Shown: one piece after another, positions 1 through 64,000 of the stretch | Position numbering within the stretch: position 1 is the stretch's first letter | How the letters are laid out: every line of letters begins with the position of its first letter | Assembly: GCA_964434775.1 (NCBI GenBank) | Contig: CAYSWH010000003.1 | Coordinates: 1,877-65,876, forward strand | Origin: an uncultured Candidatus Saccharibacteria bacterium | Lineage (GTDB): Bacteria > Patescibacteriota > JACMRA01 | Direction: 5' to 3' | Length of the DNA stretch: 64,000 bases | Notes under the pieces: model-generated | Seen by the model: the letters and a program-made list of their open reading frames with translations, nothing else | What the model was told of the DNA's origin: nothing | The model's database searches: none | Position numbers and translations under genes: made by a program

Positions 1-134
1 AATAGACCTTCACAGTTAACCCTCCTGTTTCTTACTTCTTTGACCATTTTTCCGGACAGACTTAGTCCCGCCTGAAAACTTTCCAGAATATGGTAATCAA
101 ATTTTGCTTTTTTATTGTTACTGAGAATAGCCAT
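1..134 (-). CDS. smpB: SsrA-binding protein SmpB, N-terminal fragment (gene runs off the left edge)
   Basis: Reverse translation from the ATG at 134..132 gives MAILSNNKKAKFDYHILESFQAGLSLSGKMVKEVRNRRVN..., the conserved SmpB N-terminus. Absent from the ORF track because the window edge truncates it. Confidence 0.8.
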   Translation of the reverse strand, partial: MAILSNNKKAKFDYHILESFQAGLSLSGKMVKEVRNRRVNCEGL

Positions 135-229
135 TTTTACGTGATTTAGCTTGACAAAAAAGAGGATTATCGTCAACTTTTTCTTTTCAGAAAGACTGTG
201 AGCTGATTTGATTTATTTACTACAGATGA

Positions 230-316
230 GCGTGGGTGGCGAAATGGTAGACGCGCTAGCTTCAGGTGTTAGTGGTTATTACAACCGTGAGGGTTCAAGT
301 CCCTCCCCGCGCACCA
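230..316 (+). tRNA. tRNA-Leu (anticodon CAG), long variable arm, CCA encoded
   Basis: Hand-folded cloverleaf: acceptor gcgtggg/cccgcgc, anticodon stem ctagc/gttag with loop ttCAGgt, long variable arm, T arm gaggg-ttcaagt-ccctc, 3' ACCA. Confidence 0.9.
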
Positions 317-317
317 G

Positions 318-1091
318 TTGACTATAATAGAAATCCTATTTAGAAATATTGGAGTTTTGAATGTTAGCCAAACCTCTGTGCTTCGCAGAAAAAAAACCAG
401 AAAAACTAAATTAATTATCTTTGATTTTGACGGTGTTATCGTAGATACATCTGATTTAGTCTTTGAAGTTTATCAGCTTATTTACAAGAGATATGGTCTG
501 AAAAAACTGGATTCTCAGGAAGACTTAAAGAAACTTTTTGACAACAACATTCCGGAAACGATTGCATATTTAGGAGTTAAACGATGGAAAATTCCGATAA
601 TGATTATGCACGGGATCATTAAAGGTCGTAGGTATTCCAGTAAAGTATCTCCTTGTCCGGGGATTGAAGAAGTAATTAAAGAATTGAGTAAAGAGTATAG
701 ATTAATTATTTTGACTTCAGCCCTGGGATATAGCGTAAAAAAATATTTGAATGAAAAAAATCTTTTGCAATACTTTGAGGCCGTGCTTGGTTTTGAGAAA
801 CAGCGTAGCAAGGACCGAAGTTTCAAAAAGATATTAATCAAATACAAAGTTGACAAAGAGAACGTGCTTTTTATTACTGACACTGTGGGTGATATTTTGG
901 AGGCTAAAAAAAATGACTTAAAAGTTATCGGAGTGGGTTATGGTTTTCAGGGTAAAGAACGTCTGCAAAAAGAAAACCCTGATTATATGATTGACTGTGC
1001 CCAAGAAATAGTTCGGGTGGTAAATTCTCATTTTGAAGAAATTGATAAAGAAAGGCTTCAAGGTCAGCAGCTTGACAAATTGGCTATCTAA
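318..1091 (+). CDS. HAD-superfamily hydrolase (subfamily IA, phosphatase-like); start codon uncertain
   Basis: Motif I IIFDFDGVIVDT, motif II LTSA, and a C-terminal FITDTVGDILEAKK (DxxxD-type motif IV). The track start at 318 abuts the tRNA, so an internal TTG/GTG start (357/378) is plausible. Confidence 0.75.
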   Translation: MTIIEILFRNIGVLNVSQTSVLRRKKTRKTKLIIFDFDGVIVDTSDLVFEVYQLIYKRYGLKKLDSQEDLKKLFDNNIPETIAYLGVKRWKIPIMIMHGIIKGRRYSSKVSPCPGIEEVIKELSKEYRLIILTSALGYSVKKYLNEKNLLQYFEAVLGFEKQRSKDRSFKKILIKYKVDKENVLFITDTVGDILEAKKNDLKVIGVGYGFQGKERLQKENPDYMIDCAQEIVRVVNSHFEEIDKERLQGQQLDKLAI

Positions 1092-1133
1092 TGTTAATTT
1101 GAACTCTGTTTGCTTTCTCATTAAGCAACTCAT

Positions 1134-1207
1134 TCGGGGATCGTCTAATGGTAGGACACCGGGTTTTGGTCCCGATAATCGGAGTTCGACTCTCTGTCCC
1201 CGAACCA
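1134..1207 (+). tRNA. tRNA-Gln (anticodon TTG), CCA encoded
   Basis: Acceptor tcgggga/tccccga (U1-A72, typical of bacterial tRNA-Gln), anticodon loop ttTTGgt, T arm ggagttcgactctc, 3' ACCA. Confidence 0.85.
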
Positions 1208-1418
1208 ATGTTGACTACTTTGATTATTATACAAAAATAAAAACGGTTTTTTAATATTTAATTGAAGCGGAGAGTTTATCCCTCTATTTTTATTACCTGT
1301 TTGTATTGGGTTCGAGAGCAGTCTATACTAACAAATAAGAAATTTAAGAATTTGGTTTTTTCATTAGACTTCAAACTTTAAAAAATTTCAGGTAGCTTGT
1401 TTATTATATCAAACAGAG

Positions 1419-2178
1419 TTTTTACTACTCTGTATCTTCATCCATTTACCGGTAATAAGTCTTAAAGTTTCAAGATCAAGTTGAAAGAAAAGAGCGTAAA
1501 AAGAGGACTTTACAAAATGTTTGCAGGTTTGACAGCTGCTCTCCATCATTGAGCAAGGAACTTTGGGTTTAGCCATAGTATCTAGATTTACAAAGTTTTT
1601 GACAGCACACTGTTTGGTAGGCAGGTCTCTTAAATAATTTTGAATAGTTTTTGGACTGAGTAAAATGAAATTGGGATATTTTCCGAGGTTAAAGTAGTTG
1701 ATAAAATTATCTTTTGTCTGGAGTCTTGGATATTTTGCTTAACTTTTTGGTAATTATCGCCCCTAATTTTAATATAATTTTCTTCACAGCCATCCACCGA
1801 AACAAAAAACCTGGTTCGAGGCCAATTTGGTAAACTGTGTGTGCCGTTGGTAAAAACAATGTGGTATGGAAAAAGCTTTTGACCCAATTCAATCAACTCT
1901 TTTCGAAGAAGAGGCTCACCGCCGGTCCAGACAATCAGCTTAACTCCTTGATTCTTAATTCTTTGCAACTCTTTTTCCCAATCTTTGATAGAAAGCTGCT
2001 CTTGATTCTTTTTTCTTTTGTAATAACAAAGCGTGCAGCTGAGATTACATTTGTGAGTAGTGTCAATAATTGCTATCGGAAGTTTTTTATCCTGACTAAA
2101 TAGATAATTATAGCCTTGTCTCAAACCTACCTGTAAACCAAAACCTGCTAATCTAAGGTGATTTTTTATATCGGTCAT
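1419..2178 (-). CDS. Radical SAM protein with a Cys-rich C-terminal (SPASM/twitch-like) region; frame-disrupted as assembled
   Basis: The 1630..2178 ORF carries CNLSCTLC (CxxxCxxC) followed by GGEPLL. A second frame continues from about 1640 to the TGA at 1419 as ...TIQNYLRDLPTKQCAVKNFVNLDTMAKPKVPCSMMESSCQTCKHF... Confidence 0.7.
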
Positions 2179-2251
2179 TTGTGTTTATGTAAGCTAGGTA
2201 AGTTAAACATTTTCATAAATTTCCAAAAATACTACAAGGCAACTCAAAACT

Positions 2252-3283
2252 TTATTCCAGGTTAGGTATCTCGGCAGTTTTCTTTTCCGGTTCCACGTAC
2301 TCTTTGATAAACATTTGGACTAGAGAGATTAGATAGGATAAAAGCAAGGGGCCGACAATTAGACCCATAGCTCCAAATAACGGTAAGCCAACTAAGAGAC
2401 CGAAGAGAGATATAAGCGGATGAATATTCCCCAGGCGGTTTTGAATTACCGGTCTTAAGAAGTTATCCGTTAAAAGGACAATTACGGAAAGAATCCCAAA
2501 CCCGACAGCTAAAACGTAATTTTCCTGTAAAAAAGTAATTCCGGCAGCCGGAGCTAATATTAAGATTGGCCCTACAATTGGTATCAAGGCCAAAATAGAT
2601 GTCACCACTCCCCAGATTAAGGCATTTTCGAGACCAACTAAATAAAGCCCAATTGTAACAATTATACCTTGTAGACCGGCCATAACTACGGTACTGATAA
2701 AAATCGAGTAAGTAAGATTGCGAAACTCTTTCATGAGTTTATCTGTGTTGTCATGATTAAACGGAACTAAGGCGTAGACAGTTTCTTTGAGTTTTTTCTG
2801 GTCGGCGGTCAAAAGATAATACAAAGTAAAATACATAATACCGAAGCCTATAAAGAGATCGTTAAAACTTTTGGTTACAGTCAAAGCGACATTACTAAAG
2901 ATTCCTGTAAGATCGGAAATCTGCTTGCTGAGATCACCTGTTAGATCAAATTCAGGTAAAAATTGATTTAGCAAAGTAGTAACTTCATTAAGTAAATTAG
3001 CCTGTTTGAGGATGTTTTGGATTTCACTGGTTAAGATCCCGATAATGAAAACAAAAGGCAAAATAATAAAAATTAAAGTAACAATAATTACTAACACTGC
3101 CGAGATAGATTTTGGGATTTTATAGTCTCTTAGACGGTCAAATAATGGTTTACTAAGAACAAATAACACCAAAGAACCAAAGAGATAACTGGCAATCGGG
3201 AACAGTCCTTGGACAGCAACCAGGAGAAGGATAATAATGATGGTTAGGGCTACAAAGCCGCGGATTCTTTTTTCACTCCACAT
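2252..3283 (-). CDS. AI-2E family transporter (PerM/YhhT-like permease)
   Basis: 343 aa polytopic membrane protein with the family-typical C-terminal pattern: ...GLQGIIVTIG...IWGVVTSILALIPIVGPIL...TDNFLRPVIQNRLGNIHPL...GLIVGPLL. Confidence 0.75.
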   Translation of the reverse strand: MWSEKRIRGFVALTIIIILLLVAVQGLFPIASYLFGSLVLFVLSKPLFDRLRDYKIPKSISAVLVIIVTLIFIILPFVFIIGILTSEIQNILKQANLLNEVTTLLNQFLPEFDLTGDLSKQISDLTGIFSNVALTVTKSFNDLFIGFGIMYFTLYYLLTADQKKLKETVYALVPFNHDNTDKLMKEFRNLTYSIFISTVVMAGLQGIIVTIGLYLVGLENALIWGVVTSILALIPIVGPILILAPAAGITFLQENYVLAVGFGILSVIVLLTDNFLRPVIQNRLGNIHPLISLFGLLVGLPLFGAMGLIVGPLLLSYLISLVQMFIKEYVEPEKKTAEIPNLE

Positions 3284-3384
3284 ATAATTTTTTGATAAGT
3301 CACTTTAGCAAGAAACATTTTTTACTTTCTGTAAAATACCAAATTTACAGCCTATCAAAAATATGAAATACTTTAATAGTAAAT

Positions 3385-5400
3385 ATGAGATTCCTAAGAC
3401 AAAAATTTGACATCCAAGAAGAACTTTTCCGGAAAAGGTTTGTTCAGGAAATGATGGATACCTCTTCAAAAGGGGTAAATGACGCAAAAGAAAGTTGGTG
3501 GAATAAGTTAAAATATGGTTTTAATTCGGTAAGTGTAGCTCTCTTTGGCGAAAAGAACAAACCGATCGAACAAAGGCAGCAAATAAGTGCAGAAGGTGCA
3601 TCAGGTCTTTCTGAGCAAGTTCAAGAAACAGGTTGGGGTACAAAAATGTTAAACTGGGCTAACAGTGCTTTGGATGGTAAGCTGGAGGAGCTAACTAAAT
3701 TTATTCCGGTGAATACTTCTCAGCTTAATTTTGTAATGAATTATGTTGACGGCTTTGTTATTCCGGATGAGATAAAAGGAATTATTGAGGAACTGATTGA
3801 ATGTGAATATAATCCTCAGGAAAGGCAGGCTGATTGTTTGAATCGTTTGAGATGGGTATTACCAGGTAGGTCACAGGACTTCTATTTGAATATTTTTGAG
3901 ACAATGAATCGGTTAAAGCCACATTACGATAAAATTACTAGAATAACCAGAGAATCGTCATTAAAAAATATTTGGGGAGAATCATTTCCTATTACAGCGA
4001 CAAAGTTATATGCCGAATCTGATATGCATATTATGGACAGACTCCTTGATCCGGAATACATTGACGTCAGAAGACAACAAGCACAAGCAGAGCAGTCTGA
4101 GCAACAATCTTATGTAGCTGTGGTAGCTGTAGAAGGGCAAAATGTTAGGGGTAATTCATTGGAAATCAACACTACGAATACTCAAGGAAGTCCTGCTAAC
4201 GAGGAGGAAGCTAGAAAATTGGTTAGGGATATGCACCAAGCTATGAGATTCCGGGAAAATAGAGATGTTTTACATAGATCTCGGAGTTTAGTCGGACTTT
4301 ATGAAGCCAGGGTTAGGAAACAGGAAGAGGCTCTTACTTTTCAATTGGATCAAGAAGCCTTAAGGTGGTTAGCTGAGAGAGGTTATAATTTTACTTTACG
4401 GCAGAGTCCGGAAAATGAAAGAATATTATATGAATCTTTTAGTAAAGATAATTTAGATGAAATAAGAGTCGCTGAAATACAGGGTAATATTAATGATATA
4501 TATAGAATTTACATGGATTTAGTGGGGCGGCTCAGGAGTGAGGAATATCGGTTTACTTCAAGAAACGGATTCTTTGATTATACCATGACAGACGAGATTG
4601 GGCGGAACCCGATTTTTGGTCCCATGCAGAACTATTTTGAAGCCTATATTGAAACGGAAGAAACTGTGCCGACAATTACGAATTTAAAGAAAAAGGATGT
4701 TGAAACCACTCTTAGAGGTATGATGTATACAGACTCATTTGGTGGAGAGGTGGGCGATTTAATCTTGGAAAGCGGTTTGGTTGGAAGGAATTATCCGGTT
4801 GTTGAGTCGAGGCTATCTCCGGCTGTAGCCGATAACTATCAAGCTTGGAGGGAAACTTTGAGAACTGCTCAAGGTTTGGAGACTGATTTGGCCTTAATTA
4901 CCATCGATAATCGAATAATTGAAGGGATTATCACTGAGAGAAACGGGGCCTATACTGTCCAACTAACAAATAATTCGGCAGAATACTTTATTAATTTTGA
5001 GGACTTACAACGGTTTGTCCGGGGAGTTACAATTGTACCAAGTGAATTTGTTGTACTTGCTAGTGAATTTACTACTTTGGTAAACCGCATAAGAAATAGT
5101 TTTGAAGGTCAATCGGGTTTTGATTTGAGAGATCTTAGAAATTATGGATATACCAGTGAACAGGTTGGTTTTGCCCTCCATTATCTGACTACTCGCGAAA
5201 ACTATGTTTTTAGTCACGGTTCCACAGAAATCCAATTTGAAATTGTTAACGGTGTACCAAATACTAGACCTCCTCTGGCTAGATTAAGAAGTGGTAACAC
5301 TGAAGAAAGATTCAGGCTGGAAACCAGGGAACAGTTTGAGTCTAGAACCGGAAATTCAGTTTCAAATAATGGTATGGGGGGTTTAGATTTGGCAGCTTGA
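3385..5400 (+). CDS. Large soluble hypothetical protein (671 aa), no recognisable domain
   Basis: Long uninterrupted ORF with normal amino-acid composition and no TM segment. Its 3' end overlaps the convergent proA by 18 nt. Confidence 0.6.
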   Translation: MRFLRQKFDIQEELFRKRFVQEMMDTSSKGVNDAKESWWNKLKYGFNSVSVALFGEKNKPIEQRQQISAEGASGLSEQVQETGWGTKMLNWANSALDGKLEELTKFIPVNTSQLNFVMNYVDGFVIPDEIKGIIEELIECEYNPQERQADCLNRLRWVLPGRSQDFYLNIFETMNRLKPHYDKITRITRESSLKNIWGESFPITATKLYAESDMHIMDRLLDPEYIDVRRQQAQAEQSEQQSYVAVVAVEGQNVRGNSLEINTTNTQGSPANEEEARKLVRDMHQAMRFRENRDVLHRSRSLVGLYEARVRKQEEALTFQLDQEALRWLAERGYNFTLRQSPENERILYESFSKDNLDEIRVAEIQGNINDIYRIYMDLVGRLRSEEYRFTSRNGFFDYTMTDEIGRNPIFGPMQNYFEAYIETEETVPTITNLKKKDVETTLRGMMYTDSFGGEVGDLILESGLVGRNYPVVESRLSPAVADNYQAWRETLRTAQGLETDLALITIDNRIIEGIITERNGAYTVQLTNNSAEYFINFEDLQRFVRGVTIVPSEFVVLASEFTTLVNRIRNSFEGQSGFDLRDLRNYGYTSEQVGFALHYLTTRENYVFSHGSTEIQFEIVNGVPNTRPPLARLRSGNTEERFRLETREQFESRTGNSVSNNGMGGLDLAA

Positions 5401-6657
5401 GGTGTTATCGTCTCTAACCTGTCCGTTTCCGCGAATGATCCATTTGTAAGAGGTTAATTCTCTTAGTCCCATGGGTCCTCTGGCGTGAAGTTTTTGGGTG
5501 CTGATGCCGATTTCACTACCTAGTCCGAACTGAGCTCCGTCGGTAAAGGCGGTAGAAGTGTTGGCATAGACTGCCGCAGCATCAATTTGAGTTAGAAATT
5601 TATCAATATTTTCTTGATTTTCCGAGATTATGGCTTCGCTATGGCCGGAACCGAAATTGTTGATATGGTCAACAGCTTCATCGACATTCGCAACAGTTTT
5701 GACGGCCATCTTATAACCTAGAAATTCTTGACCGAAGTCCTCGTCTTCGGCTTTGTGTAAAAGATTATCAGGGTAATTTGACTCCAAAACTTGATAGGCT
5801 TTTTCATCAGCCTTAATTTCTACTTCATGTTTTTTTAGGTTTTCAGAAATTTTTGCCAGTTCCTGTAATTTTGACTCATGGATTACCAGACAATCCAAGG
5901 CATTACAGACACTCACTCTCCTGGTTTTGGCATTCAAAATAATTGGTATGGCTTTCTCCAAATCACCAAATTTATCGTAATAGGTATGACAGACCCCGGC
6001 TCCGGTCTCGATTACCGGAACTTGGCTGTTTTCTCGAACAAAGTTAATCAGTTGTTGACTACCTCTTGGAATAATTACATCTACAAGATCGTTAGCAGTA
6101 AACAAAAGATTTACGCTCTCTCTTTCAGGTGGAAGAAGAGTTATGAAGTCAGGGTTTAAATTTTCCTTGTGCAGTAGGTCTTTAATAATTTTAACCAGGA
6201 CGGTGTTTGAGTAAAAAGCGTCGCTACCTCCTTTGAGAATGCAAGAGTTGCCTGTCTTGAAGCAGAGAGCAAAGACATCGGTTGTTACATTCGGTCTGGA
6301 CTCGTAGATGATGCCGATTACTCCAAGGGGTACGCTTATTCTGGATATTTCAAGTGAATTTGGCAGAGTTTTTTGTTCTAAGATTTGATTGAGAGGCGAA
6401 GGGAGGGCGGCTACTGTCTGAATTTCCTTAACTATATTTCCAATTCTATCTTCAGTTAGCTTGAGCCGGTCATACTTAGGATTTTGTGAATCCATTTTGG
6501 CCAAGTCTTTTTTATTTTCATCAATTATCAACGATACATTGTCAGATATTGTTTGGCTTAGTTTTTTTAAGAAATCATTTATTTTATCTTCTTCCGTTTT
6601 AGCTAAATCTCTACCGGCAATTTTAATCCGATTAAGTAGTTCTTGGTTAGCAGACAT
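5383..6657 (-). CDS. proA: Gamma-glutamyl phosphate reductase (glutamate-5-semialdehyde dehydrogenase)
   Basis: Full-length ProA-like sequence with IGIIYESRPNVTTD, VCNALDCLVIH (catalytic Cys) and GSGHSEAII. It lies directly downstream of proB. Confidence 0.9.
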   Translation of the reverse strand: MSANQELLNRIKIAGRDLAKTEEDKINDFLKKLSQTISDNVSLIIDENKKDLAKMDSQNPKYDRLKLTEDRIGNIVKEIQTVAALPSPLNQILEQKTLPNSLEISRISVPLGVIGIIYESRPNVTTDVFALCFKTGNSCILKGGSDAFYSNTVLVKIIKDLLHKENLNPDFITLLPPERESVNLLFTANDLVDVIIPRGSQQLINFVRENSQVPVIETGAGVCHTYYDKFGDLEKAIPIILNAKTRRVSVCNALDCLVIHESKLQELAKISENLKKHEVEIKADEKAYQVLESNYPDNLLHKAEDEDFGQEFLGYKMAVKTVANVDEAVDHINNFGSGHSEAIISENQENIDKFLTQIDAAAVYANTSTAFTDGAQFGLGSEIGISTQKLHARGPMGLRELTSYKWIIRGNGQVRDDNTSSCQI

Positions 6658-6674
6658 GGTAAAATTGAATTGAT

Positions 6675-7469
6675 TTAGTGATGGTGGGCTTTGAAGAGGG
6701 TGCCGTCAAAGTTATTGTCAAAAACATTTAAAATACAATCCTTTTTATTGCCATTAGTCAAATAAACATCCACTCCGGAATTCATGGCAATATCTATTGA
6801 GTGAAGTTTTCCATTCATTCCCCCTCTACCTTTATTGGACTTTCCGTCGGCATACCCACTTATTTCTTGATCAATTTTTTTAACTTCTTTGATCAGTCTG
6901 GCGTTCTTGTCTTTGAAAGGATTCTTATTAAATAACCCGTCGATATCAGACAACAAAATTAATTTTTTGGCTCTAAGAACCGAGGCCACAATTACCGATA
7001 GGCTATCATTGTCAGTAAATTGAGCATCGATTTCCTCTGTGGAAACTGCATCGTTTTCATTAACTATTGGCACTACGCCCATCTTTAAGGCAGTGTGGAT
7101 ACATTCCCGAAAAGCAATCAGGTTGTTGGCAAATTTAAAAACACCTGAAGTGACTAAATGTTGAGAAATAATGCTTTTGCCACTAAAACTGTTTTTCCAT
7201 TTTTTCATTAATTCCGGCTGTCCGAGTGCCGCGCAAACTTGTCTCGTGCTTAGTTCTTTATCGGATGGGGCATCGCCTAATCCTAAAATTCTGATTCCGC
7301 ATCCGATTGCTCCGGAAGAAACAATTACAACAAGCCACCCCCTTTCTTTAATTATCTGAACCTGGTCAACAATATTTTGCATTATGTTTTGGTTAATCTC
7401 TCCGTTTTCGTGAGTAATAGTTGTCGTTCCGACTTTAACAATAACTATTTTTTGACCGATCCCTCCCAT
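6675..7469 (-). CDS. proB: Glutamate 5-kinase (short form, no PUA domain)
   Basis: KIVIVKVGTTTIT, VVIVSSGAIGCG and FTDNDSLS motifs of the amino-acid kinase fold. Forms a proBA operon arrangement. Confidence 0.88.
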   Translation of the reverse strand: MGGIGQKIVIVKVGTTTITHENGEINQNIMQNIVDQVQIIKERGWLVVIVSSGAIGCGIRILGLGDAPSDKELSTRQVCAALGQPELMKKWKNSFSGKSIISQHLVTSGVFKFANNLIAFRECIHTALKMGVVPIVNENDAVSTEEIDAQFTDNDSLSVIVASVLRAKKLILLSDIDGLFNKNPFKDKNARLIKEVKKIDQEISGYADGKSNKGRGGMNGKLHSIDIAMNSGVDVYLTNGNKKDCILNVFDNNFDGTLFKAHHH

Positions 7470-7690
7470 AACAATATGTATATAACTAAAAAAACTAAGA
7501 TAGTCAATTATGTTTCACAGCTCTCTTCATTGTTTTTTAAAGATTACGATGAAGGCTTCTACTGTAATGTTTTCTCAAAATCAGAGTAATAATAGTAGAT
7601 CGGGTTTGTGCAAAAGTTAAAAATTTTCCTTAATCCGAAAATTCATAATAATACATTTTTTGGAATTGCCGGAGTTAATTAGGGTAGTGA

Positions 7691-8247
7691 ATGTTTTTTA
7701 AAAAGGAAGTGGAGTTGGAAGATGTAGAGCTAATAAGGCTAACCCTTTCCAAGGATACTAACTACTATGAGCAGCTGGTTTTTCGTTATCAAGAAAAATT
7801 TTGCACTATTTGCTAAGACTTCTTAATTACAATCATCAAGATGCGGAGGATGTTACTTCGGAGACTTTTATGAAAGCTTATATAAATCTGGCAAGTTTTA
7901 ATCAGCAAATGAAATTTTCCAGTTGGCTTTATCGAATTGCTCACAATGAAGCAGTCAATTTGATCAAGAAAAAATCCAAAAGTTTTTCAGTGGATTTGGA
8001 TAATTTTCAGCATTTGCCCGAAGAAATTGATTTTGAAAAACCCCGAAAGGATGATCTGGAAAAAATCTTGGCTAACTTAAAGATTGATGATAAAAATATT
8101 TTAACTCTATTTTATTTGGAAGAAAAATCTCTAAGAGAAATCTCCGATATTTTGAAAATTACCGAAAACAATGTAGCCGTAAAATTAAAAAGAGCAAGAG
8201 ACAAAGCCAAAAAAATTGCCAACCGAAATCACCCTACAAATATATGA
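7691..8247 (+). CDS. ECF-type sigma-70 family factor; N-terminus in a different frame as assembled
   Basis: 7801..8247 encodes region 2 (DAEDVTSETFMKAYINL, SWLYRIAHNEAVN) and region 4 (SLREISDILKITENNVAVKLKRAR). The ATG at 7691 opens MFFKKEVELEDVELIRLTLSKDTNYYEQLVFRYQEK, which joins it only after a 1-nt correction in the A5T4 run at 7794..7802. Confidence 0.75.
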
Positions 8248-8960
8248 CTGAGAAAAACAAGGAATTAAGCAGCAAGATTTTAACTAAAATAAATACAGTC
8301 AAGCCCAGGCCTGGAAGTTATTTTCTTTTACTTGATTTATTGAGGTTTTTGATAATTGTAGTCTTATTTGTCTTAGTTACTGTCTTGGTAAGCTTTTTCA
8401 TATGGGATTTACTTGCTTTGTTGGAGGTTGTCGATTTTGAATTTGGATCAATCTTTTCCCTTTTTTACAACAGTTTGGTGGAGATTTTGGCTCTCAGCTT
8501 AGTATTAACTCTGCCTATTTATTTTCTTTATCGGCAAACTGACTGGCCTTTGGTTAAAAACTATAAATACCTTTTTGCCGGAATATTAATTTTAATTTTC
8601 TTAGCCGGAATTGGTGTTTATGGAATGGTGCAGACAAATGAGCCAACTCAAAAAATTTACCAAAACTTTCAAGACAGAAGCGAGGTTTTGCCTTTTAGAG
8701 ATAAGAGAAGAGAAAGAATAATTGATCAAGCTAGAGAAAAAGGTTTGCGTCCGGGAAAGGTCGTAGGTATAAAAAATGATGCTCCGGGTAGGGTAGAAGT
8801 AATAATAAGGAATCAGAGACGGGAAGAAACATTTTTAGTTCCGGAACCTCTAGTTAGTGGAATTAAGGACGGAGACAGAGTTGTGATAGTTTTGGACAGA
8901 GAAGGAAAAGTTAGAAAAGTGAGGAAATTAGCTCCAAACGAAAAACCGCTTTTTAGGTAA
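8244..8960 (+). CDS. Membrane protein, putative cognate anti-sigma factor
   Basis: ATGA 4-nt overlap with the sigma gene. Several TM helices and a basic C-terminal domain. No zinc-binding anti-sigma motif was seen, so the function rests on position only. Confidence 0.5.
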   Translation: MTEKNKELSSKILTKINTVKPRPGSYFLLLDLLRFLIIVVLFVLVTVLVSFFIWDLLALLEVVDFEFGSIFSLFYNSLVEILALSLVLTLPIYFLYRQTDWPLVKNYKYLFAGILILIFLAGIGVYGMVQTNEPTQKIYQNFQDRSEVLPFRDKRRERIIDQAREKGLRPGKVVGIKNDAPGRVEVIIRNQRREETFLVPEPLVSGIKDGDRVVIVLDREGKVRKVRKLAPNEKPLFR

Positions 8961-9050
8961 GTATATTTTTAAGTTTCCTTTAAAGGTACAACTTTCTGAA
9001 GGGTTAGCCGGATATATTAATATAAACTTTTTAACTAAAAAACTCTTATA

Positions 9051-9278
9051 TATAGTCTATCCGAAGATAACCTATACACACTTGTCACGGCGAACTTGTT
9101 TCGGCACCTCTTCGAATAGATCCTGAAATAATAATTGTCATTCCGAACTTGTTTCGGAATCCCTTCGAATAGATCCTGAAATAAATTCAGGATGACTGTG
9201 TGGTAAATTCAGGATGACCACTTGGCAAGTGACGGAGAAAAATTTGGAAATGTTTAGGTTTGAGAGAGGATGGCTATA
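9051..9278 (+). mobile_element. MITE-like element, copy A (228 bp, internal ~55 bp module duplication)
   Basis: Bounded by TA-TAGTCTATCC ... GGATGGCTA-TA. Shares the hairpin modules cgaacttgtttcg, gatcctgaaataaattcaggatgac and cacttggcaagtg, and the aaatttggaaatgt block, with five other copies. Confidence 0.8.
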
Positions 9279-9416
9279 CCATAAAGAAAAAAGGATATTA
9301 TTAGAAAAGTGTAATATTTTTAATTTATAGTTGTAATACTATACGGAAGCAAGTTAAGGATCCAATTTGCTTTTGATTTTTAAAATATAATTTGTAACTA
9401 TAAAATAATTTACGAT

Positions 9417-10153
9417 ATGACTACAAAAAAAATTCTATTATCTACCGCTACTTTTAGTTTAATGTCAGCGGCTGTCGCCGGGGTATCTTTGCTCCTACTC
9501 TTAGTGCTAACGCTCAAGAGGCAACTCAGGCATCAAATTCGGCTAATACCGACTCCGGCCAAGGTCGTTTTGGAAGGTTTACTGAAGAAGAAAGAGAACG
9601 ATTTGAAAGCGTTAGAGAAGCGGTTAGGACTGCAGTAGAAGAAGCTAATTATGAAGCTTGGAAAACTGCCGTAACCGGACTTCCGGATGGCGGTGAAAAA
9701 CTCTTAGAGGCTGTTGATAGTGAGGATGATTTCAATCAATTAGTTGAAGCTCACAACTTAGCAGAACAGGGAAACTATGAAGAAGCTAGGGAAATCAGAG
9801 AAAACCTTGGTTTGGATAAAGGTTTTGGCCCAAAAAAGGATAAGGGTGACAGGCTTTCCAGGGAACAAGTGGAAGCTGTAAGGCAAGCTATGGAGAGCGG
9901 AGATTATCAAGCTTGGGTATCAGCAGTCCAAAATACTCCAAACGGTGGTGAACGTATTCTTGGGGTGATTGACTCTGAAGAAGATTTTAATAGGCTAGCT
10001 GAAAGTCATCAGAAGATGCAAGAAGGTGATATTGAAGGTGCCAGAGAAATTAAAGAAGAGCTAGGTTTACCGGAAAAAAGAAAAGGTCCTGGGGATAAAA
10101 AGGGAGGTGAGCAGAGAGGTTCACAGTATCAAGAAAAAGAAAATGAAGAATAA
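9417..10153 (+). CDS. Secreted helical protein with two ~55-aa tandem repeats; frame-disrupted after the signal peptide
   Basis: Signal peptide MTTKKILLSTATFSLMSAAVAG, then a G4 run (9480..9483). The +2 frame continues IFAPTLSANAQEAT...ANYEAWKTAV...EEAREIRENLGL / ...GDYQAWVSAV...EGAREIKEELGL up to the stop at 10153. Confidence 0.65.
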
Positions 10154-10183
10154 TTACTCAGTTCAAGCAAAACAGATACTTTG

Positions 10184-10209
10184 GCCCGGGTTAATGCCCG
10201 GGTTTTTGT
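10184..10209 (+). terminator. Rho-independent terminator
   Basis: gcccggg-ttaat-gcccggg followed by tttttg, about 30 nt after the stop at 10153. Confidence 0.7.
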
Positions 10210-10350
10210 TTATTTGACCGAAATGAATAAGTTACGGATAACTTAAGCACTAAATTAAATTTAGAAAGGAAGTTGAAAAAAATAATCTTAAGATCTTGGA
10301 ATTTTTTGATGTAGCTAACCTTCAAAGAGTTTTAGCAAATTGGAAATAGT

Positions 10351-12540
10351 ATGAAATATCCGAATTTTGACCCTCAAAGAAACACTTACCACTCAAATAA
10401 AACTCCTCTCGTAGCTTTGATTGGTCTGCCGAATTCAGGTAAAAGTACTTTACTTAATCGTATTACCGGTACCAAGAAGGCGATTGTGGCTAAAGAAGCT
10501 CATACAACCAGGGATTTGAATTTCGGTGAGGATGTCTGGGATGATATGTACGTTCGATACGTGGATACCGGAGGGTTGGTGCCTTCTCCGGAGGATAAAG
10601 TCCAACGGCAAATCCAGATCAAGAGTTGGTCGGCTATCAGTGAAGCAGATTTATTGGTTTGGGTTATTGATCGGAAACAAGATCCGGAAACTATCAGCGA
10701 AGAAATTGTACAAAGAATTTGGAAATTGAACAAGCCGTACATTATTGCTTTAAATAAGGTGGATGATCCTAAGCACGAAAAAGATATTTCCGAGTATGTG
10801 CGTTTGGGCGGTCAAGGATTTGTCAATGTAAGTGCTACTTCGTGTTACGGTTTGAATGAATTTTTGGATATGGTGGTCTTTGAGTTGGAAAAAAACGGAT
10901 TTGAAAAGATTGATTACTCCAATATTTCTTTATCCGAATCAAAAGAAAAAAAGAAAAAGAGCAAGGCCAAGGAAGTAAAAAAAAGCAAAACCGGAGATTT
11001 TTTTATAGTGAGGGATAGTACTGAAGAAGGTCCGGGACTCTACGAATCGATTAGTTCGGAAGAAGCTTTTGAGGAGAGTAGGGAAGTTATAAATCCGCTA
11101 AAAAACATAATTTTTGATTTGGAAGGGGTAGTTTTTGAAGACAGAGTCAAACAGATGGTCGAATTTTTGATCAATTCAGATAACTCTCTAACGGAAGCAA
11201 GGATATTAAAAATTTTTAAGAAAAATAGAAAGCGAGGTTTAAGTGCTCGTAAGGATTTAGAGTTCTGGGAGAATGCTTTGGAAGAACTAAAATTGGATTA
11301 TTCCGCTGAGGAGCTTATGGAAAAATACTTGGGACTATCAAAGGCAAATCAGCAAGTGGAAGAGTTTATTAAACAGAGATCAGAAGAGGAATATAAGCTT
11401 TTTTATTTATCCAACGGCGGCAAAAAAGAGGCTCTTCCTAGAGCTAATCACTATATAATGGAATATTTTGAAGACGGGATTTATAGTTTTCAGGTAGGTG
11501 CAAATAAACCGGATCCCAAGATTTTCAGGGAACTTTTGGAGAGCTATGATCTAAATCCTGATGAAACATTATTTATCGATGATAAAGATAAAAATGCCGA
11601 AGCAGCTCGAAACTTAGGAATGTGGGGATTGGTTTACGAAGATGAAAAAACTAACATTCAAGAGGGTTTTGAGAGGGTTATTTACGGAGAAATTCAAAAA
11701 ATTCCGGAAACACCCAAGATTTTGTTGCTTGGAAAGCCTAATGTCGGTAAAAGCTCCCTTTTTAATGCTCTTTGTAAAAAGGATCTGCAAATTGTAACTG
11801 ATCTCCCGGGTACTACTTTGAGTGTGAATGACTACTTGCTGGAAAGAACTTACGAAGACAAATATTTCAACAAACACCAAAAAAAATACGTCTTGTTAGA
11901 TACTGCCGGAATTAGAAAATCAGGCCAGAGAACATATGGCGTAGAAACTTTTGCCACTTATCGAACGATTCAAGCAGCTCACCAGGCTGACATTATTTGC
12001 TTTTTGGTGGATGCCTCTCAGCCGATTACCCATCAGGATCAAGTGGTGGCCGGGATTTGCCGGGAGGCTAATAAAGGGTTGGTGATTGTAGCAAACAAGG
12101 CAGACTTGGTAGATGAAGAGCAACGAAAAAGGTTCGTAAAAGATTTCCGTTTCCGTTTCCAATTTCTCAAAATTCACAAATTTATCTGGGTGTCCGCTAC
12201 GGAAGATAAAGATTTTACCGAATTATGGCAGGCAATTAACGAAGCAAAATCAGGACGAGAAAAAACGATTCCCAGAGAAGAGGTACGAAAACTCTTTAAC
12301 TACCTAATGAAAAAGAAACCACCAAATAAATTACACAACAAAAAAAGGCCGGTTATCTACGATCTTATTTACGCCAAATCCGCCCCTCCCACTTTTGAAC
12401 TGCTAGTCAAAGATAAAAGCACTATCCATTGGTCCTATCAGAGATTTTTAGAAAACATTATTCGTAATCAATTTAATCTGCACGGCAGTGGAATGAAAAT
12501 ACTTTTGAAGGAGGTAGATAGAAAGAAAGTCGTAGGTTAA
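10351..12540 (+). CDS. der: Ribosome-associated GTPase Der/EngA with a ~270-aa insertion (K/E-rich linker plus HAD-like domain) between GD1 and GD2
   Basis: GD1: GLPNSGKST, DTGGL, NKVD. Insertion: IIFDLEGVVFED, YLSNGG, GANKPDPKIF, LFIDDKDKNAEAA. GD2: GKPNVGKSS, DTAGI, NKADL. C-terminal KH-like tail. Confidence 0.85.
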   Translation: MKYPNFDPQRNTYHSNKTPLVALIGLPNSGKSTLLNRITGTKKAIVAKEAHTTRDLNFGEDVWDDMYVRYVDTGGLVPSPEDKVQRQIQIKSWSAISEADLLVWVIDRKQDPETISEEIVQRIWKLNKPYIIALNKVDDPKHEKDISEYVRLGGQGFVNVSATSCYGLNEFLDMVVFELEKNGFEKIDYSNISLSESKEKKKKSKAKEVKKSKTGDFFIVRDSTEEGPGLYESISSEEAFEESREVINPLKNIIFDLEGVVFEDRVKQMVEFLINSDNSLTEARILKIFKKNRKRGLSARKDLEFWENALEELKLDYSAEELMEKYLGLSKANQQVEEFIKQRSEEEYKLFYLSNGGKKEALPRANHYIMEYFEDGIYSFQVGANKPDPKIFRELLESYDLNPDETLFIDDKDKNAEAARNLGMWGLVYEDEKTNIQEGFERVIYGEIQKIPETPKILLLGKPNVGKSSLFNALCKKDLQIVTDLPGTTLSVNDYLLERTYEDKYFNKHQKKYVLLDTAGIRKSGQRTYGVETFATYRTIQAAHQADIICFLVDASQPITHQDQVVAGICREANKGLVIVANKADLVDEEQRKRFVKDFRFRFQFLKIHKFIWVSATEDKDFTELWQAINEAKSGREKTIPREEVRKLFNYLMKKKPPNKLHNKKRPVIYDLIYAKSAPPTFELLVKDKSTIHWSYQRFLENIIRNQFNLHGSGMKILLKEVDRKKVVG

Positions 12541-12612
12541 ACCGAGATGCATTATTTTTCCTTATTTGAACCCTTCTTTTTCTTTCTGAAAGGGATAAAC
12601 TTAATAGCAATC

Positions 12613-13185
12613 TCACTTCTTTTTGCCTCTACCTTTGAATTTATTATCGTGTCTAGGAAGTAGATTAAAAATCCTTTCGGCCAGCCAGCCAGGAAATCCG
12701 GGTGCTTTGATTATTAGCTTGAGTCCTTTGGCCCATTTCGGTACTTTACCTTTATTATCTGTAGCCATTCTGTCTAAAGCCCTTGAAGCTGAGTCCGTAA
12801 GATTTTTAGCAATTATTGTAGTATAGGCGAGGTCATCTCCTATACCAAGCAAAGGAATTATATCTGGTAAAATATCGGCAGGAGAAAAAACCAAAAGAGC
12901 TAAAATCGCGGTCTTAAACCAGACTTGTTCGTCAGACAGATGCTCATTTGGGGTAACTACTAAAAAATGTAAATACCGGGGGTCAAGATTTCTTATCATA
13001 GAAGCAAAGCTAAAAGAGCTTTCCGGTTTTGCCATTTCTTCTTCAGCTAATTTGCTGGGATCAACTTCAGGGGCTAGTGCGTCTATTTGAGGTAGCCCTA
13101 ATTCATCCAATCTTTCTGCTGCAGGAGGTGTTTCGGGATCTTCTCTTTCATTTTGTCTGGTTGTTTTTTCCATGTTCATAAGCAA
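12613..13185 (-). CDS. DUF1232 (YkvA-like) domain protein
   Basis: VFSPADILPDIIPLLGIGDDLAYTTII matches the DUF1232 signature (D-hIPD-hIP-hG-hDD) as I recall it. Confidence 0.6.
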   Translation of the reverse strand: MLMNMEKTTRQNEREDPETPPAAERLDELGLPQIDALAPEVDPSKLAEEEMAKPESSFSFASMIRNLDPRYLHFLVVTPNEHLSDEQVWFKTAILALLVFSPADILPDIIPLLGIGDDLAYTTIIAKNLTDSASRALDRMATDNKGKVPKWAKGLKLIIKAPGFPGWLAERIFNLLPRHDNKFKGRGKKK

Positions 13186-13194
13186 AATAAGTTT

Positions 13195-13740
13195 TTAAGC
13201 GGCAAGAGCAGTATCACCTTGAACAGACTCTCCTCGTTTTTTTACCGCTCCTTTTCCGACTGCCAGTCTTGTCAGCCAATCAGGCAATCCTGTATCTTCA
13301 GCTCCTTTTCTAACTATTATATGGGCCACAACTTTTCTTAGTTCGTTGGCAACCAAAACATCATCAGCAAGACCAAGTGGTCCTAAGACTATCTCCGGGG
13401 CTATAAGTCTACAGGGCTAATAAGTATATGCCGCCAAAATTACTGCTTTTGTATAAAGGGCTTCCGTAGATAATCTACGATTATTTAAAGGGTTTCTAGT
13501 TAACTCCCAAAGAACTCCGGGTGTCCTCTGAATGAATTCTTTAATTTGAGTGATAACTGTGTTGTCGAAGGAACCGCCCATCACTTGTGTTTCATCTCTA
13601 GTTAGAGAATCCGGAGTCACTGTAGAATTAAGAGCTTCGATTCCAGGATCAGGTATTTCTTTTAACAATCTTAGAGCCTCGGCCTGATGTAGTTCATTTT
13701 TTTCATGAGTGGAAGGAGGTGTTTCAGCTGTGTAAGTCAT
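13195..13740 (-). pseudogene. DUF1232 paralogue interrupted by an in-frame TAG (13417..13419)
   Basis: The 13417..13740 ORF ends ...KAVILAAYTY-TAG. The same frame continues PCRLIAPEIVLGPLGLADDVLVANEL... to the TAA at 13195..13197. The stop aligns with the Ser of the neighbour's VFSPADILPD. Confidence 0.6.
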
Positions 13741-13744
13741 AATA

Positions 13745-14188
13745 TTAGTTTTTTAGGTCTTCTGTAAGCTTAAAATGTTCAAGAAAGTAACCGTAATTGA
13801 GGATAGCTCCCTCACAAAAGTCCAAGCTAAAGGTTTGATTAGCCTTCATTTCTTCGGTTATTAGAGTAATCAAAACAGAAGAGTCCTTGGTTTGCTTAAT
13901 TTTTACGACAAATTCTGAAGAGTAATTCTTTTTCTCATCCAGGCAGTATTTGAGGGTTAGCCAGAGAAATTTTTCGTACAATTTCCATTTAAAATCCAGA
14001 GCTTCATATTGATCACGATTGCTTGGATCCAATTCAATCAATCTATTGAGGATGAGTCTGCTAAACAAATTAATTAAGCCGTATTTGTGATCTTTTTCGA
14101 TTTGACCGAGGAATTCCTGAAGGGCTACTTGGGCTTTTTCTATGTCCAGATTGGACGGGGTGGTTGAATTTGAAGTCACTTGGTTCAT
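13745..14188 (-). CDS. Hypothetical protein (147 aa), first gene of a three-gene minus-strand unit
   Basis: Clean ORF, 4 nt upstream of the DUF1232 pair. No recognisable motif. Confidence 0.5.
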   Translation of the reverse strand: MNQVTSNSTTPSNLDIEKAQVALQEFLGQIEKDHKYGLINLFSRLILNRLIELDPSNRDQYEALDFKWKLYEKFLWLTLKYCLDEKKNYSSEFVVKIKQTKDSSVLITLITEEMKANQTFSLDFCEGAILNYGYFLEHFKLTEDLKN

Positions 14189-14285
14189 AAAATTTTATTA
14201 TTTCATTAAATATGAGTCAATATTGATTATGTCTTATTTTTCTTAAAAAATCAAATCAGTCAATCATCAGCCGGAAATTTGATAG

Positions 14286-14315
14286 TTGACAAATTTATTA
14301 TTGAAGAAGCATAAT
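14286..14315 (+). promoter_or_regulatory. Candidate sigma-70 promoter of the ABC transporter operon
   Basis: TTGACA (14286..14291), an 18-nt spacer, then CATAAT (14310..14315), about 50 nt upstream of the ATG at 14365. Confidence 0.4.
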
Positions 14316-14364
14316 GCTTTAACTAGCTTAAATAATAAGCAAATAAAAATTAAATCTTAAATAT

Positions 14365-15054
14365 ATGACGGCAATTATCTCAGCTTCAGAAGTCAGCAGG
14401 ATATTTGGAACCAAACAAAATCCGATTACTGCCGTAGATGAGGTTAACCTGGAAATCGAAAAAGGTAGTTTCACAGTTGTTCTCGGAAAAAGCGGTAGCG
14501 GAAAATCCACTCTCCTTAATCTGCTCAGTGGTTTGGACAAGGCTACCCGAGGTCAATTGATCGTTGACGGAAACGACTTGGGAAAAAGTAGTAGTAGTGC
14601 TCTAGCCAAGTATCGTTCAGGGATCGGTATAATCTTTCAATTTTACAACTTACTTCCCAATCTAAACGCTGTAGAAAATGTGATGATGGGAGCCTGGGCC
14701 GGCGGACAAGAAGTAAAAGAAGAAAAAGCTCTGGATATTATGAAAAAATTTGGAGTGGAGCATAGAGCAAAAGCCGATGTAAAGACTCTTTCGGGAGGGG
14801 AAAAGCAGAGAGTGGCTATTTGTAGGAGTTTAGTAGGCGATCCGGAAATTCTTTTTTGTGACGAACCTACCGGAGCTTTGGATACCGCCAACGAAAAACA
14901 AGTAATGCAAATTATTCAAGAAATCCACCAAACCGGGGTAACAATTTTTATGGTTACTCATAGTCCCGATTTTGCCGATTATGCTGATAAAGTGGTATAT
15001 ATGACCGACGGAAAGATAGAAAAAGTAGAAGAAAAACAAAAACAAGTTGCTTAG
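14365..15054 (+). CDS. ABC transporter ATP-binding protein (MacB/LolD/FtsE-like)
   Basis: Walker A GKSGSGKST, signature LSGGEKQR, Walker B LFCDEPTGALD, H-loop VTH. Confidence 0.88.
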   Translation: MTAIISASEVSRIFGTKQNPITAVDEVNLEIEKGSFTVVLGKSGSGKSTLLNLLSGLDKATRGQLIVDGNDLGKSSSSALAKYRSGIGIIFQFYNLLPNLNAVENVMMGAWAGGQEVKEEKALDIMKKFGVEHRAKADVKTLSGGEKQRVAICRSLVGDPEILFCDEPTGALDTANEKQVMQIIQEIHQTGVTIFMVTHSPDFADYADKVVYMTDGKIEKVEEKQKQVA

Positions 15055-15085
15055 AAAAGCTTAGTTAATTGAAATAATATAAATT

Positions 15086-16624
15086 ATGAACTACAAATCT
15101 TATAAAATAATTTTAGGAAGACAGTTTAAAGAAAAATGGGGGAGAATTCTTTTAGCCTCCGGAGGAATCATGGTAGGCGTCTGGGCCATAACGCTTACTT
15201 CCAGTCTTTCTTTGGGTCTGTCAGATACTATTGTTACGGCTATCAACAGTCAAAGCTTTGCCAAGCAAATCACCTTGACTAAGACCGAGGGTAACCAAAC
15301 CAATTTATTTGACATTAGTGACGCTCCCCAATTTGTACCTATAGGTTTTGAGGAATTAAAAGAGGTAGAGGAATCCAATCCGAATATTCAGGCAGTAGGA
15401 ATCAATAATATAATTGGCTTTTATGTTCATACTGATCAGGCTAATGAAAATACATCCTGTGTAGATTGGTCCAGGCAATTGCAACCGAACCCTGCTCAGG
15501 AATCTCCAAATCAAGAACCTCAAGGAGTAAATATTGAAACTCAACCGGAGCCGGGGAATACTCCTCAACCTCAATCACCGGATGAGATAGAGGACAACGT
15601 TAACAAATTGCAAGAAGAGTGTAATCAATCAACGGCCATGACAAACTCTTTTCCTCTTTTTTATGAATCCAATCGTACTAGATGGGTAGGGCCTGCGGAA
15701 AAGCCCGGCAGAGAAGAGATTGTGGTCTGTTATGAATGCGGTTCGGAAAATTTGGGCGAAAAATTGGGTTATGACAATCCCGAAGATCTAGTGGGTCAAG
15801 AAATTACAATTGAATTTTCCAGAGCCCCTGATCTGTTTCCCAAAGACAAGCCGATTGATGTGACAAATCTTGAAAGGCAGAATGCCGCGATTACGGAAAG
15901 CGAGCCGATCAAATTTACGGTAGCGGCGGTTGTAGATGATAGAGACACCGGAGTATTTGGTCTGCCGTCGTATTATTTTGATGAGTACTACTACAAAGAA
16001 GCCTTTAGTCTGGCTAATCCGGATGTAAGCGTGGATGATTACGGATCGGCCGAAAATGATGTTTTTGTGGATAGTTATGATAATCTTAATTCGGTTATGG
16101 ACCAATTAAGAGACGAAGGATACTTGGTTTTTTCCTTGGCTCAAACTATTATCAGCGGAGTAGAAACAGCCTTTTTGGGCTTGACCGTTATTTTGGGACT
16201 CTTTGGACTTATTGCTTTGGTAGCTTCACTGTTTGGAATAGTTAACGTAATGACAATTTCAGTCTTGGAAAGAAAAAAAGAAATAGGTATCCTCAAATCA
16301 TTAGGAGCCAAGGACCAAGATATCTTTAATATATTCTTTATTGAGAGCACCTTGCTTGGAATTTTGGGGTGGTTGATGGGTACTCTTTTGGCCGGAGGTA
16401 TGGGTCTTGGAATAGGACTCTTGAGTCAGTATTTGATAGAATCCAATGAGCAATGGAGAGATAATTTACAGGCCCTGAATATTGAGCAGTTTACACCTGC
16501 CTTTCCTTGGTGGATTTTGCTGGGAACCTTTGTTTTGGCGGTGTCCTTTACCGCTGTGTCCGGCTTGATTCCGGCAATTAGAGCCAGTAAGCAAAATCCG
16601 GTAGAAGTTCTGCGGAGTGAGTAA
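15086..16624 (+). CDS. ABC transporter permease, FtsX/MacB-type with a large extracytoplasmic domain
   Basis: N-terminal TM, a ~330-aa external domain, then the FtsX-like C-terminal bundle with ERKKEIGILKSLGAKDQDI. Confidence 0.8.
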   Translation: MNYKSYKIILGRQFKEKWGRILLASGGIMVGVWAITLTSSLSLGLSDTIVTAINSQSFAKQITLTKTEGNQTNLFDISDAPQFVPIGFEELKEVEESNPNIQAVGINNIIGFYVHTDQANENTSCVDWSRQLQPNPAQESPNQEPQGVNIETQPEPGNTPQPQSPDEIEDNVNKLQEECNQSTAMTNSFPLFYESNRTRWVGPAEKPGREEIVVCYECGSENLGEKLGYDNPEDLVGQEITIEFSRAPDLFPKDKPIDVTNLERQNAAITESEPIKFTVAAVVDDRDTGVFGLPSYYFDEYYYKEAFSLANPDVSVDDYGSAENDVFVDSYDNLNSVMDQLRDEGYLVFSLAQTIISGVETAFLGLTVILGLFGLIALVASLFGIVNVMTISVLERKKEIGILKSLGAKDQDIFNIFFIESTLLGILGWLMGTLLAGGMGLGIGLLSQYLIESNEQWRDNLQALNIEQFTPAFPWWILLGTFVLAVSFTAVSGLIPAIRASKQNPVEVLRSE

Positions 16625-16749
16625 GGTACTTCCTTTTGTACATTAGATATCTCGGTAAATTAAATCAAGTTACTCAAAAAAATCCAAGACAGGGTTTAGA
16701 AAAGAGTAAAGTCTCGATTTAAGCAAAATAGGCAGAATGTTGAGGTCGT

Positions 16750-16931
16750 TATTGTCGATCCGAATATAACCTACAACACTTGTCATACTGTCACGGCGAA
16801 CTTGTTTCGGCATCTCTATATGATGAGGAGATCCTGGAGTAACAATGAAAAGACCCTGAAACGAGTTCAGGGTGACGGTCTCCCTCCGAGTGAAATTTGG
16901 AAATGTCTAGGTTTAATTTGGTTTGACTATA
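16750..16931 (+). mobile_element. MITE-like element, copy B (divergent right half)
   Basis: Its left 60 nt (atccgaatataacctacaacacttgtcatactgtcacggcgaacttgtttcggcatctct) are identical to copy C. It ends aaatttggaaatgtctaggtttaatttggtttgacta-TA. Confidence 0.75.
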
Positions 16932-17150
16932 CTTGCCAATCAAGGAAAATTAAATAAGAAAAGAGAAAAAGTTATTAAACCAACCTTCTTAAACATTAAA
17001 AATAATAAAATAGCCTAGACATTCAACACTAACGAACATCAAGGTACAAGCCTTAGGCTAAAAAAATCTTAAGCAAGGGCAGGGACGACGAGTAAGACGA
17101 ATCTTGATGTCTCATCCCCACCACTTGCCCGGTTCCGGTTAGCAGTCGTT

Positions 17151-18121
17151 TTAGCGGGTAATTAGCGGTAAGTATACCACCTCGGTGGGCGGCGGCGGAT
17201 CATCGTCGGTGGGCAGAGGTCCGTACCGGACGATTTCGTTTCCTACATTGCAAACGACCGTGCCATTTGAGAATTCACCTGAAAAATTCCCGCAGGGGCC
17301 TAACAGACTAAGGTTGTCCAAGGTCCCGCTCCAGGCCTGGGGGCCCATGGGACCATCGGTGAGTACCAGGTACTTCCCATCCCCACCGGCCTCGAAGACG
17401 TCTACGAAATACGCCCCCCTTTGGGGAGTATCCCGCATGACGACGCTGCCATTCCCACCATCCTTTAAGATAGTTGAGTACGGAAACAACTTGTCCACAA
17501 ACATTATGGAGCCGTCGTTCTGGGGGCTTTTGGCGTGGGTCGGCACTACCGGTCGATTGGCTTCTCCCCTCATTGTCTCGAGGGGGATTCCGGCGATTGC
17601 ACCTGGTGTGGTCGGTGTCCGCAAGATGACATCCAGGCTGCTGAAGAACAGGAAGCCATTGAGAAGGACGGGTTTATTTCCAGCAAATATATGCTGGCCA
17701 CCATCGGTCGTCAGCAGGTGGACGCTTCCCCGTGTTTCAAAGGCGACCGTCCCCTCCGAAGCAACAAGATCCATGGGTCGATCCACCCCTTCGACGATGG
17801 TCGTCGTTGTATTCTCGGTAAGACGTTGCAGGGACCATGAGCCATCCCCCCCTGCAGGAAGAAGAGAATGGAGGTTGGACTCTCCCATATTGGGTGGGCG
17901 GTCGGGCCATCATGGATTTTTTCCAGGTCGCCGTCGCCGTAGACGTACAGGGCTGATTCCTCAACGAACACGATCTGGCCTTCCGTGTTCACATCGGGGC
18001 TGTGTCCTTCGGCGATCCGGACGGGAGCTGTTTGGGCCTGGGCCTGGCCCTGGGTCGCTCCGACTCCGACTAAACCTACTAACATAAGCAGCAGGGTGAG
18101 TGGTGTGAGTGCGTAACGCAT
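17151..18121 (-). CDS. Secreted protein encoded on a high-GC island; frame-disrupted as assembled
   Basis: 18121 opens MRYALTPLTLLLMLVGLVGVGATQGQAQAQ (signal peptide) ...GDLEKIHDG. The 17151..17888 frame is open from about 17915 (WPDRPPNMGESNLHSLLPAGGDGSW...). The two join with a 1-nt change in the G/C run at 17903..17905. The repeated G/D/T-rich strand-like segments suggest a beta-rich fold. Confidence 0.65.
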
Positions 18122-18396
18122 TTTTACACCTTTCGTGTATTATACAAACAATAGAACCGGCTCGTGCCGGGTTTTCCCGGGGGTTTGCTCCGACTTGAGG
18201 TCTCCTACCTCTCAAGTCAGTGTTACCCGGGGAAAGGTTTGTTTTGAAAGTTGTTTGGGTTCGTTGTGTTGTTGCTGTTGCGATTTGTTCTAATTTTGAT
18301 CTTGTGGGTTTGTTTATAAAACAAATTGACGACTAAGTCCGTGTGTAGGTGTGTATTAAGTGCAACTATGATTGTTTGTTTTTTGCGTTTTGGTTA

Positions 18397-18556
18397 TATA
18401 GCCATCCCTTCTTAAACCAAGACATTTCCAAATTTTTCTCTGTCACTTGCCAAGTGGTCATCCTGAATTTATTTCAGGATCTATTCCAAGAGATGCCGAA
18501 ACAAGTTCGCCGTGACAGTATGACAAGTGTTGTAGGTTATATTCGGATAGACTATA
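18397..18556 (-). mobile_element. MITE-like element, copy C (160 bp, inverted relative to copy B)
   Basis: On the plus strand it reads TA-TAGCCATCCC...ggatagacta-TA. Its reverse complement aligns along its whole length with the family consensus. Confidence 0.8.
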
Positions 18557-18964
18557 TTTTAACGAATAAATGTCTGTTAAGAACGGTTTGTTTGAATTGT
18601 GTTGGTGTCGAATCTCCAAAAAACTTTGAAAACAAGCCTTTCCCTCAGGTTTACTTGACTTACTTGAGAAGAGGAAGTTTCCAAATTGATTGATTATATT
18701 TTTTAGTTTGTTGTGCAATCAATTGTGTTTACCTTTTTTCCTAAAATTTTAACGCTAACTTAACCGGGCAAATTACATGTAAATTTACTTATGATTTTGA
18801 CTATTAAATTTTGCAGTCAAAATCCAAGCGGCAATTGTATACAGAAAAACTAGTTTTTTGTCCAGCCGGAAATTTTTAACGCTTGATATAGATAAAGCGA
18901 TTATCAGAAATAATTTAATAATTGTTTTTAGTAGTTGACTCTATGTCTTTGTTTTTAACCGTGT

Positions 18965-19054
18965 TGGTGCGGTCGAGAGGATTTGAACCTCCACACCAAA
19001 AAATACTGGCACTACCACCTCAAGGTAGCGTGTCTACCATTCCACCACGACCGC
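18965..19054 (-). tRNA. tRNA-Leu (anticodon GAG), CCA encoded
   Basis: Reverse complement gcggtcgtggtggaatggtagacacgctaccttGAGgtggtag...ggttcaaatcctctcgaccgcacca, with a long variable arm. Confidence 0.88.
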
Positions 19055-19107
19055 TTGAATACTTGAATAAGACAACATGTTAATTATCTACACAATCTAA
19101 CCTGTCT

Positions 19108-19181
19108 TGGAGCGGATAGCGGGAATCGAACCCGCACTTCAACCTTGGGAAGGTTATGTTCTACCACTAAACTATATCCGC
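19108..19181 (-). tRNA. tRNA-Gly (anticodon CCC), CCA encoded
   Basis: Reverse complement gcggatatagtttagtggtagaacataaccttCCCaaggttgaagtgcgggttcgattcccgctatccgctcca, with U73 discriminator. Confidence 0.88.
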
Positions 19182-19201
19182 AAACAAACCGTAAAATTTT
19201 T

Positions 19202-19285
19202 TGGTGCCCAAGGAGGGACTCGAACCCTCACACCAAAGGCACATGCTCCTAAGGCATGCGTGTCTACCAATTCCACCACCTGGGC
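19202..19285 (-). tRNA. tRNA-Leu (anticodon TAG), CCA encoded
   Basis: Reverse complement gcccaggtggtggaattggtagacacgcatgcctTAGgagcatg...ggttcgagtccctccttgggcacca, with a long variable arm. Confidence 0.88.
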
Positions 19286-19303
19286 TTTTTAGCTTGTCAA
19301 GCC

Positions 19304-19332
19304 ATAATATAAGCAAAATCCAAAATAGTCAA
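19304..19332 (-). promoter_or_regulatory. Candidate sigma-70 promoter of the Leu-Gly-Leu tRNA cluster
   Basis: The minus strand reads TTGACT (19332..19327), a 17-nt spacer, then TATTAT (19309..19304). The first tRNA 5' end is about 19 nt downstream. Confidence 0.55.
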
Positions 19333-19537
19333 GAGCCGAGAAGTTCTTGAACCATACCCAAATCCATCCCAACTTTTACTCACAAAAGAAAAACACTAAA
19401 TATTAAGTATTTGTAGCATCTAGTGTCAAAATCGAAACCGGTTTGAGTGTAATTTGATCGATTCAAGAATACTCTTGGGAAATTATAAAAGATTGGGGTG
19501 CTTTTTTGAGTCTTTTTTGTTAATTTTCTAGAAAAAT

Positions 19538-21493
19538 TCAGATTTGATAGAGGTAGAGGCTGTCTTCTTGCTCGAGGGGGTGTTTGTAGGATCTGAGCCT
19601 GGAATTAAGGACGGAAAGTTCGGGATAGTGATAGTCATCTATAAGTAAATATTCAACCCCCAGATTGTCCAGATTCCTTTCAAAAGTTCGATTTGCTTCA
19701 TCCGATGGGGTTTGGGTAGTGTATTCCGCGATAATCTGCAAAATCTCCCTGTCGTTTTGGCCTTGAGAGAAAGTAAGATTTTGGCCGGTGTCGCTATTTT
19801 TGACTGCCGCGTAATTGGGAGATAGAACGTCACAATTCATAATTTTGGTAGACGGATTGGCGTGATAGACTTGGGAATAGGAAGAGACCATATAAACTTG
19901 GTAAGGTAAGTAAAGCACTTTTTCACCCGGTTGACATTTGTCTGAGACAAAATCAAAGATTTGAGGGTAATCCACGTAGTTGAAATTTTGGGCTAAGGGA
20001 CCAAATAGAAGTAAGCTGCCAAAAAGATTGAGAGAGACTGCCAAAATAAAGATTCTTTGCCATAAATCTTTTATCCAAGACCAGTTTGCCAAAACCGCAA
20101 TGGTGAAAGAAACTAAGGCCGGTGCAAAAAACTTCCCGGCTTCTCTGTAAGTGTAACTAAAGGGTAGTTCGTAAAACAATTTGTTGATCTCCCGCCAAGG
20201 TGTGGGTGAAAGCCCAAACAGAAGTATCAATGAAGCAAAAAGTATAAGAAACCAAACAAAATAATCCTTTTGTAAATATAGCCCTTGAGTAAGAAATTTT
20301 TTTAGAATCAAAAGTATGACGACGGCAAAAACCCATATGATAAAAACCGCTGCTAAACTGTTAAAATAGGGGCTAAAGAAGGCCAGGGAACCAAGATCCT
20401 TGCGTATTGAACTCAACTCCAAAAAAGTTGAACTGTCCCAGCTGGCTGAACCGATTAAGGCTCGAAGATAAAGATTTCCACCATTAGGATCCAAGCTAAA
20501 AGCCTCAATTATTTTTAACTTGGCCTCCGGGTTAGTCAGAATTTGGTTATCAAAAAAAGCTTTGTGGTTACTTTCTCCAAATTTTTGTAATAAATATAAA
20601 TAACTTGGTAGAAAAATGCTTACCGGAACAAGAACATATTTGAGAATCTCGGAAGGCTTAAACAGTTTTAAAATCGGATTATTCCTAAAAGTTTCGGGTA
20701 GATTCGAAGAGTTGGAATTTTTGGGTTGATCTAATAAATTCTCGGGTATATTTTCTTCCGGTTTTTTGTGATCTCCGGAAGATTCCAAAATAGTTTTTTT
20801 ACCTTGATATAAAGAAGCAAGTTTTACAAAGTATCGCCAGAAAATACTTGCTATAATAAAGAAAAACAGAAAACCGCCAAAGTGTTCGCTAAAAAAAGTA
20901 ACAAACAGAGCATAAATGCTCGCCAAAACATAATCTTTCCAATCAAAATTATTCTGATTCCAATATTTTTCTATAAAAATCGTCAATATATAAGCTCCGG
21001 GAAGAAACAAAAAGTAACCTCTAAGTACATTCATTTGTCCCATTAGTAATCTCTCAAAGGTCCAGGGATTATAGGTTAGGAAAAAACTAAGTAGAATAAT
21101 ATAAATCTCGGCCGGAGAGTTTATTTGATATTTTTTATGAAAATAATCAGAGATTTTTTTTAAACTCAAATATGAGAAGACGGTCCCCAGAGTAAACCAA
21201 AAAATCAGCTGTAGACTTTCAACGGCGGCAGGACTTAATCCTATAGAACGAAAAGAATTATATACAGAAAACGGAAGAGCTCTAGAAATAAAGTCAAACT
21301 CTAGTGAACTGTAGTCGTAAGGTACACTTAACCAATCACGATATAAGGGTTGTCCTTTGAGTCTGAAAAAGCCGATACTAACAAATAAAGCCAAAAAGAT
21401 GGTTCCCGATAAATAAAGAGAATCGGCCCTACTCTTATTTAAGTAATTGATAATTGATTCAAATTTTTCTTTCATACTTTTTTGAATCCGCAA
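19538..21493 (-). CDS. Large polytopic membrane protein with a C-terminal soluble domain (GT-C-like glycosyltransferase candidate)
   Basis: 651 aa with more than 10 predicted TM helices, a hydrophilic insertion, and a ~150-aa C-terminal domain. The architecture resembles lipid-linked-sugar transferases. No diagnostic motif was confirmed. Confidence 0.45.
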   Translation of the reverse strand: MRIQKSMKEKFESIINYLNKSRADSLYLSGTIFLALFVSIGFFRLKGQPLYRDWLSVPYDYSSLEFDFISRALPFSVYNSFRSIGLSPAAVESLQLIFWFTLGTVFSYLSLKKISDYFHKKYQINSPAEIYIILLSFFLTYNPWTFERLLMGQMNVLRGYFLFLPGAYILTIFIEKYWNQNNFDWKDYVLASIYALFVTFFSEHFGGFLFFFIIASIFWRYFVKLASLYQGKKTILESSGDHKKPEENIPENLLDQPKNSNSSNLPETFRNNPILKLFKPSEILKYVLVPVSIFLPSYLYLLQKFGESNHKAFFDNQILTNPEAKLKIIEAFSLDPNGGNLYLRALIGSASWDSSTFLELSSIRKDLGSLAFFSPYFNSLAAVFIIWVFAVVILLILKKFLTQGLYLQKDYFVWFLILFASLILLFGLSPTPWREINKLFYELPFSYTYREAGKFFAPALVSFTIAVLANWSWIKDLWQRIFILAVSLNLFGSLLLFGPLAQNFNYVDYPQIFDFVSDKCQPGEKVLYLPYQVYMVSSYSQVYHANPSTKIMNCDVLSPNYAAVKNSDTGQNLTFSQGQNDREILQIIAEYTTQTPSDEANRTFERNLDNLGVEYLLIDDYHYPELSVLNSRLRSYKHPLEQEDSLYLYQI

Positions 21494-21947
21494 TATTTTA
21501 TTTTGATTTTCAAAATCATGGAAAGTTACTTTTTTAAAAAATCAAGATTTAGTTTTGTCCTATTCGTCTATGACTGTCAACAGGCACAAGAGTATATTTT
21601 TGCATCATCATTTAGGTGAAGAATGAAGCAGACTTTAACCGAGAGGTAAAATTAATAAAATTTATTCAAAAACCTAAGCCTGCTCTTCCGGATTGGATCC
21701 AATATTCATTTTTCCGACTTTGTTAAGATTTCTATTATTTAAAAATTCTCTAAGGTTATAGCTATTATCCAGGACGGTTTTTTGATGACACCTTTTAGAA
21801 AACAAAGTGACAAATTCTTGCTTAATAGGATTAGGGGTAACCATTGTCAAAATTTCTAAGCCGAATAATTAACACGGAAATATTGACACAATTGGAATTA
21901 TTCAGTAGATGATAATAGTTTATTTCATTATTAATATTACACCGAAA

Positions 21948-22967
21948 ATGACTAAAAAAGCATTAATCACGGGAATTGCGGGACAAGACGGATCTTATCT
22001 AAGTAAACTACTTCTGGAAAAAGGATACGAAGTATACGGAGCATTGCGCCGGGAAGATTTTCAAAATTTGCATAATCTGGAAAAATTCGGCATTCGTGAG
22101 CAGATCAAAACCGTTCACTTTGATCTCTTGGATCAACAAAGTATTTTAAAAGCAATTTCAGAGATAAAACCTGACGAAATGTATAATTTGGCTGCTCAGT
22201 CATATGCCGGGGATTCTTTTGAATGGTCTATTTCTATTTCTATGGCCAACGGTTTGGCAGTTGGGTATATTTTAGATGCGATTTATAATTTTTCTCCGCA
22301 TACTAAACTTTTTCAAGCCTCTTCTTCACAAATGTTTAAAGAATCTAAGGAAGAGCAAAAGTTAAACGAAGACACTCCCTTAGAACCCAAAAATCCTTAC
22401 GGAACTTCCAAATTATATGCTCACTGGCTGGTCAAAAATTATCGGGAGAGTTATGATCTGTTTGTGGTATCCGGAATCCTTTTTAACCATGAGTCGGAAT
22501 TGAGAGGAAAACATTTTGTAACCAGAAAAATCACTGCTCATGTAGCTGCAAATGCCAAAGGTCTAACGGATAGTCCGCTACAGTTAGGAAATATAGATGC
22601 CCAAAGAGATTGGGGGTATGCACCTGATTATGTTGAAGCGATGAATCTTCTCCTCCAGAGCGAGGTGCCGGAAGATTATGTAATTGCCACCGGAAGGGCA
22701 ACAAAGATTAGAGATTTTGTAGAAAAATCCTTTGCTGTTATCGGTAAAAAAATTAACTGGGAAGGTCAGGGTGTTGATGAAAAAGGGCTGGATTCAAATA
22801 CCGGTGAAATCCTGGTAGAAATCAACCCGAATTTTTATAGGTTAGGCGAACAAAAAGTTCAACTGGGAGATGCTTCCAAGATAGAAAATCAATTGGGCTG
22901 GAAATCTGGGAAAACTGTAGAAGATATTGCCAAAATCATGGTTGAACACGATTTATCCTTGCTTTAA
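21948..22967 (+). CDS. GDP-mannose 4,6-dehydratase-like SDR (paralogue 1, active-site variant)
   Basis: [41 protein letters not shown] (YxxxK), NHESELRG. The Gmd STSE motif reads SSSQ. The start was moved to the ATG at 21948 (MTKKALITG). Confidence 0.75.
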   Translation: MTKKALITGIAGQDGSYLSKLLLEKGYEVYGALRREDFQNLHNLEKFGIREQIKTVHFDLLDQQSILKAISEIKPDEMYNLAAQSYAGDSFEWSISISMANGLAVGYILDAIYNFSPHTKLFQASSSQMFKESKEEQKLNEDTPLEPKNPYGTSKLYAHWLVKNYRESYDLFVVSGILFNHESELRGKHFVTRKITAHVAANAKGLTDSPLQLGNIDAQRDWGYAPDYVEAMNLLLQSEVPEDYVIATGRATKIRDFVEKSFAVIGKKINWEGQGVDEKGLDSNTGEILVEINPNFYRLGEQKVQLGDASKIENQLGWKSGKTVEDIAKIMVEHDLSLL

Positions 22968-22998
22968 AAAAAACTGTTTGCGACCTAAGCAAATTAGT

Positions 22999-23868
22999 TT
23001 ATGGAATTTTTTGTAGTGACTCGATTATTTTGAGCACTTCAAGTGCCTGTCTGTTGTTTAGCTCAAAGTTAACTCTTTTATTAATTAATTCTTGGATCAT
23101 CTTGGTAAGAGCGTCATTGCGGGGATTCTCTTGAAAAATAATTTCCTGATTCAGGTAGATTTTATCGTTACTCCAAGAATAGGACTTACCGTGAGTGTCT
23201 ATTTCCAGAGATTTAAGATTATTATTCTTTACAGTTCTATCATAGTTAAAAAGAATTTTCGGACCGTTTGTTATTATCTCAAATTTTAGTTTATCCTTTT
23301 CCGTTTTTTCAGTAACTACTTTATTGATACTAAACGTTGAGAGTAAATTAAGTATCAGGTAGAGGTCGTGATACACTAAATTATTCCATAGAGTATCGCC
23401 AAAGGTCCCGTATTTTTGCCAGCTAAAGGAAATTTTTTGAACATTCTCACCTTTTAGAAACTCTTTTAACTTTACAAAACATTCGCGGTGTCTAAATACA
23501 TCATCTACGTATAGATCTACCCCTTTTTTTGTTGCTAACCTTACTAGCTCCTCAGCTTCATTAGTATTTTCTGTTATAGGTTTCTCGCAAAAGATATTTT
23601 TGTTACTTAGAATAGCTGCTTTTAACAATTTGTGATGAGTATTGACCGGAGTGGCGATAAAAATCCAATTAACATCTTTATCATTAAGTAGATTATGATA
23701 GTTGTCGGTTATCTGAAAACCGTTTTGCTGGGCGTAAGATTGATTTTCTTCATTGATAGTTCGCTTACAGACTATCTTGAGTTTTCCTTCTTCTAAAAGT
23801 TTTCGGGCAATTTTTTTCCCGAAATTTCCTAATCCGACCAATCCGATATCGGGTTTTTTGTGAGCCAT
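22999..23868 (-). CDS. Gfo/Idh/MocA-family NAD(P)-dependent oxidoreductase
   Basis: N-terminal Rossmann IGLVGLGNFGKKIA and an FCEKP motif. Convergent with gmd paralogue 1. Confidence 0.75.
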   Translation of the reverse strand: MAHKKPDIGLVGLGNFGKKIARKLLEEGKLKIVCKRTINEENQSYAQQNGFQITDNYHNLLNDKDVNWIFIATPVNTHHKLLKAAILSNKNIFCEKPITENTNEAEELVRLATKKGVDLYVDDVFRHRECFVKLKEFLKGENVQKISFSWQKYGTFGDTLWNNLVYHDLYLILNLLSTFSINKVVTEKTEKDKLKFEIITNGPKILFNYDRTVKNNNLKSLEIDTHGKSYSWSNDKIYLNQEIIFQENPRNDALTKMIQELINKRVNFELNNRQALEVLKIIESLQKIP

Positions 23869-23955
23869 GTTTTATCTTATAATTTTTTGGTTGTTTTTTG
23901 GCAAATCTTCTTGCTGCTTGTTCAAAGGGTAAAATTGTAATATAATTGTACTGAA

Positions 23956-24786
23956 ATGAAGAAAAATTCAAAAAAAATTCAGGAACCTGAGGTCTCTGTG
24001 CTCATGCCTGTCTACAACCGTGAGAAAATGGTTGTAAAGAGTGTAGAGAGTATTTTGTCTCAGACCTTTGAAAATTTTGAATTTTTGATTATCGATGACG
24101 GAAGTACTGATTCTACATTTAAAACCCTGAGACAGCTGGCAAAGATAGATAAACGGATTAAAGTATGGCAAAATAAGAGAAACTTAGGTATTGCCAGGAC
24201 TAGAAATCTGCTTTTACGGAAAGCGGTAGGGAAATATGTTGTTTGGCAGGATTCAGATGATTTTTCCCTGCCTTATCGGATTGAAAAACAATATGATTTT
24301 ATGCAGAAGAATCCCGGGGTAGTTGTTTGCGGAAGTTTCTTGAGCGTTGCTTACGATTGTGACAGAGAGGTCTTGCGTCGATATTCGGCGGATGACTCCA
24401 TACTAAAAAAAAATATTTTCAGACAATCTCCGGTGGCACAGCCGGCAGCAATAATTCGGAGGAGGGAAATTTTGCAAGCCGGCGGTTATAACGAGACTTT
24501 AAATTTTGCTGAAGACTTGGATTTGTATTTACGTATCGGGCAAAAGTATGAATTTTCCAATTTGCAATTGCCCTTAGTTAAGTACATGGTAAATTCCGAT
24601 TCGGTCTCATTTAACAAAGTTAAGGAAGTTATGCACTGCAGTAATTATCTTAGAAAAAAAGCTGTGAAAGAATACGGCTACAGAATGACTATCAAGGATA
24701 AAATTCATACATTTTTAGTTTATTTAGCAACATCTTTACCTGAAACCGTTATATTTTGGTTATTTGAGAAGTCTCGAAAAGGATAA
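23956..24786 (+). CDS. Glycosyltransferase family 2
   Basis: VSVLMPVYNREKMVVKSVESILSQTFENFEFLIIDDGSTD plus DSDD and a later ED motif. Confidence 0.85.
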   Translation: MKKNSKKIQEPEVSVLMPVYNREKMVVKSVESILSQTFENFEFLIIDDGSTDSTFKTLRQLAKIDKRIKVWQNKRNLGIARTRNLLLRKAVGKYVVWQDSDDFSLPYRIEKQYDFMQKNPGVVVCGSFLSVAYDCDREVLRRYSADDSILKKNIFRQSPVAQPAAIIRRREILQAGGYNETLNFAEDLDLYLRIGQKYEFSNLQLPLVKYMVNSDSVSFNKVKEVMHCSNYLRKKAVKEYGYRMTIKDKIHTFLVYLATSLPETVIFWLFEKSRKG

Positions 24787-24841
24787 ATTGAGGTTTTTAT
24801 AAACCGATTAATTAGTCGGTAATCATATAATATGCATTATT

Positions 24842-25315
24842 ATGAATCTAAATAATATTAATCAGAATTTTCCTCCAAACCAACCGAACGGCAACTTAAA
24901 TCCGGGATTTAATTCAAACCTTTCAGCCAATAGGGCAAATCAACCAAGTCAACAAAATCACAGTGTTTCGTCTCCTCAATATGATAACTACAGCTCAAAC
25001 CCTGATAATACATATAAAAACTATGTCTCAACCGAAAGCAGTAATTACACCTCCAACACTAACCAGAACTATCAATCTAACCGGAAAAATTACCGTTCCG
25101 GGGCAAGTTCGAATTATCGTTCCTTAAATAAACAAAAAAATAACTCAAGTCGCGGGAGTTATAGTCGAATAGATGGGGTAGAAGGCTTGCCGAAGACCGT
25201 TAATAAAGAAAAAAAAGGAAGCTCCGGGACGTTGTCGTATATAATCATAATTGTAATTACTTTCATTATCGGAGGACTTATGCTTGGAGGTCTGGCTTTG
25301 TTTTTTTCTGTTTAG
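24842..25315 (+). CDS. N/S/Q/Y-rich low-complexity protein with a C-terminal TM anchor
   Basis: About 130 aa of Asn/Ser/Gln/Tyr-rich sequence, then IIIIVITFIIGGLMLGGLALFF at the C-terminus. Confidence 0.55.
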   Translation: MNLNNINQNFPPNQPNGNLNPGFNSNLSANRANQPSQQNHSVSSPQYDNYSSNPDNTYKNYVSTESSNYTSNTNQNYQSNRKNYRSGASSNYRSLNKQKNNSSRGSYSRIDGVEGLPKTVNKEKKGSSGTLSYIIIIVITFIIGGLMLGGLALFFSV

Positions 25316-25653
25316 CAACTCGTCCAATATGCGAGAAATAGGTTTCTTAAAGGAGGCAGTATCTCCTGATGTCTCTCGGTATCAAGATGAAATTGATTCT
25401 TCCGTTTTAATAGAAGTAATTGATTTGGAGGATAGTTTGGATGGATACACTATAAACCTAAGCAGGTATAAGCCGGTGAGTTAAAGACGGTTCAATTTAA
25501 TTTTAACCAATTTCAAAGAAATAGATCGGAAGAGAGTGTATAGTGATTACAAAATGACTTTTGAAAATTATTTCTCAAGGCAAAATAAACAGTTGGTTTC
25601 AGAATAAAGAAGGGAGGACTAATGATCAATTATTCAACAAGTGTTGGAAGTTT

Positions 25654-25849
25654 TATAGTTGATCCGAACATAACCTATACACATTTGTTCCGGCGAACTT
25701 GTTTCGGCATCTCTTCAAATAGATCCTGAAATAAATCCAGGATGACGAGGTTGCAAATTCAGGATGACCACTTGGCAAGTGACGGAGTAAAATTTGGAAA
25801 TGTCTGGGTTTAAGAGGGGGTGGCTATAAATCAAGAAGAGCAAAAGAAA
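25654..25849 (+). mobile_element. MITE-like element, copy D (core 25654..25828 plus a 21-nt shared extension)
   Basis: TA-TAGTTGATCCGAAC...GGTGGCTA-TA. 195 of 196 nt identical to the reverse complement of copy E by hand alignment. Confidence 0.85.
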
Positions 25850-25949
25850 TAAAATAATTATATTTCATCCTCTCAAAATTAGTATCAGCTCACCTATTAA
25901 AAAACTCCCATAACAGGGAGTAATCGAAGAGTCTAACAAAATCTGTTTC

Positions 25950-26291
25950 TTACTCTTGGCAGTCTATTGCCTGCTCAAAGTTTTCTGCATCTAAAATGCA
26001 TTGCCTTTCTTCCTTAATCGTCAAGAGACCTTTAACTTCTGCCCTTCTTTCTTCGTCTTTTATACATTCATCTTTTGTCTGTCCTAAAAGATCTTCTTCA
26101 CCCAAGTTTTCTCCGGATTGGCCGGTTGCGGTCTCATATTCACTTCTGGAAAGATCCATAACCTTTTCGCACACTGCTTCAGCACTGGGAGGCGTAATAT
26201 AAACAGCAAAAGCAACAACTCCAATCAATCCTAAAAGGATAACCACCCCGAAAATACCGGCGATTCCAAACAATAATTTTTTATTCGACAT
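25950..26291 (-). CDS. Small N-terminally anchored membrane protein
   Basis: One TM (LLFGIAGIFGVVILLGLIGVVAFAVYI) and an acidic ~75-aa ectodomain containing four Cys. Confidence 0.55.
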   Translation of the reverse strand: MSNKKLLFGIAGIFGVVILLGLIGVVAFAVYITPPSAEAVCEKVMDLSRSEYETATGQSGENLGEEDLLGQTKDECIKDEERRAEVKGLLTIKEERQCILDAENFEQAIDCQE

Positions 26292-26341
26292 AGAAAAAAA
26301 TGGTTAGCATATACACACACCTTTGTCAAAACAAAACAATA

Positions 26342-26758
26342 TCATTTCTTCTTAAGTGAGAAAAACCACTCCACAAACTCTTGAGGGCAAAACATTACAG
26401 ATAACCTAGGCTGCCTAACCAAAGGAAAAGACTGAAACTTTTCAGAACTCTTAATTTCTTTCAAAGAAACCTGCATATCAGATAATAACTCCTGAAAAAA
26501 TTCTATGTCAGCCACCCAACTAAATCGTTTATCTTCTTTATTCTCTCTCGGATAAGAAACAACCTTTGCCAGCCCTACAATCTTATTTTCGCCTTGCGAG
26601 TGATAAATAAAAAGCAAATCACCCGGCTTCCATTGCTTAATAACATTCACTGCTTGATAGTTATGGACACCGTCCCAAACCGTTCTTCTGTCTCTTTTTA
26701 AGTCCTGTAAAGAGTATTCCTTAGGATCACTTTTTATTAGGTAGTAATCTATGGACAT
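26342..26758 (-). CDS. EVE (PUA-like) domain protein
   Basis: MSIDYYLIKSDPKEYSLQDLKRDRRTVWDGVHNYQAVNVIKQWKPGDLLFIYHS...IVGLAKVVS fits the EVE/THUMP-like pattern. The start was moved to the internal ATG at 26758. Confidence 0.7.
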   Translation of the reverse strand: MSIDYYLIKSDPKEYSLQDLKRDRRTVWDGVHNYQAVNVIKQWKPGDLLFIYHSQGENKIVGLAKVVSYPRENKEDKRFSWVADIEFFQELLSDMQVSLKEIKSSEKFQSFPLVRQPRLSVMFCPQEFVEWFFSLKKK

Positions 26759-26856
26759 AGTTTCATGAATTTTTTTTAATAACAAGATATTTTCTTCTTG
26801 GTGATTCCATATAAACAAAACAAAAAATCTATCTTTTTCAGACTTGCTGATTTATT

Positions 26857-27336
26857 TTAGAGATTAATGTCTTTTCTAAAATTAAAACAGTCGATCGAAA
26901 AACCTTGCTTGTAATAAAATGTGTGAGCATTTTTTCTGTGTAAATCTGATCTCAACTCTATTCCTCCACAGCCTTTTTCTTCAGCAAATTCAATAATAAA
27001 TTGCAACATCTTAGTTCCAAGACCGTAACCTCTTACATCTCTATCAATTACCAAATGATTAACATAGCAAATTTTTTCATCCCACATTTGCCAGCTGATA
27101 TTAAACTCCGCAAAACCCACAGGCTTATCATCCAAATCCATTCCTACAAAATAGCTTTTTTGGTGATCTACCATGTCGTTTATTATCCTCTTTAGCCTCT
27201 TTTTGGTTTTAATAAAATAAAGCATCTCCTTAATTATACGGTGATAATTTACTACTTCTGAAGGGTCTAAAAACCTGATTTTTAAGTTTTCCTTAATTTT
27301 CTTTGACTTATCCGAGTCTTCTTCACATACAGACAT
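26857..27336 (-). CDS. GNAT-family N-acetyltransferase
   Basis: The acetyl-CoA binding motif is VIDRDVRGYGLGTKMLQFIIEFAEEKG and the tail reads NAHTFYYKQGF. Confidence 0.8.
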   Translation of the reverse strand: MSVCEEDSDKSKKIKENLKIRFLDPSEVVNYHRIIKEMLYFIKTKKRLKRIINDMVDHQKSYFVGMDLDDKPVGFAEFNISWQMWDEKICYVNHLVIDRDVRGYGLGTKMLQFIIEFAEEKGCGGIELRSDLHRKNAHTFYYKQGFSIDCFNFRKDINL

Positions 27337-27593
27337 ATTACTCTTATATTTTTATTGATTAATATTAATAATACGGAAACCGGTCTTTTTACGAAACCGC
27401 TAAAATTTTGTAACTAAAGGTCTTAAGTTAATTAGTCCTCAATCTTTATACAGGAGGGATAACTTGCAAAAGTCATCCGCTTGAAACATAGCAAATTTGG
27501 TTAATTTAATTAACTGTTTCTTTAAAAAAAAATTCTGTCAAAATCCTTGACATTTAGATGATATAAAACTATTTTTAATTAGTTTATTTTTTT

Positions 27594-28577
27594 ATGGGCA
27601 AAATTCTAGTTACCGGAGGAGCCGGCTATATCGGTTCACAAACAAACTATGTTTTGTTGGATCAAGGTTTTGAAACAGTAGTTTTTGATAATTTATCATA
27701 TGGACACAGGGAAGTAGTTTCCGACAAATCTAAATTTTATCGCGGCGATCTTTTAAATCTTGATTCTTTGGAGCAAGTTTTTAGAGAAAATAAAATTGAA
27801 GCAGTCTTACATTTTGCAGCCTTTATTTCTGTAGGAGAAAGCGTGGAAAAGCCTGACATTTACTATCGTAACAATGTTTTAGGGACTATAAACCTACTGG
27901 AAGTAATGAAAAAGTATGAAGTAAATAAACTGGTTTTTTCTTCGACAGCAGCTGTATACGGATTGCCGGAAAATGTTCCCATTAGTGAAAACTCACCCAA
28001 GATGCCGATTAATCCTTATGGTAGAAGTAAGTGGATGATGGAGCAGATAATGGATGATTTCCATCAAGCTTACGGACTAAATTCCCTTCGTCTAAGATAT
28101 TTTAATGCTTGCGGTGCCGATAGTAAGCTTAGAACCGGAGAGAATCATCAGCCGGAAACCCACCTTATTCCTCTGGCAATCTATGCAGCCTTGAATATTA
28201 AGCCGGAAATCAAGATTTACGGTGATGACTATAACACTCCTGACGGAACTTGCATTCGTGACTATATTTATATTGAAGATTTAGCTGAAGCACACGTGCT
28301 TGCCTTAAAAAAACTTTTATCAGGCCTGAAAATAGCGGAAGGTGTGAACTTGGGAACTAAGAGAGGATATTCAGTAAAAGAAGTGATTCAAACAGTAAAA
28401 GAAGTAACCGGCAGAGATTTTATAGTTGAGGTAACAGACAAAAGACCGGGAGATCCGAATATTTTAGTAGCAGACAATCAAAAAGCCAAAGATCTTTTAA
28501 ATTGGGAAGCGAATAGATCAGAGCTGAAAAATATTATCCAAACTGCCTGGCAATGGCACCAAAAGAATTTATCTTAA
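27594..28577 (+). CDS. galE: UDP-glucose 4-epimerase
   Basis: MGKILVTGGAGYIGS, SSTAAVYG, NPYGRSKWMME (YxxxK), and full-length GalE-like similarity. Confidence 0.88.
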   Translation: MGKILVTGGAGYIGSQTNYVLLDQGFETVVFDNLSYGHREVVSDKSKFYRGDLLNLDSLEQVFRENKIEAVLHFAAFISVGESVEKPDIYYRNNVLGTINLLEVMKKYEVNKLVFSSTAAVYGLPENVPISENSPKMPINPYGRSKWMMEQIMDDFHQAYGLNSLRLRYFNACGADSKLRTGENHQPETHLIPLAIYAALNIKPEIKIYGDDYNTPDGTCIRDYIYIEDLAEAHVLALKKLLSGLKIAEGVNLGTKRGYSVKEVIQTVKEVTGRDFIVEVTDKRPGDPNILVADNQKAKDLLNWEANRSELKNIIQTAWQWHQKNLS

Positions 28578-28592
28578 AATGAACTAAACAGT

Positions 28593-29882
28593 ATGCTTAA
28601 AAAAGGATGGAATTATTTTCTAAATAATGATTTTTTAAAGTCTTCTTCAGTTTTTTATATAGTCAACATAGTTAACGCCGCTTCTAACTACGGTCTGATT
28701 GTAATTGTTAGTCATAGCATTAGTGATCAGCTTAGTGCATGGACGGCCCTAAATAGTTTAATCATTATCTTCTTAACCCCGGTTCAAGGCCTTGGAACAA
28801 ACATCTCTAAAAGAGTTTCTTCTATTTCTCACCAAAGTGCTTTAGCCGGCTGCGAATATTACTCCTTTCTTCGGTCAAACACTTTTAAAGTTATTTTAGC
28901 TTTTTTTACTCTTCCTTTAGTCTTTTTTCTAATACTCAGAAGCGTCGGCTTAACCCCTGATTTTCCTTCTTACATCTTCATTTCGATCATAACTATGGTT
29001 GCCTTAATACAGTCCATAGAAAGTCAGTTTTTAATGGGTATACTCGACACCAAACATACCATTCAAGCTCTTTTATCAATTGGCTTGATTCGCTTAAGTA
29101 GTACAATTTTATTTATCTATCTGGGCTTTGAAATATATTCTCTTCCAATGGGTTTGGTAGCTTCATATTTGGTTTCCTATCTAATTGCTAAATTTTACGG
29201 CAACAAATACCGAAAAAAAATAACAAAAGAAGTAAATAAACTAGAAGAAAACGTAAAAAAGAAAGTACAAAGTTTAAGTTTAAAGGAAGAAATTTACGGA
29301 GCTTCCAAGACAATTATCGCTTTAGCCTTTCTTGCCTTAACTCTAAATTTAGGTATGGTTATTGCAGAGAGACTTTTAAACACTCAAGAAAAAGACCTTT
29401 ATGCCGTTCTTTTTAACTTCGGTCAAATAATACATTTTGGTTCTACAGCCTTCCTTTCTGCATTTATTGCTCATTCGGCAAGAGGAAAAAATATTGGTAT
29501 ATATCTACAGTCGCTGGCTTTGGTAAGTCTTTCCTCTCTAGGAGCGGGTGTTACCTTTTGGATCTTTGGGGACTTACTCCTACAAGCATTTAATAGGCAA
29601 GAATACTCATCTCAACTGTATCTGATAATCCTTTACGCTCTTTTAATCTCTATTTATAACGCCTTGTTTGTTTCCGTCCAGTACCTAATATCTCAGGATC
29701 AATACAGAACAATTCTTAAACTCTTTATTTTCATCTTATTAAACGCTGTTACCTTAATAATTATTTCATCAGTTGACCTAGGTCTTCAAATTGATATAAT
29801 CTTACAATATATCTTTGCCAATATGTTTTTTGTAGGCGGTGCAACTCTCTATTCAGGATATAAAATTTTCCAAAACAGGTAG
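28593..29882 (+). CDS. Polytopic membrane protein, oligosaccharide flippase (MOP/Wzx)-like
   Basis: 429 aa, about 12 TM helices, placed immediately after galE. Assigned from topology and context only. Confidence 0.45.
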   Translation: MLKKGWNYFLNNDFLKSSSVFYIVNIVNAASNYGLIVIVSHSISDQLSAWTALNSLIIIFLTPVQGLGTNISKRVSSISHQSALAGCEYYSFLRSNTFKVILAFFTLPLVFFLILRSVGLTPDFPSYIFISIITMVALIQSIESQFLMGILDTKHTIQALLSIGLIRLSSTILFIYLGFEIYSLPMGLVASYLVSYLIAKFYGNKYRKKITKEVNKLEENVKKKVQSLSLKEEIYGASKTIIALAFLALTLNLGMVIAERLLNTQEKDLYAVLFNFGQIIHFGSTAFLSAFIAHSARGKNIGIYLQSLALVSLSSLGAGVTFWIFGDLLLQAFNRQEYSSQLYLIILYALLISIYNALFVSVQYLISQDQYRTILKLFIFILLNAVTLIIISSVDLGLQIDIILQYIFANMFFVGGATLYSGYKIFQNR

Positions 29883-30008
29883 CTATTCATGTTTTTTTAA
29901 TTAGTAAATCCTCAAAAAAATCCAAAATTTAGAAAATTTTTGAAGAGTTTTAGGATGAATTAACAACATTGGGACCAAAAGAAAGTACTTATTTATTGTC
30001 GACAAATT

Positions 30009-30204
30009 TTTCTTTTGCTCTTCTTGATTTATAGCCATCCCCTCTTAAACCCAGACATTTCCAAATTTTACTCCGTCACTTGCCAAGTGGTCATCCTGAA
30101 TTTGCAACCTCGTCATCCTGGATTTATTTCAGGATCTATTTGAAGAGATGCCGAAACAAGTTCGCCGGAACAAATGTGTATAGGTTATGTTCGGATCAAC
30201 TATA
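30009..30204 (-). mobile_element. MITE-like element, copy E (inverted partner of copy D)
   Basis: Its reverse complement equals copy D except for one position (gggGtggctata versus gggAtggctata). Confidence 0.85.
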
Positions 30205-30492
30205 TAATGATAATTAATAAATATATTTAGACGAAAAAAGACCACATCCAAAGGATTGATAGTTTTAGATAAATTCCTCATCTCTTTTTGACTAAAAAAG
30301 CGGCATCTAAAATTAGAATTACTTCTTTTTAATCCATACATTCTTTTGCCTGTTTAAGTATTTAGGAGGTCGACAGAAAAACGTTTTTATTACTGCATCT
30401 AATCAGTATAAATCCGACAATTTTTTATTTATCAAATAGAAGGAAATTTTTTTGTGCATCCGTATTTTTAATTTAAGGGGTGTCTTAATTGA

Positions 30493-33400
30493 TTAATCAC
30501 CTGTACTATCTTCGTCCTCTTCTCCGGCAGAAGGATCGGTAATGCTAATTGTGGAGTCCGGAACTTCTATTTTTTGAGTGCCGCTGCCCGTTATGTATAT
30601 GGGTAAGTTTGCTGCAGCCTCATTGCCGGCAGTCGAAACCGTACAGGTGGTAACGCTGTTTGAGCTTAGGGTGCAAGAACTTCCAACAGTTGATTGTCCA
30701 ATAAATATATAAATTACTGATAATTCTGTTTTAGCCGGAGGTACAATTTGGCAGGTGGAATTTTCACCAAGCTCTACGTCTGAACAGTTTACTTTGAAGG
30801 AACTCAGGTCGATCTCCGTCTCTTCCTCTTCTTCCTCTTCCTCATCGTTTGCAGAAGAAAAGTTAACATTGGTAAACTCAGCCTTTACCTCCATATCAAA
30901 GTCGGTTTTAATAATTATCTCTACTGAGTTTTTTCCGGTAATTTCTAAACTGTTTGTCAACACTTCCAGATTAGGGCTGTTTTCGGCTGTTTCAACAGTT
31001 ACTCCGTTAATTCTCAGGTCAATTTGAGTAACCCGGATATTTTCATTAACAGTTTTGACATTAATTGCAATTGTTTTCGGTGCCGGAGAATTTGACTCGA
31101 GGTTAGTTTCGATTTCCGGTTTTAGCTTGTCTTCACTGATATCTGATTTCTCAGTAGGGCAAGTATTGCCGCTACCTCCAATTGCCTTAGCCGGGCTATA
31201 CCAAGCAGGGTTTTGAGGGAATTCGGAAAGTAGTTCCCCGCACTGCATTTCCGTTATTAATTCTTCAGGTAAATTGAAATCGTTAGGAAGTAACTTGTTG
31301 TCAATAGCAGTAACTTTTATGGTTCGGTTGGTAATTGGTGAACGGTTTTGAAAAATACTATTTTCTCTAGGGTTGTAATTACCGCCGGAAAGCTTTTCCG
31401 TGGCCTGGTTTAGAAGGCTGATTTGTTCCTCTGAAAGATATTCTGTAGCTCCGGAATCAGAAATAAATCCTGAGGTTCGAGAAAGTTTTACGGGTGTCAG
31501 ACCTTCTACGCTAAATCCTTTCTTTGGTTTGTCTTGGTGAATCTCGGTCATTATCTGTTTCCAAATCGGAGCTGCGCTCGTCGAGCCGGTAGCATCGGGA
31601 TTCATTGGGCTGTTATCGGTGTTTCCAACCCATACAGTTACTGTGTAGTAAGGGGATCCTCCTACGGTCCACGCATCTCTAACGTCGCTGGTAGTACCGG
31701 TTTTTGCAGCTACGCTATTATTGCCGGTCCAGCCGTCCAATTCCAAGTTACTTTTGACAGTCCCCCAAATAGACGGATCTCTGGAGTCATAGTCAGACAT
31801 TACATGAGCAACTTCTTTAGCTATTGAAGAATCTATTACCTGGTCTATTCTTGGATAAGGATTATTCTCTTCTTGAGTGTTTTCATAAAATACTCTTTCT
31901 TCCAAACCTCCGGTGCTTGGGTCGTATTCTCTTGAAATAATCTTTTTGAAAGGATTGGCTGTTCTCAAGTTTCCTTCCTGCAGTAATGTATTAATTCCGG
32001 TTACGTGAGACTCCATACTTACTTCACAACTACCCAGAGCCATAGTTATGTCACATTCTCTAAGATGACTTACTCCGACCTTACTGGCAAAACTTTCTAA
32101 GTTATTTACCGCACTTATAGAATCAGGTTGATTTCCGGGATTCTGAAGTAAATAGGCTCCTTTGACTGAAGGGATGTTTAATGAATTTTGCAAAGAGTAT
32201 CTGGCGGTAACCAATCCGTAAGTCTTTTTATTGAAATTACTAGGACTAAACCCTCCAAAGTCCGTTTTAGCATCGAGTAAAATTGTTCCCGGATTGAAAC
32301 CTCTTTCAAAGGCTCCGGCAAAAACATATGGTTTATAGCTACTACCGGGTTGTCTGTAAGAAGTGGCGACATTGACTTGCCCTCCTATTTCTACATTATT
32401 AAAATCTCTGGAACCGATCATGGCAACTATCTCTCCGGAGGGTCCGTCCAAAACCATGGCTGCAGCGTTATTGGCACCGTTTGGAAGGATATAAGTTCCG
32501 GAATTTTCAGTTATAATTTGTTCCATTCTGGCTTGTTTATCAATGTCGAAAGTGGAGTGTATTTTATAACCCTTAGTCAAAAGCTCTTTTTGGGTAATAC
32601 CAAACTTTTCTTCCATCTCGTGAACAATATAATTTTGAATATGTCCATACTTGATTTCAGTTTCTTTGGGAGGTAAAAAATCAGGTATTTCCGCTTGCAA
32701 TTCAGCCACCTGACTCTGTTGAATATACATGGGTTTATCTTGACCTCTAAGTGGTACGGCGGCCATTTTTTCTATGCAAGCATTTTTTCTGGCAATTAGC
32801 TCTTCTGCAGCGGGAGTATTGGTGTTACCTTCCATTATATCGGTGATTCCAAGTGAATATACGGTTGGCTTTTGCGGCATCGAAGCTAGATAACATGATT
32901 CCGAGATCGTAAGGTCCTTGGCACTCTTTCCATAAAAACTTTGCGAAGCTTTTTCTATACCGTACATGTTTCTACCAAAAGGAACCCAATTAAGATACAG
33001 CTCTAAAACCTCTTCTCTATCTACTTCTTGATTAAATTTTATCGCTGACATTAGTTCGTTCAACTTTCTGTCAACACTATGATCGTCTTGACCTGAAACA
33101 TTTTTGATTAATTGTTGAGACAGACCGCTACCTCCACGACATTCCTGACCTCTGGAAAACAAACATTTTACTGTAGCTCCGACTAAGTTTTTCCAGGGTA
33201 TTCCTACCTCATTTTCATAAAAGTTTTCGTCTTCCAAGGCAATTATAGCTAGTTGCATGTTCTCAGAAATGTTAGATAAAGAAACGTATTCCCGGTTCTC
33301 AGCACCACCGGAATAAGAGATTATTTCTCTTTCTTTGCGGTCAAAAACTACACTTCCTTCCGGAGGTTGTAATGCTTGAGCCTTTACAGAGGGAGCCTGG

Positions 33401-33789
33401 TTATATTTCGACAGTAGCCAAAATCCTGTAACCGTCAGACCGAGTAGTCCGATTAATCCGCTAACATAAACAAAACCTTTTATCTTCTTTCTGTGTTTTT
33501 TGTAAAACCTCTTAACTTTATTCTTAAAACCGGGTTTGTTTTCTTCTTCCGGCAAGTTTGTATCTTCTTCCGGGTACCAATTTTCTTCGTTAGGGTGACC
33601 AAACTCCGGTTCGTAGTCATCTTCCGGACGGTAATCTTTGGAGTAGTCTTCTTGAGTATTATTTTCTGTGTAGTTTTGTCGGGGGTAATGATTTTCCGGA
33701 GTCCTTAGATCATCCGGCTGTGGTCTATCAGTATAAATATCCGTACTTTTCCTTCTGGGGCGCTTGGGCTCAACAATGATTTCTGTCAT
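30493..33789 (-). CDS. Class A penicillin-binding protein (transglycosylase/transpeptidase) with a long C-terminal extension
   Basis: GT51 motifs ALEDENFYEN and RGGSGLSQQLIKN. Transpeptidase motifs PGSSYKP (SxxK), SLN and KTGTT. An N-terminal TM, and a ~330-aa C-terminal region with a poly-Glu tract. Confidence 0.88.
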   Translation of the reverse strand: MTEIIVEPKRPRRKSTDIYTDRPQPDDLRTPENHYPRQNYTENNTQEDYSKDYRPEDDYEPEFGHPNEENWYPEEDTNLPEEENKPGFKNKVKRFYKKHRKKIKGFVYVSGLIGLLGLTVTGFWLLSKYNQAPSVKAQALQPPEGSVVFDRKEREIISYSGGAENREYVSLSNISENMQLAIIALEDENFYENEVGIPWKNLVGATVKCLFSRGQECRGGSGLSQQLIKNVSGQDDHSVDRKLNELMSAIKFNQEVDREEVLELYLNWVPFGRNMYGIEKASQSFYGKSAKDLTISESCYLASMPQKPTVYSLGITDIMEGNTNTPAAEELIARKNACIEKMAAVPLRGQDKPMYIQQSQVAELQAEIPDFLPPKETEIKYGHIQNYIVHEMEEKFGITQKELLTKGYKIHSTFDIDKQARMEQIITENSGTYILPNGANNAAAMVLDGPSGEIVAMIGSRDFNNVEIGGQVNVATSYRQPGSSYKPYVFAGAFERGFNPGTILLDAKTDFGGFSPSNFNKKTYGLVTARYSLQNSLNIPSVKGAYLLQNPGNQPDSISAVNNLESFASKVGVSHLRECDITMALGSCEVSMESHVTGINTLLQEGNLRTANPFKKIISREYDPSTGGLEERVFYENTQEENNPYPRIDQVIDSSIAKEVAHVMSDYDSRDPSIWGTVKSNLELDGWTGNNSVAAKTGTTSDVRDAWTVGGSPYYTVTVWVGNTDNSPMNPDATGSTSAAPIWKQIMTEIHQDKPKKGFSVEGLTPVKLSRTSGFISDSGATEYLSEEQISLLNQATEKLSGGNYNPRENSIFQNRSPITNRTIKVTAIDNKLLPNDFNLPEELITEMQCGELLSEFPQNPAWYSPAKAIGGSGNTCPTEKSDISEDKLKPEIETNLESNSPAPKTIAINVKTVNENIRVTQIDLRINGVTVETAENSPNLEVLTNSLEITGKNSVEIIIKTDFDMEVKAEFTNVNFSSANDEEEEEEEETEIDLSSFKVNCSDVELGENSTCQIVPPAKTELSVIYIFIGQSTVGSSCTLSSNSVTTCTVSTAGNEAAANLPIYITGSGTQKIEVPDSTISITDPSAGEEDEDSTGD

Positions 33790-34113
33790 ACAGTTGTTAA
33801 TTTATTGATTGAACTTATACTTATAAAAGCTGTTTTTATTTTTATCTTTAAATTCAGTTAACAATTTACTCAATATTTTAGTCTTTTGTAAAATGTTTTT
33901 TCAAAATTGTAAATAGAGGCAAATCCTTTGTTTAATTAAAGTGTCTTTTGGTTAGTTGTTTGTGACATATCTTTTTGGATTTTTAATGGAAATTTTCAAT
34001 AGTCGACTTTGCAAATGTGAATTTTGTAGCCAATAATTCAATAATAAAGATTTAAGCTGTTTGTTTCCATTTGTGATTAATTTCTATAAAAATCTTCTAT
34101 AGATAACTTTGGC

Positions 34114-34142
34114 TTGACATTTTTTGATTTTATTAGGATATT
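34114..34142 (+). promoter_or_regulatory. Candidate promoter of rpsG
   Basis: TTGACA (34114..34119), a 17-nt spacer, then GATATT (34137..34142), about 30 nt before the ATG at 34173. Confidence 0.35.
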
Positions 34143-34172
34143 ATTTCTTGATTAAAAGGATTAAAACCTTAT

Positions 34173-34667
34173 ATGCCAAGAAGAAAAAGAGTGTTAAAGA
34201 GACCTAAAATCTCAGCTGACAAAACTTTTAACAGTATTTTAGTTTCACGTCTTGTTAACAGAGTAATGTGGGACGGAAAAAAAACAATTGCTAACAAAAT
34301 AGTGGTTAGCTCGTTGACCAAAGCCAGTGAAGAGTTGCAGGTAGCACCACTGGAAGTTTTGGAGACAGCGGTGAATAATGTTCAGCCGCAAATTGAAGTA
34401 AAAAGTGTCAGAGTCGGTGGGGCTAATTATCAAGTTCCAATGGAACCTTATCCTGCCAGAGGTCTTAGGTTGGCCCTAACATGGATTGTTAATTCTGCCA
34501 GAGGAATTAAAGGTAGGCCGATGGAAGACAAATTAAAGCAAATTTTAGTTGAATCTTTTAATAATGAAGGTCCTGCAGTAGGAAAAAGGAACACGGTACA
34601 TCAAACCGCTGCCGGTAACAAAGCTTTTGCTCATTTGGCACTTAGAATCAATCGTAAAAAAAGCTAG
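34173..34667 (+). CDS. rpsG: 30S ribosomal protein S7
   Basis: MPRRKRVLKRPKISADKTFNSILVSRLVNRVMWDGKKTIANKIV... with full-length S7 similarity. Confidence 0.92.
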   Translation: MPRRKRVLKRPKISADKTFNSILVSRLVNRVMWDGKKTIANKIVVSSLTKASEELQVAPLEVLETAVNNVQPQIEVKSVRVGGANYQVPMEPYPARGLRLALTWIVNSARGIKGRPMEDKLKQILVESFNNEGPAVGKRNTVHQTAAGNKAFAHLALRINRKKS

Positions 34668-34670
34668 TCT

Positions 34671-35684
34671 ATGAAAACTGCGTTTATTACCGGAATTAGC
34701 GGTCAAGATGGAGCTTGGTTAGCTAAGCTATTGTTGGAAAAAGGGTATGAAGTCTATGGCGGTATTAGAAGGACCAGCCGACAAAATTTATCTGTTTTGG
34801 AATTTTTGAACATTGAGGACAAAGTAAAATTGGTAGAATTTGATTTATTAGAATACTCAAACATTTACCAAGTTATAACCGATATCAAGCCTGATGAATT
34901 TTATAATCTCGCAGCGCAAAGTTTTGTGGGTACAAGTTTCAAACAACCAATTAATACTAGTTTGACCGACGGTTTAGCAGTGACTTATATTTTGGATATT
35001 ATTAAGAATTTTTCTCCTGAAACCAAATTTTACCAAGCTTCTACCAGCGAAATGTTTGGTAAAGTGCAGGCCATTCCTCAAGCGGAAGACACTCCTTTTT
35101 ATCCCAGAAGTCCATATGGTGTAGCTAAATTGTATGCTCATTGGATGACTGTTAATTACAGAGAGAGTTACAGTCTTTTTGCTGCAAGCGGTATTTTATT
35201 TAACCATGAGAGTGAGTTAAGAGGTCCTGAGTTTGTGACTCGAAAAATTACTATGAATGTTGCTAAATGGGCAAAAAATCGGAATATACCTTTAGAACTC
35301 GGTAACTTGGATGCCAAGAGAGATTGGGGCTATGCTAAAGAATATGTAGAAGGTATGTATTTAATGTTGCAGGCGGAAAAGCCGGATACTTTTGTACTGG
35401 CTACCAATGAAACTACCAAGATTAGAGATTTTGTGAATTTTGCTTTCCAGGTTATTGATAGAGAAGTTAGGTGGGAAGGTGAAGGAGAGAATGAGAAAGG
35501 TTTTGATGCAAAGACAGGAGAACTACTGGTTCAAGTTAATCCAAAGTTCTACAGACCGGCTGAAGTCGATCTGTTAATCGGAGATAACAGTAAGGCTAAG
35601 AGAGTTCTCGACTGGAATCCACAAACAGACGTAAATAAATTAGCGGAAATAATGGTAAAAAACGACATTGATCTCTTGAGCTAG
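34671..35684 (+). CDS. gmd: GDP-mannose 4,6-dehydratase (paralogue 2, canonical active site)
   Basis: [54 protein letters not shown]. Confidence 0.88.
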
Positions 35685-35845
35685 TTTTAACAGAATTTTA
35701 TCTTGCAACTTTTGATCAAAAACTTTGATTTGCTGTAATTATTTAATATACAAGCGATCTTTGATAATTGGGGTTATTTCCTACCAATGACGGTTAAGCT
35801 CTTTAATTTTTCAATTGTTTGTTATTTTTTTTGTAAACACGTTTT

Positions 35846-36562
35846 ATGGCAGTTCCGAAAATTAAATTTTGCGGTTTTACCAATACTGAAGATATTCAAA
35901 GGACAGTCAGTTTAGATTTCAACTATTATGGGTTTATTCTTGAGATAGCAAACAGTCCTAGGTCTATAAACTTGGACAAGGCTATAGAATTGGTAAGATT
36001 TACAAAAAATATATCAGACAAGAAGGCTGTAGCGGTGGTATGTAATCCCTCTGACTCTTTTGTCAAGCAGATTATTGACAGCCAAACCTTTGATGTAATT
36101 CAGTTTCACGGGCAGGAAGTGCCGCAAGTTCTTAAATCTTTAAAAGGAAAGATCGAAACATGGAAAGTTTTTAATTATGGAAAAAATGAGAATAATGCTA
36201 ATTCAGAACCTTTTAACTCTAGCAAATTTAAGGAACAATTACTATCCCGAGTTAAAAATTATCAAGAGAGTTTGGACAAAATTGTCTTGGACTTACCCAA
36301 GGATATTTCTTCAGTCAAAACACCGAGTGAAGAAATTCAAGAGCAAATTACTTTTGACCAAGACTTTTTTAAAAAACTTAGCGATTTAAATATCCCACTT
36401 ATTCTGGCCGGCAAATTAACACCGGAAAATATTTTGGAAAGAATTAAATTCTTTGATTTTTACGGTGTGGACTTGGCCAGTGGAGTTGAAGCAAATCCGG
36501 GTAAGAAAGATTATCAAAAAATGGTTAGTTTTATTAAAGAGGTAGAAAAGGTTGGGCGGTAG
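35846..36562 (+). CDS. trpF: Phosphoribosylanthranilate isomerase-like protein with an internal insertion
   Basis: KIKFCGFTNTEDI, NSPRSI, VIQFHGQE, LILAGKLTPENI and GVDLASGVEANPGKKD follow the TrpF pattern. A ~40-aa N/K/S-rich insertion follows WKVFNYG. Confidence 0.7.
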   Translation: MAVPKIKFCGFTNTEDIQRTVSLDFNYYGFILEIANSPRSINLDKAIELVRFTKNISDKKAVAVVCNPSDSFVKQIIDSQTFDVIQFHGQEVPQVLKSLKGKIETWKVFNYGKNENNANSEPFNSSKFKEQLLSRVKNYQESLDKIVLDLPKDISSVKTPSEEIQEQITFDQDFFKKLSDLNIPLILAGKLTPENILERIKFFDFYGVDLASGVEANPGKKDYQKMVSFIKEVEKVGR

Positions 36563-36664
36563 CAGATTTTGATTTTACGCGACTTTGAAATTTCATGTTC
36601 TATAGCTAAACACGCTTTAACTTAGATACTTTCCCGGTAATCAGAATACCCCGTCAATACTTTT

Positions 36665-36861
36665 TATAGTCGATCCGAACATAACCTATACCCACTTGTC
36701 ATGCCGGACTTTCATTGTCATGGCGAACTTGTTTCGGAATCACTTTCGAAGATAGATCCTTAAATAAATTCAGGATGACGGGATAGCAAATTCAGGGTTA
36801 CCAGTTGGCAAGTGACAGAGTAAAATTTGGAAATGTCTAGGTTTAATGAGGTTTAGCTGTA
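36665..36861 (+). mobile_element. MITE-like element, copy F
   Basis: TA-TAGTCGATCCGAACATAACC ... aaatttggaaatgtctaggtttaatgaggtttagctg-TA. Same module order as the other copies, with a private insertion. Confidence 0.78.
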
Positions 36862-36972
36862 TGTCTCTAGTGTAAAAATTGAAGCTGTTTTTAATGTATA
36901 ACAACTGGTTTTCAAACGAATGGGGGATTTTTTATAGTAAAAAATGCTGAAACCAGGTTCAGCATAATCATG

Positions 36973-37260
36973 TTAAATTGTTGGCACTTTTTCAGCTTCG
37001 TCAAAGCGGCGACGTACTGACTCAATTTGTTTTTCCATTGATAAGCGGCGCCACATTTTTACTGCTTCTTCTTTTGTTAAAGTCAGTTTGTAGACATTTT
37101 TTTCTCCGGCAATGCGGAGTTCCCAGTTTTTACCTCCATTGGAAGAAACCCAAACCTGGTTAAGAGCTTTGGCATTTTTGAGTGATTGTTTTTCAGTCGA
37201 AGAGAGAATTTTCTCTGTATTTTGACCTTGATAATTTTGAGTATAAGTGAGTTGAGACAT
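36973..37260 (-). CDS. Small hypothetical protein (95 aa), DUF2188-like pattern
   Basis: VWVSSNGGKNWELRIAGEKNVYKLTLTKEEAVKMW loosely resembles the DUF2188 pattern. Weak assignment. Confidence 0.45.
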   Translation of the reverse strand: MSQLTYTQNYQGQNTEKILSSTEKQSLKNAKALNQVWVSSNGGKNWELRIAGEKNVYKLTLTKEEAVKMWRRLSMEKQIESVRRRFDEAEKVPTI

Positions 37261-37339
37261 ATTTCATTTTAATTAAAAATAATTTATAAAGAGAGATTAA
37301 GATTTTATTTGAGCGAAGAGGTGTAATCGTGTATAAAGA

Positions 37340-37636
37340 TTAACTCTTTTGAATATTGGGTAAACTTAAAAGATTATCCTCTTCAGTACCATTTTTTACA
37401 GTTTGTAAATATTTTGTTCCGCTTTCGGAAACTTTCATCTCGCACTTGGCTCCCACCTTGTTTTTGGGATTGTAGCTTTTATAAATGCGGTTTTTGGCAT
37501 ATTCCTGACTGAAAAAATCAAGTTTGGAATAATATTTACCAATGTCTGAAGGGATAAAGCTTACTCTATAACCTTGTATATCTTCTACAGAAGAGCAGTT
37601 TTCATCCTTTTTAATTCCGGTGGTGTACCTAGCCAT
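37340..37636 (-). CDS. Small hypothetical protein (98 aa), DUF3892-like C-terminus
   Basis: ...KYLQTVKNGTEEDNLLSLP resembles the DUF3892 C-terminal motif as I recall it. Weak assignment. Confidence 0.45.
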   Translation of the reverse strand: MARYTTGIKKDENCSSVEDIQGYRVSFIPSDIGKYYSKLDFFSQEYAKNRIYKSYNPKNKVGAKCEMKVSESGTKYLQTVKNGTEEDNLLSLPNIQKS

Positions 37637-37798
37637 AGTTCTTATAATTTTTATAATTTTTAGAAAGTTAAGTTACGAATATTTTTAGAAAGAAGGTGCA
37701 AAAGACGAGCCAAACAAACAAAGAATTTTAAGGGGGCATATATTTTATTAAATCGCATTTATAATTTGATAAACCGGTTGTAAAACTATCTTGCTTTT

Positions 37799-37857
37799 TT
37801 GTCAAGAGATTTTGTTGACAGTTTTGACATTGACAAGTTTGTAATTATCTGTAAATT
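37799..37857 (+). promoter_or_regulatory. Promoter/operator region with a TTGTCAA and three TTGACA hexamers
   Basis: TTGTCAA (37799..37805), then TTGACA at 37815, 37824 and 37830. TAAATT (37852..37857) lies 16 nt after the last hexamer, and the ATG is at 37880. Confidence 0.4.
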
Positions 37858-37879
37858 TAAAATCAGCTAAAAATTATTT

Positions 37880-38485
37880 ATGCACCAGATACAAAAAAAG
37901 TTGTTGGAATTTCTAAGTTTTCACAGTATTGAAGGCCTCAGTTTAAGAGAAATAGGTGAAGAAATCGGTGTTTATCATCCTCAAAAAGTTTTACATCATC
38001 TCAAGCAGCTGGAAAAAAAAGGACATATTCGAAAGGAAGAAAAAAATGATACTTACCTGGTTCTGCAGGATCCGGTGCAAGATATTGTTTATCTGCCTCT
38101 TTACGGACTAGCCAGGTGTGGGCATCAGGAACTGGTCGATGACGGCAATGTAGATAAAATGCCGGTTTCCAGCCTTATGTTTAACATCAAAAATCCTAAA
38201 GAGTTATTTTTGGTGAAAGCGGAAGGAAAGTCCATGTATCCCAAAATTGACGACGGTGATTTGGTAATTATTCGCAAGCAACCTCAACCTGATTACCAGG
38301 GACAAACTTGTTTGGTAGTTCACGATTCCATAGCCAAGATAAAAAACGTTATTCATAATTCAAGTAACCATGGATCGGCAGTTTTGCTTTCGATCAATTC
38401 AGATATCTTGCCGGAAGAAGTTAAATCCGATGAATTGACGGTTCACGGGGTAGTTAAATATATTATTTCCAGAAATAAATCATAA
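37880..38485 (+). CDS. LexA-like repressor (winged-helix N-domain plus S24 peptidase domain)
   Basis: The N-terminus is LSLREIGEEIGVYHPQKVLHHLKQLEKKGHI. The C-domain carries AEGKSMYPKIDDGDLVIIRKQ (Ser nucleophile) and VHDSIAKIKNV (Lys). Confidence 0.7.
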   Translation: MHQIQKKLLEFLSFHSIEGLSLREIGEEIGVYHPQKVLHHLKQLEKKGHIRKEEKNDTYLVLQDPVQDIVYLPLYGLARCGHQELVDDGNVDKMPVSSLMFNIKNPKELFLVKAEGKSMYPKIDDGDLVIIRKQPQPDYQGQTCLVVHDSIAKIKNVIHNSSNHGSAVLLSINSDILPEEVKSDELTVHGVVKYIISRNKS

Positions 38486-38504
38486 TTCCCTACCTACTTT
38501 AATG

Positions 38505-38790
38505 AATCCCCACAACGTGCTAGCCCCTGTTGGTATCAAACCCCAGAATAGCCACTGGACCCGAAACAGTGTTTTGCGGCCCTCTGCCGCAAGCGGCGAG
38601 GTATTTGATACGAATAAAGATTTTGTCCTGCTCTGCTTGTTTTCAAGTTGTATGCACTTTTCTACGAGAGGTTTAAAAAAACAAAGTAAAACTACCCTTC
38701 GTTCTGCAAAAAATCACTCCGTCCGAAGGCTCCTTGTGATGGCGAGTTCCATGAAGTTTCCGGTGATAGTTGGTTTTTGGGAAATTTTTA
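38505..38790. ncRNA. Candidate structured noncoding RNA (unclassified, strand unresolved)
   Basis: A GC-enriched block in an AT-rich spacer. An 8-bp closing helix (38533..38540 with 38604..38611) encloses the cactg/cagtg hairpin and the GCGGC/GCCGC/GCGGC triplet. The overlapping 104-aa track ORF has an implausible composition. Confidence 0.35.
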
Positions 38791-38846
38791 AGGCTTTAGA
38801 GAAAAGTTATGGTTAATTTGACAAAGTTGTGTATGTGTATTACGAT

Positions 38847-39113
38847 ATGTGTATGCCTTCGAAATTAGTTCGCAAACAGTTACTTTTGGATCCTGAAGAT
38901 CTCTTTTATGTAGAGCAAATAATCAAAAAACAATCCAAATACACTAGCCTTAGTCAATATGTTAGAGAACTTTTGAAAAAACAAATACAAGAAAATTCTC
39001 AACCCAAAAGTAATAGAAAACAAAAAATGCTAGACTTGGCAGGTAGTGTCTCTCCGGCTACAAACTCTCACCCTAATTCCGCCGCCAATCATAACGATAT
39101 TTATGACACTTAA
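38847..39113 (+). CDS. Putative antitoxin (ribbon-helix-helix-like)
   Basis: An 88-aa protein ending 1 nt before the PIN gene. The N-terminus KLVRKQLLLDPEDLFYVEQIIKK...SLSQYVRELL fits a strand-helix-helix pattern. Confidence 0.5.
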   Translation: MCMPSKLVRKQLLLDPEDLFYVEQIIKKQSKYTSLSQYVRELLKKQIQENSQPKSNRKQKMLDLAGSVSPATNSHPNSAANHNDIYDT

Positions 39114-39114
39114 T

Positions 39115-39510
39115 ATGTTAGTGCTTTTTGATACAGACTTTTTGTACAATTTTTTCTTTGCAAATCAAAGCAATCACTTTAAGTCAAAAGAGATTTTTAC
39201 TCAATATTTAAACTACGATTTTGTTATCTCAAGACCTGTGAGATACGAATTTTTGACTGTTATTTCCAACAAAGAAAATCAAGAAAAAGCAAAACAGGCC
39301 TATTCTAAATTAAACGAATTAGAACTGGAAATTTTGGAAATTACCCCGGAAATTGAAAATTTGGCTTTGGATATTTTTCTGACCAGTGATAAAAATAAAA
39401 TGTCCGTGGTTGACTGCCTAAATCTTGCCATTGCTCAAAAATTTAATTGCAAAATCGCTAGTTTTGATGCCTTTTATCCAAAAGAGTTTTTGTTGGCACT
39501 GCCCGCCTGA
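39115..39510 (+). CDS. vapC: PIN-domain toxin (VapC-like)
   Basis: MLVLFDTDFL (Asp), YEFLT (Glu), VVDCLNLAIA (Asp) and ASFDAF (Asp) form the acidic PIN quartet. The start was moved to the ATG at 39115. Confidence 0.7.
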   Translation: MLVLFDTDFLYNFFFANQSNHFKSKEIFTQYLNYDFVISRPVRYEFLTVISNKENQEKAKQAYSKLNELELEILEITPEIENLALDIFLTSDKNKMSVVDCLNLAIAQKFNCKIASFDAFYPKEFLLALPA

Positions 39511-39608
39511 CAGATCAAAAACTTACAAAAACTTCTAAAATTTACTACCAAAACAACTTCAAAATTGTCTTGGCTTGTCAAAAATTGCTTTTTATTCTTG
39601 ACTTAGGT

Positions 39609-39746
39609 ATGGAGGAATACATATTTTCACTTATCGGGGTTATAGGGATTATTGCAGCAATAATCTTTGCCTCTATTCTGTTCAAAGACTATTTAAAAAT
39701 CATTTTTCACAAAACAAAGAAGAAAGTAAAAAAGAAAAAAGATTAG
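39609..39746 (+). CDS. Possible 45-aa single-TM protein
   Basis: MEEYIFSLIGVIGIIAAIIFASILFKDYLKIIFHKTKKKVKKKKD has a hydrophobic helix and a Lys-rich tail. Below the track's length cut-off and without a good RBS. Confidence 0.3.
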   Translation: MEEYIFSLIGVIGIIAAIIFASILFKDYLKIIFHKTKKKVKKKKD

Positions 39747-39830
39747 AGTGGCTAGATTATCAGTATTAATTGCATGTCTTTGGTGATTTTTTAAGACTAC
39801 TGTTTTTTTGAATGTAACTTGTTTACGACA

Positions 39831-41291
39831 CTAAATCCATTCTACAAGCACTAGTCTATTAAACTGCTGGGATTCCGGATCGAAATATTCAATGTTAAAC
39901 TGAAGGTTTTCAAAGTCGACACTCAGCTTGGTTTCAAATTCGTCTTTTTTCCATTTAATGCAGAATTTGCTGGGTGATTCTCCATCCAGAATAAAGACTT
40001 TACCGTCAAAAGCGGGATAATTATTTCTAAATCTCATGATTTTAATCAACCGCTGAACAAAGGGTTGTTCAAATTTGTGGTCAATTTGAGACTCAACTAC
40101 ATTGTGTCTAATTAAAGAACGTCCCTCACCAGTCTCGTGATATAAATCTACATCATTTCTTTGAGCAATCAGGTCGTTATAATAAAGCTGGGGTATTCCC
40201 GGAGCAAAGAGAACAATAACTTGGGCCAGGAGCCAGGCATCTTGATCTCGAAAGAGAGCCTCATACAAAGTGGCGTTAATGGCGTCAGCGGCAAGATTAT
40301 TGGAGCCGACACCGGAGGCTTTGGCGGTACTTTCCCCGGCGTTGGCAAAAACTTTGTCTCTGGTAAAATTTGATTCTTCTTCATTGATGCATTCTCCTTC
40401 TCTACCCAAGCAAAAACCATCGTGGTTGGAAATTACGGCAATTTGCTTTCTGGGACACTCTCTCATCCAGTCTTTGAGGTAACTTGAGTTTTTTCTAAAA
40501 ATAGCATTCAAAATTAATTCCGGTAGGTTGAAATCATAGACCCAGCCACCCATTTCTACGATCTTGTTTTTGATATCCAAGGAACCGTGAATTTCGCAGA
40601 TCGCTTCCATACCGTTCTTTTTGATAGTATCGATCATCCACTGAATTACTTCGTAGACTTCAGGCACCATATGAAAACCTAATTCTTTGTCCTTGACGGT
40701 CGTTTCAATGGCGTCCAAACGAATTACTTTGACTCCCATTTGAGCATGATTTTGGATAAATTCTTCGATAAGTCTTCGAGTTAGGGGTGACTTAATATCC
40801 AGATCAGCCTGTTCCGGCATGAAAGTCTTCCAGTGGGTTTTAATCGTGCCGTCGGCAAAAGTGATGTTAATAAACGGAGGGATAGGCGTTAGATATCCCA
40901 GTCTGGCGATTTCTTCCAATTTTACATGTCCGTCGGGGTAAACTTTATTTAGAGGCAAGAAAAGATCAGCATACTGAGATTCGCCGTCTTTTTCCAGATA
41001 GTCTTGAAAGTACTTGGATTTGATGGAAATATGTCCGGCAATAATGTCGGCCATTACGTCGTAGTCCTTGGATATTTCTTGGATATCCTCCCAAGTACCA
41101 AACTCCTCAGCTACTTCCAGGTGAGTCAGCGGGCAAAAACCTCTATCCGCCGAAGAAGGATAAAACGGTAAAATGTGAACCGTCCCGACTGCTCTGGCCA
41201 AGTGTTTATCCAGAGTGCGTTTGAGTAATTTGAGATCACCGCCCAAACTGTCAGGATAGGTCATCAACTGGACCTTATTTTGTATACTCAT
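39831..41291 (-). CDS. GH13 sucrose-phosphorylase-family enzyme
   Basis: NKVQLMTYPDSLGGDL...VHILPFYPSSADRGFCP...WEDI and IRLDAI match the N-terminus and catalytic region of the sucrose/glucosylglycerate phosphorylase family. Confidence 0.72.
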   Translation of the reverse strand: MSIQNKVQLMTYPDSLGGDLKLLKRTLDKHLARAVGTVHILPFYPSSADRGFCPLTHLEVAEEFGTWEDIQEISKDYDVMADIIAGHISIKSKYFQDYLEKDGESQYADLFLPLNKVYPDGHVKLEEIARLGYLTPIPPFINITFADGTIKTHWKTFMPEQADLDIKSPLTRRLIEEFIQNHAQMGVKVIRLDAIETTVKDKELGFHMVPEVYEVIQWMIDTIKKNGMEAICEIHGSLDIKNKIVEMGGWVYDFNLPELILNAIFRKNSSYLKDWMRECPRKQIAVISNHDGFCLGREGECINEEESNFTRDKVFANAGESTAKASGVGSNNLAADAINATLYEALFRDQDAWLLAQVIVLFAPGIPQLYYNDLIAQRNDVDLYHETGEGRSLIRHNVVESQIDHKFEQPFVQRLIKIMRFRNNYPAFDGKVFILDGESPSKFCIKWKKDEFETKLSVDFENLQFNIEYFDPESQQFNRLVLVEWI

Positions 41292-41458
41292 ACCAAAAAG
41301 AATTAAAAAAATTGCCTCAAAAGCAAGATAGCCCGCATTTTCTCCGAATTTTCCGCAATTGTCAAGAAAAAGTTGATAGCATTGGGAAAATATATGCCGG
41401 CTTGTAAAAATGACAAAAATACTTTTTTGTGGTATTATTGAAGGGTCAATATTGTTAT

Positions 41459-42097
41459 ATGTTCCAAAATGGAGAAATTCTTACTCCTGATAGCCAAGAA
41501 AGAGCCAGGGCGGCTATTGATGATTTAATTGCAAGGGCAGAAAGAAGAAAAAGAGAAGGTAAATTAACTGAAAATTTAGCCAATGCTAATATTTCCCAGC
41601 TTGAAGAAATAAAGAGAAAAAATAGGCTAAAGAGAGAAGACATTAGAACTTTAAAAAGGATTGAGGAAGCCATAAATAGAGATCTACATAATCCGGTCTT
41701 GATTGAACCTGATTCCTTTGAAACTAAAGGCTCTGAAAGGAGGCAAAAGAAACGAGAAAGAACAGAACAAAAAATTGAAGACAACAAGTTGGAAGCCCGT
41801 CGAAGAAAAGCAGAAAGGAAGCGTAAAAGTGCGGAGGAGAAAAAGAATACTAGTAAAAAAGGCAAAGGTTGGTTGCAGAGGTATGGCACTGCTGCCGATA
41901 ATATTGGGAAAGTAGGTTCTTTTGGTCTTGGAGTCGCCGGATATTTGACTATGCCAAGTCACTTCTACACCGGACTTCCTTTTTTATTAGAAACAGGAGG
42001 AGCAGGACTACTTTTTTTGGGTTTATATATGGATGCTAAGTATGGCATAAAATGGTTGTTAAAAAATAATCTTACAAATACACGTTTTTTCTTCTAA
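41459..42097 (+). CDS. Hypothetical protein: K/R/E-rich coiled-coil region plus C-terminal TM hairpin
   Basis: Charged helical repeats (RKREGK..., RRQKKRERTEQKIEDNKLEARRRKAERKRK) and two C-terminal hydrophobic segments. The 3' end overlaps the convergent permease by 26 nt. Confidence 0.5.
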   Translation: MFQNGEILTPDSQERARAAIDDLIARAERRKREGKLTENLANANISQLEEIKRKNRLKREDIRTLKRIEEAINRDLHNPVLIEPDSFETKGSERRQKKRERTEQKIEDNKLEARRRKAERKRKSAEEKKNTSKKGKGWLQRYGTAADNIGKVGSFGLGVAGYLTMPSHFYTGLPFLLETGGAGLLFLGLYMDAKYGIKWLLKNNLTNTRFFF

Positions 42098-42881
42098 AGG
42101 CCAGCGTTCCTAGGGTTATTGTAATTAGGGTAAGGGTTAGAAGGATGGCTGTTTTGTTCCAGTCCAGAGCGAAGTCGTTAACCAGCTTGTCGGTATCAAG
42201 GTAGTAAAAAGGGGTTAGTTTGGGAAGCCAATCGGGGAAGCCGGCGAGGGAGGAAAGGCTGTTGATAAACCAGGAGGCTACGGCCAGGCCGGCACTTATA
42301 GAAAGGCCTTTCGATTTATCGAGTAAAATACCCAAGGTTTGTCCGAAGGCCAGAAAGAAGAGATGGAGAATGGTAGCTCCGATAAAAAGACTTAAGAAAA
42401 AGTCAGTGGAAATTTCTTCTTGGGAGGTTTGCAGGTTGAATCCGATAAAGCCCAAAGTTCCGATAAGGCCGGCAGAGATTGCGAGAAACAGAAAGCCAAC
42501 GAGGTACTGAGACAGAAAGAGGCTCATTCTGGAAGTTTGTTTGGTCATCAGGTCGGCGATGGTTTTGTTATGAATTTTTCCGGCAATTAAATTTGCTCCC
42601 AGATATGCTCCGTAAATCGAACCTATAAGCATAAAAAAGGTCAAAAATTGTCCACTGATAAAACTCTCGACTTGGGTTAGGTAAGTATCTTGGATATTAA
42701 AGGCCTGCTTCATTTCTTCGGGAAAGGAAGAGATTACTTTTTGAGTTTCTTCGGCATCTTCGGAGATAGAATCGTACGGATAAGCCAGAATCCAGGTCAT
42801 GGCAGACCAGCCAACAGTCCAGATCACAAGTCCGGTAAGTTTGGCTTTGAGTTCGTAGTAAATTAAGATTGGATTGGGCAT
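42072..42881 (-). CDS. ABC-2-type transporter permease
   Basis: 269 aa with 6 TM segments, downstream of an ABC ATPase on the same strand. Confidence 0.65.
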   Translation of the reverse strand: MPNPILIYYELKAKLTGLVIWTVGWSAMTWILAYPYDSISEDAEETQKVISSFPEEMKQAFNIQDTYLTQVESFISGQFLTFFMLIGSIYGAYLGANLIAGKIHNKTIADLMTKQTSRMSLFLSQYLVGFLFLAISAGLIGTLGFIGFNLQTSQEEISTDFFLSLFIGATILHLFFLAFGQTLGILLDKSKGLSISAGLAVASWFINSLSSLAGFPDWLPKLTPFYYLDTDKLVNDFALDWNKTAILLTLTLITITLGTLAFRRKNVYL

Positions 42882-42973
42882 ATTTAAATAATTTTTGCTT
42901 ACGGTTTGGTTTGGAATAATTTTTGTGTTTAATGTAAAATTAGATTGGTCTTATATTTTTATTTTTCAAGGTT

Positions 42974-43858
42974 TTATTTATATTCTTCGTAAAACATATC
43001 TTCCAGCCTTGGTTTTTCCAGGTAAAAATCGTGAATTTGGTTATCCATAAGATATCTTAAAAGCGGCAACCTTTCTTGAGTGTATAGAAGAGTTTCTTGT
43101 CCGCGGGTTTCAGTTTTTTCAGCCAGACCTTTGGCTTGGATCTTTTGAGAGTCCTCTTGATTTAGATTATTTACCCGAAATACTTTGAGAGCTTGATCCA
43201 GGATTTGACTTGTATTTCCTTCCAGAATTTTCTTACCTTTCTTGATCATTACAATCCGGTCACAAATTGCCTGGACTTCACTCAAAACATGAGAAGACAG
43301 GAAAACTGCTCCGTTTCTGGCCTTGACTTTTTCCAGTAGGTCCAAAAATCTTTGCTGCATTACCGGGTCCAGACCTGAAGTCGGTTCGTCCATAATGACT
43401 AACTTTGGATCATGCATCAGAGCATTGATTATGCCGGCTTTCTTTTTGTTGCCCGTACTCAAATCTTTAAACTTTTTATCCAGGTCTAATTCCAGAAAAT
43501 CAGCTAATTCTTGAATCTTGTCTTTGAGGTTTTTTTTCAGTAGGGATTGGTTTCTTGTAAGAGTTTGTCTGGAAGTAAAACCCGGCTCAAAACTTACTTC
43601 ACTAAGCATTACGCCGATTTCCGGCATCAAGTCTTGAATGTTATTGACACTGATTTCTTTTTGACCAAACAGATCAAAGCTCCCGGAAGTGGGAACGGTA
43701 AACCCTAGAACCATTGACATGGTAGTCGTTTTGCCGGCTCCGTTAGGACCCAAGAAACCCACTATCTCTCCTTCTCTAATTTCCAGGTCGATCTCAAAGG
43801 CCCCCTTATTATTTCCAAAATCCTTGGTTAGTTTGTTGAGTTTGAGGAAGGCGGTCAT
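42974..43858 (-). CDS. ABC transporter ATP-binding protein (ABC-2/DrrA-like)
   Basis: GPNGAGKTT, LSTGNKKKAGIINAL, VIMDEPTSGLD, SSH. Confidence 0.85.
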   Translation of the reverse strand: MTAFLKLNKLTKDFGNNKGAFEIDLEIREGEIVGFLGPNGAGKTTTMSMVLGFTVPTSGSFDLFGQKEISVNNIQDLMPEIGVMLSEVSFEPGFTSRQTLTRNQSLLKKNLKDKIQELADFLELDLDKKFKDLSTGNKKKAGIINALMHDPKLVIMDEPTSGLDPVMQQRFLDLLEKVKARNGAVFLSSHVLSEVQAICDRIVMIKKGKKILEGNTSQILDQALKVFRVNNLNQEDSQKIQAKGLAEKTETRGQETLLYTQERLPLLRYLMDNQIHDFYLEKPRLEDMFYEEYK

Positions 43859-44069
43859 AATCTATGTTTCTTAAAATTAAATTAGTCAGGTAAATTTTTT
43901 ATTGGCTTATGTCAAGTGTTGCCACTATCAGGATGGAAATAAAGAAAGAGGAATAAATTGGCTTAAAAGACCTAAAAATTTTTGACAAAAAAACTGTTTT
44001 TACGCTATTAATTATAAACAAGGAGATCACTCAATTACACTATTTTTAAACTAGACAAAAAATCTAATA

Positions 44070-45134
44070 GTGGGTGTAGAGTTCTCAGTCATAATTACAG
44101 CAAGAAACGAAGAAGAAGAAATTGGAGAGACGATTAGTAATCTCCTCCGATTTTTAAACCTTGAAAAAACTGAAATAGTCGTGGTTAACGATTGCAGTGA
44201 AGATAGAACAGGAAATATATTATCATCATTCAAAGATGAAATTAAGATTATAACAAATAACGAAGTAAAAGGTATTTCCAAATCCAGAAATCGAGCTATA
44301 TCTGAATCATTAGGTGGTTGTTTACTATTTTTGGACGCCCATATTAGAATAGAGAGTGATATAACGACTAAGTTTGAAAAGGTATATAAAAGATATCCTG
44401 AAGTTCTGATTGTTTCCGGAAATTATTTAGTAAATGATTCAACTGAAAACGATAAGGATATTTTGAGAGAAGTTGTTAGAAGAAATTATAGACACAAAGA
44501 AGAAAAAGGGTTCTTTATCACATATGATAAATTTACAACCTTGTCTTCCTGTATATTAGCAATAAAAAAGGAAGTTTTAGAACATTGTGCGTTTCCGGAA
44601 GAATACATTGGCTGTGCCGCAGAGGATACTTTTTTTCAGTTAGTTCTAATGGAAAAGGGTTTTAACATGTTTCATACATCTTCAATAACGATTAATCACA
44701 GAGCAGGCATAAGTACCCAGGACCTATTATTTAATAAGGCTATTACCCAATGTAAAGGATTTTATAGGTTAATTAGCGACTGTATAAATGAGAACGTTAA
44801 AATTCCGTATAGTCCATTTTATCTTGACTACCCTTTATTCATAAGCATATTCTTATTATCAGTACCTTTTTTAACAATCTTGGGTATAAATATTCGAGTT
44901 TTTGTAGTGCTTAGCACATTTTCTTTTCTTTTGGATTTTTTTCAATTGTACAAATTATTCTTGGACACAAAGATAAGTTTTAAGATTAAACTTGAGACCT
45001 TACTTTATATTATCTTTAACGAGTTAATAAAGATTGGGTATTTACCTATTTTTATAATAAAATATAAAACCAGTCCTTTAAAATTACTAACAATATTTAT
45101 AAAATGGAAAATTAATCAATTTGTTTATGTATAA
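44070..45134 (+). CDS. Glycosyltransferase family 2 with a C-terminal membrane domain
   Basis: FSVIITARNEEEEIGETISNL, VVNDCSEDRT, LFLDAH, then about four TM helices. Confidence 0.78.
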   Translation: MGVEFSVIITARNEEEEIGETISNLLRFLNLEKTEIVVVNDCSEDRTGNILSSFKDEIKIITNNEVKGISKSRNRAISESLGGCLLFLDAHIRIESDITTKFEKVYKRYPEVLIVSGNYLVNDSTENDKDILREVVRRNYRHKEEKGFFITYDKFTTLSSCILAIKKEVLEHCAFPEEYIGCAAEDTFFQLVLMEKGFNMFHTSSITINHRAGISTQDLLFNKAITQCKGFYRLISDCINENVKIPYSPFYLDYPLFISIFLLSVPFLTILGINIRVFVVLSTFSFLLDFFQLYKLFLDTKISFKIKLETLLYIIFNELIKIGYLPIFIIKYKTSPLKLLTIFIKWKINQFVYV

Positions 45135-46255
45135 TCTAGATATAAAAAACCCGGCTCATCTTAAAATGTTATTGCTTTCTGAAGGAATTAGACTAGACGA
45201 CAGCTTTTTTAAGTATTTTGATAATTCATACCAAGGAAGTCCATACCACTATTCAAAAGACAATAAGTTTGAGGGCAACTATCCTCATCATATGATTCTA
45301 CCACAGAATACTGTTTGTGCGATTAATCTTGACACCAATTCCCGTTTTACTCTGAAAGCCAATGAGGAAGAATTTTTTATTAACAAAGATAAAGAGAAAA
45401 TTACGGGTGTTAAATTTCCCAAGAAGTATAAATACCTTGATGAATCAATTGGTAAAGACGTATTGGTAAAAGATATTGGTTTTGTTACAACCCCTCACTC
45501 TTTGAACATTTTTATCGGTAAATCCTGCTTCTTTTTTCAGGTGGGGGAGCCGTGTAAGTTTTGTGGGTTCAACCCGACCCGGAGTAAAACCAAAGACAAA
45601 GATAATAAGCTAAGCTCCGAGAACTTAAAAAAACTTATCAACTTGATAAAAAAACATGACACCAAAATTAACCAGATATATTTTGTCGGTGCCACATATG
45701 AAGATTTTGATGAAGGTTATAGAGAAGTAATTGAATTAGTTGCTGCAGCAAAAGAAGTTGCTCCTGTTAACTGGGATGTTATTGTTACTAATTTCCCATG
45801 TAATAATTTTGACTTGATCAAAAGGCTAAAGGAAGCAGGTGCTTGATAGGTTGAGTTTTGCCATAGAAGTTGCAAATCCTGATCTATTTGAGAAATATTG
45901 TCCCGGAAAAAACTCTTATTATGGACACAAAGAATTTGTAGAAACAGCCATACGTGCTACAGAGCACTTTCCTAGGGCAGTTTACCTATCAATGATTCAA
46001 GGATTAGATGAAGAAAGTGAGTTAATTGATTTTATGTGGAAAATGACTGATTTTGGTATAACTCCGACAATGAATATTTATTATGACTCTCCTTACAGTG
46101 CAATGAGCGGAACCAAAAAAAGACCTTCGGTTGATTATTTATATTCCGTTACAAAAAATCACCAAGATATATTTGCCAAAACCAATATTAAACTCTTTAG
46201 TTATGGGGCAGACAGACATTGCCTTGATTGGGAGGCGTACAGACAAATGATCTGA
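45121..46255 (+). CDS. Radical-SAM-like TIM-barrel protein with a CX8CX2C motif; split into two overlapping frames as assembled
   Basis: 45121..45846 contains GKSCFFFQVGEPCKFCGF and ends ...RLKEAGA-TGA. 45839..46255 continues (V)LDRLSFAIEVANPDLFEKYCPGK..., the usual radical SAM 'LkeaGldrlsisiE' junction. Confidence 0.6.
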
Positions 46256-46257
46256 TC

Positions 46258-46923
46258 TTAGCAAATGATTAATTCAGAAAAGTTTTGGATACATTTATCT
46301 GCTCCTGATAAGAGATTTATATTATTATCTCCGGTTAGACCAATACAAAACATACCAGCTTTTTTAGCCGCAGAAATACCGTTTTTAGAATCTTCAAAGA
46401 CAATACATTCCTTTGGTAAAATTTTTATTCTAAATAAATCATTTATTCTTGATAATGATTCTAAAAATACCAGCGGAGAGGGCTTTCCTTCGGCTACTTC
46501 TTCGCTAGAGCAATAGACATCAATAAATGCCGCCAAATCGAGAGAAGCAATCACTTTTTTAATAAAATTTTTAGATGATCCCGAAGAAATTCCAATTTTA
46601 TATTTATTCTCTTTTAGTATTTTAAGTACATTTTTAGCACCTTCTATTTCAATTATTTCATTAGTATCAATGTCTTCTATGGAAAAAATAAATTCTCGTA
46701 TAAGATGATCATCAATTACAAAATCGACTTTGTAGTCATTCTGTATTTTAACAAAGAATTCCAAAGGGCTAATGCATTTATATTTACTATTAATTTGTTT
46801 TTTTGTTATTTCCAATTTAAATTTTGATTTCATAAACCTCTTGACTTTGGAGATTTTCTTATCTTCGGTGTTTGCTATAACTCCGTCAAGGTCAAATATA
46901 GCTGCTTTAAAATTACCGTACAT
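46258..46923 (-). CDS. HAD-superfamily hydrolase (beta-phosphoglucomutase/phosphatase-like)
   Basis: AAIFDLDGVIANTE, GISSGS, EGKPSPLVF, VFEDSKNGISAAKKAGM. Confidence 0.8.
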   Translation of the reverse strand: MYGNFKAAIFDLDGVIANTEDKKISKVKRFMKSKFKLEITKKQINSKYKCISPLEFFVKIQNDYKVDFVIDDHLIREFIFSIEDIDTNEIIEIEGAKNVLKILKENKYKIGISSGSSKNFIKKVIASLDLAAFIDVYCSSEEVAEGKPSPLVFLESLSRINDLFRIKILPKECIVFEDSKNGISAAKKAGMFCIGLTGDNNINLLSGADKCIQNFSELIIC

Positions 46924-46952
46924 AAAAGAATAAATACCAACTTTTTACTATT

Positions 46953-47820
46953 TTACCCAAACAAAACAATCGTAACAATTCCCAGCAAAACGATCAAAGC
47001 TCCGCTAAATTTGGAAACCAGCTCGCCTTCCCCGAAAAAAATCTTCCCAAAGAAGACGGAAAAGAGCATATTGGTTCTTTTGATTGCCAGGACGTAAGCT
47101 ACTTGCCCAAACATATTGGCAAATCCGTGAAAGGTAATAGCTCCAAAAAAGAAAAGTCCGGAGAGAAGATAAAGTTTACTATTGGTCCGAAAATTGTAGA
47201 TTAATAGGTTGAGTTTTCTTTTGATGAGGAGTTCTAGAAAAAAGAGGAAGCTCAAGCCCAATGAATGAAACCAAATATGAAAATACCAACTGGAATAGTC
47301 TTGAGAAAGCTTGAAGACCTGACTGCCGAGTGACCAAAGAAGAGAAACAATTATGGCGTAAATCAGACCTCTACTTTTGGTGATCTTTCTAAATGGATCT
47401 AGCCAATTTTTTTGACCTTTGCTTAGGTTCAGCACATACAAACCAAAGACCGCCAGCAAAATTCCGGCAAATCCGAAAATACTAGTTTCTTCTCCCAAAA
47501 TAAAGGGGCTGGTTATGGCTACAAAAATTGGAGATAGCGAAATAAAAGCACTAACCAGAGAAATTTCTTCAATCTTGAGAGCCCTGACCAGAAGTGTGAC
47601 TGCAAGGAAGTCTACCAAGATAAGTTGATACCAGCCAATAATTGTCGGCAATTTCAGGAAGTCCCCAAGCTACCACCAAAAGACAAGCAGGTAGAAAAGC
47701 AAAGAAAAAAGAGTAAAAATTTATAACAGCAAAATCAATCTCTTTTCCATTTGCCTGCTTTTTCGTTAAATCTACCAAGGAAGTCGAAAGAGCACTTAAT
47801 CCGGCCAGTAAGATCCACAT
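46953..47820 (-). CDS. EamA/DMT-family transporter; frame-disrupted as assembled
   Basis: 47569..47820 (MWILLAGLSALSTSLVDL...) and 46953..47651 (...IIGWYQLILVDFLAVTLLVRALKIEEISLVSAF...) join if the C4 run at 47663..47666 is shortened by 1 nt. About 9-10 TM helices. Confidence 0.6.
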
Positions 47821-48016
47821 TTGTAAATTTTAATCAAAAATACTACTTTCTGACAAATATTTTTAGAAAAATTCAAGTATTCTTTAATCTCTAACATTAA
47901 GCAGATTCTAAAGAATCAATTTTATCTATAAATTATAGAATAAAACTTTGAATCTCTAATCAACTTTAGCATGAAGGCTAGTCCAAGACGGCCTCATTAA
48001 GCTGAAGGATAAATAA

Positions 48017-48814
48017 TTAAGGTAGCTGCTTTTTCTTGGCAACAATAATCATCGAATCACTATGGTTGATCATTTTCTTGGTAGGGTAGGCTATTTTGGC
48101 TGATTGGGTTTCAAATCTTTCTTTGGAAAGTAGGTACTGGTTGTATTTTTTGATTAACTTTTTCTTTTTTGATCTAATAATCAAGTTGGTCCAAGGTTGT
48201 CCGTATATTTCAATAATCTGAAATCCGACTTTTTTTAACATGAGCTTAATTTTTTGAAGGGTAAAGAAATGAAGGTGGAAGGGATTGGCCGGTTTGCCGT
48301 CTTTGATCTTCTCGTATTTGGCATTAGGCACTGAAAGGATTAAGTACCTTTCTTTAGGGTTTGCTGTATCTTCCATCAAAATCTCGGCAAATTGGGATAG
48401 TAAGTTTTGTGGGGATTGTACGTGTTCCAGGGTCTCCAGACAGACGATTGCTTGGGGTCTGAGAGGTCTTTTAGATTTTAATTTTGCTAATTCGCTTATT
48501 TTTTGACTATTCAAGTCGATTTGAAGAAAATAGTTTTTGATTTCTCGGTATTGATTTCTGGCATGATCTAAATAATCTTGGTTTCGGTCAAGTCCAAGAG
48601 TTTCTAAACCCCTTTCATGCAAAAGTTTAGTGCCGTAACCACTCCCGCAGGTTACATCCCATACTTGTTTTATACCGGACTTTTTCAGAAAATCAGCAGC
48701 AAATTGATAACGTTGCCAGTGCTCGGCCTTAACCAAAAAGTTTTTGTAGACTCCATCAAAAGGGTCAATAATTTCTTGGGTGGTAAATATGGGTTTATTA
48801 CACTTCTTTTTCAT
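48017..48814 (-). CDS. Class I SAM-dependent methyltransferase
   Basis: Motif I VWDVTCGSGYGTKLL and post-I LGLDRN. Confidence 0.72.
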   Translation of the reverse strand: MKKKCNKPIFTTQEIIDPFDGVYKNFLVKAEHWQRYQFAADFLKKSGIKQVWDVTCGSGYGTKLLHERGLETLGLDRNQDYLDHARNQYREIKNYFLQIDLNSQKISELAKLKSKRPLRPQAIVCLETLEHVQSPQNLLSQFAEILMEDTANPKERYLILSVPNAKYEKIKDGKPANPFHLHFFTLQKIKLMLKKVGFQIIEIYGQPWTNLIIRSKKKKLIKKYNQYLLSKERFETQSAKIAYPTKKMINHSDSMIIVAKKKQLP

Positions 48815-49073
48815 ATTTGTTGATACTGAGTTGGAAAATCATTTTGATATTTTTGGCACAAATAGTAGTTTGGCATGATAAATAGTTCTTTTTCAACCTT
48901 GAATAATTAATAAGCTTGAGTATTTTAATGTGCCTTACAACTAAAATAAATAACAAAAAATACATTTATTTACAATTAAAAGCTAATTTTTATTGGACAA
49001 AAATATACTTATTCCTTTAATTGGCCATTAAACAGTTATTTACATAACTAATTATAATTAATAAAATCTAAGT

Positions 49074-49424
49074 ATGTGCCTAAATTCCGCCTATATCTGC
49101 GTCAAAGACATGCGACGCGCTATTCAGTTTTACAAGAATTTTTTGGATCAGGAAATAACCAAAGAAGATGAGGTTTTTAGCATGTTCAATTTTCACGGAT
49201 TTAGGTTATACTTGTTTAATTATTCAGCTAAAGAAAGAGAAACTAGATATGGAAATAATAGTTTATTGAGCTTTGAAGTAAATGATTTAGAAGAGACGAA
49301 AGAAAGGGTGGAAAATTTGGGAGCAAAAATAATTTATCCGATAACAAGAATCAGAAACAGTAAGGTCTTTGAGTTTGAAGATAGCGAGGGTAACAATGTA
49401 GAAGTGTATCAGAGAATTAAGTAA
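49074..49424 (+). CDS. VOC/glyoxalase-family small protein
   Basis: The beta-alpha-beta-beta-beta pattern runs YICVKDMRRAIQFYKNFL...FEVNDLEETKERVENLGAKII...FEFEDSEGNNVEVY. Confidence 0.62.
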   Translation: MCLNSAYICVKDMRRAIQFYKNFLDQEITKEDEVFSMFNFHGFRLYLFNYSAKERETRYGNNSLLSFEVNDLEETKERVENLGAKIIYPITRIRNSKVFEFEDSEGNNVEVYQRIK

Positions 49425-49442
49425 CCTCTAGAGTTTTATCCC

Positions 49443-49991
49443 TCAAATAAAAAATTCCAGAATATGTTTAACTAGAGAAAAACCCAAATAGGCTCCAAAG
49501 GAAATAGGCAGAAGCATTAAAGTAAGCATGACCAAACCTACAAAAACATCGGTTACGGCACGAATTAGATTTCTTATAGGGGTGTTCTTGCCAAAAGACT
49601 TGTCGAGTATTAGATCAATCCTATCTTCTAATTCTTCTAAAGCAAAAAGAAACTTGCTAAGAGGGTCGTTAACATATCTGTCGCGAGCATATTTAACCCC
49701 TCTTTTAGTAAATCTAAAGTAATCAAATTCCTTGTCTTTTGGTTTGGGTTCTATGAGATCTTGATCAACCAAATATTGATAGGCTTGGACATTTCTCTCT
49801 TCTTCTCTTCCGAATTTATTTAGCTCTTTTTTTGTTAAATTTTTAAAAATATGTTTCCTACGAAGAAATTTGTATTGCAGTGAATCAATCCCACCTCTGT
49901 TTTCATATTCCTTCCTTAACAAAAAATCAGCATAACCCTTTATTTTCATACTATTTTTCCTAAATTTTGAAAAAAAATAGCTCAAAATCAA
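49443..49991 (-). CDS. Hypothetical protein with a C-terminal TM segment
   Basis: 182-aa ORF with basic N-terminal two-thirds and a TM (VFVGLVMLTLMLLPISFGAYLGF). Confidence 0.5.
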   Translation of the reverse strand: MILSYFFSKFRKNSMKIKGYADFLLRKEYENRGGIDSLQYKFLRRKHIFKNLTKKELNKFGREEERNVQAYQYLVDQDLIEPKPKDKEFDYFRFTKRGVKYARDRYVNDPLSKFLFALEELEDRIDLILDKSFGKNTPIRNLIRAVTDVFVGLVMLTLMLLPISFGAYLGFSLVKHILEFFI

Positions 49992-50059
49992 TGCTTTGTC
50001 AATTTCATCTTTAGACTATATCTTGACAAGTTGAGATTAGAAAAATAGTGCTTCCTAAT

Positions 50060-50755
50060 ATGGCTTATTACACAATTCCCGACTTAGTAAAAAATACTGC
50101 TCAAGAAGATAAAAACATGGGCGTTTTTGAATTAGAAAAAGGTGACCGTTTTTTAGAAATAAATCTTCAGGGTAAAATCTGGACGACTATGGGAGCTATG
50201 GTTGCATATAGAGGGGATATTAAATTTACCAGAGAAGGTATGCTGGAGCATGGGTTAGGTAAATTTCTTAAACAGGCTTTTACCGGTGAAGGGATGACGC
50301 TTACTAAGGCTGAAGGAGGTGGAAAACTATACCTCTCTCAGTTTGGTAAAAAAATAACCGTTATTCAACTTAATGGTGAGAGTATTTGTGTAAATGGTAA
50401 TGATATTTTGGCTTTCGAAGATAGTGTTCAGTGGGATGTTAAAATGATAAGGAAGATAGGCGGTTTAGCTGCCGGAGGTCTCTTTAATGTTACTCTATCA
50501 GGACATGGAATGATAGCAATAACAACTCATTTTGAGCCCATAACCTTACAAGTTACATCTGATAGTCCGGTGATGACTGACCCTAATGCTACTGTGGCCT
50601 GGTCTCAAAACTTATCCCCGGATTTTAAAACTGATATTAGCTTTAAGACCTTTTTGGGAAGAAGTAGCGGAGAATCGTTTCAGATGAAATTTTCAGGCGA
50701 GGGTTTTGTGGTGGTACAACCATATGAGGAAGTGTACATGGCCCCTAATTCATAG
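50060..50755 (+). CDS. AIM24 (DUF124) family protein
   Basis: GAMVAYRGDIKFTREG, LTKAEGGGKLYLS, ILAFEDSVQWDV and GLFNVTLSGHGMIAI are typical AIM24 strands. The start was moved to the ATG at 50060. Confidence 0.7.
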   Translation: MAYYTIPDLVKNTAQEDKNMGVFELEKGDRFLEINLQGKIWTTMGAMVAYRGDIKFTREGMLEHGLGKFLKQAFTGEGMTLTKAEGGGKLYLSQFGKKITVIQLNGESICVNGNDILAFEDSVQWDVKMIRKIGGLAAGGLFNVTLSGHGMIAITTHFEPITLQVTSDSPVMTDPNATVAWSQNLSPDFKTDISFKTFLGRSSGESFQMKFSGEGFVVVQPYEEVYMAPNS

Positions 50756-50903
50756 AATTCTTAATTTCTTCTCTTCTAACTTATTGCTCAAGTTAAGTGG
50801 TCTACTTTTTGATATTCTTGACTGCCATTCTTTACAAAAAATACATAAAATAATTCCGGAACAATCCCAAGGCCGTTTTTTTAATAAAATTTGTTCCTTA
50901 TTA

Positions 50904-51886
50904 TCAAGGTAAATTAAAATATTCTTTTAGTTTGGAAGTGCTTTTTTTACCAATCAATTCATGGAATATCTCTTCATTTTCATGTAATTGCAAAAGCATA
51001 TTTTTTACTGATCCGAAATAACTCAGGAGTGATTCTTTAGTTTTGGGTCCGATTCCTTTAATCGAATCTAGCTCACTTCGAGAAACTTCTTTTAATCTAG
51101 CTTTTCTATTGTTGGAAATTGCAAATCGATGGGCTTCATCTCTAATTCTTTGAATTAAGAACTTAGTCTGTCCCTCCAGTATAATTCCTCCTTCCTGCCC
51201 TCTCTCAGAGCTATTTGGATAATAATCTGAAGGAACAAAGACTTCTTCCTCTCTTTTAGCTAGGCTACAAATCTCTATATTCGGAGAAAAACCCTTCCTT
51301 TCAAACTCCTCTTGGAAGAGATAGAGGACTTCTTGATCATATTTTAATTGTCCTTTGCCACCGTCAACAATAATTAAGTCCGGCAAGCTCCAAGGGTTTT
51401 TTTTGGAGTTTCTTTGCTATCTTCTTCCCATTTAAGGAATCTTCTTAATCTTCTTTCCAGGACTTCTTTGTGGTTAGCAAAATCGTCATTTCTTTTTGTA
51501 GTTTTGAACAAACGATAAAATTTTTTAGCAGGTTTCCCGTCAAGGAAGGTAACCATAGATCCGTAAACATACTTCCCGGACAAGTGAGAAATGTCGTAGC
51601 ACTCAATTTTTCTGGGTATTTTCTTTAACCCGAGTTTGGATTGAAGCTCTAAAAGACAGTTATAAAGGTTGTTTTCGTCAAATATACTTAATCTTTGCCC
51701 CAATCGATTTCTTTGAAGGTAAGCGTTTGCATTATATTTTCCCTGAATCAACAACTTGTCCAGTTCTGTATGATTATCCTGAAAAATATTACGTAAGTAA
51801 ACTTTGTTTTGGCAAAGATTTTCAAGTATCTCTTTTTCCTCCTTGGTAAGTAAAATTTTTTTAAAAAAGTCATCATTCATATGCAT
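50904..51886 (-). CDS. uvrC: UvrC C-terminal-half homologue (endonuclease domain plus HhH2), no GIY-YIG domain; frame-disrupted in an A8 run
   Basis: KIECYDISHLSGKYVYGSMVTFLDGKPAKKFYRLF...DDFANHKEVLERR in one frame. (NPWS)LPDLIIVDGGKGQL...IRDEAHRFAI...LDSIKGIGPKTKESLL in the next. The junction is at T8/A8, 51397..51404. Confidence 0.75.
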
Positions 51887-52024
51887 CTGAAATTTTTAAG
51901 AAAAAGTAAAACTAGTCAAAAAATTATTTATGTAATACAATAAGTTTAGGCTTATTTAATGCTTATAAAAGAGAAATAAATAATACCGGCAATCACCTTA
52001 AAAAATACTTAGAATCCGAATAAA

Positions 52025-54010
52025 ATGAATATGGTCCAACCTCAGAATTCTTTTCCCGACGGTTTTCCTCAGGATCCGCAAGCAGCCATTAATTTTTCAT
52101 ACTTTTTAACTGACGACGAAAAGAAAGAATGGAGAGAATGGCTGGGCGGTGCCACAGAAGAGCAAAAGAAAGAGTTTGTAGAGACGCTTCATGCAATGTG
52201 GATGGAAAATCAAAAAGAAGCAATTCCTTCAGGCTTTAATAATAGTCAAGAAGTTTCTATTCCCGGCGGCGGCGATTTTGGGAATCCGGCCGGCAACCCT
52301 GCAGAAAATTATGGAGCCTCCTCTCAATCCGGGCAGCAATCCTCGGTTATTAACCCGAACCCCTCTAACCAAGGTCAAGGACAGACCTCTTCAGGCCCTC
52401 AAATACCGGAGTACGGTAGTTCTTACGGCCCTTCTTCTGCAGGTAATGGTTTTTCAAATGCAACCGGCAACTCCAACTCTTTTTCCGGACAGAATTATCA
52501 ACAGCCTCCTTTTAAAACAAAACCAGGAGATCAGGGGTTTCCAGGTGCACAGCAGGGTTTGCAGTCACCTTCTCCTAATCAGAATCCACAACCCACCTTT
52601 CCTCAAAATCAAGTAAACCCTAAAAGCCCAAATTTTTCAGGGCAAAATAATTCAGCAAATTACTCCGGCAGTCAGAATCAATCTCAACCGCCTCAAGATG
52701 CTAATAAGCAACCTCAATCCTCTTCAGGAAGCACTCCTCAAGCCCCTCAAATGAATATGTCTTCTCCTTCGACAGGTTCATTGCCTAATGATCATCAGAT
52801 TTCTCAAGAAAAAAATAATACCTCTGATAATCGTAGCTCTGAAGATAACATCAAGTTGTTTGGAGAGGCTAAATACACCCCGAATCCGATTTTAGACGGG
52901 AATCAATCTAAATCATCAAATCAAGATAAGTTCGGTAATAATAATTCCGGGTCAAGCCAGAATCCCTTTGACCAAGTAAGGAATCAAACCGGTGACTCCC
53001 AGGGACAAAACAAGCAGTCAAATAATCAACGCGATTCCAATAACTCTCAAAACTCCAAAAAAACAAGCCCTAACCAAGGGAATCAAAATAAAACAGGACA
53101 AGCTAACACTCAAAAACCAAGTAAGAATGATAAGAATGATAATTCCGCCAGCCATCCAAAATCATCTCTAAGGAAAGTAAGAGAGGTTGATACCAGAAAA
53201 GCTTTGGAAGACATTTATCAACAATACCTGGATAGTCGAGACAGAACTTTTACTACTGAAAGAGAGTATCTTGAAAATCACAGTATTTTTTTGGATAAAG
53301 TGATGCGTATAGTTATCAATTTTGAGGATGTAATAGATTATTTTGATACTCTTCAAGAAAAGCTTTTGGAAATGAATGACAAGCTCGTAAACCAAGCCAA
53401 AAAAGCCAAAAAGACTGAAGACGAAATTGATTCCCGACTAAACGATTTACAGTTTCAAATTAATGAAATCAAGAGTCAGGTAGAAGGCACCGGTCGCGAG
53501 GTAAGGAGAACTAAGAATGATTTAAATCAAAAATATCGAGAAGCCTCTGATCAGATCGTTTCTTTTGGAGCGGACAGTTTTAAAGATGACGGTTTGCTGT
53601 ATAAGATGGACACCGTAATCAGTAGGTTGGAAAAGTTGGAAAATGAGGTGCAAAGAGAAAGGGGGTCTGAACGTCTATCAATTAGAGAAAGGCTTAGAAA
53701 AATGGGTAACAAAGTTCCTCCTAAGCCAAGTGCGGCAATTAGTGAAGAAACTGAACCCCAAAGTTTTAAGTCTAATAGAAGAAAGGACAACAAATCCTAT
53801 CAAAGAGAAAACCAAAGCAATAGATCAAACAATGGAAACAATAATGCAAATAGCAATCCGTTTAATAGTAACAATAACCAAAACTTTGAATCCGAACAGG
53901 TTCCGTCTCCTAATGTTCCGAGTTCATCCAACGATCAGTCTTATTCAGAAAATGCACAGCAAGATGGGTCTAATAAAGCCGGAACTATTGATCTTCGCGG
54001 GATAATATAG
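52025..54010 (+). CDS. Q/N/S/P/G-rich low-complexity protein with a central coiled-coil region
   Basis: 661-aa ORF. Residues ~70-380 and ~590-650 are strongly Gln/Asn/Ser/Pro-biased. Residues ~390-560 are heptad-like (LEMNDKLVNQAKKAKKTEDEIDSRLNDLQFQINEIKSQ). Confidence 0.6.
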   Translation: MNMVQPQNSFPDGFPQDPQAAINFSYFLTDDEKKEWREWLGGATEEQKKEFVETLHAMWMENQKEAIPSGFNNSQEVSIPGGGDFGNPAGNPAENYGASSQSGQQSSVINPNPSNQGQGQTSSGPQIPEYGSSYGPSSAGNGFSNATGNSNSFSGQNYQQPPFKTKPGDQGFPGAQQGLQSPSPNQNPQPTFPQNQVNPKSPNFSGQNNSANYSGSQNQSQPPQDANKQPQSSSGSTPQAPQMNMSSPSTGSLPNDHQISQEKNNTSDNRSSEDNIKLFGEAKYTPNPILDGNQSKSSNQDKFGNNNSGSSQNPFDQVRNQTGDSQGQNKQSNNQRDSNNSQNSKKTSPNQGNQNKTGQANTQKPSKNDKNDNSASHPKSSLRKVREVDTRKALEDIYQQYLDSRDRTFTTEREYLENHSIFLDKVMRIVINFEDVIDYFDTLQEKLLEMNDKLVNQAKKAKKTEDEIDSRLNDLQFQINEIKSQVEGTGREVRRTKNDLNQKYREASDQIVSFGADSFKDDGLLYKMDTVISRLEKLENEVQRERGSERLSIRERLRKMGNKVPPKPSAAISEETEPQSFKSNRRKDNKSYQRENQSNRSNNGNNNANSNPFNSNNNQNFESEQVPSPNVPSSSNDQSYSENAQQDGSNKAGTIDLRGII

Positions 54011-54140
54011 TAAATAAATTACCCTTTTTACCCTAAAAAGCTGTCGGCTGCTTAATTTAAATCAAAAACCCTTTTTATATTAGGTCTTATATTAATAAGC
54101 ATTTATTCCTCGGAAACACAGTTTACAAAAAATTGAAAAA

Positions 54141-55304
54141 TTGCCAACTATTTGGAGTATGCTTTCACAAAAAAAATTTGCTCTACTCCATGCTTTTTTC
54201 AAGGCAGATTGTAAAGGGGGCGGTGAAAAAACCAGCTTATTAATCAGAAATCATTACCGGGCTGATCTATTCACCGGTTTTGTTGGCCGAGAAACTTGGA
54301 GACCGGAAAGTCCTGATCCTTTTTCTCGAATGCTGTACGATAAAAAATACCGTTTAACTGTTTTTCATGAAGAAAGTAAAATTCCCTATTGGCGAAAAGT
54401 GAAGAGGCAGTTGGCCTTCTTTTTTAATGGTCATAAATTAAATGGTTATGATGTGGTTGTCTTCGGAGGTAATATCGGTTTAGCCGCGGGCAGGATTACA
54501 GACAAAAAAACCAAAAAAGTACTTTATTGCTATACCCCTCCCAGGCCTTTTACTGATCAACTGGAAACCAGGCTACAAGAGATGGCTTTTTGGCAAAGAC
54601 CATTTATGAAATTATTTGCCGGTTGGGTGAAGTATCAGTATAAAAAGGATGCTTTAAGAATGGATCTGATTATTGCCGATAGTAAAAATGTGCAAAAAAG
54701 ACTCAAAAAATTCTTCAATATCGAGTCCAAAGTAATATATCCTCCGGTAGAAACTGGTAAGTTTACCTGGCTAGGACAAGAAGACTACTTTTTATCATAT
54801 GCAAGGTTGGAACCCTTAAAGAGAATCCCGTTATTGTTGGATGCTTTTGAAAAAATGCCTGAAAAAAAACTGGTTATCTGTTCCAGCGGTCCTCTGAAGG
54901 GTTGGCTTGAGAAAGAAATTAAAGAAAGGGGGTTGGATAATGTGGTTTACGAAGGGTTAGTTAGCGACGAAAGATTGAAAGAGTTGGTAGGGAAGTGTTT
55001 AGCCGGAATTTATATACCTGTAGACGAGGATGCAGGGATTATTCAATGCGAGTTGATGGCCGCCGGAAAACCGGTTATCGGAGTGGACGAAGGCGGGTTA
55101 AAAGAAACGGTAGTACACGAAGAAACCGGTTTGCTAATTAAGAAAGACCCTTTGGCGAATGATTTGATTCAGGCGATATACGAGCTAACACCCGAAAAAG
55201 CTTTATCTATGAAAAGAAATTGTGTAAAAAAAGCTAAGCAATACGACATCAACTCTTTCTTCGAACAAATGGATAGCCAAATAGAAGGGCTTTACAAGGG
55301 CTAA
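54141..55304 (+). CDS. Glycosyltransferase family 4 (GT-B, retaining type); start uncertain (54141 TTG or 54159 ATG)
   Basis: C-terminal EDAGIIQCELMAAGKPVIGVDEGGLKETVVHEETGLL (EX7E motif region). Confidence 0.75.
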   Translation: MPTIWSMLSQKKFALLHAFFKADCKGGGEKTSLLIRNHYRADLFTGFVGRETWRPESPDPFSRMLYDKKYRLTVFHEESKIPYWRKVKRQLAFFFNGHKLNGYDVVVFGGNIGLAAGRITDKKTKKVLYCYTPPRPFTDQLETRLQEMAFWQRPFMKLFAGWVKYQYKKDALRMDLIIADSKNVQKRLKKFFNIESKVIYPPVETGKFTWLGQEDYFLSYARLEPLKRIPLLLDAFEKMPEKKLVICSSGPLKGWLEKEIKERGLDNVVYEGLVSDERLKELVGKCLAGIYIPVDEDAGIIQCELMAAGKPVIGVDEGGLKETVVHEETGLLIKKDPLANDLIQAIYELTPEKALSMKRNCVKKAKQYDINSFFEQMDSQIEGLYKG

Positions 55305-55318
55305 AACGGATTAAAAAG

Positions 55319-55337
55319 AACCACCTTAAAGGTGGTT
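55319..55337. terminator. Hairpin between convergent genes (possible bidirectional terminator)
   Basis: aaccacc-ttaaa-ggtggtt, a perfect 7-bp stem flanked by A-rich and T-rich sequence. Confidence 0.5.
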
Positions 55338-55379
55338 GTTACAAATGCTTAATTATAATAAGCAAGTAAAGCAATTCGG

Positions 55380-55742
55380 CTAGTACTTATTGTCCTCTTT
55401 GTTCTCGCTGTCTTTAACAAGCTCAATATCTTCTTCCTTAATCGGCTTTTTCTTTTTCATTCTTTCGAACTCCTTAGAAACAGTGTCAATAGCCTTTCTT
55501 ACTTCTTCAGTAGTTTGATTTACAAAAGGAACACCTTTTTTCTGGTAAAGGTCTTCGGTTTTTTTGGAAGCGTCAGCAAAGCCTTTTTTTACAGCTTCCC
55601 TGTTTTCTTTACCGCTAGCAGGGCTAAAGAATATAGCTACTACACCTCCAATTACGGAAGAGATAAGCGCTGCTGCAAAAATTTTCTTCTTTTCCTCCTC
55701 CTTTCGCTTTTTTTGGTTTAATATATCAAATAACATACACAT
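55380..55742 (-). CDS. YtxH-domain protein
   Basis: N-terminal TM, then SGKENREAVKKGFADASKKTEDLYQK, a YtxH-like helical pattern. Confidence 0.6.
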   Translation of the reverse strand: MCMLFDILNQKKRKEEEKKKIFAAALISSVIGGVVAIFFSPASGKENREAVKKGFADASKKTEDLYQKKGVPFVNQTTEEVRKAIDTVSKEFERMKKKKPIKEEDIELVKDSENKEDNKY

Positions 55743-55952
55743 AAATTGTATTATAAAATAAATTTCAATTATTCAATTATAATCCACATTTCTGCTTTTG
55801 TCAAAAAAAAACTTGAATTGATCAAACTACTCTTTAGCGTTGACTGAAAGGTAATAATTCGTTATTTTTGAAATACGTATTCAGTGAATTAAAACTTATT
55901 CAAAGCAGAATTTTGAATCCTTTAAAAAATCGCATAAGAAGAAAATTATTTC

Positions 55953-56858
55953 ATGAGTAAAAATTATCCGGGAATAGAAATTTTGAACGTAAAAATAAAT
56001 CAAATTAGTAAGTCGGAAGTTTTAGAGGAAATTAAGTCTCTAATTCAATTGAATAAAAGCCGGGAAACTAACAAAAAAACCGAATATATCGTAACTCCTT
56101 ATTCGGAATACTTTATTGCTTCTCAAGATGACGAATATTTCCGTAAAGTCTTAAATAATTCTTTTTTAAGCCTGGCTGATGGGATTTTTCCGGTTTGGGC
56201 GGCATATTTTCAAAACAAATGCAGGGAAATCAAGAGTTTTAGGAAGCTCAAAATATTGTGGACTTATATCTATTCCGGTGCTTTTATTGTTTTTAGACCG
56301 GGCGAGTTAAACTCAGTTATAGAGGAGAGAATTCCGGGTTCGGCATTAATTTATGATTTGAGTAAAATGGCTGCGGAAAACGGATATAAAGTGGCTATTT
56401 TGGGAGGTTATGACTTTGGCGGGGGTAATACCGGGGTTTTAGCTGCAAAAAAATTGCAAGAATTATACCCTCGCTTGGAAATTGTAGAAATCTATCCGGG
56501 AGAACGTGAGCAAGAAAAAGAGGGTAGGGAAGTAGTGGAAATCTTCAAAAAATCCAAAGCAAATATTCTATTTTGCTGTTATGGAGCAGGGAAAGAAGAA
56601 AAGTGGTTGTATGAAAATTTAGCTGAAACCCGAATTGATGTTGGAATAGGTTTGGGTGGTAGTTTGGATTACGTTTCCGGAGTAAAGAAGCTGCCGCCTA
56701 TGTTTATTAGAAAAATAGGGCTGGAGTGGTTTTTTAGACCTTTTTTTGCTGACGGCTTTTCACTTAAAACTTTTAAAGCACGTCTGTTTAGGGCTTGGCC
56801 TGCCATGATCAAGTCTTCCTGGTTGATGCTCAAACAAGAGCTTACAAGAAAGGTTTAG
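55953..56858 (+). CDS. WecB/TagA/CpsF-family (GT26) glycosyltransferase
   Basis: LSLADGIFPVWAA, VAILGGYDFGG, ILFCCYGAGKEEKWL, GIGLGGSLDYVSG...LEWFFR. Confidence 0.78.
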   Translation: MSKNYPGIEILNVKINQISKSEVLEEIKSLIQLNKSRETNKKTEYIVTPYSEYFIASQDDEYFRKVLNNSFLSLADGIFPVWAAYFQNKCREIKSFRKLKILWTYIYSGAFIVFRPGELNSVIEERIPGSALIYDLSKMAAENGYKVAILGGYDFGGGNTGVLAAKKLQELYPRLEIVEIYPGEREQEKEGREVVEIFKKSKANILFCCYGAGKEEKWLYENLAETRIDVGIGLGGSLDYVSGVKKLPPMFIRKIGLEWFFRPFFADGFSLKTFKARLFRAWPAMIKSSWLMLKQELTRKV

Positions 56859-58393
56859 TGAATAGTACACTTACTTTCAGGATATTTATTAATTTTTTCC
56901 AAAGCTTTCCTAGCCTGGATCCAATCGTTTCTTTTCTCAATGCTGAGGGTTTTCTCAACCATTTCTGAACCAACCCATTTAGCTTCGGCATTTTCCCAGT
57001 TGGGTTTTGGTTTTTTATCTCCCGTATATTTTAATAATACCGGATGATGTTGACTGCAATTATAGTTGCAACCGTGTAAGATAAACCTTTTAAAAGAAAA
57101 ACTGTGAGGTTCCGAAACTCCCGGAATTTTGACTGAATTTTTATGAAGCGGTTTGAACAATTCAGCCTCTAAATCAACCTCTTCTTCTGCTTCCCTAATT
57201 GCTGTTTCCTCGATGCTTTCCGTGCCTTCAATCTTTCCTTGCACAAAAGTCCAACCGATATCTCCGGCCAGCCAATTACGTCTCCTGACAAGCAAAAACT
57301 CATCTTTCTCGTTTTGAATAATACTAATTACAGTCTCTCTGGGTCTTTTCTCCAAGCCAAGCATAAACTCTTGCAAGGTAGTCCACCAAATCAAGCCCCA
57401 GGAAGCGTCGATTTTTCTGATTTGATTGTAAGTAAAACTGATTGCCTCCCTAATTTTTTCTCTAAAAGAAACTCTCCAAAAAGAATACCTCGGATCAGGT
57501 TCGATTTTGGACTGGATAAGGCCAGATAAATCGTCAAAACTGACTGCTAAGGTGAAATTTAGCTCTTTATCAAGGCTCAGGTTGTCTACAAAGAAATCTT
57601 CTTTGCCGCTACTGCCGGGAAAATCCACCAGGATCAAATCAGGCTGTTTTGCTTTGATGTACTCTTTAGCTTCGATTAAATCAGGATAAACTTCATAAAG
57701 ATTCTCTCTAGTGAGCCAGGTGTGAGAGTCGGGATAATGCTTTCCAAAAACTTCTGGATGTCTGCTTGGTTCGTCTTCCAAAAAACAAACCGCTCCTCGA
57801 GGACTCCAGGTATCAACTATGAGTTCGGGGTAGTTTTGACGAATATTTTCCCTTACTTCAGTTTTTTTGAGTCTATTAGCCAGGATTAGCACTTTCCAAT
57901 CGTGCTTTTGAGATTCTTGTAAGAGAAACTGGAGCAGGTCTTCTTCGGAGACATAAAAATATTGATGCTTGTCTTCAATTGGCTTGGGGTTCAATTTTGA
58001 GATCAAAAATAGAATTATATTTCTGATGAACGAGAAAAAAAATAAGATCAGAAAAATAGGGACTCTCAGTAAAAAAGTTAAATTCACCAGTCTATTACTA
58101 TACAATTCAGCCAAAAAACCGGGATTTATCTTCCGATCCACCGACCACAAAACCTTTTCGTCAGTAACAACCTTTAACCGGCTTTGATTAAGCAGAAACT
58201 TGTAAGCCGGATTTCGATTTGCCCGAAGAAGAGATTCAGACTCAAGTAAGAACAATGTCTCCTTTGCACCTTTGCTCAGATTCTCAAACTTACCTCTCAA
58301 AGAAGGAATACAATCATTTGCTATCTCCACCCCCAAAAAAGAATTGCGATAATCCATTAAACCAAGCAACCCCCAAGCAGGGAGTTTTGTCAA
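56855..58393 (-). CDS. Fusion protein: GT26(TagA)-like region, TM segment and C-terminal NUDIX hydrolase domain
   Basis: The Nudix box is GKIEGTESIEETAIREAEEEVDL. The upstream part has the GT26-like pattern WKVLILANRL...PDLILVDFPGSSGKEDFF and a TM (VPIFLILFFFSFIRNIILFLI). Confidence 0.65.
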   Translation of the reverse strand: MTKLPAWGLLGLMDYRNSFLGVEIANDCIPSLRGKFENLSKGAKETLFLLESESLLRANRNPAYKFLLNQSRLKVVTDEKVLWSVDRKINPGFLAELYSNRLVNLTFLLRVPIFLILFFFSFIRNIILFLISKLNPKPIEDKHQYFYVSEEDLLQFLLQESQKHDWKVLILANRLKKTEVRENIRQNYPELIVDTWSPRGAVCFLEDEPSRHPEVFGKHYPDSHTWLTRENLYEVYPDLIEAKEYIKAKQPDLILVDFPGSSGKEDFFVDNLSLDKELNFTLAVSFDDLSGLIQSKIEPDPRYSFWRVSFREKIREAISFTYNQIRKIDASWGLIWWTTLQEFMLGLEKRPRETVISIIQNEKDEFLLVRRRNWLAGDIGWTFVQGKIEGTESIEETAIREAEEEVDLEAELFKPLHKNSVKIPGVSEPHSFSFKRFILHGCNYNCSQHHPVLLKYTGDKKPKPNWENAEAKWVGSEMVEKTLSIEKRNDWIQARKALEKINKYPESKCTIH

Positions 58394-58425
58394 TTGGGCG
58401 GGAAATAATTATCTCTTTTTTCTTT

Positions 58426-58942
58426 TTATCGAAGCTGAAGGTAAGGAATTACTTGGATATCCTGCAGGAGATCCGGGAACTCTAGTTTCTTTACCTTCGC
58501 ACAAATCAATGAAATGTCTACAATCATCACAACTTGCCTTGAGAGAATAGTTTGTCGTATTTGAGTTAATTCTGTTTGTAAAATTGGAACAAGGTGTCGG
58601 TATTCTTCTCTTTCCAAAGGTTCATGGTGCCTCTCTCGTATTTTGCCGGCCTCTCTTCCGTGCATAAAATTCGAAACTCTTAATAACGGCAGTAGCAACC
58701 TCTTCAGCTAAAAAGTTAATTAAATTTTGATTTTGTGTTTGATTGAATTTGTAGTTATTTTTTATTCTGTTAAGAAAATTTCCAAGTTGTCTTTCTATGA
58801 ATTCTGCTGTAAGGTAATTCAACCTCATTCGTTTAGCAGTGTTGTTTAGCTCCGAGACAAAACCATCCACCTCATTATCTATAGATTCTATAGTAAGGGG
58901 AACTTTTTCATGTGTTGAGTATGCGAAGTATTCCTGAGTCAT
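58426..58942 (-). CDS. Hypothetical protein, apparently two overlapping frames of one gene
   Basis: 58622..58942 (106 aa) and 58426..58698 (90 aa) overlap in different frames. Both have protein-like composition. No motif recognised. Confidence 0.4.
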
Positions 58943-59046
58943 ATCTCCAAATAATATCTCAAAGGGAATTTTTTATCAAGGAGATAATTTTTGGAAAATT
59001 GCAAAAAAGCGAAAAATGGGGTAGGATTAGATTAAGTGTTTTGTTT

Positions 59047-60054
59047 ATGACAATTGAAGGAGTGGTAGGAAATCTTGTTAAAGATCCAGTTGGTTATTTT
59101 ACAGAAACTAGGTATAGATCACCTGAAGAAAGAAGACAGTTTTATGCTAGGGTTGGGGAACATGAAAAACGATTCTTTGAGGGTTTATGTGGGACACATC
59201 CTTCTTCTGTTAACAATAAACAATGGGAGTTTGTAAAAAGAATGATGAAGCGAGACATGGAGATGACCGTCAATAGAGAGAGCGGATTTGATGGTATTGC
59301 CTATAGAAATAATTACTTTCGTAATTTAGCCGACTTTAGTCCAAGAGAAATATCTTATTTAAAGCATAACTTTGTTAACGGAGAATTACATGGTGGTTAT
59401 CAAGAATTAGAACCTCGAATAGCAATTAAGCTTATGCTGATGGCTGACAAGCTTTTGCGAGAATTACGCGATCAAGAAATAAGTAGAATTGATATGAATA
59501 GAGTGATAGGTTTACTTGTGTCAGAAGTTCTTAGTCATTCCTCTGCTAGGTTAAATAACAATTTTGTAAGAATTTTCGATAAAGATCAGACAATAAAAAT
59601 GCTTGTGGAAAATCTTCAGAGTGTCGGAATAGATCCAAGGTATTTTGATATTAAGAAAATGAAGTTATATCAGAGAGATGAGCTAAATAGAATTTGGCAG
59701 AGAGATTATGGTCACCTAAACATTACTTCTGATGGAGGTCAAGACTCCTATTCGATAGGTTTTGGCGGAAATATGCATGACAACATTAGAAATGATTTTT
59801 CAGAAGAAGAGAGAACTGCTTTAAATTCTCTCTATATTCAATTAATTGCACTACCAAACGAAAAAATTTCGTCATTAGGTCATCAGTATTTTATTGACCA
59901 AATCCAAGATCCGGTTTTGATAATAAAAATCGCCGTTCTTGCAAAGAAAATGGAAAAGTCTGATCCAAATTTAACCTTAACTGAAAGATGGAAAGAAGCA
60001 ATAAGAATTGTTTCTGCATCTACCCCTCCAAGGCCTGCTCGAGGTCCTCAATAA
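59047..60054 (+). CDS. Hypothetical soluble protein (~335 aa from the ATG at 59047)
   Basis: Long ORF. The track start at 58912 would overlap the divergent gene, so the internal ATG is preferred. The 3' end overlaps the convergent metY-like gene by 35 nt. Confidence 0.5.
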   Translation: MTIEGVVGNLVKDPVGYFTETRYRSPEERRQFYARVGEHEKRFFEGLCGTHPSSVNNKQWEFVKRMMKRDMEMTVNRESGFDGIAYRNNYFRNLADFSPREISYLKHNFVNGELHGGYQELEPRIAIKLMLMADKLLRELRDQEISRIDMNRVIGLLVSEVLSHSSARLNNNFVRIFDKDQTIKMLVENLQSVGIDPRYFDIKKMKLYQRDELNRIWQRDYGHLNITSDGGQDSYSIGFGGNMHDNIRNDFSEEERTALNSLYIQLIALPNEKISSLGHQYFIDQIQDPVLIIKIAVLAKKMEKSDPNLTLTERWKEAIRIVSASTPPRPARGPQ

Positions 60055-61231
60055 GATCGGTCGGGTCTTCCAGACCTACGGAAAGTCTGACTAATTCAGA
60101 AGATATGCCGGATTGTTGTCTTTTTTCTTCACCTAGTTGCTGATGAGAAGTTGAAGCCGGATGCCCGACGATGGTTTTGGTGTCTCCCAAGTTGCCTACC
60201 AAGGAAATCAGCTTGACTTTGTCTATTAAATTCTTTCCTCTTTCATAACTATCAACTTCAAAAGAGAGGAGTCCCGCGCCGGCTTTCTGCTGTTTTTTGG
60301 CTAGTTCGTAATCGGGGTTAGATTTAAGAAAAGGGTAGTTAACTTTTTTCACTCTAGGGTGGGATTCCAAGTATTCAGCGATGACTAAAGCGTTTTGACT
60401 ATGTCTTTCCATTCTAATCTCCAAAGTTTCCAGACCTTTGAGGAAGAGCCAAGAGTTAAACGGAGAAATGGAAGCTCCGGTGTTGCGATGTTCGATGGTC
60501 CTGGTCTTATCTATAAAATCCTTTTTTCCGCAGATAACGCCACCCATAGCCCTGCCTTGACCGTCTATATATTTGGTAGCCGAATGAATTATAATATCAA
60601 TTCCATAGTTTGACGGATTCTGTAGAGCCGGTGTAGCGATGGTGTTGTCTACTATTGAAGTCGCATGGTTTTCTTTGGCAATTTCTGCTATTTTTTGGAT
60701 ATCAATTACCGTTAGAGTAGGATTAGTAGGTGTTTCAAAGAATACTATCTTGGGTTTGTGTACTTCCACAGCTTTTTGCCAATCTTCCAAATTACTTCCA
60801 TCTACCCAGATAGTTTTTATTCCAAATTTTTCAAATGTAACCGAAAGAAGCTGTTCCGTACCTCCATAAACTTGTTTAGCACAGACTACCTTGTCACCTG
60901 ATTCCAATAAAGACAAAAAAGTTAAATTTATAGCCGCCATTCCTGTAGCAGTAGCTAAAGCTGCTTCTGTGTTTTCCAAAGCCGCCATTCTTTCTTCAAA
61001 AATTGCCGTAGTGGGATTATGAAGTCTGGTGTAAATATAACCTTCTTCTTGGAGGGTGTATAAATTTGCAGCGTGCTGCGAAGACTCATAGTGATAAGCT
61101 GAAGTAAGATGAAGAGGCTCTCCGTGTGATAATTCCGAAGTCGGAACGTACCCTGAGCGGATACTTTTGGTGGCAAATTTAAGATTCTTTTGTAGATTAA
61201 GCTGAGTGTATTTTTTTTGAACCGGTGACAT
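60020..61231 (-). CDS. Cys/Met-metabolism PLP enzyme, O-acetyl/O-succinyl-homoserine sulfhydrylase-like
   Basis: GYIYTRLHNPTTAIFEERMAALE, HSATKYIDGQG (PLP lysine), LGDTKTIVGHPASTSH. Confidence 0.78.
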   Translation of the reverse strand: MSPVQKKYTQLNLQKNLKFATKSIRSGYVPTSELSHGEPLHLTSAYHYESSQHAANLYTLQEEGYIYTRLHNPTTAIFEERMAALENTEAALATATGMAAINLTFLSLLESGDKVVCAKQVYGGTEQLLSVTFEKFGIKTIWVDGSNLEDWQKAVEVHKPKIVFFETPTNPTLTVIDIQKIAEIAKENHATSIVDNTIATPALQNPSNYGIDIIIHSATKYIDGQGRAMGGVICGKKDFIDKTRTIEHRNTGASISPFNSWLFLKGLETLEIRMERHSQNALVIAEYLESHPRVKKVNYPFLKSNPDYELAKKQQKAGAGLLSFEVDSYERGKNLIDKVKLISLVGNLGDTKTIVGHPASTSHQQLGEEKRQQSGISSELVRLSVGLEDPTDLIEDLEQALEG

Positions 61232-61402
61232 AAGAGAGTTGCTTAAGGCAAATAAAGTGTTTTAAAAAATAAAAAAGCTCCCTAATTTGGGAGAAGTATG
61301 GTTAATACGAAAAAAGAAATACTACTCCCGAGATGACAAGGAAAGCATCATTGACATCATAGAGTAAGGGAAGTGTTTCTCTGTCTTCATAAAAAACTTA
61401 AT

Positions 61403-61477
61403 TGGTGGGTAATGAGAGATTCGAACTCCCGACCTTCTCGGTGTAAACGAGCTGCGCTACCACTGCGCCAATTACCC
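61403..61477 (-). tRNA. tRNA-Val (anticodon TAC), CCA encoded
   Basis: Reverse complement gggtaattggcgcagtggtagcgcagctcgttTACaccgagaaggtcgggagttcgaatctctcattacccacca. Confidence 0.88.
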
Positions 61478-61654
61478 GTAAGCTCTAATTATTAGCCTAA
61501 TCGAAGCAAGCATTTATAATTGTTGGAGAATTGTCAAATATTGGGCTAACTGTGTAAGTCAAGTAGAGAACGGAGTTATTTCCCTTGCAATTGCAATTAA
61601 GTGGTTTGACAGACACGGATTATTTAGCAATAATAACCGGAAATTCTGATTGCT

Positions 61655-63748
61655 ATGAAGCTTAATAAAGCCTTCAAATTTAAAAAAATAAATTACTTCA
61701 AAGGGAGTCATTTGATTCAAAGAATAAAAACTGTCCTACCGTCTATTCTCAGTATATTTTTAGCTGGGTTCACCACCTTTTTTATAATTCTCTACTTATC
61801 TTTAACTCCTATAAAAGAGGAGAATCCAAACTATGTTTATAATCAATTTTACGGCTTCATATTAGCTTCGATACTTACTTCTTTGGCAATTATATTTAAG
61901 GTGAGGATACAAAACCTGAAGTACACTTTATCAACTTTGTCGTTGATATTAATTTTTAATTTTTTGACTCAAGTTTACTCCGTTGATAGTGTTTTAAGCC
62001 GAACCACAATCTATTACTTTTTGCAGTTTTCAGTGGATCTTTACACTTTCACCAAGCCTTTTTTAGAGATATTATTAATCATAATTTTTGCGTTTGAGCT
62101 ATCCAAATACGGACTTCTTCTGTTTGAAAAGCTGAGACCGGTTTTTGCCAAGTTAAGTTTCAAAACAGCTTTGGCTATCAACCTTGTTTTTTCAGTCGGC
62201 TTATCTCTATACTACGGACTATTAATGCATCTTCACCATTGGTCATTCCAATCATCCAGTATTGATTATTCAATATTTGATCAGGTTTTATTTTACCTTT
62301 CTCGCTTTAATATACCTTATTCTACAATACGCGGTTTTGAAAATATTTTTTTTGATCATCAACACTTTTCAATTCTTCTAATCTCACCAATATATTGGCT
62401 TGATAGAGGAATGAACGGAACTTTATTGATTTGGCTAACTCCCTTTTTGTTGATAACTATACCTTCTGTTCTTTCATATTTCCTTCTACGATTGTTCGCC
62501 AAGAAAATCGAGAATATTAAGCCTTTTGCCAGTCCTTGGTTTATAGCATTTTCATCTTTTTTACTCTGGATTCATCCGTATACAATAAGTGCAGTTAGTT
62601 ATTACTTCCATGAGATATATTTAGTTGGGATGTTCATGTTAGCCCATTTAATCATTTCATTGTACTATTTTATTTTTAAAAGGAGCTATGTACTATCCGG
62701 TGTCAGTTTCTTTTCTCTACTCTGGCTTATGACGAAGGAAGATCAAATCGGTTTTTTTGTTGTATATCTGCTTCAAATATTAATTTGGATGTCGATTTTA
62801 AAAATCGGTGACAAGAGAACCTATAAATTATATTTCTCGGTTAATGGAATCATTGCCTTTCTTTATGGTTTGTTTTTATTTTGGTTTAGCCAAGGAACCA
62901 GTCCGCAGTATCGCATAATGTATATTGGCAGCAGAAACTATATTGAACACTTTTTCTTGAATCATCAGAATCCATTCCAACTCATCAGAAATTTAAGATT
63001 ATTTGATATGTACAGCGATTTTATGTATCAGATATCAATAGGTTTTGATATTTGGAGCTTCTTGGTTTTCCCGGGTAGTATTTTGTTAAATTTTACTAAA
63101 AGAGTACTCACCCTTAGTCCTACATATAAAAATGTGGATTTTCAGTATGGAGCTGATCTACCTGTAATTACACTAGTCGGTTTAATAGTTTTATCGGTCT
63201 TTCTTCACCGCTGGGGAAGAGGTATCCTGGTTAAAAAAATTTTTATCTTTAATATTATTTTAGTACTTCTTGGTTACGCTGCCTTGATGGGTCGGTTGAG
63301 CTATAATTTTTACCGTCCCTTCCAAATAAATAATTATTACTCTCAATTTAAAGAGACTTCCATGGAAAGAGAAAATTTTCTTGAGATTACTAATGACTTG
63401 CCCGTTGATTCCAGTGTAGTGGTTGCAGAAAGGTATGCGACTAAATTGTCAGCAAGGGAAAAAATATTAGTTTGGCCCAGGTCTATTCCGGGGTCGATGC
63501 ATGATGAAATTCTTAATGACTACCACAGTTACGATTATTGGTTGCTACCAAAGGCAAGCTACTCTGTATATCTGATTACTTATTCCAAAAATTCCAAAAA
63601 AATTGATGTAAGTTACCGGGAACAGGCAGAGAGACTGAAAGAAATAAATTTTGAAGTTGCTGGTGAAAATGATGATTTTATCCTTCTAAAAGTTTCTGAC
63701 AAGACAGATAGAAGCAAAATCCGTGAAGTCTCAAAATTCCCTTTTTAA
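61655..63748 (+). CDS. Large polytopic membrane protein (DUF2079/GT-C-like candidate)
   Basis: 697 aa, about 14 TM helices followed by a ~150-aa soluble C-terminal domain. Same overall architecture as 19538..21493. Confidence 0.45.
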   Translation: MKLNKAFKFKKINYFKGSHLIQRIKTVLPSILSIFLAGFTTFFIILYLSLTPIKEENPNYVYNQFYGFILASILTSLAIIFKVRIQNLKYTLSTLSLILIFNFLTQVYSVDSVLSRTTIYYFLQFSVDLYTFTKPFLEILLIIIFAFELSKYGLLLFEKLRPVFAKLSFKTALAINLVFSVGLSLYYGLLMHLHHWSFQSSSIDYSIFDQVLFYLSRFNIPYSTIRGFENIFFDHQHFSILLISPIYWLDRGMNGTLLIWLTPFLLITIPSVLSYFLLRLFAKKIENIKPFASPWFIAFSSFLLWIHPYTISAVSYYFHEIYLVGMFMLAHLIISLYYFIFKRSYVLSGVSFFSLLWLMTKEDQIGFFVVYLLQILIWMSILKIGDKRTYKLYFSVNGIIAFLYGLFLFWFSQGTSPQYRIMYIGSRNYIEHFFLNHQNPFQLIRNLRLFDMYSDFMYQISIGFDIWSFLVFPGSILLNFTKRVLTLSPTYKNVDFQYGADLPVITLVGLIVLSVFLHRWGRGILVKKIFIFNIILVLLGYAALMGRLSYNFYRPFQINNYYSQFKETSMERENFLEITNDLPVDSSVVVAERYATKLSAREKILVWPRSIPGSMHDEILNDYHSYDYWLLPKASYSVYLITYSKNSKKIDVSYREQAERLKEINFEVAGENDDFILLKVSDKTDRSKIREVSKFPF

Positions 63749-63806
63749 TACCAAAATTATTACTATTATTCTTTATCTTTTAGGTCAAATGACAGATATA
63801 TGAGGT

Positions 63807-64000
63807 TTAGTTATTCCTTCCCTCGTCCAAAAACAATCTCTTCTCTTTAATCCAGATAATAAGATTGGGGGCTAAGAGAAAAAGAGCATAAATCAGGAAA
63901 GCGTACCCGCCGATTAAACTGTAAAGAGTGCCGGCCATGACAGGGGTTACCCCGTTTCCAAATGATAAGAGTGATTCATCGACACCTGTGATGGTTCCTT
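63807..64000 (-). CDS. C-terminal fragment of a membrane protein (gene runs off the right edge)
   Basis: The reverse frame is open from the edge: ...ITGVDESLLSFGNGVTPVMAGTLYSLIGGYAFLIYALFLLAPNLIIWIKEKRLFLDEGRNN, then TAA at 63809..63807. Confidence 0.5.
   Translation of the reverse strand, partial: GTITGVDESLLSFGNGVTPVMAGTLYSLIGGYAFLIYALFLLAPNLIIWIKEKRLFLDEGRNN

Follow-up and report, generated by a model that had tools for sequence, protein, structure and literature searches.

A TA-flanked family of modular intergenic repeats, probably non-autonomous transposons, in an uncultured CPR bacterium

The window (the whole 64-kb stretch of DNA analysed) contains six copies, A to F, of a non-coding repeat. 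Two further copies, G and H, were located 5–9 kb past the window end, giving eight copies in about 82 kb of sequence (Table 1). The copies are 160 to 242 nt long and have sharp common boundaries and unrelated flanks (n = 8). The density is about one copy per 10 kb, or about 2% of the sampled DNA. The six window copies aligned over their full length at the coordinates given in a first-pass annotation of this DNA, which were exact to the base. A 24-nt 3' motif, a 17-nt 5' motif and a 14-nt core were each present in 6/6 copies and nowhere else in the window, with shuffle expectations of 0.00, 0.15 and 0.47, respectively. An nhmmer profile built on the six copies matched only those six in the window, with zero fragments. 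Divergence among most copies was 10–33%. Every copy lies between called genes, as had been annotated for the six in the window. Among these, four of six occupy spacers between convergent genes, and no copy is in a divergent, promoter-bearing spacer. Stops were found in nearly all reading frames, the one frame open from end to end being in copy C. An A-rich 3' flank (21–23 A in 40 nt) follows copies A to E. It is absent from F, G and H, and the flanks did not align convincingly.

Table 1. Coordinates of the repeat copies, enclosed segments and example terminal inverted repeats (positions in the window unless a contig is named)
Feature	Position	Strand	Length (nt)	Description
Copy A	9051–9278	+	228	Core module of ~53 nt duplicated in tandem, with one CGAACTTGTTTCGG core at 9091 and another at 9144; stop of 238-aa gene 90 nt before; terminator-like hairpin at 9344–9375 downstream
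Copy B	16750–16931	+	182	Most divergent copy (67–81% to others); variant central hairpin (see text) and variant 3' end GGTTTGACTATA; FtsX stop 125 nt before; left member of inverted pair B/C
B–C segment	16932–18396	.		One frameshifted 57%-GC gene for a secreted protein, 17151–18121, minus strand
Copy C	18397–18556	-	160	Shortest copy; single 22-nt unit; right member of pair B/C; between tRNA-Leu/Gly/Leu cluster and start of foreign gene
Copy D	25654–25828	+	175	Canonical form; two 22-nt units at 25733–25778; left member of pair D/E
5' TIR (copy D example)	25654–25682	+		Family consensus TATAGTCGATCCGAANATAACCTATACAC; well conserved, 8/8 copies
3' TIR (copy D example)	25800–25828	+		Reverse-complement consensus TATAGCCAnCCCCTCTTAAACCTAGACAT
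D–E segment	25829–30029	.		Five envelope or accessory genes: 113-aa membrane protein, EVE domain protein, GNAT acetyltransferase, GalE-like epimerase, 429-aa multi-pass membrane protein; GC 34%, genome-like
Copy E	30030–30204	-	175	99% identical to D; right member of pair D/E
Copy F	36665–36861	+	197	Partial duplication near 5' end; variant 3' end GGTTTAGCTGTA; PRAI (trpF) stop 103 nt before; convergent intergenic region
Copy G	L089 17441–17682	-		Outside window; antisense to both neighbours, 16S rRNA and 677-aa gene
Copy H	L089 21561–21758	-		Outside window

The repeats are not assembly artefacts, since independently assembled ENA contigs (L023, L024, L037 and L038) were 100% colinear through copies A, B, C and F. 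Short-read assemblies break within copies, as they would at dispersed repeats. Empty sites were sought in JGI, ENA, Logan and NCBI assemblies (ERZ922772/3, ERR1878617, ERR2407577/8, SRR333045xx and MAG GCA_054921195.1). Every contig crossing a site was filled and the remainder ended at a repeat. Neither samples nor strains of 94–98% identity were seen to differ in insertions. With the divergence among copies and no presence/absence polymorphism seen, the family looks old and currently quiescent rather than active.

Searches for copies elsewhere were negative for the species genomes of GTDB, for metagenomes of JGI and for phages and plasmids. The 3' motif gave five chance hits in 185,579 GTDB species genomes, none with the core motif, and a two-motif pattern gave no hits in JGI metagenome contigs. 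Three motifs gave 0, 45 and 0 hits in IMG/VR; the 45 were chance hits and were negative by nhmmer. Copy D had no blastn match to plasmids and phages. A six-frame concatenated translation of copies A, B, D and F matched nothing at E ≤ 0.01 in a set of 5.8 billion proteins. The host belongs to the Patescibacteria (CPR) and comes from Andean microbial mats; its S7 protein is 73–77% identical to SR1/Gracilibacteria proteins. The closest usable S7 relative (84% identity, L043) had neither synteny nor a repeat copy. A neighbouring 651-aa protein had no relative in JGI metagenomes and one 31% homologue overall.

TA was found at 16/16 junctions (eight copies, both sides), as annotated for the window copies, and copies G and H share the conserved ends as well as the TA. 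Substitutions hit the adjacent TAG or CTA (TATTG in B, CTGTA in F, TATAA in G) and never the flanking TA. The ends are inverted and imperfect, as first described, but the length of about 10 bp did not hold. The terminal inverted repeat (TIR) spans about 29 bp in two blocks, a TATAG tip and an AACCTAKACA inner block, with 17/29 matches between the end consensuses. This architecture is conserved in all copies, but the TIR is weaker than in most MITE families. The stretch between tip and inner block varies from copy to copy, and variation within the element is greatest over the final ~15 nt on the 3' side. The internal blocks AAATTTGGAAATGT, CTTGTTTCGG and AGATCCTGAAAT are nearly invariant. Conserved internal blocks beside a variable 3' terminus could alternatively reflect a host-level function. 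As an empty site was not found, the TA may belong to a conserved TATAG...CTATA terminus rather than to a duplication.

The three internal palindromes previously named were all present. CGAA-CTTGT-TTCG is invariant across copies. The central palindrome, ATCCTGAA-ATAAA-TTCAGGAT, pairs without mismatch in A and C and with a single mismatch in D, E and F; B has ACCCTGAA-ACGAG-TTCAGGGT in its place. CACTTG-G-CAAGTG is found in A, C, D and E. Size variation among copies is due to changes in the number of a 22-nt unit (one to three) and of a core module of about 53 nt (one or two).

The repeats are probably a family of non-autonomous DNA transposons, a TA-targeting bacterial MITE similar to Correia and RUP elements and resident in an uncultured CPR bacterium. 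Bacterial MITEs are up to about 200 bp long, non-coding and A+T-rich, with a TIR, a terminal 5'-TA-3' and stem-loop transcripts (Delihas 2008, PMC2229807). Small size, a non-coding and dispersed nature, a TIR and terminal 5'-TA-3' were all observed here. The first-pass annotation had assigned the copies to MITEs of the IS630/Tc1-mariner type, for which TA-only targeting with TA duplication is the defining trait (PMC2170065). Its general part, a non-autonomous MITE-like family, is the best-supported explanation and agrees with most of the published criteria. The type is a tentative assignment, the TIR being weak (17/29) and no IS630/Tc1-mariner transposase having been found in ~82 kb. Pfam transposase, integrase and recombinase domains were absent from window ORFs of at least 100 aa, confirming the annotated lack of a transposase in 64 kb. 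A search for the suggested autonomous DDE element was likewise negative, as no transposase of any family, including IS630/Tc1-mariner, Y1_Tnp or RAYT, was found in ~82 kb.

In a mechanism modelled on IS630/Tc1-mariner elements and their MITEs (RUP and Correia-like elements), a DDE transposase supplied in trans would have moved the copies by cut and paste. Binding would be at the inner block and cleavage at the tip, and insertion at a TA would duplicate that TA. After the spread of the family the internal modules would have changed by slippage or recombination, and copies would have survived chiefly at gene 3' ends. The two pairs with outward 5' ends may have moved, or arisen, as composite units.

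The Correia repeat (NEMIS, CREE) of Neisseria is also small, non-coding and dispersed between genes, with TA at each end. Its tip, TATAGTGGAT (PMC5039591), agrees at 9/10 positions with TATAGTCGAT, the first 10 nt of the present family. In both an internal block gives rise to length variants, the Correia forms being 107 and 155 bp (PMC2229807). The Correia repeat folds into a long stem-loop as RNA, and the present copies may do so too. A cognate transposase is known for neither the Correia repeat nor the present family. That their terminal 10 nt are nearly identical is a small lead, which may hint at a shared class of end-cleaving enzyme. The similarity is, however, confined to the tip, and the core and remaining repeat are unrelated. 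The Correia TIR is a near-perfect 26 bp whereas that of the present family is two-block, no IHF site was recognised in the present family, and the hosts differ (Neisseria compared to a CPR bacterium). A further difference is that internal modules are repeated in tandem a variable number of times in the present family. Membership of the Correia/NEMIS family was rejected because the 26-bp inverted repeat (TATAGTGGATTAA...) at both ends and the Correia core were not found.

Like the present family, RUP of Streptococcus pneumoniae and other MITEs derived from IS630/Tc1-mariner are intergenic, measure 100–250 bp, have TA at both ends and short imperfect TIRs, and are proposed to be mobilised in trans by a DDE transposase. 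TIR identity ties RUP to IS630-Spn1, whereas the present family is linked to IS630 through its TA flanks only, there being no IS for comparison. ERIC/IRU elements of enterobacteria, which lie in transcribed intergenic regions, share with the present family an imperfectly palindromic make-up over at least 127 bp, TA termini, size variants from internal indels at fixed sites and possible orientation-dependent RNA effects. They differ in having no sequence similarity to the present family, and most ERIC copies are static, at positions shared between species. The family looks new in sequence and an ordinary MITE family in kind.

Mosaics of short palindromes with variable module numbers, asymmetric ends, better folding of one strand and location at gene 3' ends also fit REP/BIME-like or IS200/IS605-derived palindromic elements (REPIN or PATE), which would have travelled in single-stranded form through the action of an HUH (Y1) enzyme, for example RAYT or TnpA. 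Such an origin is highly improbable. The first and last ~30 nt of the element have no hairpin, there is no conserved 4–5-nt target 5' of the left end beyond the TA, and both strands carry copies within 28 kb. At 160–242 nt the units are far longer than REPs, and no Y1_Tnp or RAYT gene was found in 82 kb. Membership of REP/BIME/REPIN was rejected on the absence of a 20–40-nt palindromic unit and of a GTAG/CTAC-type REP tetranucleotide from the consensus and of a Y1 transposase from the 82 kb. An IS200/IS605-derived PATE was rejected on the presence of a TIR, the absence of subterminal hairpins from the folds and flanks that share only TA.

The forward strand was predicted to fold 8.7–11.5 kcal/mol better than the reverse strand in 6/6 window copies, and the consensus fold was −25.9 kcal/mol (forward) compared to −15.4 kcal/mol (reverse). 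The element ends pair in all predicted folds. This strand asymmetry is not predicted by pure DNA-level conservation of a TIR and counts against a MITE-only reading. It would fit repeats that work mainly as RNA. Each would be a structured module in a 3'-UTR or between genes, transcribed together with the upstream gene, that stabilises, destabilises or processes mRNA like the ERIC and NEMIS/Correia RNAs and is under selection whatever its origin. Overall we consider this RNA reading unlikely. The consensus pairs hold 30 G.U compared to 2 A.C and most one-sided changes preserve a wobble pair on the forward strand, but the G.U excess is partly built in, the structure having been predicted on that strand. 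The replaced hairpin of copy B is re-paired (ACCCTGAA/TTCAGGGT) and the 3' terminus is less conserved than the internal blocks, as an RNA function would allow. Covariation was nevertheless not above shuffles (two compensated pairs; 29–44 of 500 shuffles equally good) and the alifold covariation term was positive. Against dinucleotide shuffles, copies A and B both had a fold z-score of −3.4 and copy D one of −0.7; against mononucleotide shuffles, the scores were −3.4 to −4.3 for A to C and −1.0 to −1.2 for D to F. The scores for D, E and F (−0.7 to −1.2) are weak for a structured RNA.

The placement of the copies bears on the RNA reading in both directions. Seven of the eight copies are co-oriented with the gene on their 5' side, but four of these seven are in convergent spacers and are therefore uninformative on orientation. 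Copy A lies between a stop codon and a terminator-like hairpin, as would suit a 3'-UTR module, whereas copy G is antisense to the 16S rRNA and the 677-aa gene. The first-pass annotation had noted that a fixed distance from one gene class would point to a regulatory or RNA element. Upstream genes were between 90 and 409 nt away and of unrelated classes. Rfam 15 at gathering thresholds gave nothing except tRNAs and 16S in the window and L089, and Rfam at E ≤ 1 gave zero matches over 16600–18960 (copies B and C). With Rfam negative and covariation not above shuffles, a dedicated RNA gene is not favoured. A terminator was rejected as no copy has a hairpin with a T-run, and a promoter was rejected as promoter-like matches inside the copies reach only 9/12.

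Copies B(+)/C(−) and D(+)/E(−) form two inverted pairs with their 5' ends outward, each enclosing cargo DNA, an arrangement that the first-pass annotation did not mention. The gene between B and C has a GC content of 57% compared to 37% for the genome, and Pfam, NCBIfam and PDB sequence searches with its product were all negative. The outer 5' 68 nt of B and C are 97% identical and their inner halves differ. D and E are 99% identical over a stretch of 199 nt that takes in 21 bp of the enclosed segment beyond the 3' end (30009–30029 compared to 25829–25849). Simple TA-to-TA transposition of the element alone does not account for these 21 bp. In short-read assemblies the D–E segment is a separate 4.28-kb contig (L028) broken in both repeats.

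These features raise the question of whether the inverted pair is the functional unit. Composite transposons with cargo, or invertible, exchangeable cassettes, would then have the repeats as their long terminal inverted repeats or recombination sites, and solo copies (A, F, G and H) would be ends left behind. The identical geometry of both adjacent pairs (about a 1/16 chance under random orientation), the high-GC gene, the matching outer halves of B and C with differing inner halves, the D/E identity reaching into the inner flank and the accessory envelope genes all agree with this. Against it, four copies are solo compared to two pairs, TA is also present at the inner ends of 4/4 paired copies as expected of independent insertions, and the D–E cargo has the GC content of the host. 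No second cassette copy, alternative context or inverted arrangement was found in any sample, and no recombinase or invertase is nearby. On balance the pair is quite unlikely to be the functional unit.

The same pairs suggest a further reading, also unlikely though slightly less so, in which the conserved 5' end is the active transposon end. An outward-facing pair of 5' ends would then be a composite transposon that captures and moves genes, including DNA from a high-GC organism, possibly the host of the CPR bacterium. CPR bacteria are mostly episymbionts. Under this reading B/C would represent one capture, that of the secreted-protein gene with 57% GC, and D/E, 99% identical and with envelope genes, a recent one. 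Much of the gene gain in a lineage believed to have very few mobile elements would then run through a MITE family, as one of its main routes. Known composites bounded by MITEs include integron mobilisation units, with MITE pairs around class 1 integrons in Acinetobacter and Enterobacter, and pairs of Correia elements have been implicated in rearrangements. As in those composites, two inverted copies bracket cargo that includes horizontally acquired DNA (B/C and D/E). The pairs here may have moved as units, but their cargo differs in not being resistance genes and the pair flanks have no target duplication beyond the TA.

Patescibacteria (CPR) have small, streamlined genomes in which mobile DNA is usually said to be scarce. 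Here a MITE family brackets a clearly foreign gene and an accessory envelope cassette, which suggests that gene content in at least one CPR lineage is shaped, and its assemblies are broken, by small non-autonomous elements. The present data open no long-standing question to direct test. In practical terms, contigs of this organism stop at the repeats, both in short-read assemblies and in MAGs. The repeats also yield spurious ORF calls; as noted in the first-pass annotation, the ORFs at 18349–18693, 18458–18718 and 30129–30341 overlap copies C and E.

Six stretches of the window, named by the first-pass annotation as copies A to F of one repeat family, could be aligned end to end. Similarity starts at TATAG and stops at CTATA, with unrelated sequence on either side. 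The motifs AAATTTGGAAATGTCTAGGTTTAA, GATCCGAACATAACCTA, and CGAACTTGTTTCGG are each present in all six copies and absent from the rest of the 64 kb, with 0.00, 0.15, and 0.47 matches, respectively, expected in shuffles. A profile HMM built from the six copies recovered exactly those six and no fragments in the window. The palindromes listed in that annotation were present, the ORFs it regarded as just repeats overlap copies C and E, and the copies sit between called genes as it had claimed. Contigs L023, L024, L037, and L038, from independent assemblies of other samples, were 100% colinear across A, B, C, and F, so the repeats are real and not an assembly artefact. As expected of dispersed repeats, many short-read contigs stop within a copy: L007 in F, L019-L021 in D, L024 in C, and L028 in D and E. 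The ENA contig L089 extends 9.7 kb beyond the window end and carries a complete 16S rRNA gene and two more copies, G and H, giving eight copies in ~82 kb. No copy was found in the 8.4 kb that precede the window. The material examined comprised ~82 kb of one population and 23 kb from two distant relatives.

Positions of the eight repeat copies in the window and on ENA contig L089
Copy	Sequence	Position	Strand	Placement
A	window	9051-9278	+	
B	window	16750-16931	+	
C	window	18397-18556	-	
D	window	25654-25828	+	
E	window	30030-30204	-	
F	window	36665-36861	+	
G	L089	17441-17682	-	322 nt after 16S gene
H	L089	21561-21758	-	

The copies range in size from 160 to 242 nt. Pairwise identity is 67-90%, with the exception of D and E which are 99% identical across 199 nt. 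TA is present at all 16 junctions. The family has a 5' consensus of TATAGTCGATCCGAANATAACCTATACAC and a 3' end whose reverse complement is TATAGCCAnCCCCTCTTAAACCTAGACAT. As terminal inverted repeats (TIRs) the ends match at 17 of 29 positions and agree in two blocks, TATAG at the tip and AACCTAKACA further in. The stretch separating the blocks is unlike between the 5' and 3' ends and at the 3' end also varies among copies. Length differences are modular. C has a single 21-22-nt unit (AAATTCAGGATGAC plus spacer), H has three, and most copies have two. The ~53-nt core module containing CGAACTTGTTTCGG is duplicated in A and also, in decayed form, in G, while short partial duplications near TGTCA were seen in B, C, and F. 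Stops occur in nearly all reading frames, the sole frame open throughout being one of copy C.

Bacterial miniature transposons (MITEs) have been described as small, non-coding, and A+T-rich, with TIRs, 5'-TA-3' termini, stem-loop transcripts, and size variants differing in internal blocks (PMC2229807). The features of the eight-copy family fit this description, and a TA-targeting MITE family mobilised in trans is therefore the favoured reading, held with somewhat better than even confidence. Insertion at TA only, with duplication of the TA, is the hallmark of IS630/Tc1-mariner elements, whose transposases bind imperfect inverted repeats of ~24 bp via two helix-turn-helix motifs (PMC2170065). 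By analogy, the two-block TIR would be compatible with binding of this kind. A single-strand element of the REP/BIME or IS200/IS605 type was considered highly improbable. No empty sites were found in the contigs crossing the copies and no transposase was found in the 82 kb. The first-pass annotation had likewise reported no transposase; sizeable ORFs of the window and its two extensions contained no Pfam transposase, integrase, or recombinase domain, and an NCBIfam search of the orphan proteins added nothing further. The copies diverge by 10-33% compared to 2-6% for co-occurring strains, which have common insertions wherever these are visible. Leaving aside the D/E pair, the family thus appears to be old and quiescent.

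Among known systems, the family comes closest to Correia/NEMIS, RUP and other IS630-type MITEs, ERIC, and MITE-bounded composite units. The tip of the Correia repeat of Neisseria, TATAGTGGAT, equals the first ten bases of the family, TATAGTCGAT, at nine of 10 positions (PMC5039591). Similarity ends at this 10-nt tip, however, indicating resemblance to Correia and not membership. The family was absent from GTDB species genomes, JGI metagenomes, IMG/VR, PLSDB, and INPHARED in collection-wide DNA scans, which used exact motifs that diverged relatives would escape. No published account of a MITE family in CPR bacteria emerged from a full-text literature search. Judged by the sequence scans the family is new; as a type of element it is an ordinary bacterial MITE.

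The ends base-pair in every predicted fold. The forward-strand fold beats the reverse by 8.7-11.5 kcal/mol in all six window copies, and the consensus fold is -25.9 kcal/mol forward versus -15.4 kcal/mol reverse, as would suit an RNA module selected by the host. G.U pairs outnumber A.C pairs by 30 to 2, a count biased by prediction of the structure on the forward strand. Such a module is nevertheless unlikely. For D, E, and F the fold z-scores reach only -0.7 to -1.2, the covariation term has a positive sign, and compensated changes were seen in only two of 37 pairs, which 29-44 of 500 shuffles equal. Copy G is antisense to both neighbors, Rfam gave zero family matches, and a hairpin followed by a T-run was found in no copy. 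The data do not support a dedicated RNA gene; read-through transcription may have a side effect at the RNA level.

Two inverted pairs, B(+)/C(-) and D(+)/E(-), have their 5' ends outward. B and C are 97% identical over the outer 68 nt and dissimilar in their inner halves. The enclosed segment of 1.46 kb contains a frameshifted gene whose product has a signal peptide; the gene is 57% GC, in a genome of 37% GC. This gene (17151-18121, minus strand) encodes a protein of ~320 amino acids in two overlapping ORFs, the overlap holding a run of seven C (17846-17852). Its leader of ~275 nt (18122-18396) is C/A-rich with a long CCCGGG...CCCGGG hairpin. Pfam, NCBIfam, PDB, and Rfam searches with the gene gave zero matches. 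It is probably a recent horizontal acquisition, now decaying or phase-variable. The D/E segment is 4.2 kb with a host-like GC content of 34%, and encodes a small membrane protein, an EVE protein, a GNAT acetyltransferase, a GalE-like epimerase, and a 429-aa membrane protein. The 199-nt stretch of D/E identity includes 21 bp (AATCAAGAAGAGCAAAAGAAA) past the 3' end on the inner side (25829-25849 and 30009-30029). The 3' flanks of A-E are strongly A-rich (21-23 A per 40 nt), unlike the 3' flanks of F, G, and H. The shared 21 bp and the A-rich flanks could point to a subfamily of longer elements, to a preferred target, or to an element having been duplicated together with its flank.

The outward position of the conserved 5' ends in both pairs, together with the foreign cargo, would agree with the pairs being the true mobile or recombining unit and the solo copies remnants. 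TA is also found at the inner ends of the paired copies, however, and four copies are solo, leaving this explanation quite improbable. Neither cassette was found in another context or in inverted form in any sample. A contig of a 98%-identical strain (JBUDSI010000138.1, GCA_054921195.1; equivalent to window 13238-16745) stops 4 nt short of where copy B begins, whereas the other contigs stop some way inside the repeats. The position may be accidental, or a mixed filled and empty population may have made the assembly graph branch at the insertion point.

The window has 65 spacers: 16 convergent, 16 divergent, and 33 tandem. Four window copies are in convergent spacers and two in tandem spacers, G and H are in tandem spacers, and none of the eight is in a divergent spacer. 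The bias toward gene 3' ends is mild and statistically not strong; a mild bias of this kind is usual in MITE-type elements. A fixed distance to one gene class had been proposed in the first-pass annotation as a sign against mobility. The copies lie 90-409 nt from upstream genes of unrelated classes, so the mobile reading is not refuted on this point. The upstream genes are an orphan 238-aa gene that itself follows an ECF sigma-factor gene, FtsX, a tRNA, an orphan 157-aa gene, PBP1, trpF, 16S rRNA, and a 41-aa ORF truncated where the contig stops.

The window lies within the 111-kb JGI metagenome contig Ga0153773_1000047 (3300012009). The organism is also present in several Logan runs, in MAG GCA_054921195.1, and in ENA assemblies of project PRJEB25599, whose records carry the name "microbial mat metagenome"; a paper on Andean microbial ecosystems cites this project. 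Ribosomal protein S7 has 73-77% identity to proteins named Patescibacteria group, candidate division SR1, and Candidatus Gracilibacteria, and code 11 leaves ORFs intact, indicating that the host is a barely sampled CPR bacterium. A neighboring 651-aa protein had only one homologue (31%) among 5.8 billion proteins. Orphan proteins with long N/Q/S-rich low-complexity regions are encoded at 24842-25315 and 52025-54010 (both plus strand), and Pfam and NCBIfam gave no match for further large orphan proteins (671, 697, 380, and 651 aa), which fits a lineage that has been little sampled.

The complete 16S rRNA gene on L089 (15628-17118, ~3.3-4.8 kb past the window end) is followed by copy G and a gene for a 677-aa orphan protein and not by a 23S gene, so the rRNA genes appear unlinked. 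The JGI contig stops inside the equivalent 16S gene. At 37880-39510 (plus strand), some 1 kb from copy F, small orphan genes and a PIN-domain gene come after a gene for a LexA-like repressor; the group may be a toxin-antitoxin system or the remnant of a mobile element. A Der/EngA double GTPase of 729 aa (10351-12540, plus strand) has a HAD hydrolase domain inserted between both GTPase domains, which is an unusual architecture. At 50904-51886 (minus strand) UvrC is represented by just its C-terminal endonuclease/HhH part, in two overlapping ORFs (170 and 160 aa), and the gene may be truncated or frameshifted. At 34173-35684 the ribosomal protein S7 gene has neither S12 nor EF-G as a neighbor and is followed by a GDP-mannose 4,6-dehydratase gene, and a second dehydratase paralogue is 12 kb away (21909-22967). 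In the nearest fetchable relative (contig L043) epimerase/dehydratase genes are upstream of S7, unlike in the window, showing that the S7 region is rearranged between relatives.

Follow-up and report, generated by a model that had tools for sequence, protein, structure and literature searches.

Between an ABC-transporter permease gene of the FtsX family and a tRNA cluster lies a spacer that holds a GC-rich island with a single gene, bracketed by two short repeats. These repeats, copies B and C, belong to a family with six copies in the window, by which we mean the whole 64-kb stretch of DNA that was analysed. The host is a low-GC Patescibacteria (CPR) bacterium, as assigned from the named FtsX homologues of the neighbouring permease, and its habitat is a microbial mat. 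The standard genetic code applies in this host; a code in which UGA is read as Gly, as in SR1/Gracilibacteria, was rejected because genuine genes end in TGA. The features of the locus and the remaining copies of the repeat family are as follows.

9049..9278, plus strand: repeat copy A
16750..16931, plus strand: repeat copy B, with outer end TATTGTCGATCC, a divergent central module and a terminator-like hairpin at 16853-16873 (minus strand)
16932..17079, no strand: AT-rich spacer from copy B to the core, unique sequence, 17-40% GC up to ~17065 and climbing thereafter
17080..18235, no strand: GC-rich core of foreign composition, 56.2% GC
17151..18121, minus strand: frameshifted orphan gene, merged product 323 aa, modelled as all-beta and weakly propeller-like
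17846..17852, minus strand: G7 run (C7 on the plus strand) within Q-G-G-D-G codons, the same in all assemblies
18032..18121, minus strand: putative Sec-type signal peptide, MRYALTPLTLLLMLVGLVGVGATQGQAQAQ, recognised by eye in the translation
18122..18240, minus strand: structured 5' leader with GC-rich hairpins and a terminator-like stem at 18157-18170
18230..18258, plus strand: arm X of a unique inverted repeat (26/29 nt, or ~55 nt with indels), on the right island boundary
18236..18396, no strand: G+T-rich spacer from the core to copy C, unique sequence
18397..18556, minus strand: repeat copy C, with outer end TATAGTCTATCC, lacking one hairpin module that is present in A, D, E and F
18616..18644, minus strand: arm Y, which pairs with X, located in native DNA on the right-hand side of copy C and also present in a sister strain
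18965..19285, minus strand: cluster of tRNA-Leu(GAG), tRNA-Gly(CCC) and tRNA-Leu(TAG), 3' ends facing the island, same strand as the island gene
25651..25849, plus strand: repeat copy D, forming a 199-nt, 99% inverted pair with E
30009..30207, minus strand: repeat copy E, the inverted partner of D
36662..36861, plus strand: repeat copy F

A GC-rich island of foreign composition

The sequence-only reading had described a high-GC island of foreign DNA, and the checks that it proposed, windowed GC and tetranucleotide z-scores, confirm the first part of this description. GC content between 17080 and 18235 is 56.2% against 36.3 ± 2.9% in 1.1-kb windows elsewhere (maximum 43.4%), a departure of z ~ +7, and the island supplies the only 1-kb bin above 43% GC in the 64 kb. 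At finer resolution, 200-nt windows from 17100 to 18200 have 54-60% GC against 25-45% on both sides, and the segment 17101-18200 shows the largest tetranucleotide distance of the whole window (z = 7.25). The same contrast extends to codon usage, with a GC3 of 0.62-0.67 in the island gene against 0.345 ± 0.048 in host genes (maximum 0.498, n = 49). Because the GC excess falls at third positions, it reflects mutational or codon bias and not amino-acid choice. Base composition, tetranucleotides and third-codon positions all show the DNA to be compositionally foreign. The boundaries of the island are gradual, at ~17065-17110 on the left and ~18205-18235 on the right, and these GC transitions lie 130-160 nt from the repeats, inside unique sequence; a similarity search with the spacers beside the core found no match elsewhere.

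The assembly of the island is reproducible. The sequence is 100% identical, in the same context and with C7 included, in five assemblies built at k = 31 to 127 from two runs: JGI Ga0153773_1000047, the MEGAHIT contigs of ERR2407578 and ERR2407577, and two k = 31 Logan contigs, which come from both runs and span 16858-18467 and 16858-18444. The worry about a chimeric join that accompanied the initial description is largely removed by this recurrence.

A frameshifted orphan gene

The island gene is encoded on the minus strand, where two ORFs lie in different frames: 17711..18121 (136 aa, beginning MRYALTPLTLLLMLVGLVGVGATQGQAQAQ) and 17151..17888 (245 aa). Their GC1/2/3 values, 0.68/0.41/0.67 and 0.60/0.47/0.62, respectively, follow the coding pattern GC1 > GC2 < GC3. 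A plus-strand ORF of 300 aa was rejected as a shadow ORF because it has neither a homologue nor coding periodicity. A 1-nt frameshift splits the gene in every assembly, most simply at the G7 run, where one added G (G7 to G8 at 17846-17852) yields a single 323-aa frame; the length of the tract is constant, at C7 in five assemblies from two runs. Of the earlier proposal of a single 323-aa secreted-protein gene, one part therefore stands, in that one secreted-type protein is encoded, but the product needs a 1-nt correction because the two ORFs occupy different frames. Since a 1-nt loss interrupts the gene, it is either a pseudogene in decay or a gene in a slipped-strand OFF state.

The start region noted previously, with TATAAT, AAAGG and GC-rich hairpins, is present as described. 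A -10-like TATAAT at 18139-18144 and a Shine-Dalgarno sequence AAAGGTG at 18127-18133 precede the gene on the minus strand, and the 122-nt leader has a predicted fold of -45 kcal/mol (z = -4.3) that pairs the Shine-Dalgarno sequence with CCUUUCC at ~18230-18237. Judging from the translated N-terminus, the protein is a candidate for export.

The sole credible match of the island protein among ~15 billion proteins, including predictions from the same samples, is itself. When the 323-aa merged protein was queried against 5.8 billion clusters by a word-indexed search, only self was returned, and when the 245-aa part was run with phmmer against the full set of 1.84 billion representatives, self was the only credible match; a weak match to a repeat protein, P0002 (E = 2.7e-4), was not credited as a homologue. 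The protein has no match in Pfam, PHROGs, NCBIfam or PDB sequences, and the island has none among plasmids and phages, by blastn or tblastn, or among viral contigs. Its 90% cluster contains no variants, although a 1.8-kb contig of deviant GC would probably escape binning. The search for a donor lineage that the sequence-only reading had called for consequently names no donor, because the island protein is an orphan. An AlphaFold single-sequence model is all beta with a pLDDT of 41.6, and the top Foldseek matches are all propellers (BamB, acylaminoacyl peptidase, sortilin and TolB) but weak, with E of at least 3e-3 and TM of at most 0.29. The protein is thus possibly beta-rich and propeller-like; an internal repeat was sought in it and was not significant (z = 1.6).

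The bracketing repeats and the origin of the island

The six copies of the repeat family in the window measure 160-230 nt, and all have imperfect terminal inverted repeats and TA flanks. The terminal repeats, TATAGTCGATCC at one end and GGATGGCTATA at the other, are imperfect over 11-12 nt and conserved in the alignment; element ends of the family follow a TAGTCGATCC-like pattern. All six copies are noncoding and lie outside credible genes, the sole overlap being with a 114-aa ORF (18349..18693) that runs across C. Short (<600 bp), noncoding, multicopy and with terminal inverted repeats, these elements are MITE-like. The whole MITE folds no better than shuffled sequence (z = -0.2). Its pattern is absent from viral contigs and, across the retrieved loci, matched only copies of the same contig. 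A relative with 85% identity carries no MITE copy in the 192 nt or less downstream of its permease gene, where the spacer is unalignable.

Copies B (plus) and C (minus) bracket the island as an inverted pair with their left ends outward, in agreement with the original description, and the private 60-nt identical arm ascribed to them is also borne out. The two share a 68-nt arm at 97% (16750-16817 / 18489-18556), in which the two mismatches fall close to the outer ends, at distances of 4 and 8 nt, and leave 60 identical nt, and a 48-nt core of this arm has no match elsewhere in the window with up to 3 mismatches allowed. Beyond the arm, B and C are only ~75-80% alike.

On balance, we lean towards the view that the island is a recent horizontal acquisition, an orphan gene now inactivated or phase-OFF in a repeat-rich spacer on the tRNA side, with the MITEs as bystanders. 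A fragment of ~1.15 kb with ~55-60% GC would recently have come from an unsampled organism or element and entered the non-essential spacer between the permease gene and the tRNA cluster, and amelioration is not visible in it. It would have brought one gene with its own Shine-Dalgarno sequence and structured leader, encoding a presumed Sec-exported, beta-rich protein, and this gene would then have been interrupted in the sampled population by the loss of 1 nt, most simply from G8 to G7. Most probably, the native copies B and C entered this dispensable AT-rich DNA independently of each other, each at a TA site, and their shared arm may stem from transposition over a short distance or from gene conversion of one inverted neighbour by the other. 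The two repeats would then be at most inversion substrates and not the vehicle of acquisition; with their low GC and four further copies in host DNA, they are native and so cannot have imported the island. Recent transfer is opposed by the point that a near-identical donor homologue would be expected, and none is found among the ~15 billion proteins. The improbable bracket and the sister-strain contig breaks, both described below, also count against this reading.

The sequence-only reading had gone further and proposed that the repeat pair captured or mobilised the island as a composite transposon. In such a MITE-flanked unit, a transposase supplied in trans would act on B and C at their left ends, both of which face outward, and would move, or would recently have moved, the whole 1.8 kb. 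The geometry of the pair is as this proposal would have it: the copies are inverted, the outer inverted repeats each differ from the consensus by no more than one mismatch, and the 68-nt arm is unique to B and C within the window. Mutually closest inverted copies around the island are also improbable by random insertion, as trials with six intergenic insertions placed copies in both flanks in ~2-3% of cases and in the observed orientation in <1%, an overall range of about 0.6-3%, although this statistic is post hoc. In a sister-strain MAG (98-99.7% identical), moreover, the two contigs end at 16745 and 18550, each no more than 7 nt from an outer end of B..C, yet that assembly passes through the 199-nt repeats D and E; these breaks would fit a structural polymorphism of the whole B..C unit. 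The MEGAHIT contig of ERR2407577 likewise halts at 18560, and cargo between MITE pairs has a precedent in Acinetobacter (PMC6382973).

We nevertheless regard the composite transposon as unlikely, and mobilisation by the repeats receives no positive support from the locus. The sister-strain contig ends misfit a clean TA-to-TA excision junction, and the ERR2407577 contig continues without a break across the left flank, B and the island, so that no variant lacking the whole unit broke the contig there. TA is found on the inner and outer sides of both B and C; because every copy has its own TA...TA flanks, the duplication of a whole unit would be indistinguishable from these, and nothing marks a single-unit insertion. 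The limited likeness of B and C outside the arm is a further point against the unit, as is the confinement of the cargo to one locus, with no second copy among the ~15 billion proteins. No transposase or integrase is annotated in the ~5-44 kb section of the window, and the second inverted pair, D/E, encloses ordinary host genes. An empty site was looked for and not found, as the locus is not covered in any sufficiently close relative: a permease scan of GTDB genomes and JGI metagenomes returned only proteins of 25-30% identity, relatives at ~50% permease identity have different genes downstream and no synteny, the contig of the 85% relative ends 192 nt past the permease gene, and the Logan contigs of a third run stop within the tRNA cluster. 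Even if true, the composite would leave the entry of high-GC DNA between native elements unexplained.

The repeats could instead have acted as recombination partners, with exchange between the inverted arms flipping the island, gene conversion producing the shared arm and the G-run completing a variable surface-protein cassette. We consider this improbable. The identical inverted arms of B and C are long enough for such exchange, and the segment between D and E, where ordinary host genes are bracketed in the same manner, is oppositely oriented in the sister strain. The gene, whose product is of an exported type, carries its G7 run within the 5' third, and upstream promoter-like sites are present on the same strand, one of which uses the terminal TATAGT of C as a -10. 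However, neither the orientation nor the run length varies among the five assemblies, and the start signals of the gene lie inside the segment, so that flipping would not obviously switch it. The apparent inversion at D/E could also be the path chosen by an assembler across a 199-nt inverted repeat, at which MEGAHIT breaks.

The most elaborate version of these ideas joins B, the island and C into a functional unit: through the native MITE pair, a gene taken from a high-GC neighbour would have become a variable surface-protein cassette that can be mobilised or inverted, the G-run would switch it ON and OFF, and the sister-strain breaks would mark a presence/absence polymorphism. We think such a unit unlikely, to much the same degree. 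The donor it envisages would be, for example, a cell that the host lives on or preys on.

A native origin of the region, as a structured noncoding RNA or as a native gene of odd amino-acid composition, appears very improbable. GC-rich islands within AT-rich genomes are often RNA genes, and the adjoining tRNA cluster, the strongly structured leader and the lack of a donor homologue would all suit this origin. In contrast, no Rfam family matches the island even at E = 10; with Rfam 15 only the tRNAs reach the gathering score, and 16600-18950 gives only chance-level matches (E > 5). Open frames of ~245 and 136 codons with GC periodicity across codon positions, together with a signal peptide and a Shine-Dalgarno sequence, likewise point to a protein-coding gene, and a GC excess at third positions speaks against amino-acid composition as its cause. 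A tRNA-targeted integrative island was also considered and rejected: the tRNA-Leu 3' end has a single occurrence with up to 3 mismatches allowed, leaving no direct repeat of the kind that would mark att sites, and the neighbourhood contains no integrase. Finally, a piece of a high-GC genome misjoined into a low-GC contig is scarcely tenable: although the abrupt change in composition, the position between repeats and the metagenomic data might suggest it, it is dismissed because the same sequence and context recur in five assemblies, with both junctions identical in the JGI, ERR2407578 MEGAHIT (k127) and Logan k = 31 contigs of both runs, the ERR2407577 MEGAHIT contig crossing the left junction and the island, and the GC shifts falling within unique sequence, 130-160 nt off the repeats.

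Significance and comparison with known systems

Patescibacteria live with tiny genomes and in dependence on other cells, and uptake of foreign DNA has been proposed for them. The locus offers what appears to be a foreign fragment with sharp limits, set in well-assembled surroundings, and the entry of an unameliorated gene is useful for asking with which partners and by which routes these bacteria exchange DNA, even if its practical value is limited because the donor is unnameable, the gene is broken and mobility was not seen. The short repeat family is previously undescribed, and the apparent inversion at D/E suggests that it influences genome structure locally. Should the MITE pair indeed move or flip its cargo, it would be a first example of MITE-mediated gene capture in Patescibacteria.

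The closest parallels to the bracketed arrangement come from Acinetobacter, where a 439-bp MITE pair surrounds class 1 integrons and MITE-297 surrounds a 76-kb mer region (PMC6382973). As in these composites, two short non-autonomous copies bracket acquired-looking cargo at our locus. The Acinetobacter copies, however, are identical and the unit or the MITE recurs across strains and plasmids, whereas B and C have only the 68-nt arm in common, the cargo is found at one locus with movement not in evidence, and the host is a Patescibacterium and not a proteobacterial pathogen. Composites of the Tn5/Tn10 type resemble the pair in their inverted terminal elements, outward functional ends and passenger gene between them, but B and C encode no transposase, and no unit-specific target duplication is recognisable.

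Inverted IS or MITE copies can mediate genome inversions. The D/E pair is of this kind in that the enclosed segment appears reversed in the sister strain, and B/C has the same geometry, but the island itself is not inverted in any assembly. Phase-variable surface-protein genes of Neisseria, Haemophilus and Campylobacter use poly-G tracts, and the island gene is similar to these contingency genes in having a G-run in the 5' part of a gene for a putatively exported protein, where a 1-nt change shifts the frame. In contrast to theirs, its tract is short (7), derives from Gly-Gly-Asp codons and has no length variation across assemblies.

Genomic islets, small horizontally acquired segments that carry orphan genes, provide a further comparison. 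Such islets usually exceed their host in AT content, whereas this island is 20 points more GC-rich, and it is without an integrase and without an att repeat. In its atypical base and codon composition, its single homologue-less gene and its position in a variable spacer beside tRNAs and repeats, it nevertheless resembles them.

Composition and coding content of the island

The compositional jump proposed by the sequence-only reading proved extreme for the window, as the island (17080-18235) contains 56.2% GC versus 36.3 ± 2.9% (maximum 43.4%) in 1.1-kb windows that do not overlap it, and is the sole 1-kb bin of the 64 kb above 43% GC. In 200-nt windows, GC stands at 54-60% across 17100-18200 versus 25-45% on both flanks, and the segment 17101-18200 has the top tetranucleotide distance in the window (z = 7.25, strand-symmetric, against the whole-window profile).

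Features of the island and its margins
17065-17110: left GC transition, gradual, ~40 nt
17151..17888, minus: C-terminal table-11 ORF, 245 aa, in a different frame from the 136-aa ORF
17711..18121, minus: N-terminal table-11 ORF, 136 aa
17846-17852, minus: G7 run (C7 on plus), the only homopolymer in the doubly open stretch, inside CAG-GGG-GGG-GAT-GGC
18127-18133, minus: AAAGGTG, Shine-Dalgarno site upstream of the island gene
18139-18144, minus: TATAAT upstream of the island gene
18157-18170, minus: terminator-like stem upstream of the island gene
18205-18235: right GC transition, gradual, ~30 nt
18230-18258: inverted repeat arm X, on the island GC boundary
18616-18644: inverted repeat arm Y, in native DNA and present in the sister strain (MAG GCA_054921195.1, 98.2-99.7% identical) too

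The proposal of a single gene for a secreted protein held for the coding strand and for the signal peptide as judged by eye, but the gene is open as two frames and the 323-aa product needs an extra G. Codon-position GC of the minus-strand ORFs (0.68/0.41/0.67 and 0.60/0.47/0.62) is what genuine genes of a GC-rich genome show, and the 136-aa ORF starts with MRYALTPLTLLLMLVGLVGVGATQGQAQAQ, which by eye looks like a Sec signal peptide whose cleavage region is of AXA type. Both minus frames are open from ~17905 to 17711, and the shift could in principle fall anywhere there; with one G added at the G7 run, the frames join as ...ILFFLQGGDGSWSLQ... into one 323-aa product, which recreates a (D/G)GG(D/N/Q)G-after-a-strand motif, recurring five times. 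A 300-aa plus-strand ORF was treated as a shadow ORF because its codon-position GC is 0.53/0.62/0.58 and no homologue or family was found for it.

The predicted start-region signals and GC-rich hairpins were recovered, with the 122-nt leader of the gene folding in silico at -45 kcal/mol (z = -4.3); there, CCUUUCC near 18230-18237, a strand supplied by arm X, is predicted to pair with the Shine-Dalgarno site, and the leader and island region matched no Rfam family. Arms X and Y form a unique inverted repeat around repeat copy C (26/29 nt matched, ~55 nt with indels) that may be a scar left by island integration or by some later rearrangement, or may mark the two ends of another small element in which C inserted. 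A tRNA-Leu/Gly/Leu cluster has the island on its 3' side, and no repeat of the tRNA end was found.

Judged by sequence comparison, the encoded protein is a strict orphan. The donor-lineage search that had been proposed yielded no nameable donor: a word-indexed search of 5.8 billion clusters matched only the protein itself, and exhaustive phmmer against 1.84 billion representatives returned itself and one non-credible match (E = 2.7e-4). Nothing significant emerged from Pfam, NCBIfam, PHROGs or PDB sequences, and plasmid and phage collections (DNA level, six frames) and viral contigs held no match. An AlphaFold model with no alignment behind it is poor (pLDDT 41.6) and consists of all beta strands; its Foldseek matches are all beta-propellers (BamB, the acylaminoacyl-peptidase propeller, sortilin and TolB; E >= 3e-3, TM <= 0.29), a hint that the protein could be beta-propeller-like.

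A MITE-like repeat family around the island

Copies of the repeat
9049-9278, plus: copy A
16750-16931, plus: copy B
18397-18556, minus: copy C
25651-25849, plus: copy D
30009-30207, minus: copy E
36662-36861, plus: copy F

The six copies of this 160-230-nt element, between 9 and 37 kb, all fall in the first 37 kb (9049-36861), leaving none in the other 27 kb. Its ends, TATAGTCGATCC and GGATGGCTATA, are an imperfect inverted repeat, TA flanks both sides of each copy, internal hairpin modules vary in number, and all six copies lie outside credible genes, with only a spurious 114-aa ORF crossing C. By anatomy the family fits the MITE definition, as a putatively mobile element. The island is bracketed, as the sequence-only reading described, by inverted copies B and C whose left ends point outward. 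Their private arm (68 nt in common at 97%) has a core that occurs nowhere else in the window; outside the arm the two diverge, with a central module found in B alone and one hairpin module missing from C.

Two sites within the copies bear on the island gene's strand. A promoter-like TTAACA-18 nt-TATAGT (10/12) at 18551-18580, minus, has the terminal TATAGT of copy C as its -10 and is directed through C at the gene. In copy B, ~280 nt downstream of the gene, a terminator-like hairpin (ACCCTGAACTCGTTTCAGGGT) with a T-rich tail (16853-16873, minus) may serve as its terminator.

How the bracket arose

A MITE bracket of the island is somewhat improbable by chance: with six random intergenic insertions, copies fell in both island flanks in ~2-3% of trials, a post hoc figure. 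Independence of the insertions clearly does not hold, since D and E, too, are inverted and mutual closest relatives (199 nt, 99%). The pairing of neighbours B/C and D/E as closest, inverted relatives suggests local duplication or homogenisation.

D and E bracket 4.2 kb of ordinary, compositionally normal host genes (25651-30207; a 113-aa ORF, an EVE-domain protein, a GNAT acetyltransferase, an epimerase and a 429-aa membrane protein), and this segment is opposite in orientation in the sister-strain contig JBUDSI010000011 (1375-5934), where both flanks are collinear. Inverted pairs of the element thus occur around native DNA and probably recombine. The private B/C arm would also be explained, with no need for joint transposition, by recombination or gene conversion among adjacent inverted copies, and we lean slightly towards the pair being a passive bystander.

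The same two strains differ elsewhere: a 90-nt stretch (21647-21736) is absent from the sister strain, so that an epimerase gene differs at its 3' end (352 aa vs 339 aa), and a glycosyltransferase intact at 276 aa in the window (~23900-24800) is split there into 117-aa and 165-aa ORFs (JBUDSI010000011, 6799-7628).

Capture or mobilisation by B and C as a composite transposon, the mechanism first put forward, is without positive evidence, and a simpler account exists for the geometry of the inverted pair. B and C each have TA at the inner as well as the outer end, which makes unit-level target duplication uninformative; the annotation from ~5 to 44 kb contains no transposase or integrase; and protein searches placed the cargo at this locus only, with no second copy. 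The proposed check for an empty site found none: searches with the neighbouring permease in GTDB genomes and JGI metagenomes gave no close relative, relatives at ~50% identity carry other genes downstream, and in an 85%-identical relative the 192 nt of contig past the permease gene hold no repeat, although this spacer does not align. Being low in GC and present in native DNA, the repeats cannot have carried high-GC DNA in from a donor; at most they could move it after arrival. Contig ends that coincide with the outer ends of the B-to-C unit might reflect structural heterogeneity and keep the composite idea alive: sister-strain contigs JBUDSI010000138 and JBUDSI010000011 end at 16745 (4 nt before B) and 18550 (7 nt inside C's outer end), in an assembly that passes unbroken through the longer repeats D and E, and one MEGAHIT contig from ERR2407577 likewise breaks off at 18560. 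However, these positions are not those expected of simple TA-to-TA excision, in ERR2407577 the assembly runs unbroken across the left junction, and a mobile composite is unlikely.

A recombination or inversion cassette is similarly doubtful. The D/E difference is either a true inversion that the repeats mediated in one of the strains or a product of the path an assembler took through a 199-nt inverted repeat; MEGAHIT breaks at both D and E, and short-read assembly can place the segment between such repeats the wrong way round.

Origin of the island and its host

Host ORFs have a GC3 of 0.345 ± 0.048 (n = 49, maximum 0.498), and the island gene lies ~6 standard deviations away; therefore no amelioration is visible. 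Acquisition was apparently recent, and it is highly improbable that the island is native DNA or RNA. The window is part of the 111-kb JGI contig Ga0153773_1000047 (100% identical), and the island sequence, C7 run included, recurs at 100% identity in four further assemblies.

Further assemblies, each 100% identical
7881-25780: MEGAHIT contig k127_465770 of ERR2407578
8641-18500: MEGAHIT contig k127_181211 of ERR2407577
16858-18467 and 16858-18444: two k = 31 Logan contigs

Agreement was judged from assembled contigs, and the JGI reads are possibly not independent of the others. The chimera worry raised earlier is largely answered by this reproduction in five assemblies: because the sequence is identical across them and the changes in GC fall within unique sequence, 130-160 nt from the repeats, a chimeric join is very unlikely.

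The island is best read as a genuine case of horizontal gene gain with sharp bounds and one orphan gene, which, frameshifted, now sits in a repeat-rich spacer beside the tRNA cluster of a Patescibacterium from microbial-mat metagenomes. The locus comprises a genomic islet and a MITE family, both already known kinds. The neighbouring FtsX-family permease has its nearest named relatives, 40-43% identical, in 'candidate division SR1', 'Candidatus Gracilibacteria' and 'Patescibacteria group'. Across the whole window TGA is a true stop that ends genuine genes and no gene merges under table 25, so the host uses the standard code, unlike SR1 and Gracilibacteria, which recode UGA.

Follow-up and report, generated by a model that had tools for sequence, protein, structure and literature searches.

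The five-gene block between the inverted repeats D and E appears to have been flipped by homologous recombination between these two MITE-like repeats, which lie around native cell-envelope glycan genes; we place the probability of this reading at about 0.7. The host's general homologous recombination would cross over between D and E and so flip the block, a crossover made possible by the near-perfect homology of the arms over 196 bp, and we infer that RecA-type recombination is the mechanism. The flip would have happened at least once, between the strain represented by the window (the whole 64-kb stretch of DNA analysed) and a strain 99.2-99.7% identical to it. We suggest that it is a structural polymorphism between strains, not a switch, and that each population is probably dominated by one orientation. 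If correct, this offers a base-resolved case in which a very short (196-nt) dispersed repeat restructures the small, gene-dense genome of an unculturable lineage, in strains less than 1% apart.

Arms D and E and the orientation of the block

Arm D (25654..25849, plus strand) is composed of a MITE-like element of 175 nt (25654-25828) with the ends TATAGTTGATCC...GGTGGCTATA, followed by an extension of 21 nt (25829-25849). Arm E (30009..30204, minus strand) carries the same 196 nt inverted, with its core at 30030-30204 and its extension at 30009-30029. Direct comparison of D with the reverse complement of E (25654-25849 / 30009-30204) gave 195 matches in 196 positions, the value reported in the preliminary description, and the sole mismatch is the G at 25820, paired with 30038 (T on the plus strand, A as read along arm E). 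A repeat search of the window returned arms of 199 nt (25651-25849 / 30009-30207, 99% complementary, spacing 4159 nt); the three additional bases contain a mismatch and are attributable to chance. The stretch of perfect identity between the arms is 166-196 nt, and over the 175-nt core they agree at 174 positions (99.4%), against 70-91% for all other pairs in the repeat family. We rejected an RNA reading of the arm, which has no Rfam match and folds on either strand no better than shuffles. A promoter or terminator role was likewise rejected as unsupported: promoter-like matches equal the shuffle expectation (22 vs 22.0), and the only terminator-like site is outside the arm.

It had been proposed that such arms can support homologous inversion, and this is borne out by a near-identical genome in which the block is inverted with both breakpoints inside the arms; a single gene order in all relatives, without the repeats, is not what we found. 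The NCBI MAG contig JBUDSI010000011.1 (L030; 17,723 nt, no Ns) is 99.2-99.7% identical to the window over ~18 kb. Its positions 681-6352 are the reverse complement of window 35687-30009, 6154-10713 correspond to window 25651-30207 on the plus strand, and 10515-14626 are the reverse complement of window 25849-21737, after which collinearity extends to 18550. The 4.16-kb block alone is inverted with respect to the two flanks, and when the four arms are aligned, outer and inner flanks swap reciprocally and precisely inside the repeat. The gene tables of the two (L040, L041) display the flip side by side, with the order GT2-157aa / 113aa...Wzx / PBP in the window and GT2-157aa / Wzx...113aa / PBP in JBUDSI010000011.1 (the genes are described below). 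Two features expected of a recombination-mediated inversion are present: arms of 196 nt (195 identical), long enough for homologous recombination, and both orientations in otherwise collinear genomes, each in one assembly.

The sequence differences that separate the two strains are concentrated at 27567-27652, covering the right edge of the divergent intergenic region and the first galE codons. At 25783/30075, both arms of JBUDSI010000011.1 have T and both window arms have C. As independent evidence of recombination, this T/T vs C/C pattern of concerted change carries little weight: a collapsed repeat consensus could produce it, and a Logan unitig (L058) has a C...A arm on a JBUDSI010000011.1-like cassette.

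Contigs from other samples and assemblers reproduce all four arm junctions at 100% identity: left flank to D (L021, L022, and L023), D to cassette (L002 and L003), cassette to E (L002 and L004), and right flank to E (L026, L027, and L028). Since each of the four junctions is backed by independent assemblies, neither arm copy is an assembly duplication, a concern raised when the repeats were first described. In most of the junction contigs, exactly k bases follow the last distinguishing base (k is 31 for Logan and 127 for MEGAHIT); L022 and L028 end elsewhere inside the arms. The MEGAHIT and Logan contigs all break within the arms and are uninformative on orientation. Each orientation is given by one long contig, a 111-kb JGI contig one way and JBUDSI010000011.1 the other, and because the arms exceed the assembly k-mers, each depends on one assembler's read-pair resolution.

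The repeat pair could therefore be real and the block simply mis-oriented in one of the long contigs, with no biological inversion. Such an artefact would fit the observations that every k-mer-limited contig stops inside the arms, that JBUDSI010000011.1 itself ends at other copies of the repeat (18550 lies inside C, and the other end is 143 nt before F), and that the flank unitig from SRR33304592 enters the arm by only 6 nt, a sign of extra graph complexity in that sample. However, both long contigs cross both arms without Ns. De Bruijn assemblers that have no read-pair or long-read support break at such repeats, as MEGAHIT did here, so crossing the arms in this manner needs such support; a 196-nt repeat is shorter than the usual library insert, and read-pair resolution is therefore normally reliable. 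We consider mis-orientation unlikely. In practical terms, breaks or wrong orientations are to be expected at the D/E site when metagenomes of this organism are assembled.

Inversion between repeats is standard textbook knowledge, and the D/E inversion is an ordinary example of it with no new mechanism. MITEs are hotspots for homologous recombination (PMC10969869), and inversions between inverted IS or MITE copies are known, for example between Porphyromonas gingivalis W83 and ATCC 33277 (PMC2575886; for the general case, PMC10969869). The present case resembles these in its inverted repeats derived from mobile elements, the flip between close strains, the breakpoints within repeats, and the absence of a dedicated recombinase. 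It differs in the small size of the arms (196 nt) and of the segment (4.2 kb), and in that the host is uncultivated and probably patescibacterial, with a repeat family that is undescribed as far as our searches show.

The dispersed repeat family

Diagnostic 14-25-mers (chance expectation about 0-0.5) identify six copies of the family in the window. In addition to D and E, these are A (9051..9278, plus strand), which has an extra, pristine hairpin doublet at 9137-9196; B (16750..16931, plus strand), the most diverged copy; C (18397..18556, minus strand), which is inverted relative to B and pairs with it; and F (36666..36862, plus strand). B and C are arranged left-out/right-in like D and E, as had been pointed out previously, and enclose DNA of 55-60% GC that is clearly foreign. 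With six copies in 28 kb, including two inverted pairs, the surface-glycan locus is a local hotspot of the family.

The core of ~175 nt (copies of 160-230 nt) has TATAG...CTATA ends flanked by TA and is non-coding, with only chance ORFs of at most 45 aa. The copies have sharp boundaries, their flanks diverging directly outside TATAG...CTATA, and all six are dispersed between 9 and 37 kb in the window. The family is thus MITE-like in being short (under ~600 bp), non-coding, and present in many dispersed copies with sharp boundaries. The terminal inverted repeat is only an imperfect match of ~12 nt (TATAGTCGATCC vs TATAGCC-ATCC); the termini pair in the MFE fold, but the whole element does not fold better than shuffled sequences do (z -0.38 and +0.25). 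A TA target duplication is compatible with all family copies. We found no empty site in any related contig compared and no autonomous IS with matching ends, and no transposase was found in the 64-kb window or related loci. Scans with DNA patterns gave 0 matches in genome, metagenome, and viral contig collections (three genome or metagenome scans, using the D/E subfamily and the general family for metagenome contigs and the family for genome contigs, and one viral scan, using the hairpin doublet), and the family has no Rfam match.

The Correia repeat-enclosed elements of Neisseria are MITEs with TATAG... termini, a TA target duplication, and a terminal inverted repeat of 26 nt. The family described here is similarly non-coding, intergenic, and ~100-200 nt in length, with TATAG-type ends next to TA, many dispersed copies, and rearrangements. 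The sequences, however, are unrelated except for the terminal pentamer; the terminal inverted repeat is ~12 nt and imperfect as opposed to 26 nt, and the D/E family, unlike Correia elements, has a nested hairpin doublet. Inversion of Correia elements is mentioned in PMC10969869, where it is the element itself that inverts; here it is the genes between two copies.

The nested doublet (~60 nt) is a pair of palindromic hairpins, imperfectly inverted relative to each other, with a short spacer between them. In arm D it is present as a degraded, REPIN-like module (25686..25749, plus strand), with the mirror copy in E at 30109-30172. An exact match to the 60-nt doublet occurs in a Levyibacteriota MAG with a PBP of only 34% identity, where the doublet is free-standing and in many copies; no RAYT gene adjoining the doublets was found at the Levyibacteriota locus. 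The paired hairpins of the ~60-nt module resemble a REP doublet of the REPIN/RAYT systems (PMC3116915, PMC3337134), but no RAYT (a Y1 transposase) was found in the available DNA, the head is GTCAT and not a GTAG-type motif, and the D/E arms are a larger unit within which the hairpin module is degraded.

The 21-nt extension, AATCAAGAAGAGCAAAAGAAA, lies beyond the ...GGCTATA end of the family and is found only in D and E among the six copies. The preliminary description had noted that the identity of D and E continues past the right TA end of the element, which we confirm, and had taken this to suggest duplication or gene conversion and not independent insertions. We judge the argument against two independent insertions to be reasonable because the extension is absent from the other four family copies. 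It may come from duplication of an over-long copy or by another route. Intramolecular replicative transposition as the origin of the D/E pair was rejected by reasoning, as the two copies would then have differing right-end flanks, whereas D and E share 21 nt. Nor is the shared extension accounted for by homologous recombination alone. The extended unit at D has TA on both sides.

A more ambitious reading is that the family is an active mobile system, spreading horizontally among Patescibacteria with a transposase yet to be found, and that its inverted pairs are a general device for cassette shuffling and capture at the cell-envelope locus. The observations cited for it are the doublet in the Levyibacteriota MAG, the flip of native genes by D/E, and the foreign DNA enclosed by B/C; the 21-nt extension would then record an over-long copy event. 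We regard this as improbable.

The enclosed block and its locus

The invertible block (25850..30008, 4,159 nt) is organised as two divergent operons, with 113-aa/EVE/GNAT on one side and GalE and the Wzx-like flippase on the other. The minus strand encodes a 113-aa protein (25950..26291) that has one predicted N-terminal membrane helix, four Cys residues, and no family match (a terminator-like hairpin at 25904-25921 follows the gene), an EVE-domain protein (26342..26818; PF01878, E 2.6e-30) whose length is 158 aa if translation begins at a TTG and 138 aa if it begins at the ATG at 26758, and a GNAT N-acetyltransferase of 159 aa (26857..27336; PF00583, E 1.5e-18). The plus strand encodes GalE, a UDP-glucose 4-epimerase of 327 aa (27594..28577; equivalog TIGR01179, 432 bits, cut-off 262), and a polytopic membrane protein of 429 aa (28593..29882) with a MOP-superfamily (Wzx-like flippase) fold, the name being that given by JGI. 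The AF2 model of the latter (pLDDT 83.7) has a structural match to WzxE (9g95_A, E 1.8e-7, TM 0.70). The original assignment of the five genes as a small Cys-containing membrane protein, an EVE protein, a GNAT, galE, and a flippase-like gene agrees with Pfam, TIGR01179, and the MOP/Wzx fold.

Both operons would start in the divergent intergenic region inside the block (27337..27593), presumably the site of their promoters, and read outward towards the arms. As they would be driven from inside the block and outward, the flip would leave the operons intact and is therefore probably neutral for expression. The genes outside the block are convergent in both orientations.

The block sits inside a cell-envelope glycan locus, among GDP-mannose dehydratase, GT2, and PBP genes. 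On the left, a GT2 glycosyltransferase (23956-24786) is followed downstream by a 157-aa protein that is rich in N, Q, and S and has a C-terminal membrane helix (24842..25315, plus strand); on the right is a class A penicillin-binding protein (PBP) of 1098 aa (30493..33789, minus strand; Transgly 2e-45, Transpeptidase 4.8e-15). The block is native in composition: its GC is 0.340 vs 0.349 and 0.376 in the flanks and its GC3 of 0.30-0.37 is like that of neighbouring genes, so the comparison of cassette and flanks, suggested earlier, reveals no difference.

No Pfam transposase, integrase, or invertase was found in the scanned ORFs of the window (most ORFs of at least 110 aa) or the precomputed gene tables, nor any serine or tyrosine recombinase within the 64 kb (scanned ORFs and precomputed Pfam tables). 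The block was not found at another locus in any of the samples or in either strain. With no transposase or invertase found in the 64 kb and the block never found elsewhere, neither composite transposition nor a site-specific switch is supported.

In the former, suggested in the preliminary description, the arms and the five genes would move as a unit, with a transposase of the family supplied in trans and acting on the two outward-facing left ends. Two homologous MITEs do bracket a gene block here, as inverted copies with identical outer ends adjoining TA, and B/C has the same geometry around its foreign DNA; MITE-flanked segments are known to be mobilised, and MITE-bounded composite units such as MITE-flanked integrons are known (PMC10969869). 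The present block, however, differs from such units in being native in composition and confined to a single locus, with no sign of past movement: its GC and GC3 match the flanks, its neighbours are functionally related glycan genes, the relatives of the Wzx-like gene elsewhere are at most 35% identical and in other contexts, the window has no transposase, and the TA flank is uninformative. We consider movement as a composite element very unlikely.

In the Hin/Gin/Fim systems and the Bacteroides invertons, a nearby invertase acts on short dedicated sites of 10-30 bp, and inversion switches a promoter or gene end. A programmed inversion of this type (a phase-variation switch, with a dedicated recombinase acting on the arms) is scarcely credible: the block does contain genes for surface glycans, which are often subject to phase variation, is bounded by inverted repeats, and exists in two orientations, but the arms, at 196 nt, are transposon-like members of a dispersed family and not short dedicated sites, the window has no recombinase gene of either class, the operons face outward from inside the block either way and the flip alters no promoter-gene connection, and the unbroken contigs from two assemblers would argue against a mixed population.

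The best relatives of the PBP are 42% identical among GTDB species genomes, 29-34% among Levyibacteriota MAGs, and 55% in the protein database, and none of these shares the gene order of the window. There are hints of a second contig, of 50-200 kb, that carries both GalE and the 157-aa protein.

Inversion of the block between strains

The feature is real, though its kind is well known: a 4.2-kb inversion between strains mediated by repeats, together with a new MITE-like repeat family. A search with the Wzx-like protein encoded between arms D (25654-25849, plus strand) and E (30009-30204, minus strand) retrieved a near-identical protein on JBUDSI010000011.1 (17,723 nt; here L030), a contig of the genome GCA_054921195.1 (the MAG strain). 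BLAST aligns this contig to the window in four collinear pieces: L030 681-6352 to 35687-30009 (reverse complement, 99.4%), 6154-10713 to 25651-30207 (plus strand, 99.2%), 10515-14626 to 25849-21737 (reverse complement, 99.5%), and 14627-17723 to 21646-18550 (reverse complement, 99.7%). The block is inverted relative to both flanks with no other rearrangement, as the gene tables of the window strain (L040) and the MAG strain (L041) display side by side. Alignment of the four arms reveals a precise reciprocal exchange: in L030, the PBP-side arm leads to the 113-aa end of the block, and the arm on the side of the 157-aa gene leads to the Wzx end. No Ns occur in L030, whose arms match each other at 196 of 196 positions. 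The preliminary description proposed that the arms could support homologous inversion; the near-identical strain indeed carries the block flipped, with the breakpoints inside the arms. We note that the 90-nt intergenic stretch 21647-21736, present in the window strain, is missing from L030 and from another locus (L050), an indel.

A repeat search of the window returned a single long inverted pair, 25651-25849 and 30009-30207 (199 nt, 99% complementary, spacing 4159 nt); the three extra bases per arm contain a mismatch and are due to chance. Our base-by-base comparison of 25654-25849 with the reverse complement of 30009-30204 gives 195 of 196 identical positions, in exact agreement with the coordinates and identity first described, the sole mismatch being G at 25820 and A in arm E (T at window position 30038). 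In the window strain, D and E share at most 166 nt of uninterrupted identity; in the MAG strain this stretch spans all 196 nt.

The window orientation is defined by junctions A1 (GATCAATTATTCAACAAGTGTTGGAAGTTT + arm + TAAAATAATTATATTTCATCCTCTCAAAAT) and A2 (AAGAAAGTACTTATTTATTGTCGACAAATT + arm reverse complement + TAATGATAATTAATAAATATATTTAGACGA); the inverted junctions B1 and B2 have the same outer flanks with the inner flanks exchanged. The window sequence matches JGI contig Ga0153773_1000047 (111 kb), and the supporting samples (Logan ERR1878617, ENA/Logan ERR2407577/8) are Andean microbial-mat metagenomes (PRJEB25599). All four junctions recur separately in contigs 100% identical to the window: left flank to D (L021, L022, L023), D to block (L002, L003), block to E (L002, L004), and right flank to E (L026-L029). 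This independent support shows that neither copy is an assembly duplication, a possibility raised at the outset. Most of these contigs end k-1 or k bases past the last base distinguishing the arms (k=31 for Logan, k=127 for MEGAHIT), with L022 and L028 ending at other points within the arms; such ends are the pattern of a real inverted repeat longer than k, and the contigs are therefore compatible with either orientation of the block. Several mat short-read contigs end at 29038-29196, within the Wzx-like gene. In SRR33304592, the PBP-side unitig (L044/L060) ends 6 nt into arm E (30199-30204), not 30 nt; this sample therefore holds a second sequence with the same flank and TATAGT that differs thereafter, being either another arm variant or another junction.

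Origin of the inversion

The most serious rival is an assembly artefact, an orientation error in one long contig, which we regard as unlikely. In its favour, the identical arm stretch (166 or 196 nt) is longer than the assembly k-mers, and each orientation rests on one assembler's read-pair or long-read resolution. Two assemblers each produced an unbroken contig over both arms, which suggests that one orientation dominates each population and that the inversion is a difference between strains rather than a rapid switch. At 25783/30075, a site 66 nt from unique sequence, both L030 arms have T and both window arms have C, which at face value is concerted evolution by gene conversion. A collapsed repeat could, by construction, give the same base in both arms, and a Logan unitig (L058, SRR33304595) has a C...A arm on an L030-like cassette; we therefore do not count this pattern as independent evidence.

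General homologous recombination, with a crossover between the two arms, would flip the block, and we consider this the simplest reading, as the breakpoints lie inside the arms, no recombinase gene was found in the scanned window ORFs or gene tables, and MITEs are known as homologous-recombination hotspots (PMC10969869). From the gene order, both operons of the block begin at the intergenic region that separates them (27337-27593) and run outward, and the genes outside converge on the block in either orientation; no promoter-gene link would thus be altered, and the flip is probably neutral. The preliminary description also allowed that the block moves with its arms as a composite element, a reading that is not supported: the block is known from one locus only, its composition is native, it has no close relatives elsewhere (≤35% identity, in other contexts), and no transposase was found in the window. 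Nor is a site-specific switch supported: the window yielded no recombinase, each arm is a copy of a dispersed repeat, and the flip leaves regulatory links as they were.

Genes of the block and its flanks

The block (25850-30008) consists of two divergent operons. The minus strand encodes a 113-aa protein with one membrane helix, four Cys and no family match, an EVE-domain protein (PF01878, E 2.6e-30), and a GNAT acetyltransferase (PF00583, E 1.5e-18). The plus strand encodes GalE (TIGR01179, 432 bits versus a cut-off of 262) and the Wzx-like protein, a 429-aa polytopic protein with no Pfam or NCBIfam match that JGI annotates as an O-antigen/teichoic-acid exporter. The best structural match of its AlphaFold model (mean pLDDT 83.7, pTM 0.85) is the lipid III flippase WzxE (9g95_A, E 1.8e-7, TM 0.70); next come transporters of the MATE and MurJ types, from the MOP superfamily. 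The genes on either side of the block also serve the envelope: to its left they encode GDP-mannose 4,6-dehydratase, an oxidoreductase, a GT2 glycosyltransferase and a 157-aa membrane protein, and to its right a class A PBP. This PBP has its best relatives at 55% identity (a MAG of the same NCBI series), then at 42%, with Levyibacteriota MAGs reaching 29-34%; one homologue carries the label "Patescibacteria group bacterium". The host thus belongs to an unsampled lineage of microbial mats that is probably patescibacterial.

The preliminary description suggested comparing composition, and in GC and codon position the block is the same as its flanks (GC 0.340 versus 0.349 and 0.376; block GC3 0.30-0.37, similar to the neighbours); it looks native, not imported. 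Against a background of ~0.3%, strain differences cluster at the galE start and promoter (14 in 86 nt, 27567-27652) and at the 3' end of the Wzx-like gene (10 in 37 nt, 29840-29876), which suggests imported recombination tracts. Single-A insertions in homopolymer runs of the MAG strain, at 26293 and 25898, lengthen the first gene's called product from 113 to 126 aa.

The repeat family

The family has six copies, all in the 9-37 kb part of the window and none in the remainder of the 64 kb: A (9051-9278, plus), B (16750-16931, plus), C (18397-18556, minus), D, E, and F (36666-36862, plus). Over the 175-nt core, D and E are identical at 174 positions, and every other pair at 70-91%. Multiple alignment shows sharp edges, TATAG(T/C)(C/T)GATCC ... 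GG(A/G)TGGCTATA, with unrelated sequence outside; the termini, of type TATAGTCGATCC, are only a ~12-nt imperfect inverted repeat. All copies are compatible with a putative TA target duplication; no empty site was found in the related contigs. On this evidence we file the element as MITE-like; of the defining features, the target duplication is putative and a parent IS was not found in the window. The scanned ORFs of the window (most of those ≥110 aa) and the precomputed gene tables gave no match to a transposase, integrase or invertase domain. DNA-pattern scans for the family in genome and metagenome contig collections gave no match. We reject an RNA reading: the element has no Rfam match, and neither strand folds better than its shuffles (z -0.38 and +0.25).

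Past the ...CTATA end, D and E share 21 nt, AATCAAGAAGAGCAAAAGAAA, found in the window only there even with three mismatches allowed; the arm alignment places it in all four arms of the window strain and L030. A crossover cannot create shared sequence past the element, and intramolecular replicative transposition would give the two copies unlike flanks at their right ends. This leaves three options: D and E may be part of a longer subfamily with other members outside the DNA searched; one arm may have been copied from the other with 21 nt of flanking sequence attached; or repair synthesis may have run past the homology. The extended unit is bordered by TA on both sides at D (25656-25849), and at E only the standard 175-nt unit is; at a local TA frequency of 0.075-0.09, this is a weak hint for the second option, under which E would be the parent and D its over-long daughter.

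A hairpin doublet of ~60 nt, GTCATTCCGAACTTGTTTCGGAATC-spacer-GATCCTGAAATAAATTCAGGATGAC, is nested in every copy, pristine in A (9137-9196) and degraded in D and E. Its DNA folds (z -4 to -9) and it looks REPIN-like; no RAYT gene was found near the doublets, and its pattern gave no match in a viral contig collection. Free-standing doublets in which both 25-mers are identical occur at least five times within 17.5 kb of the Levyibacteriota MAG JACDET010000003.1 (at 8843-8902, 9169-9251, 11889-11953, 15713-15737 and 16170-16232), whose PBP shows 34% identity; another palindromic family, GTCATTGCGAG...GCAATC, is present on that contig (L008) as well.

Copy A sits at the same site (window 9051-9278) in a strain of 96.7% identity (Logan SRR27366713; L035 4047-4228) but lacks a 53-nt extra module there, so the gain or loss of this module is recent. 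In that strain, window ORFs 9417-9638 and 9812-10153 form one 245-aa gene; the window version is probably frameshifted. B and C (16750-18556) form another inverted pair, oriented left-out/right-in like D/E; their outer 68 nt are 97% identical, the rest has diverged, and an independent ENA contig (L021) carries the segment without differences. Its interior (~17050-18250) has 55-60% GC versus a window mean of 36.7%. The 245-aa ORF there (17151-17888; GC3 0.62, no Pfam match) is preceded by a signal-peptide ORF, and the two therefore look like a frameshifted foreign gene. Elsewhere in the window, adjacent ORFs of 160 and 170 aa (50904-51886) both match the UvrC RNase H endonuclease domain, which looks like a split or truncated uvrC.
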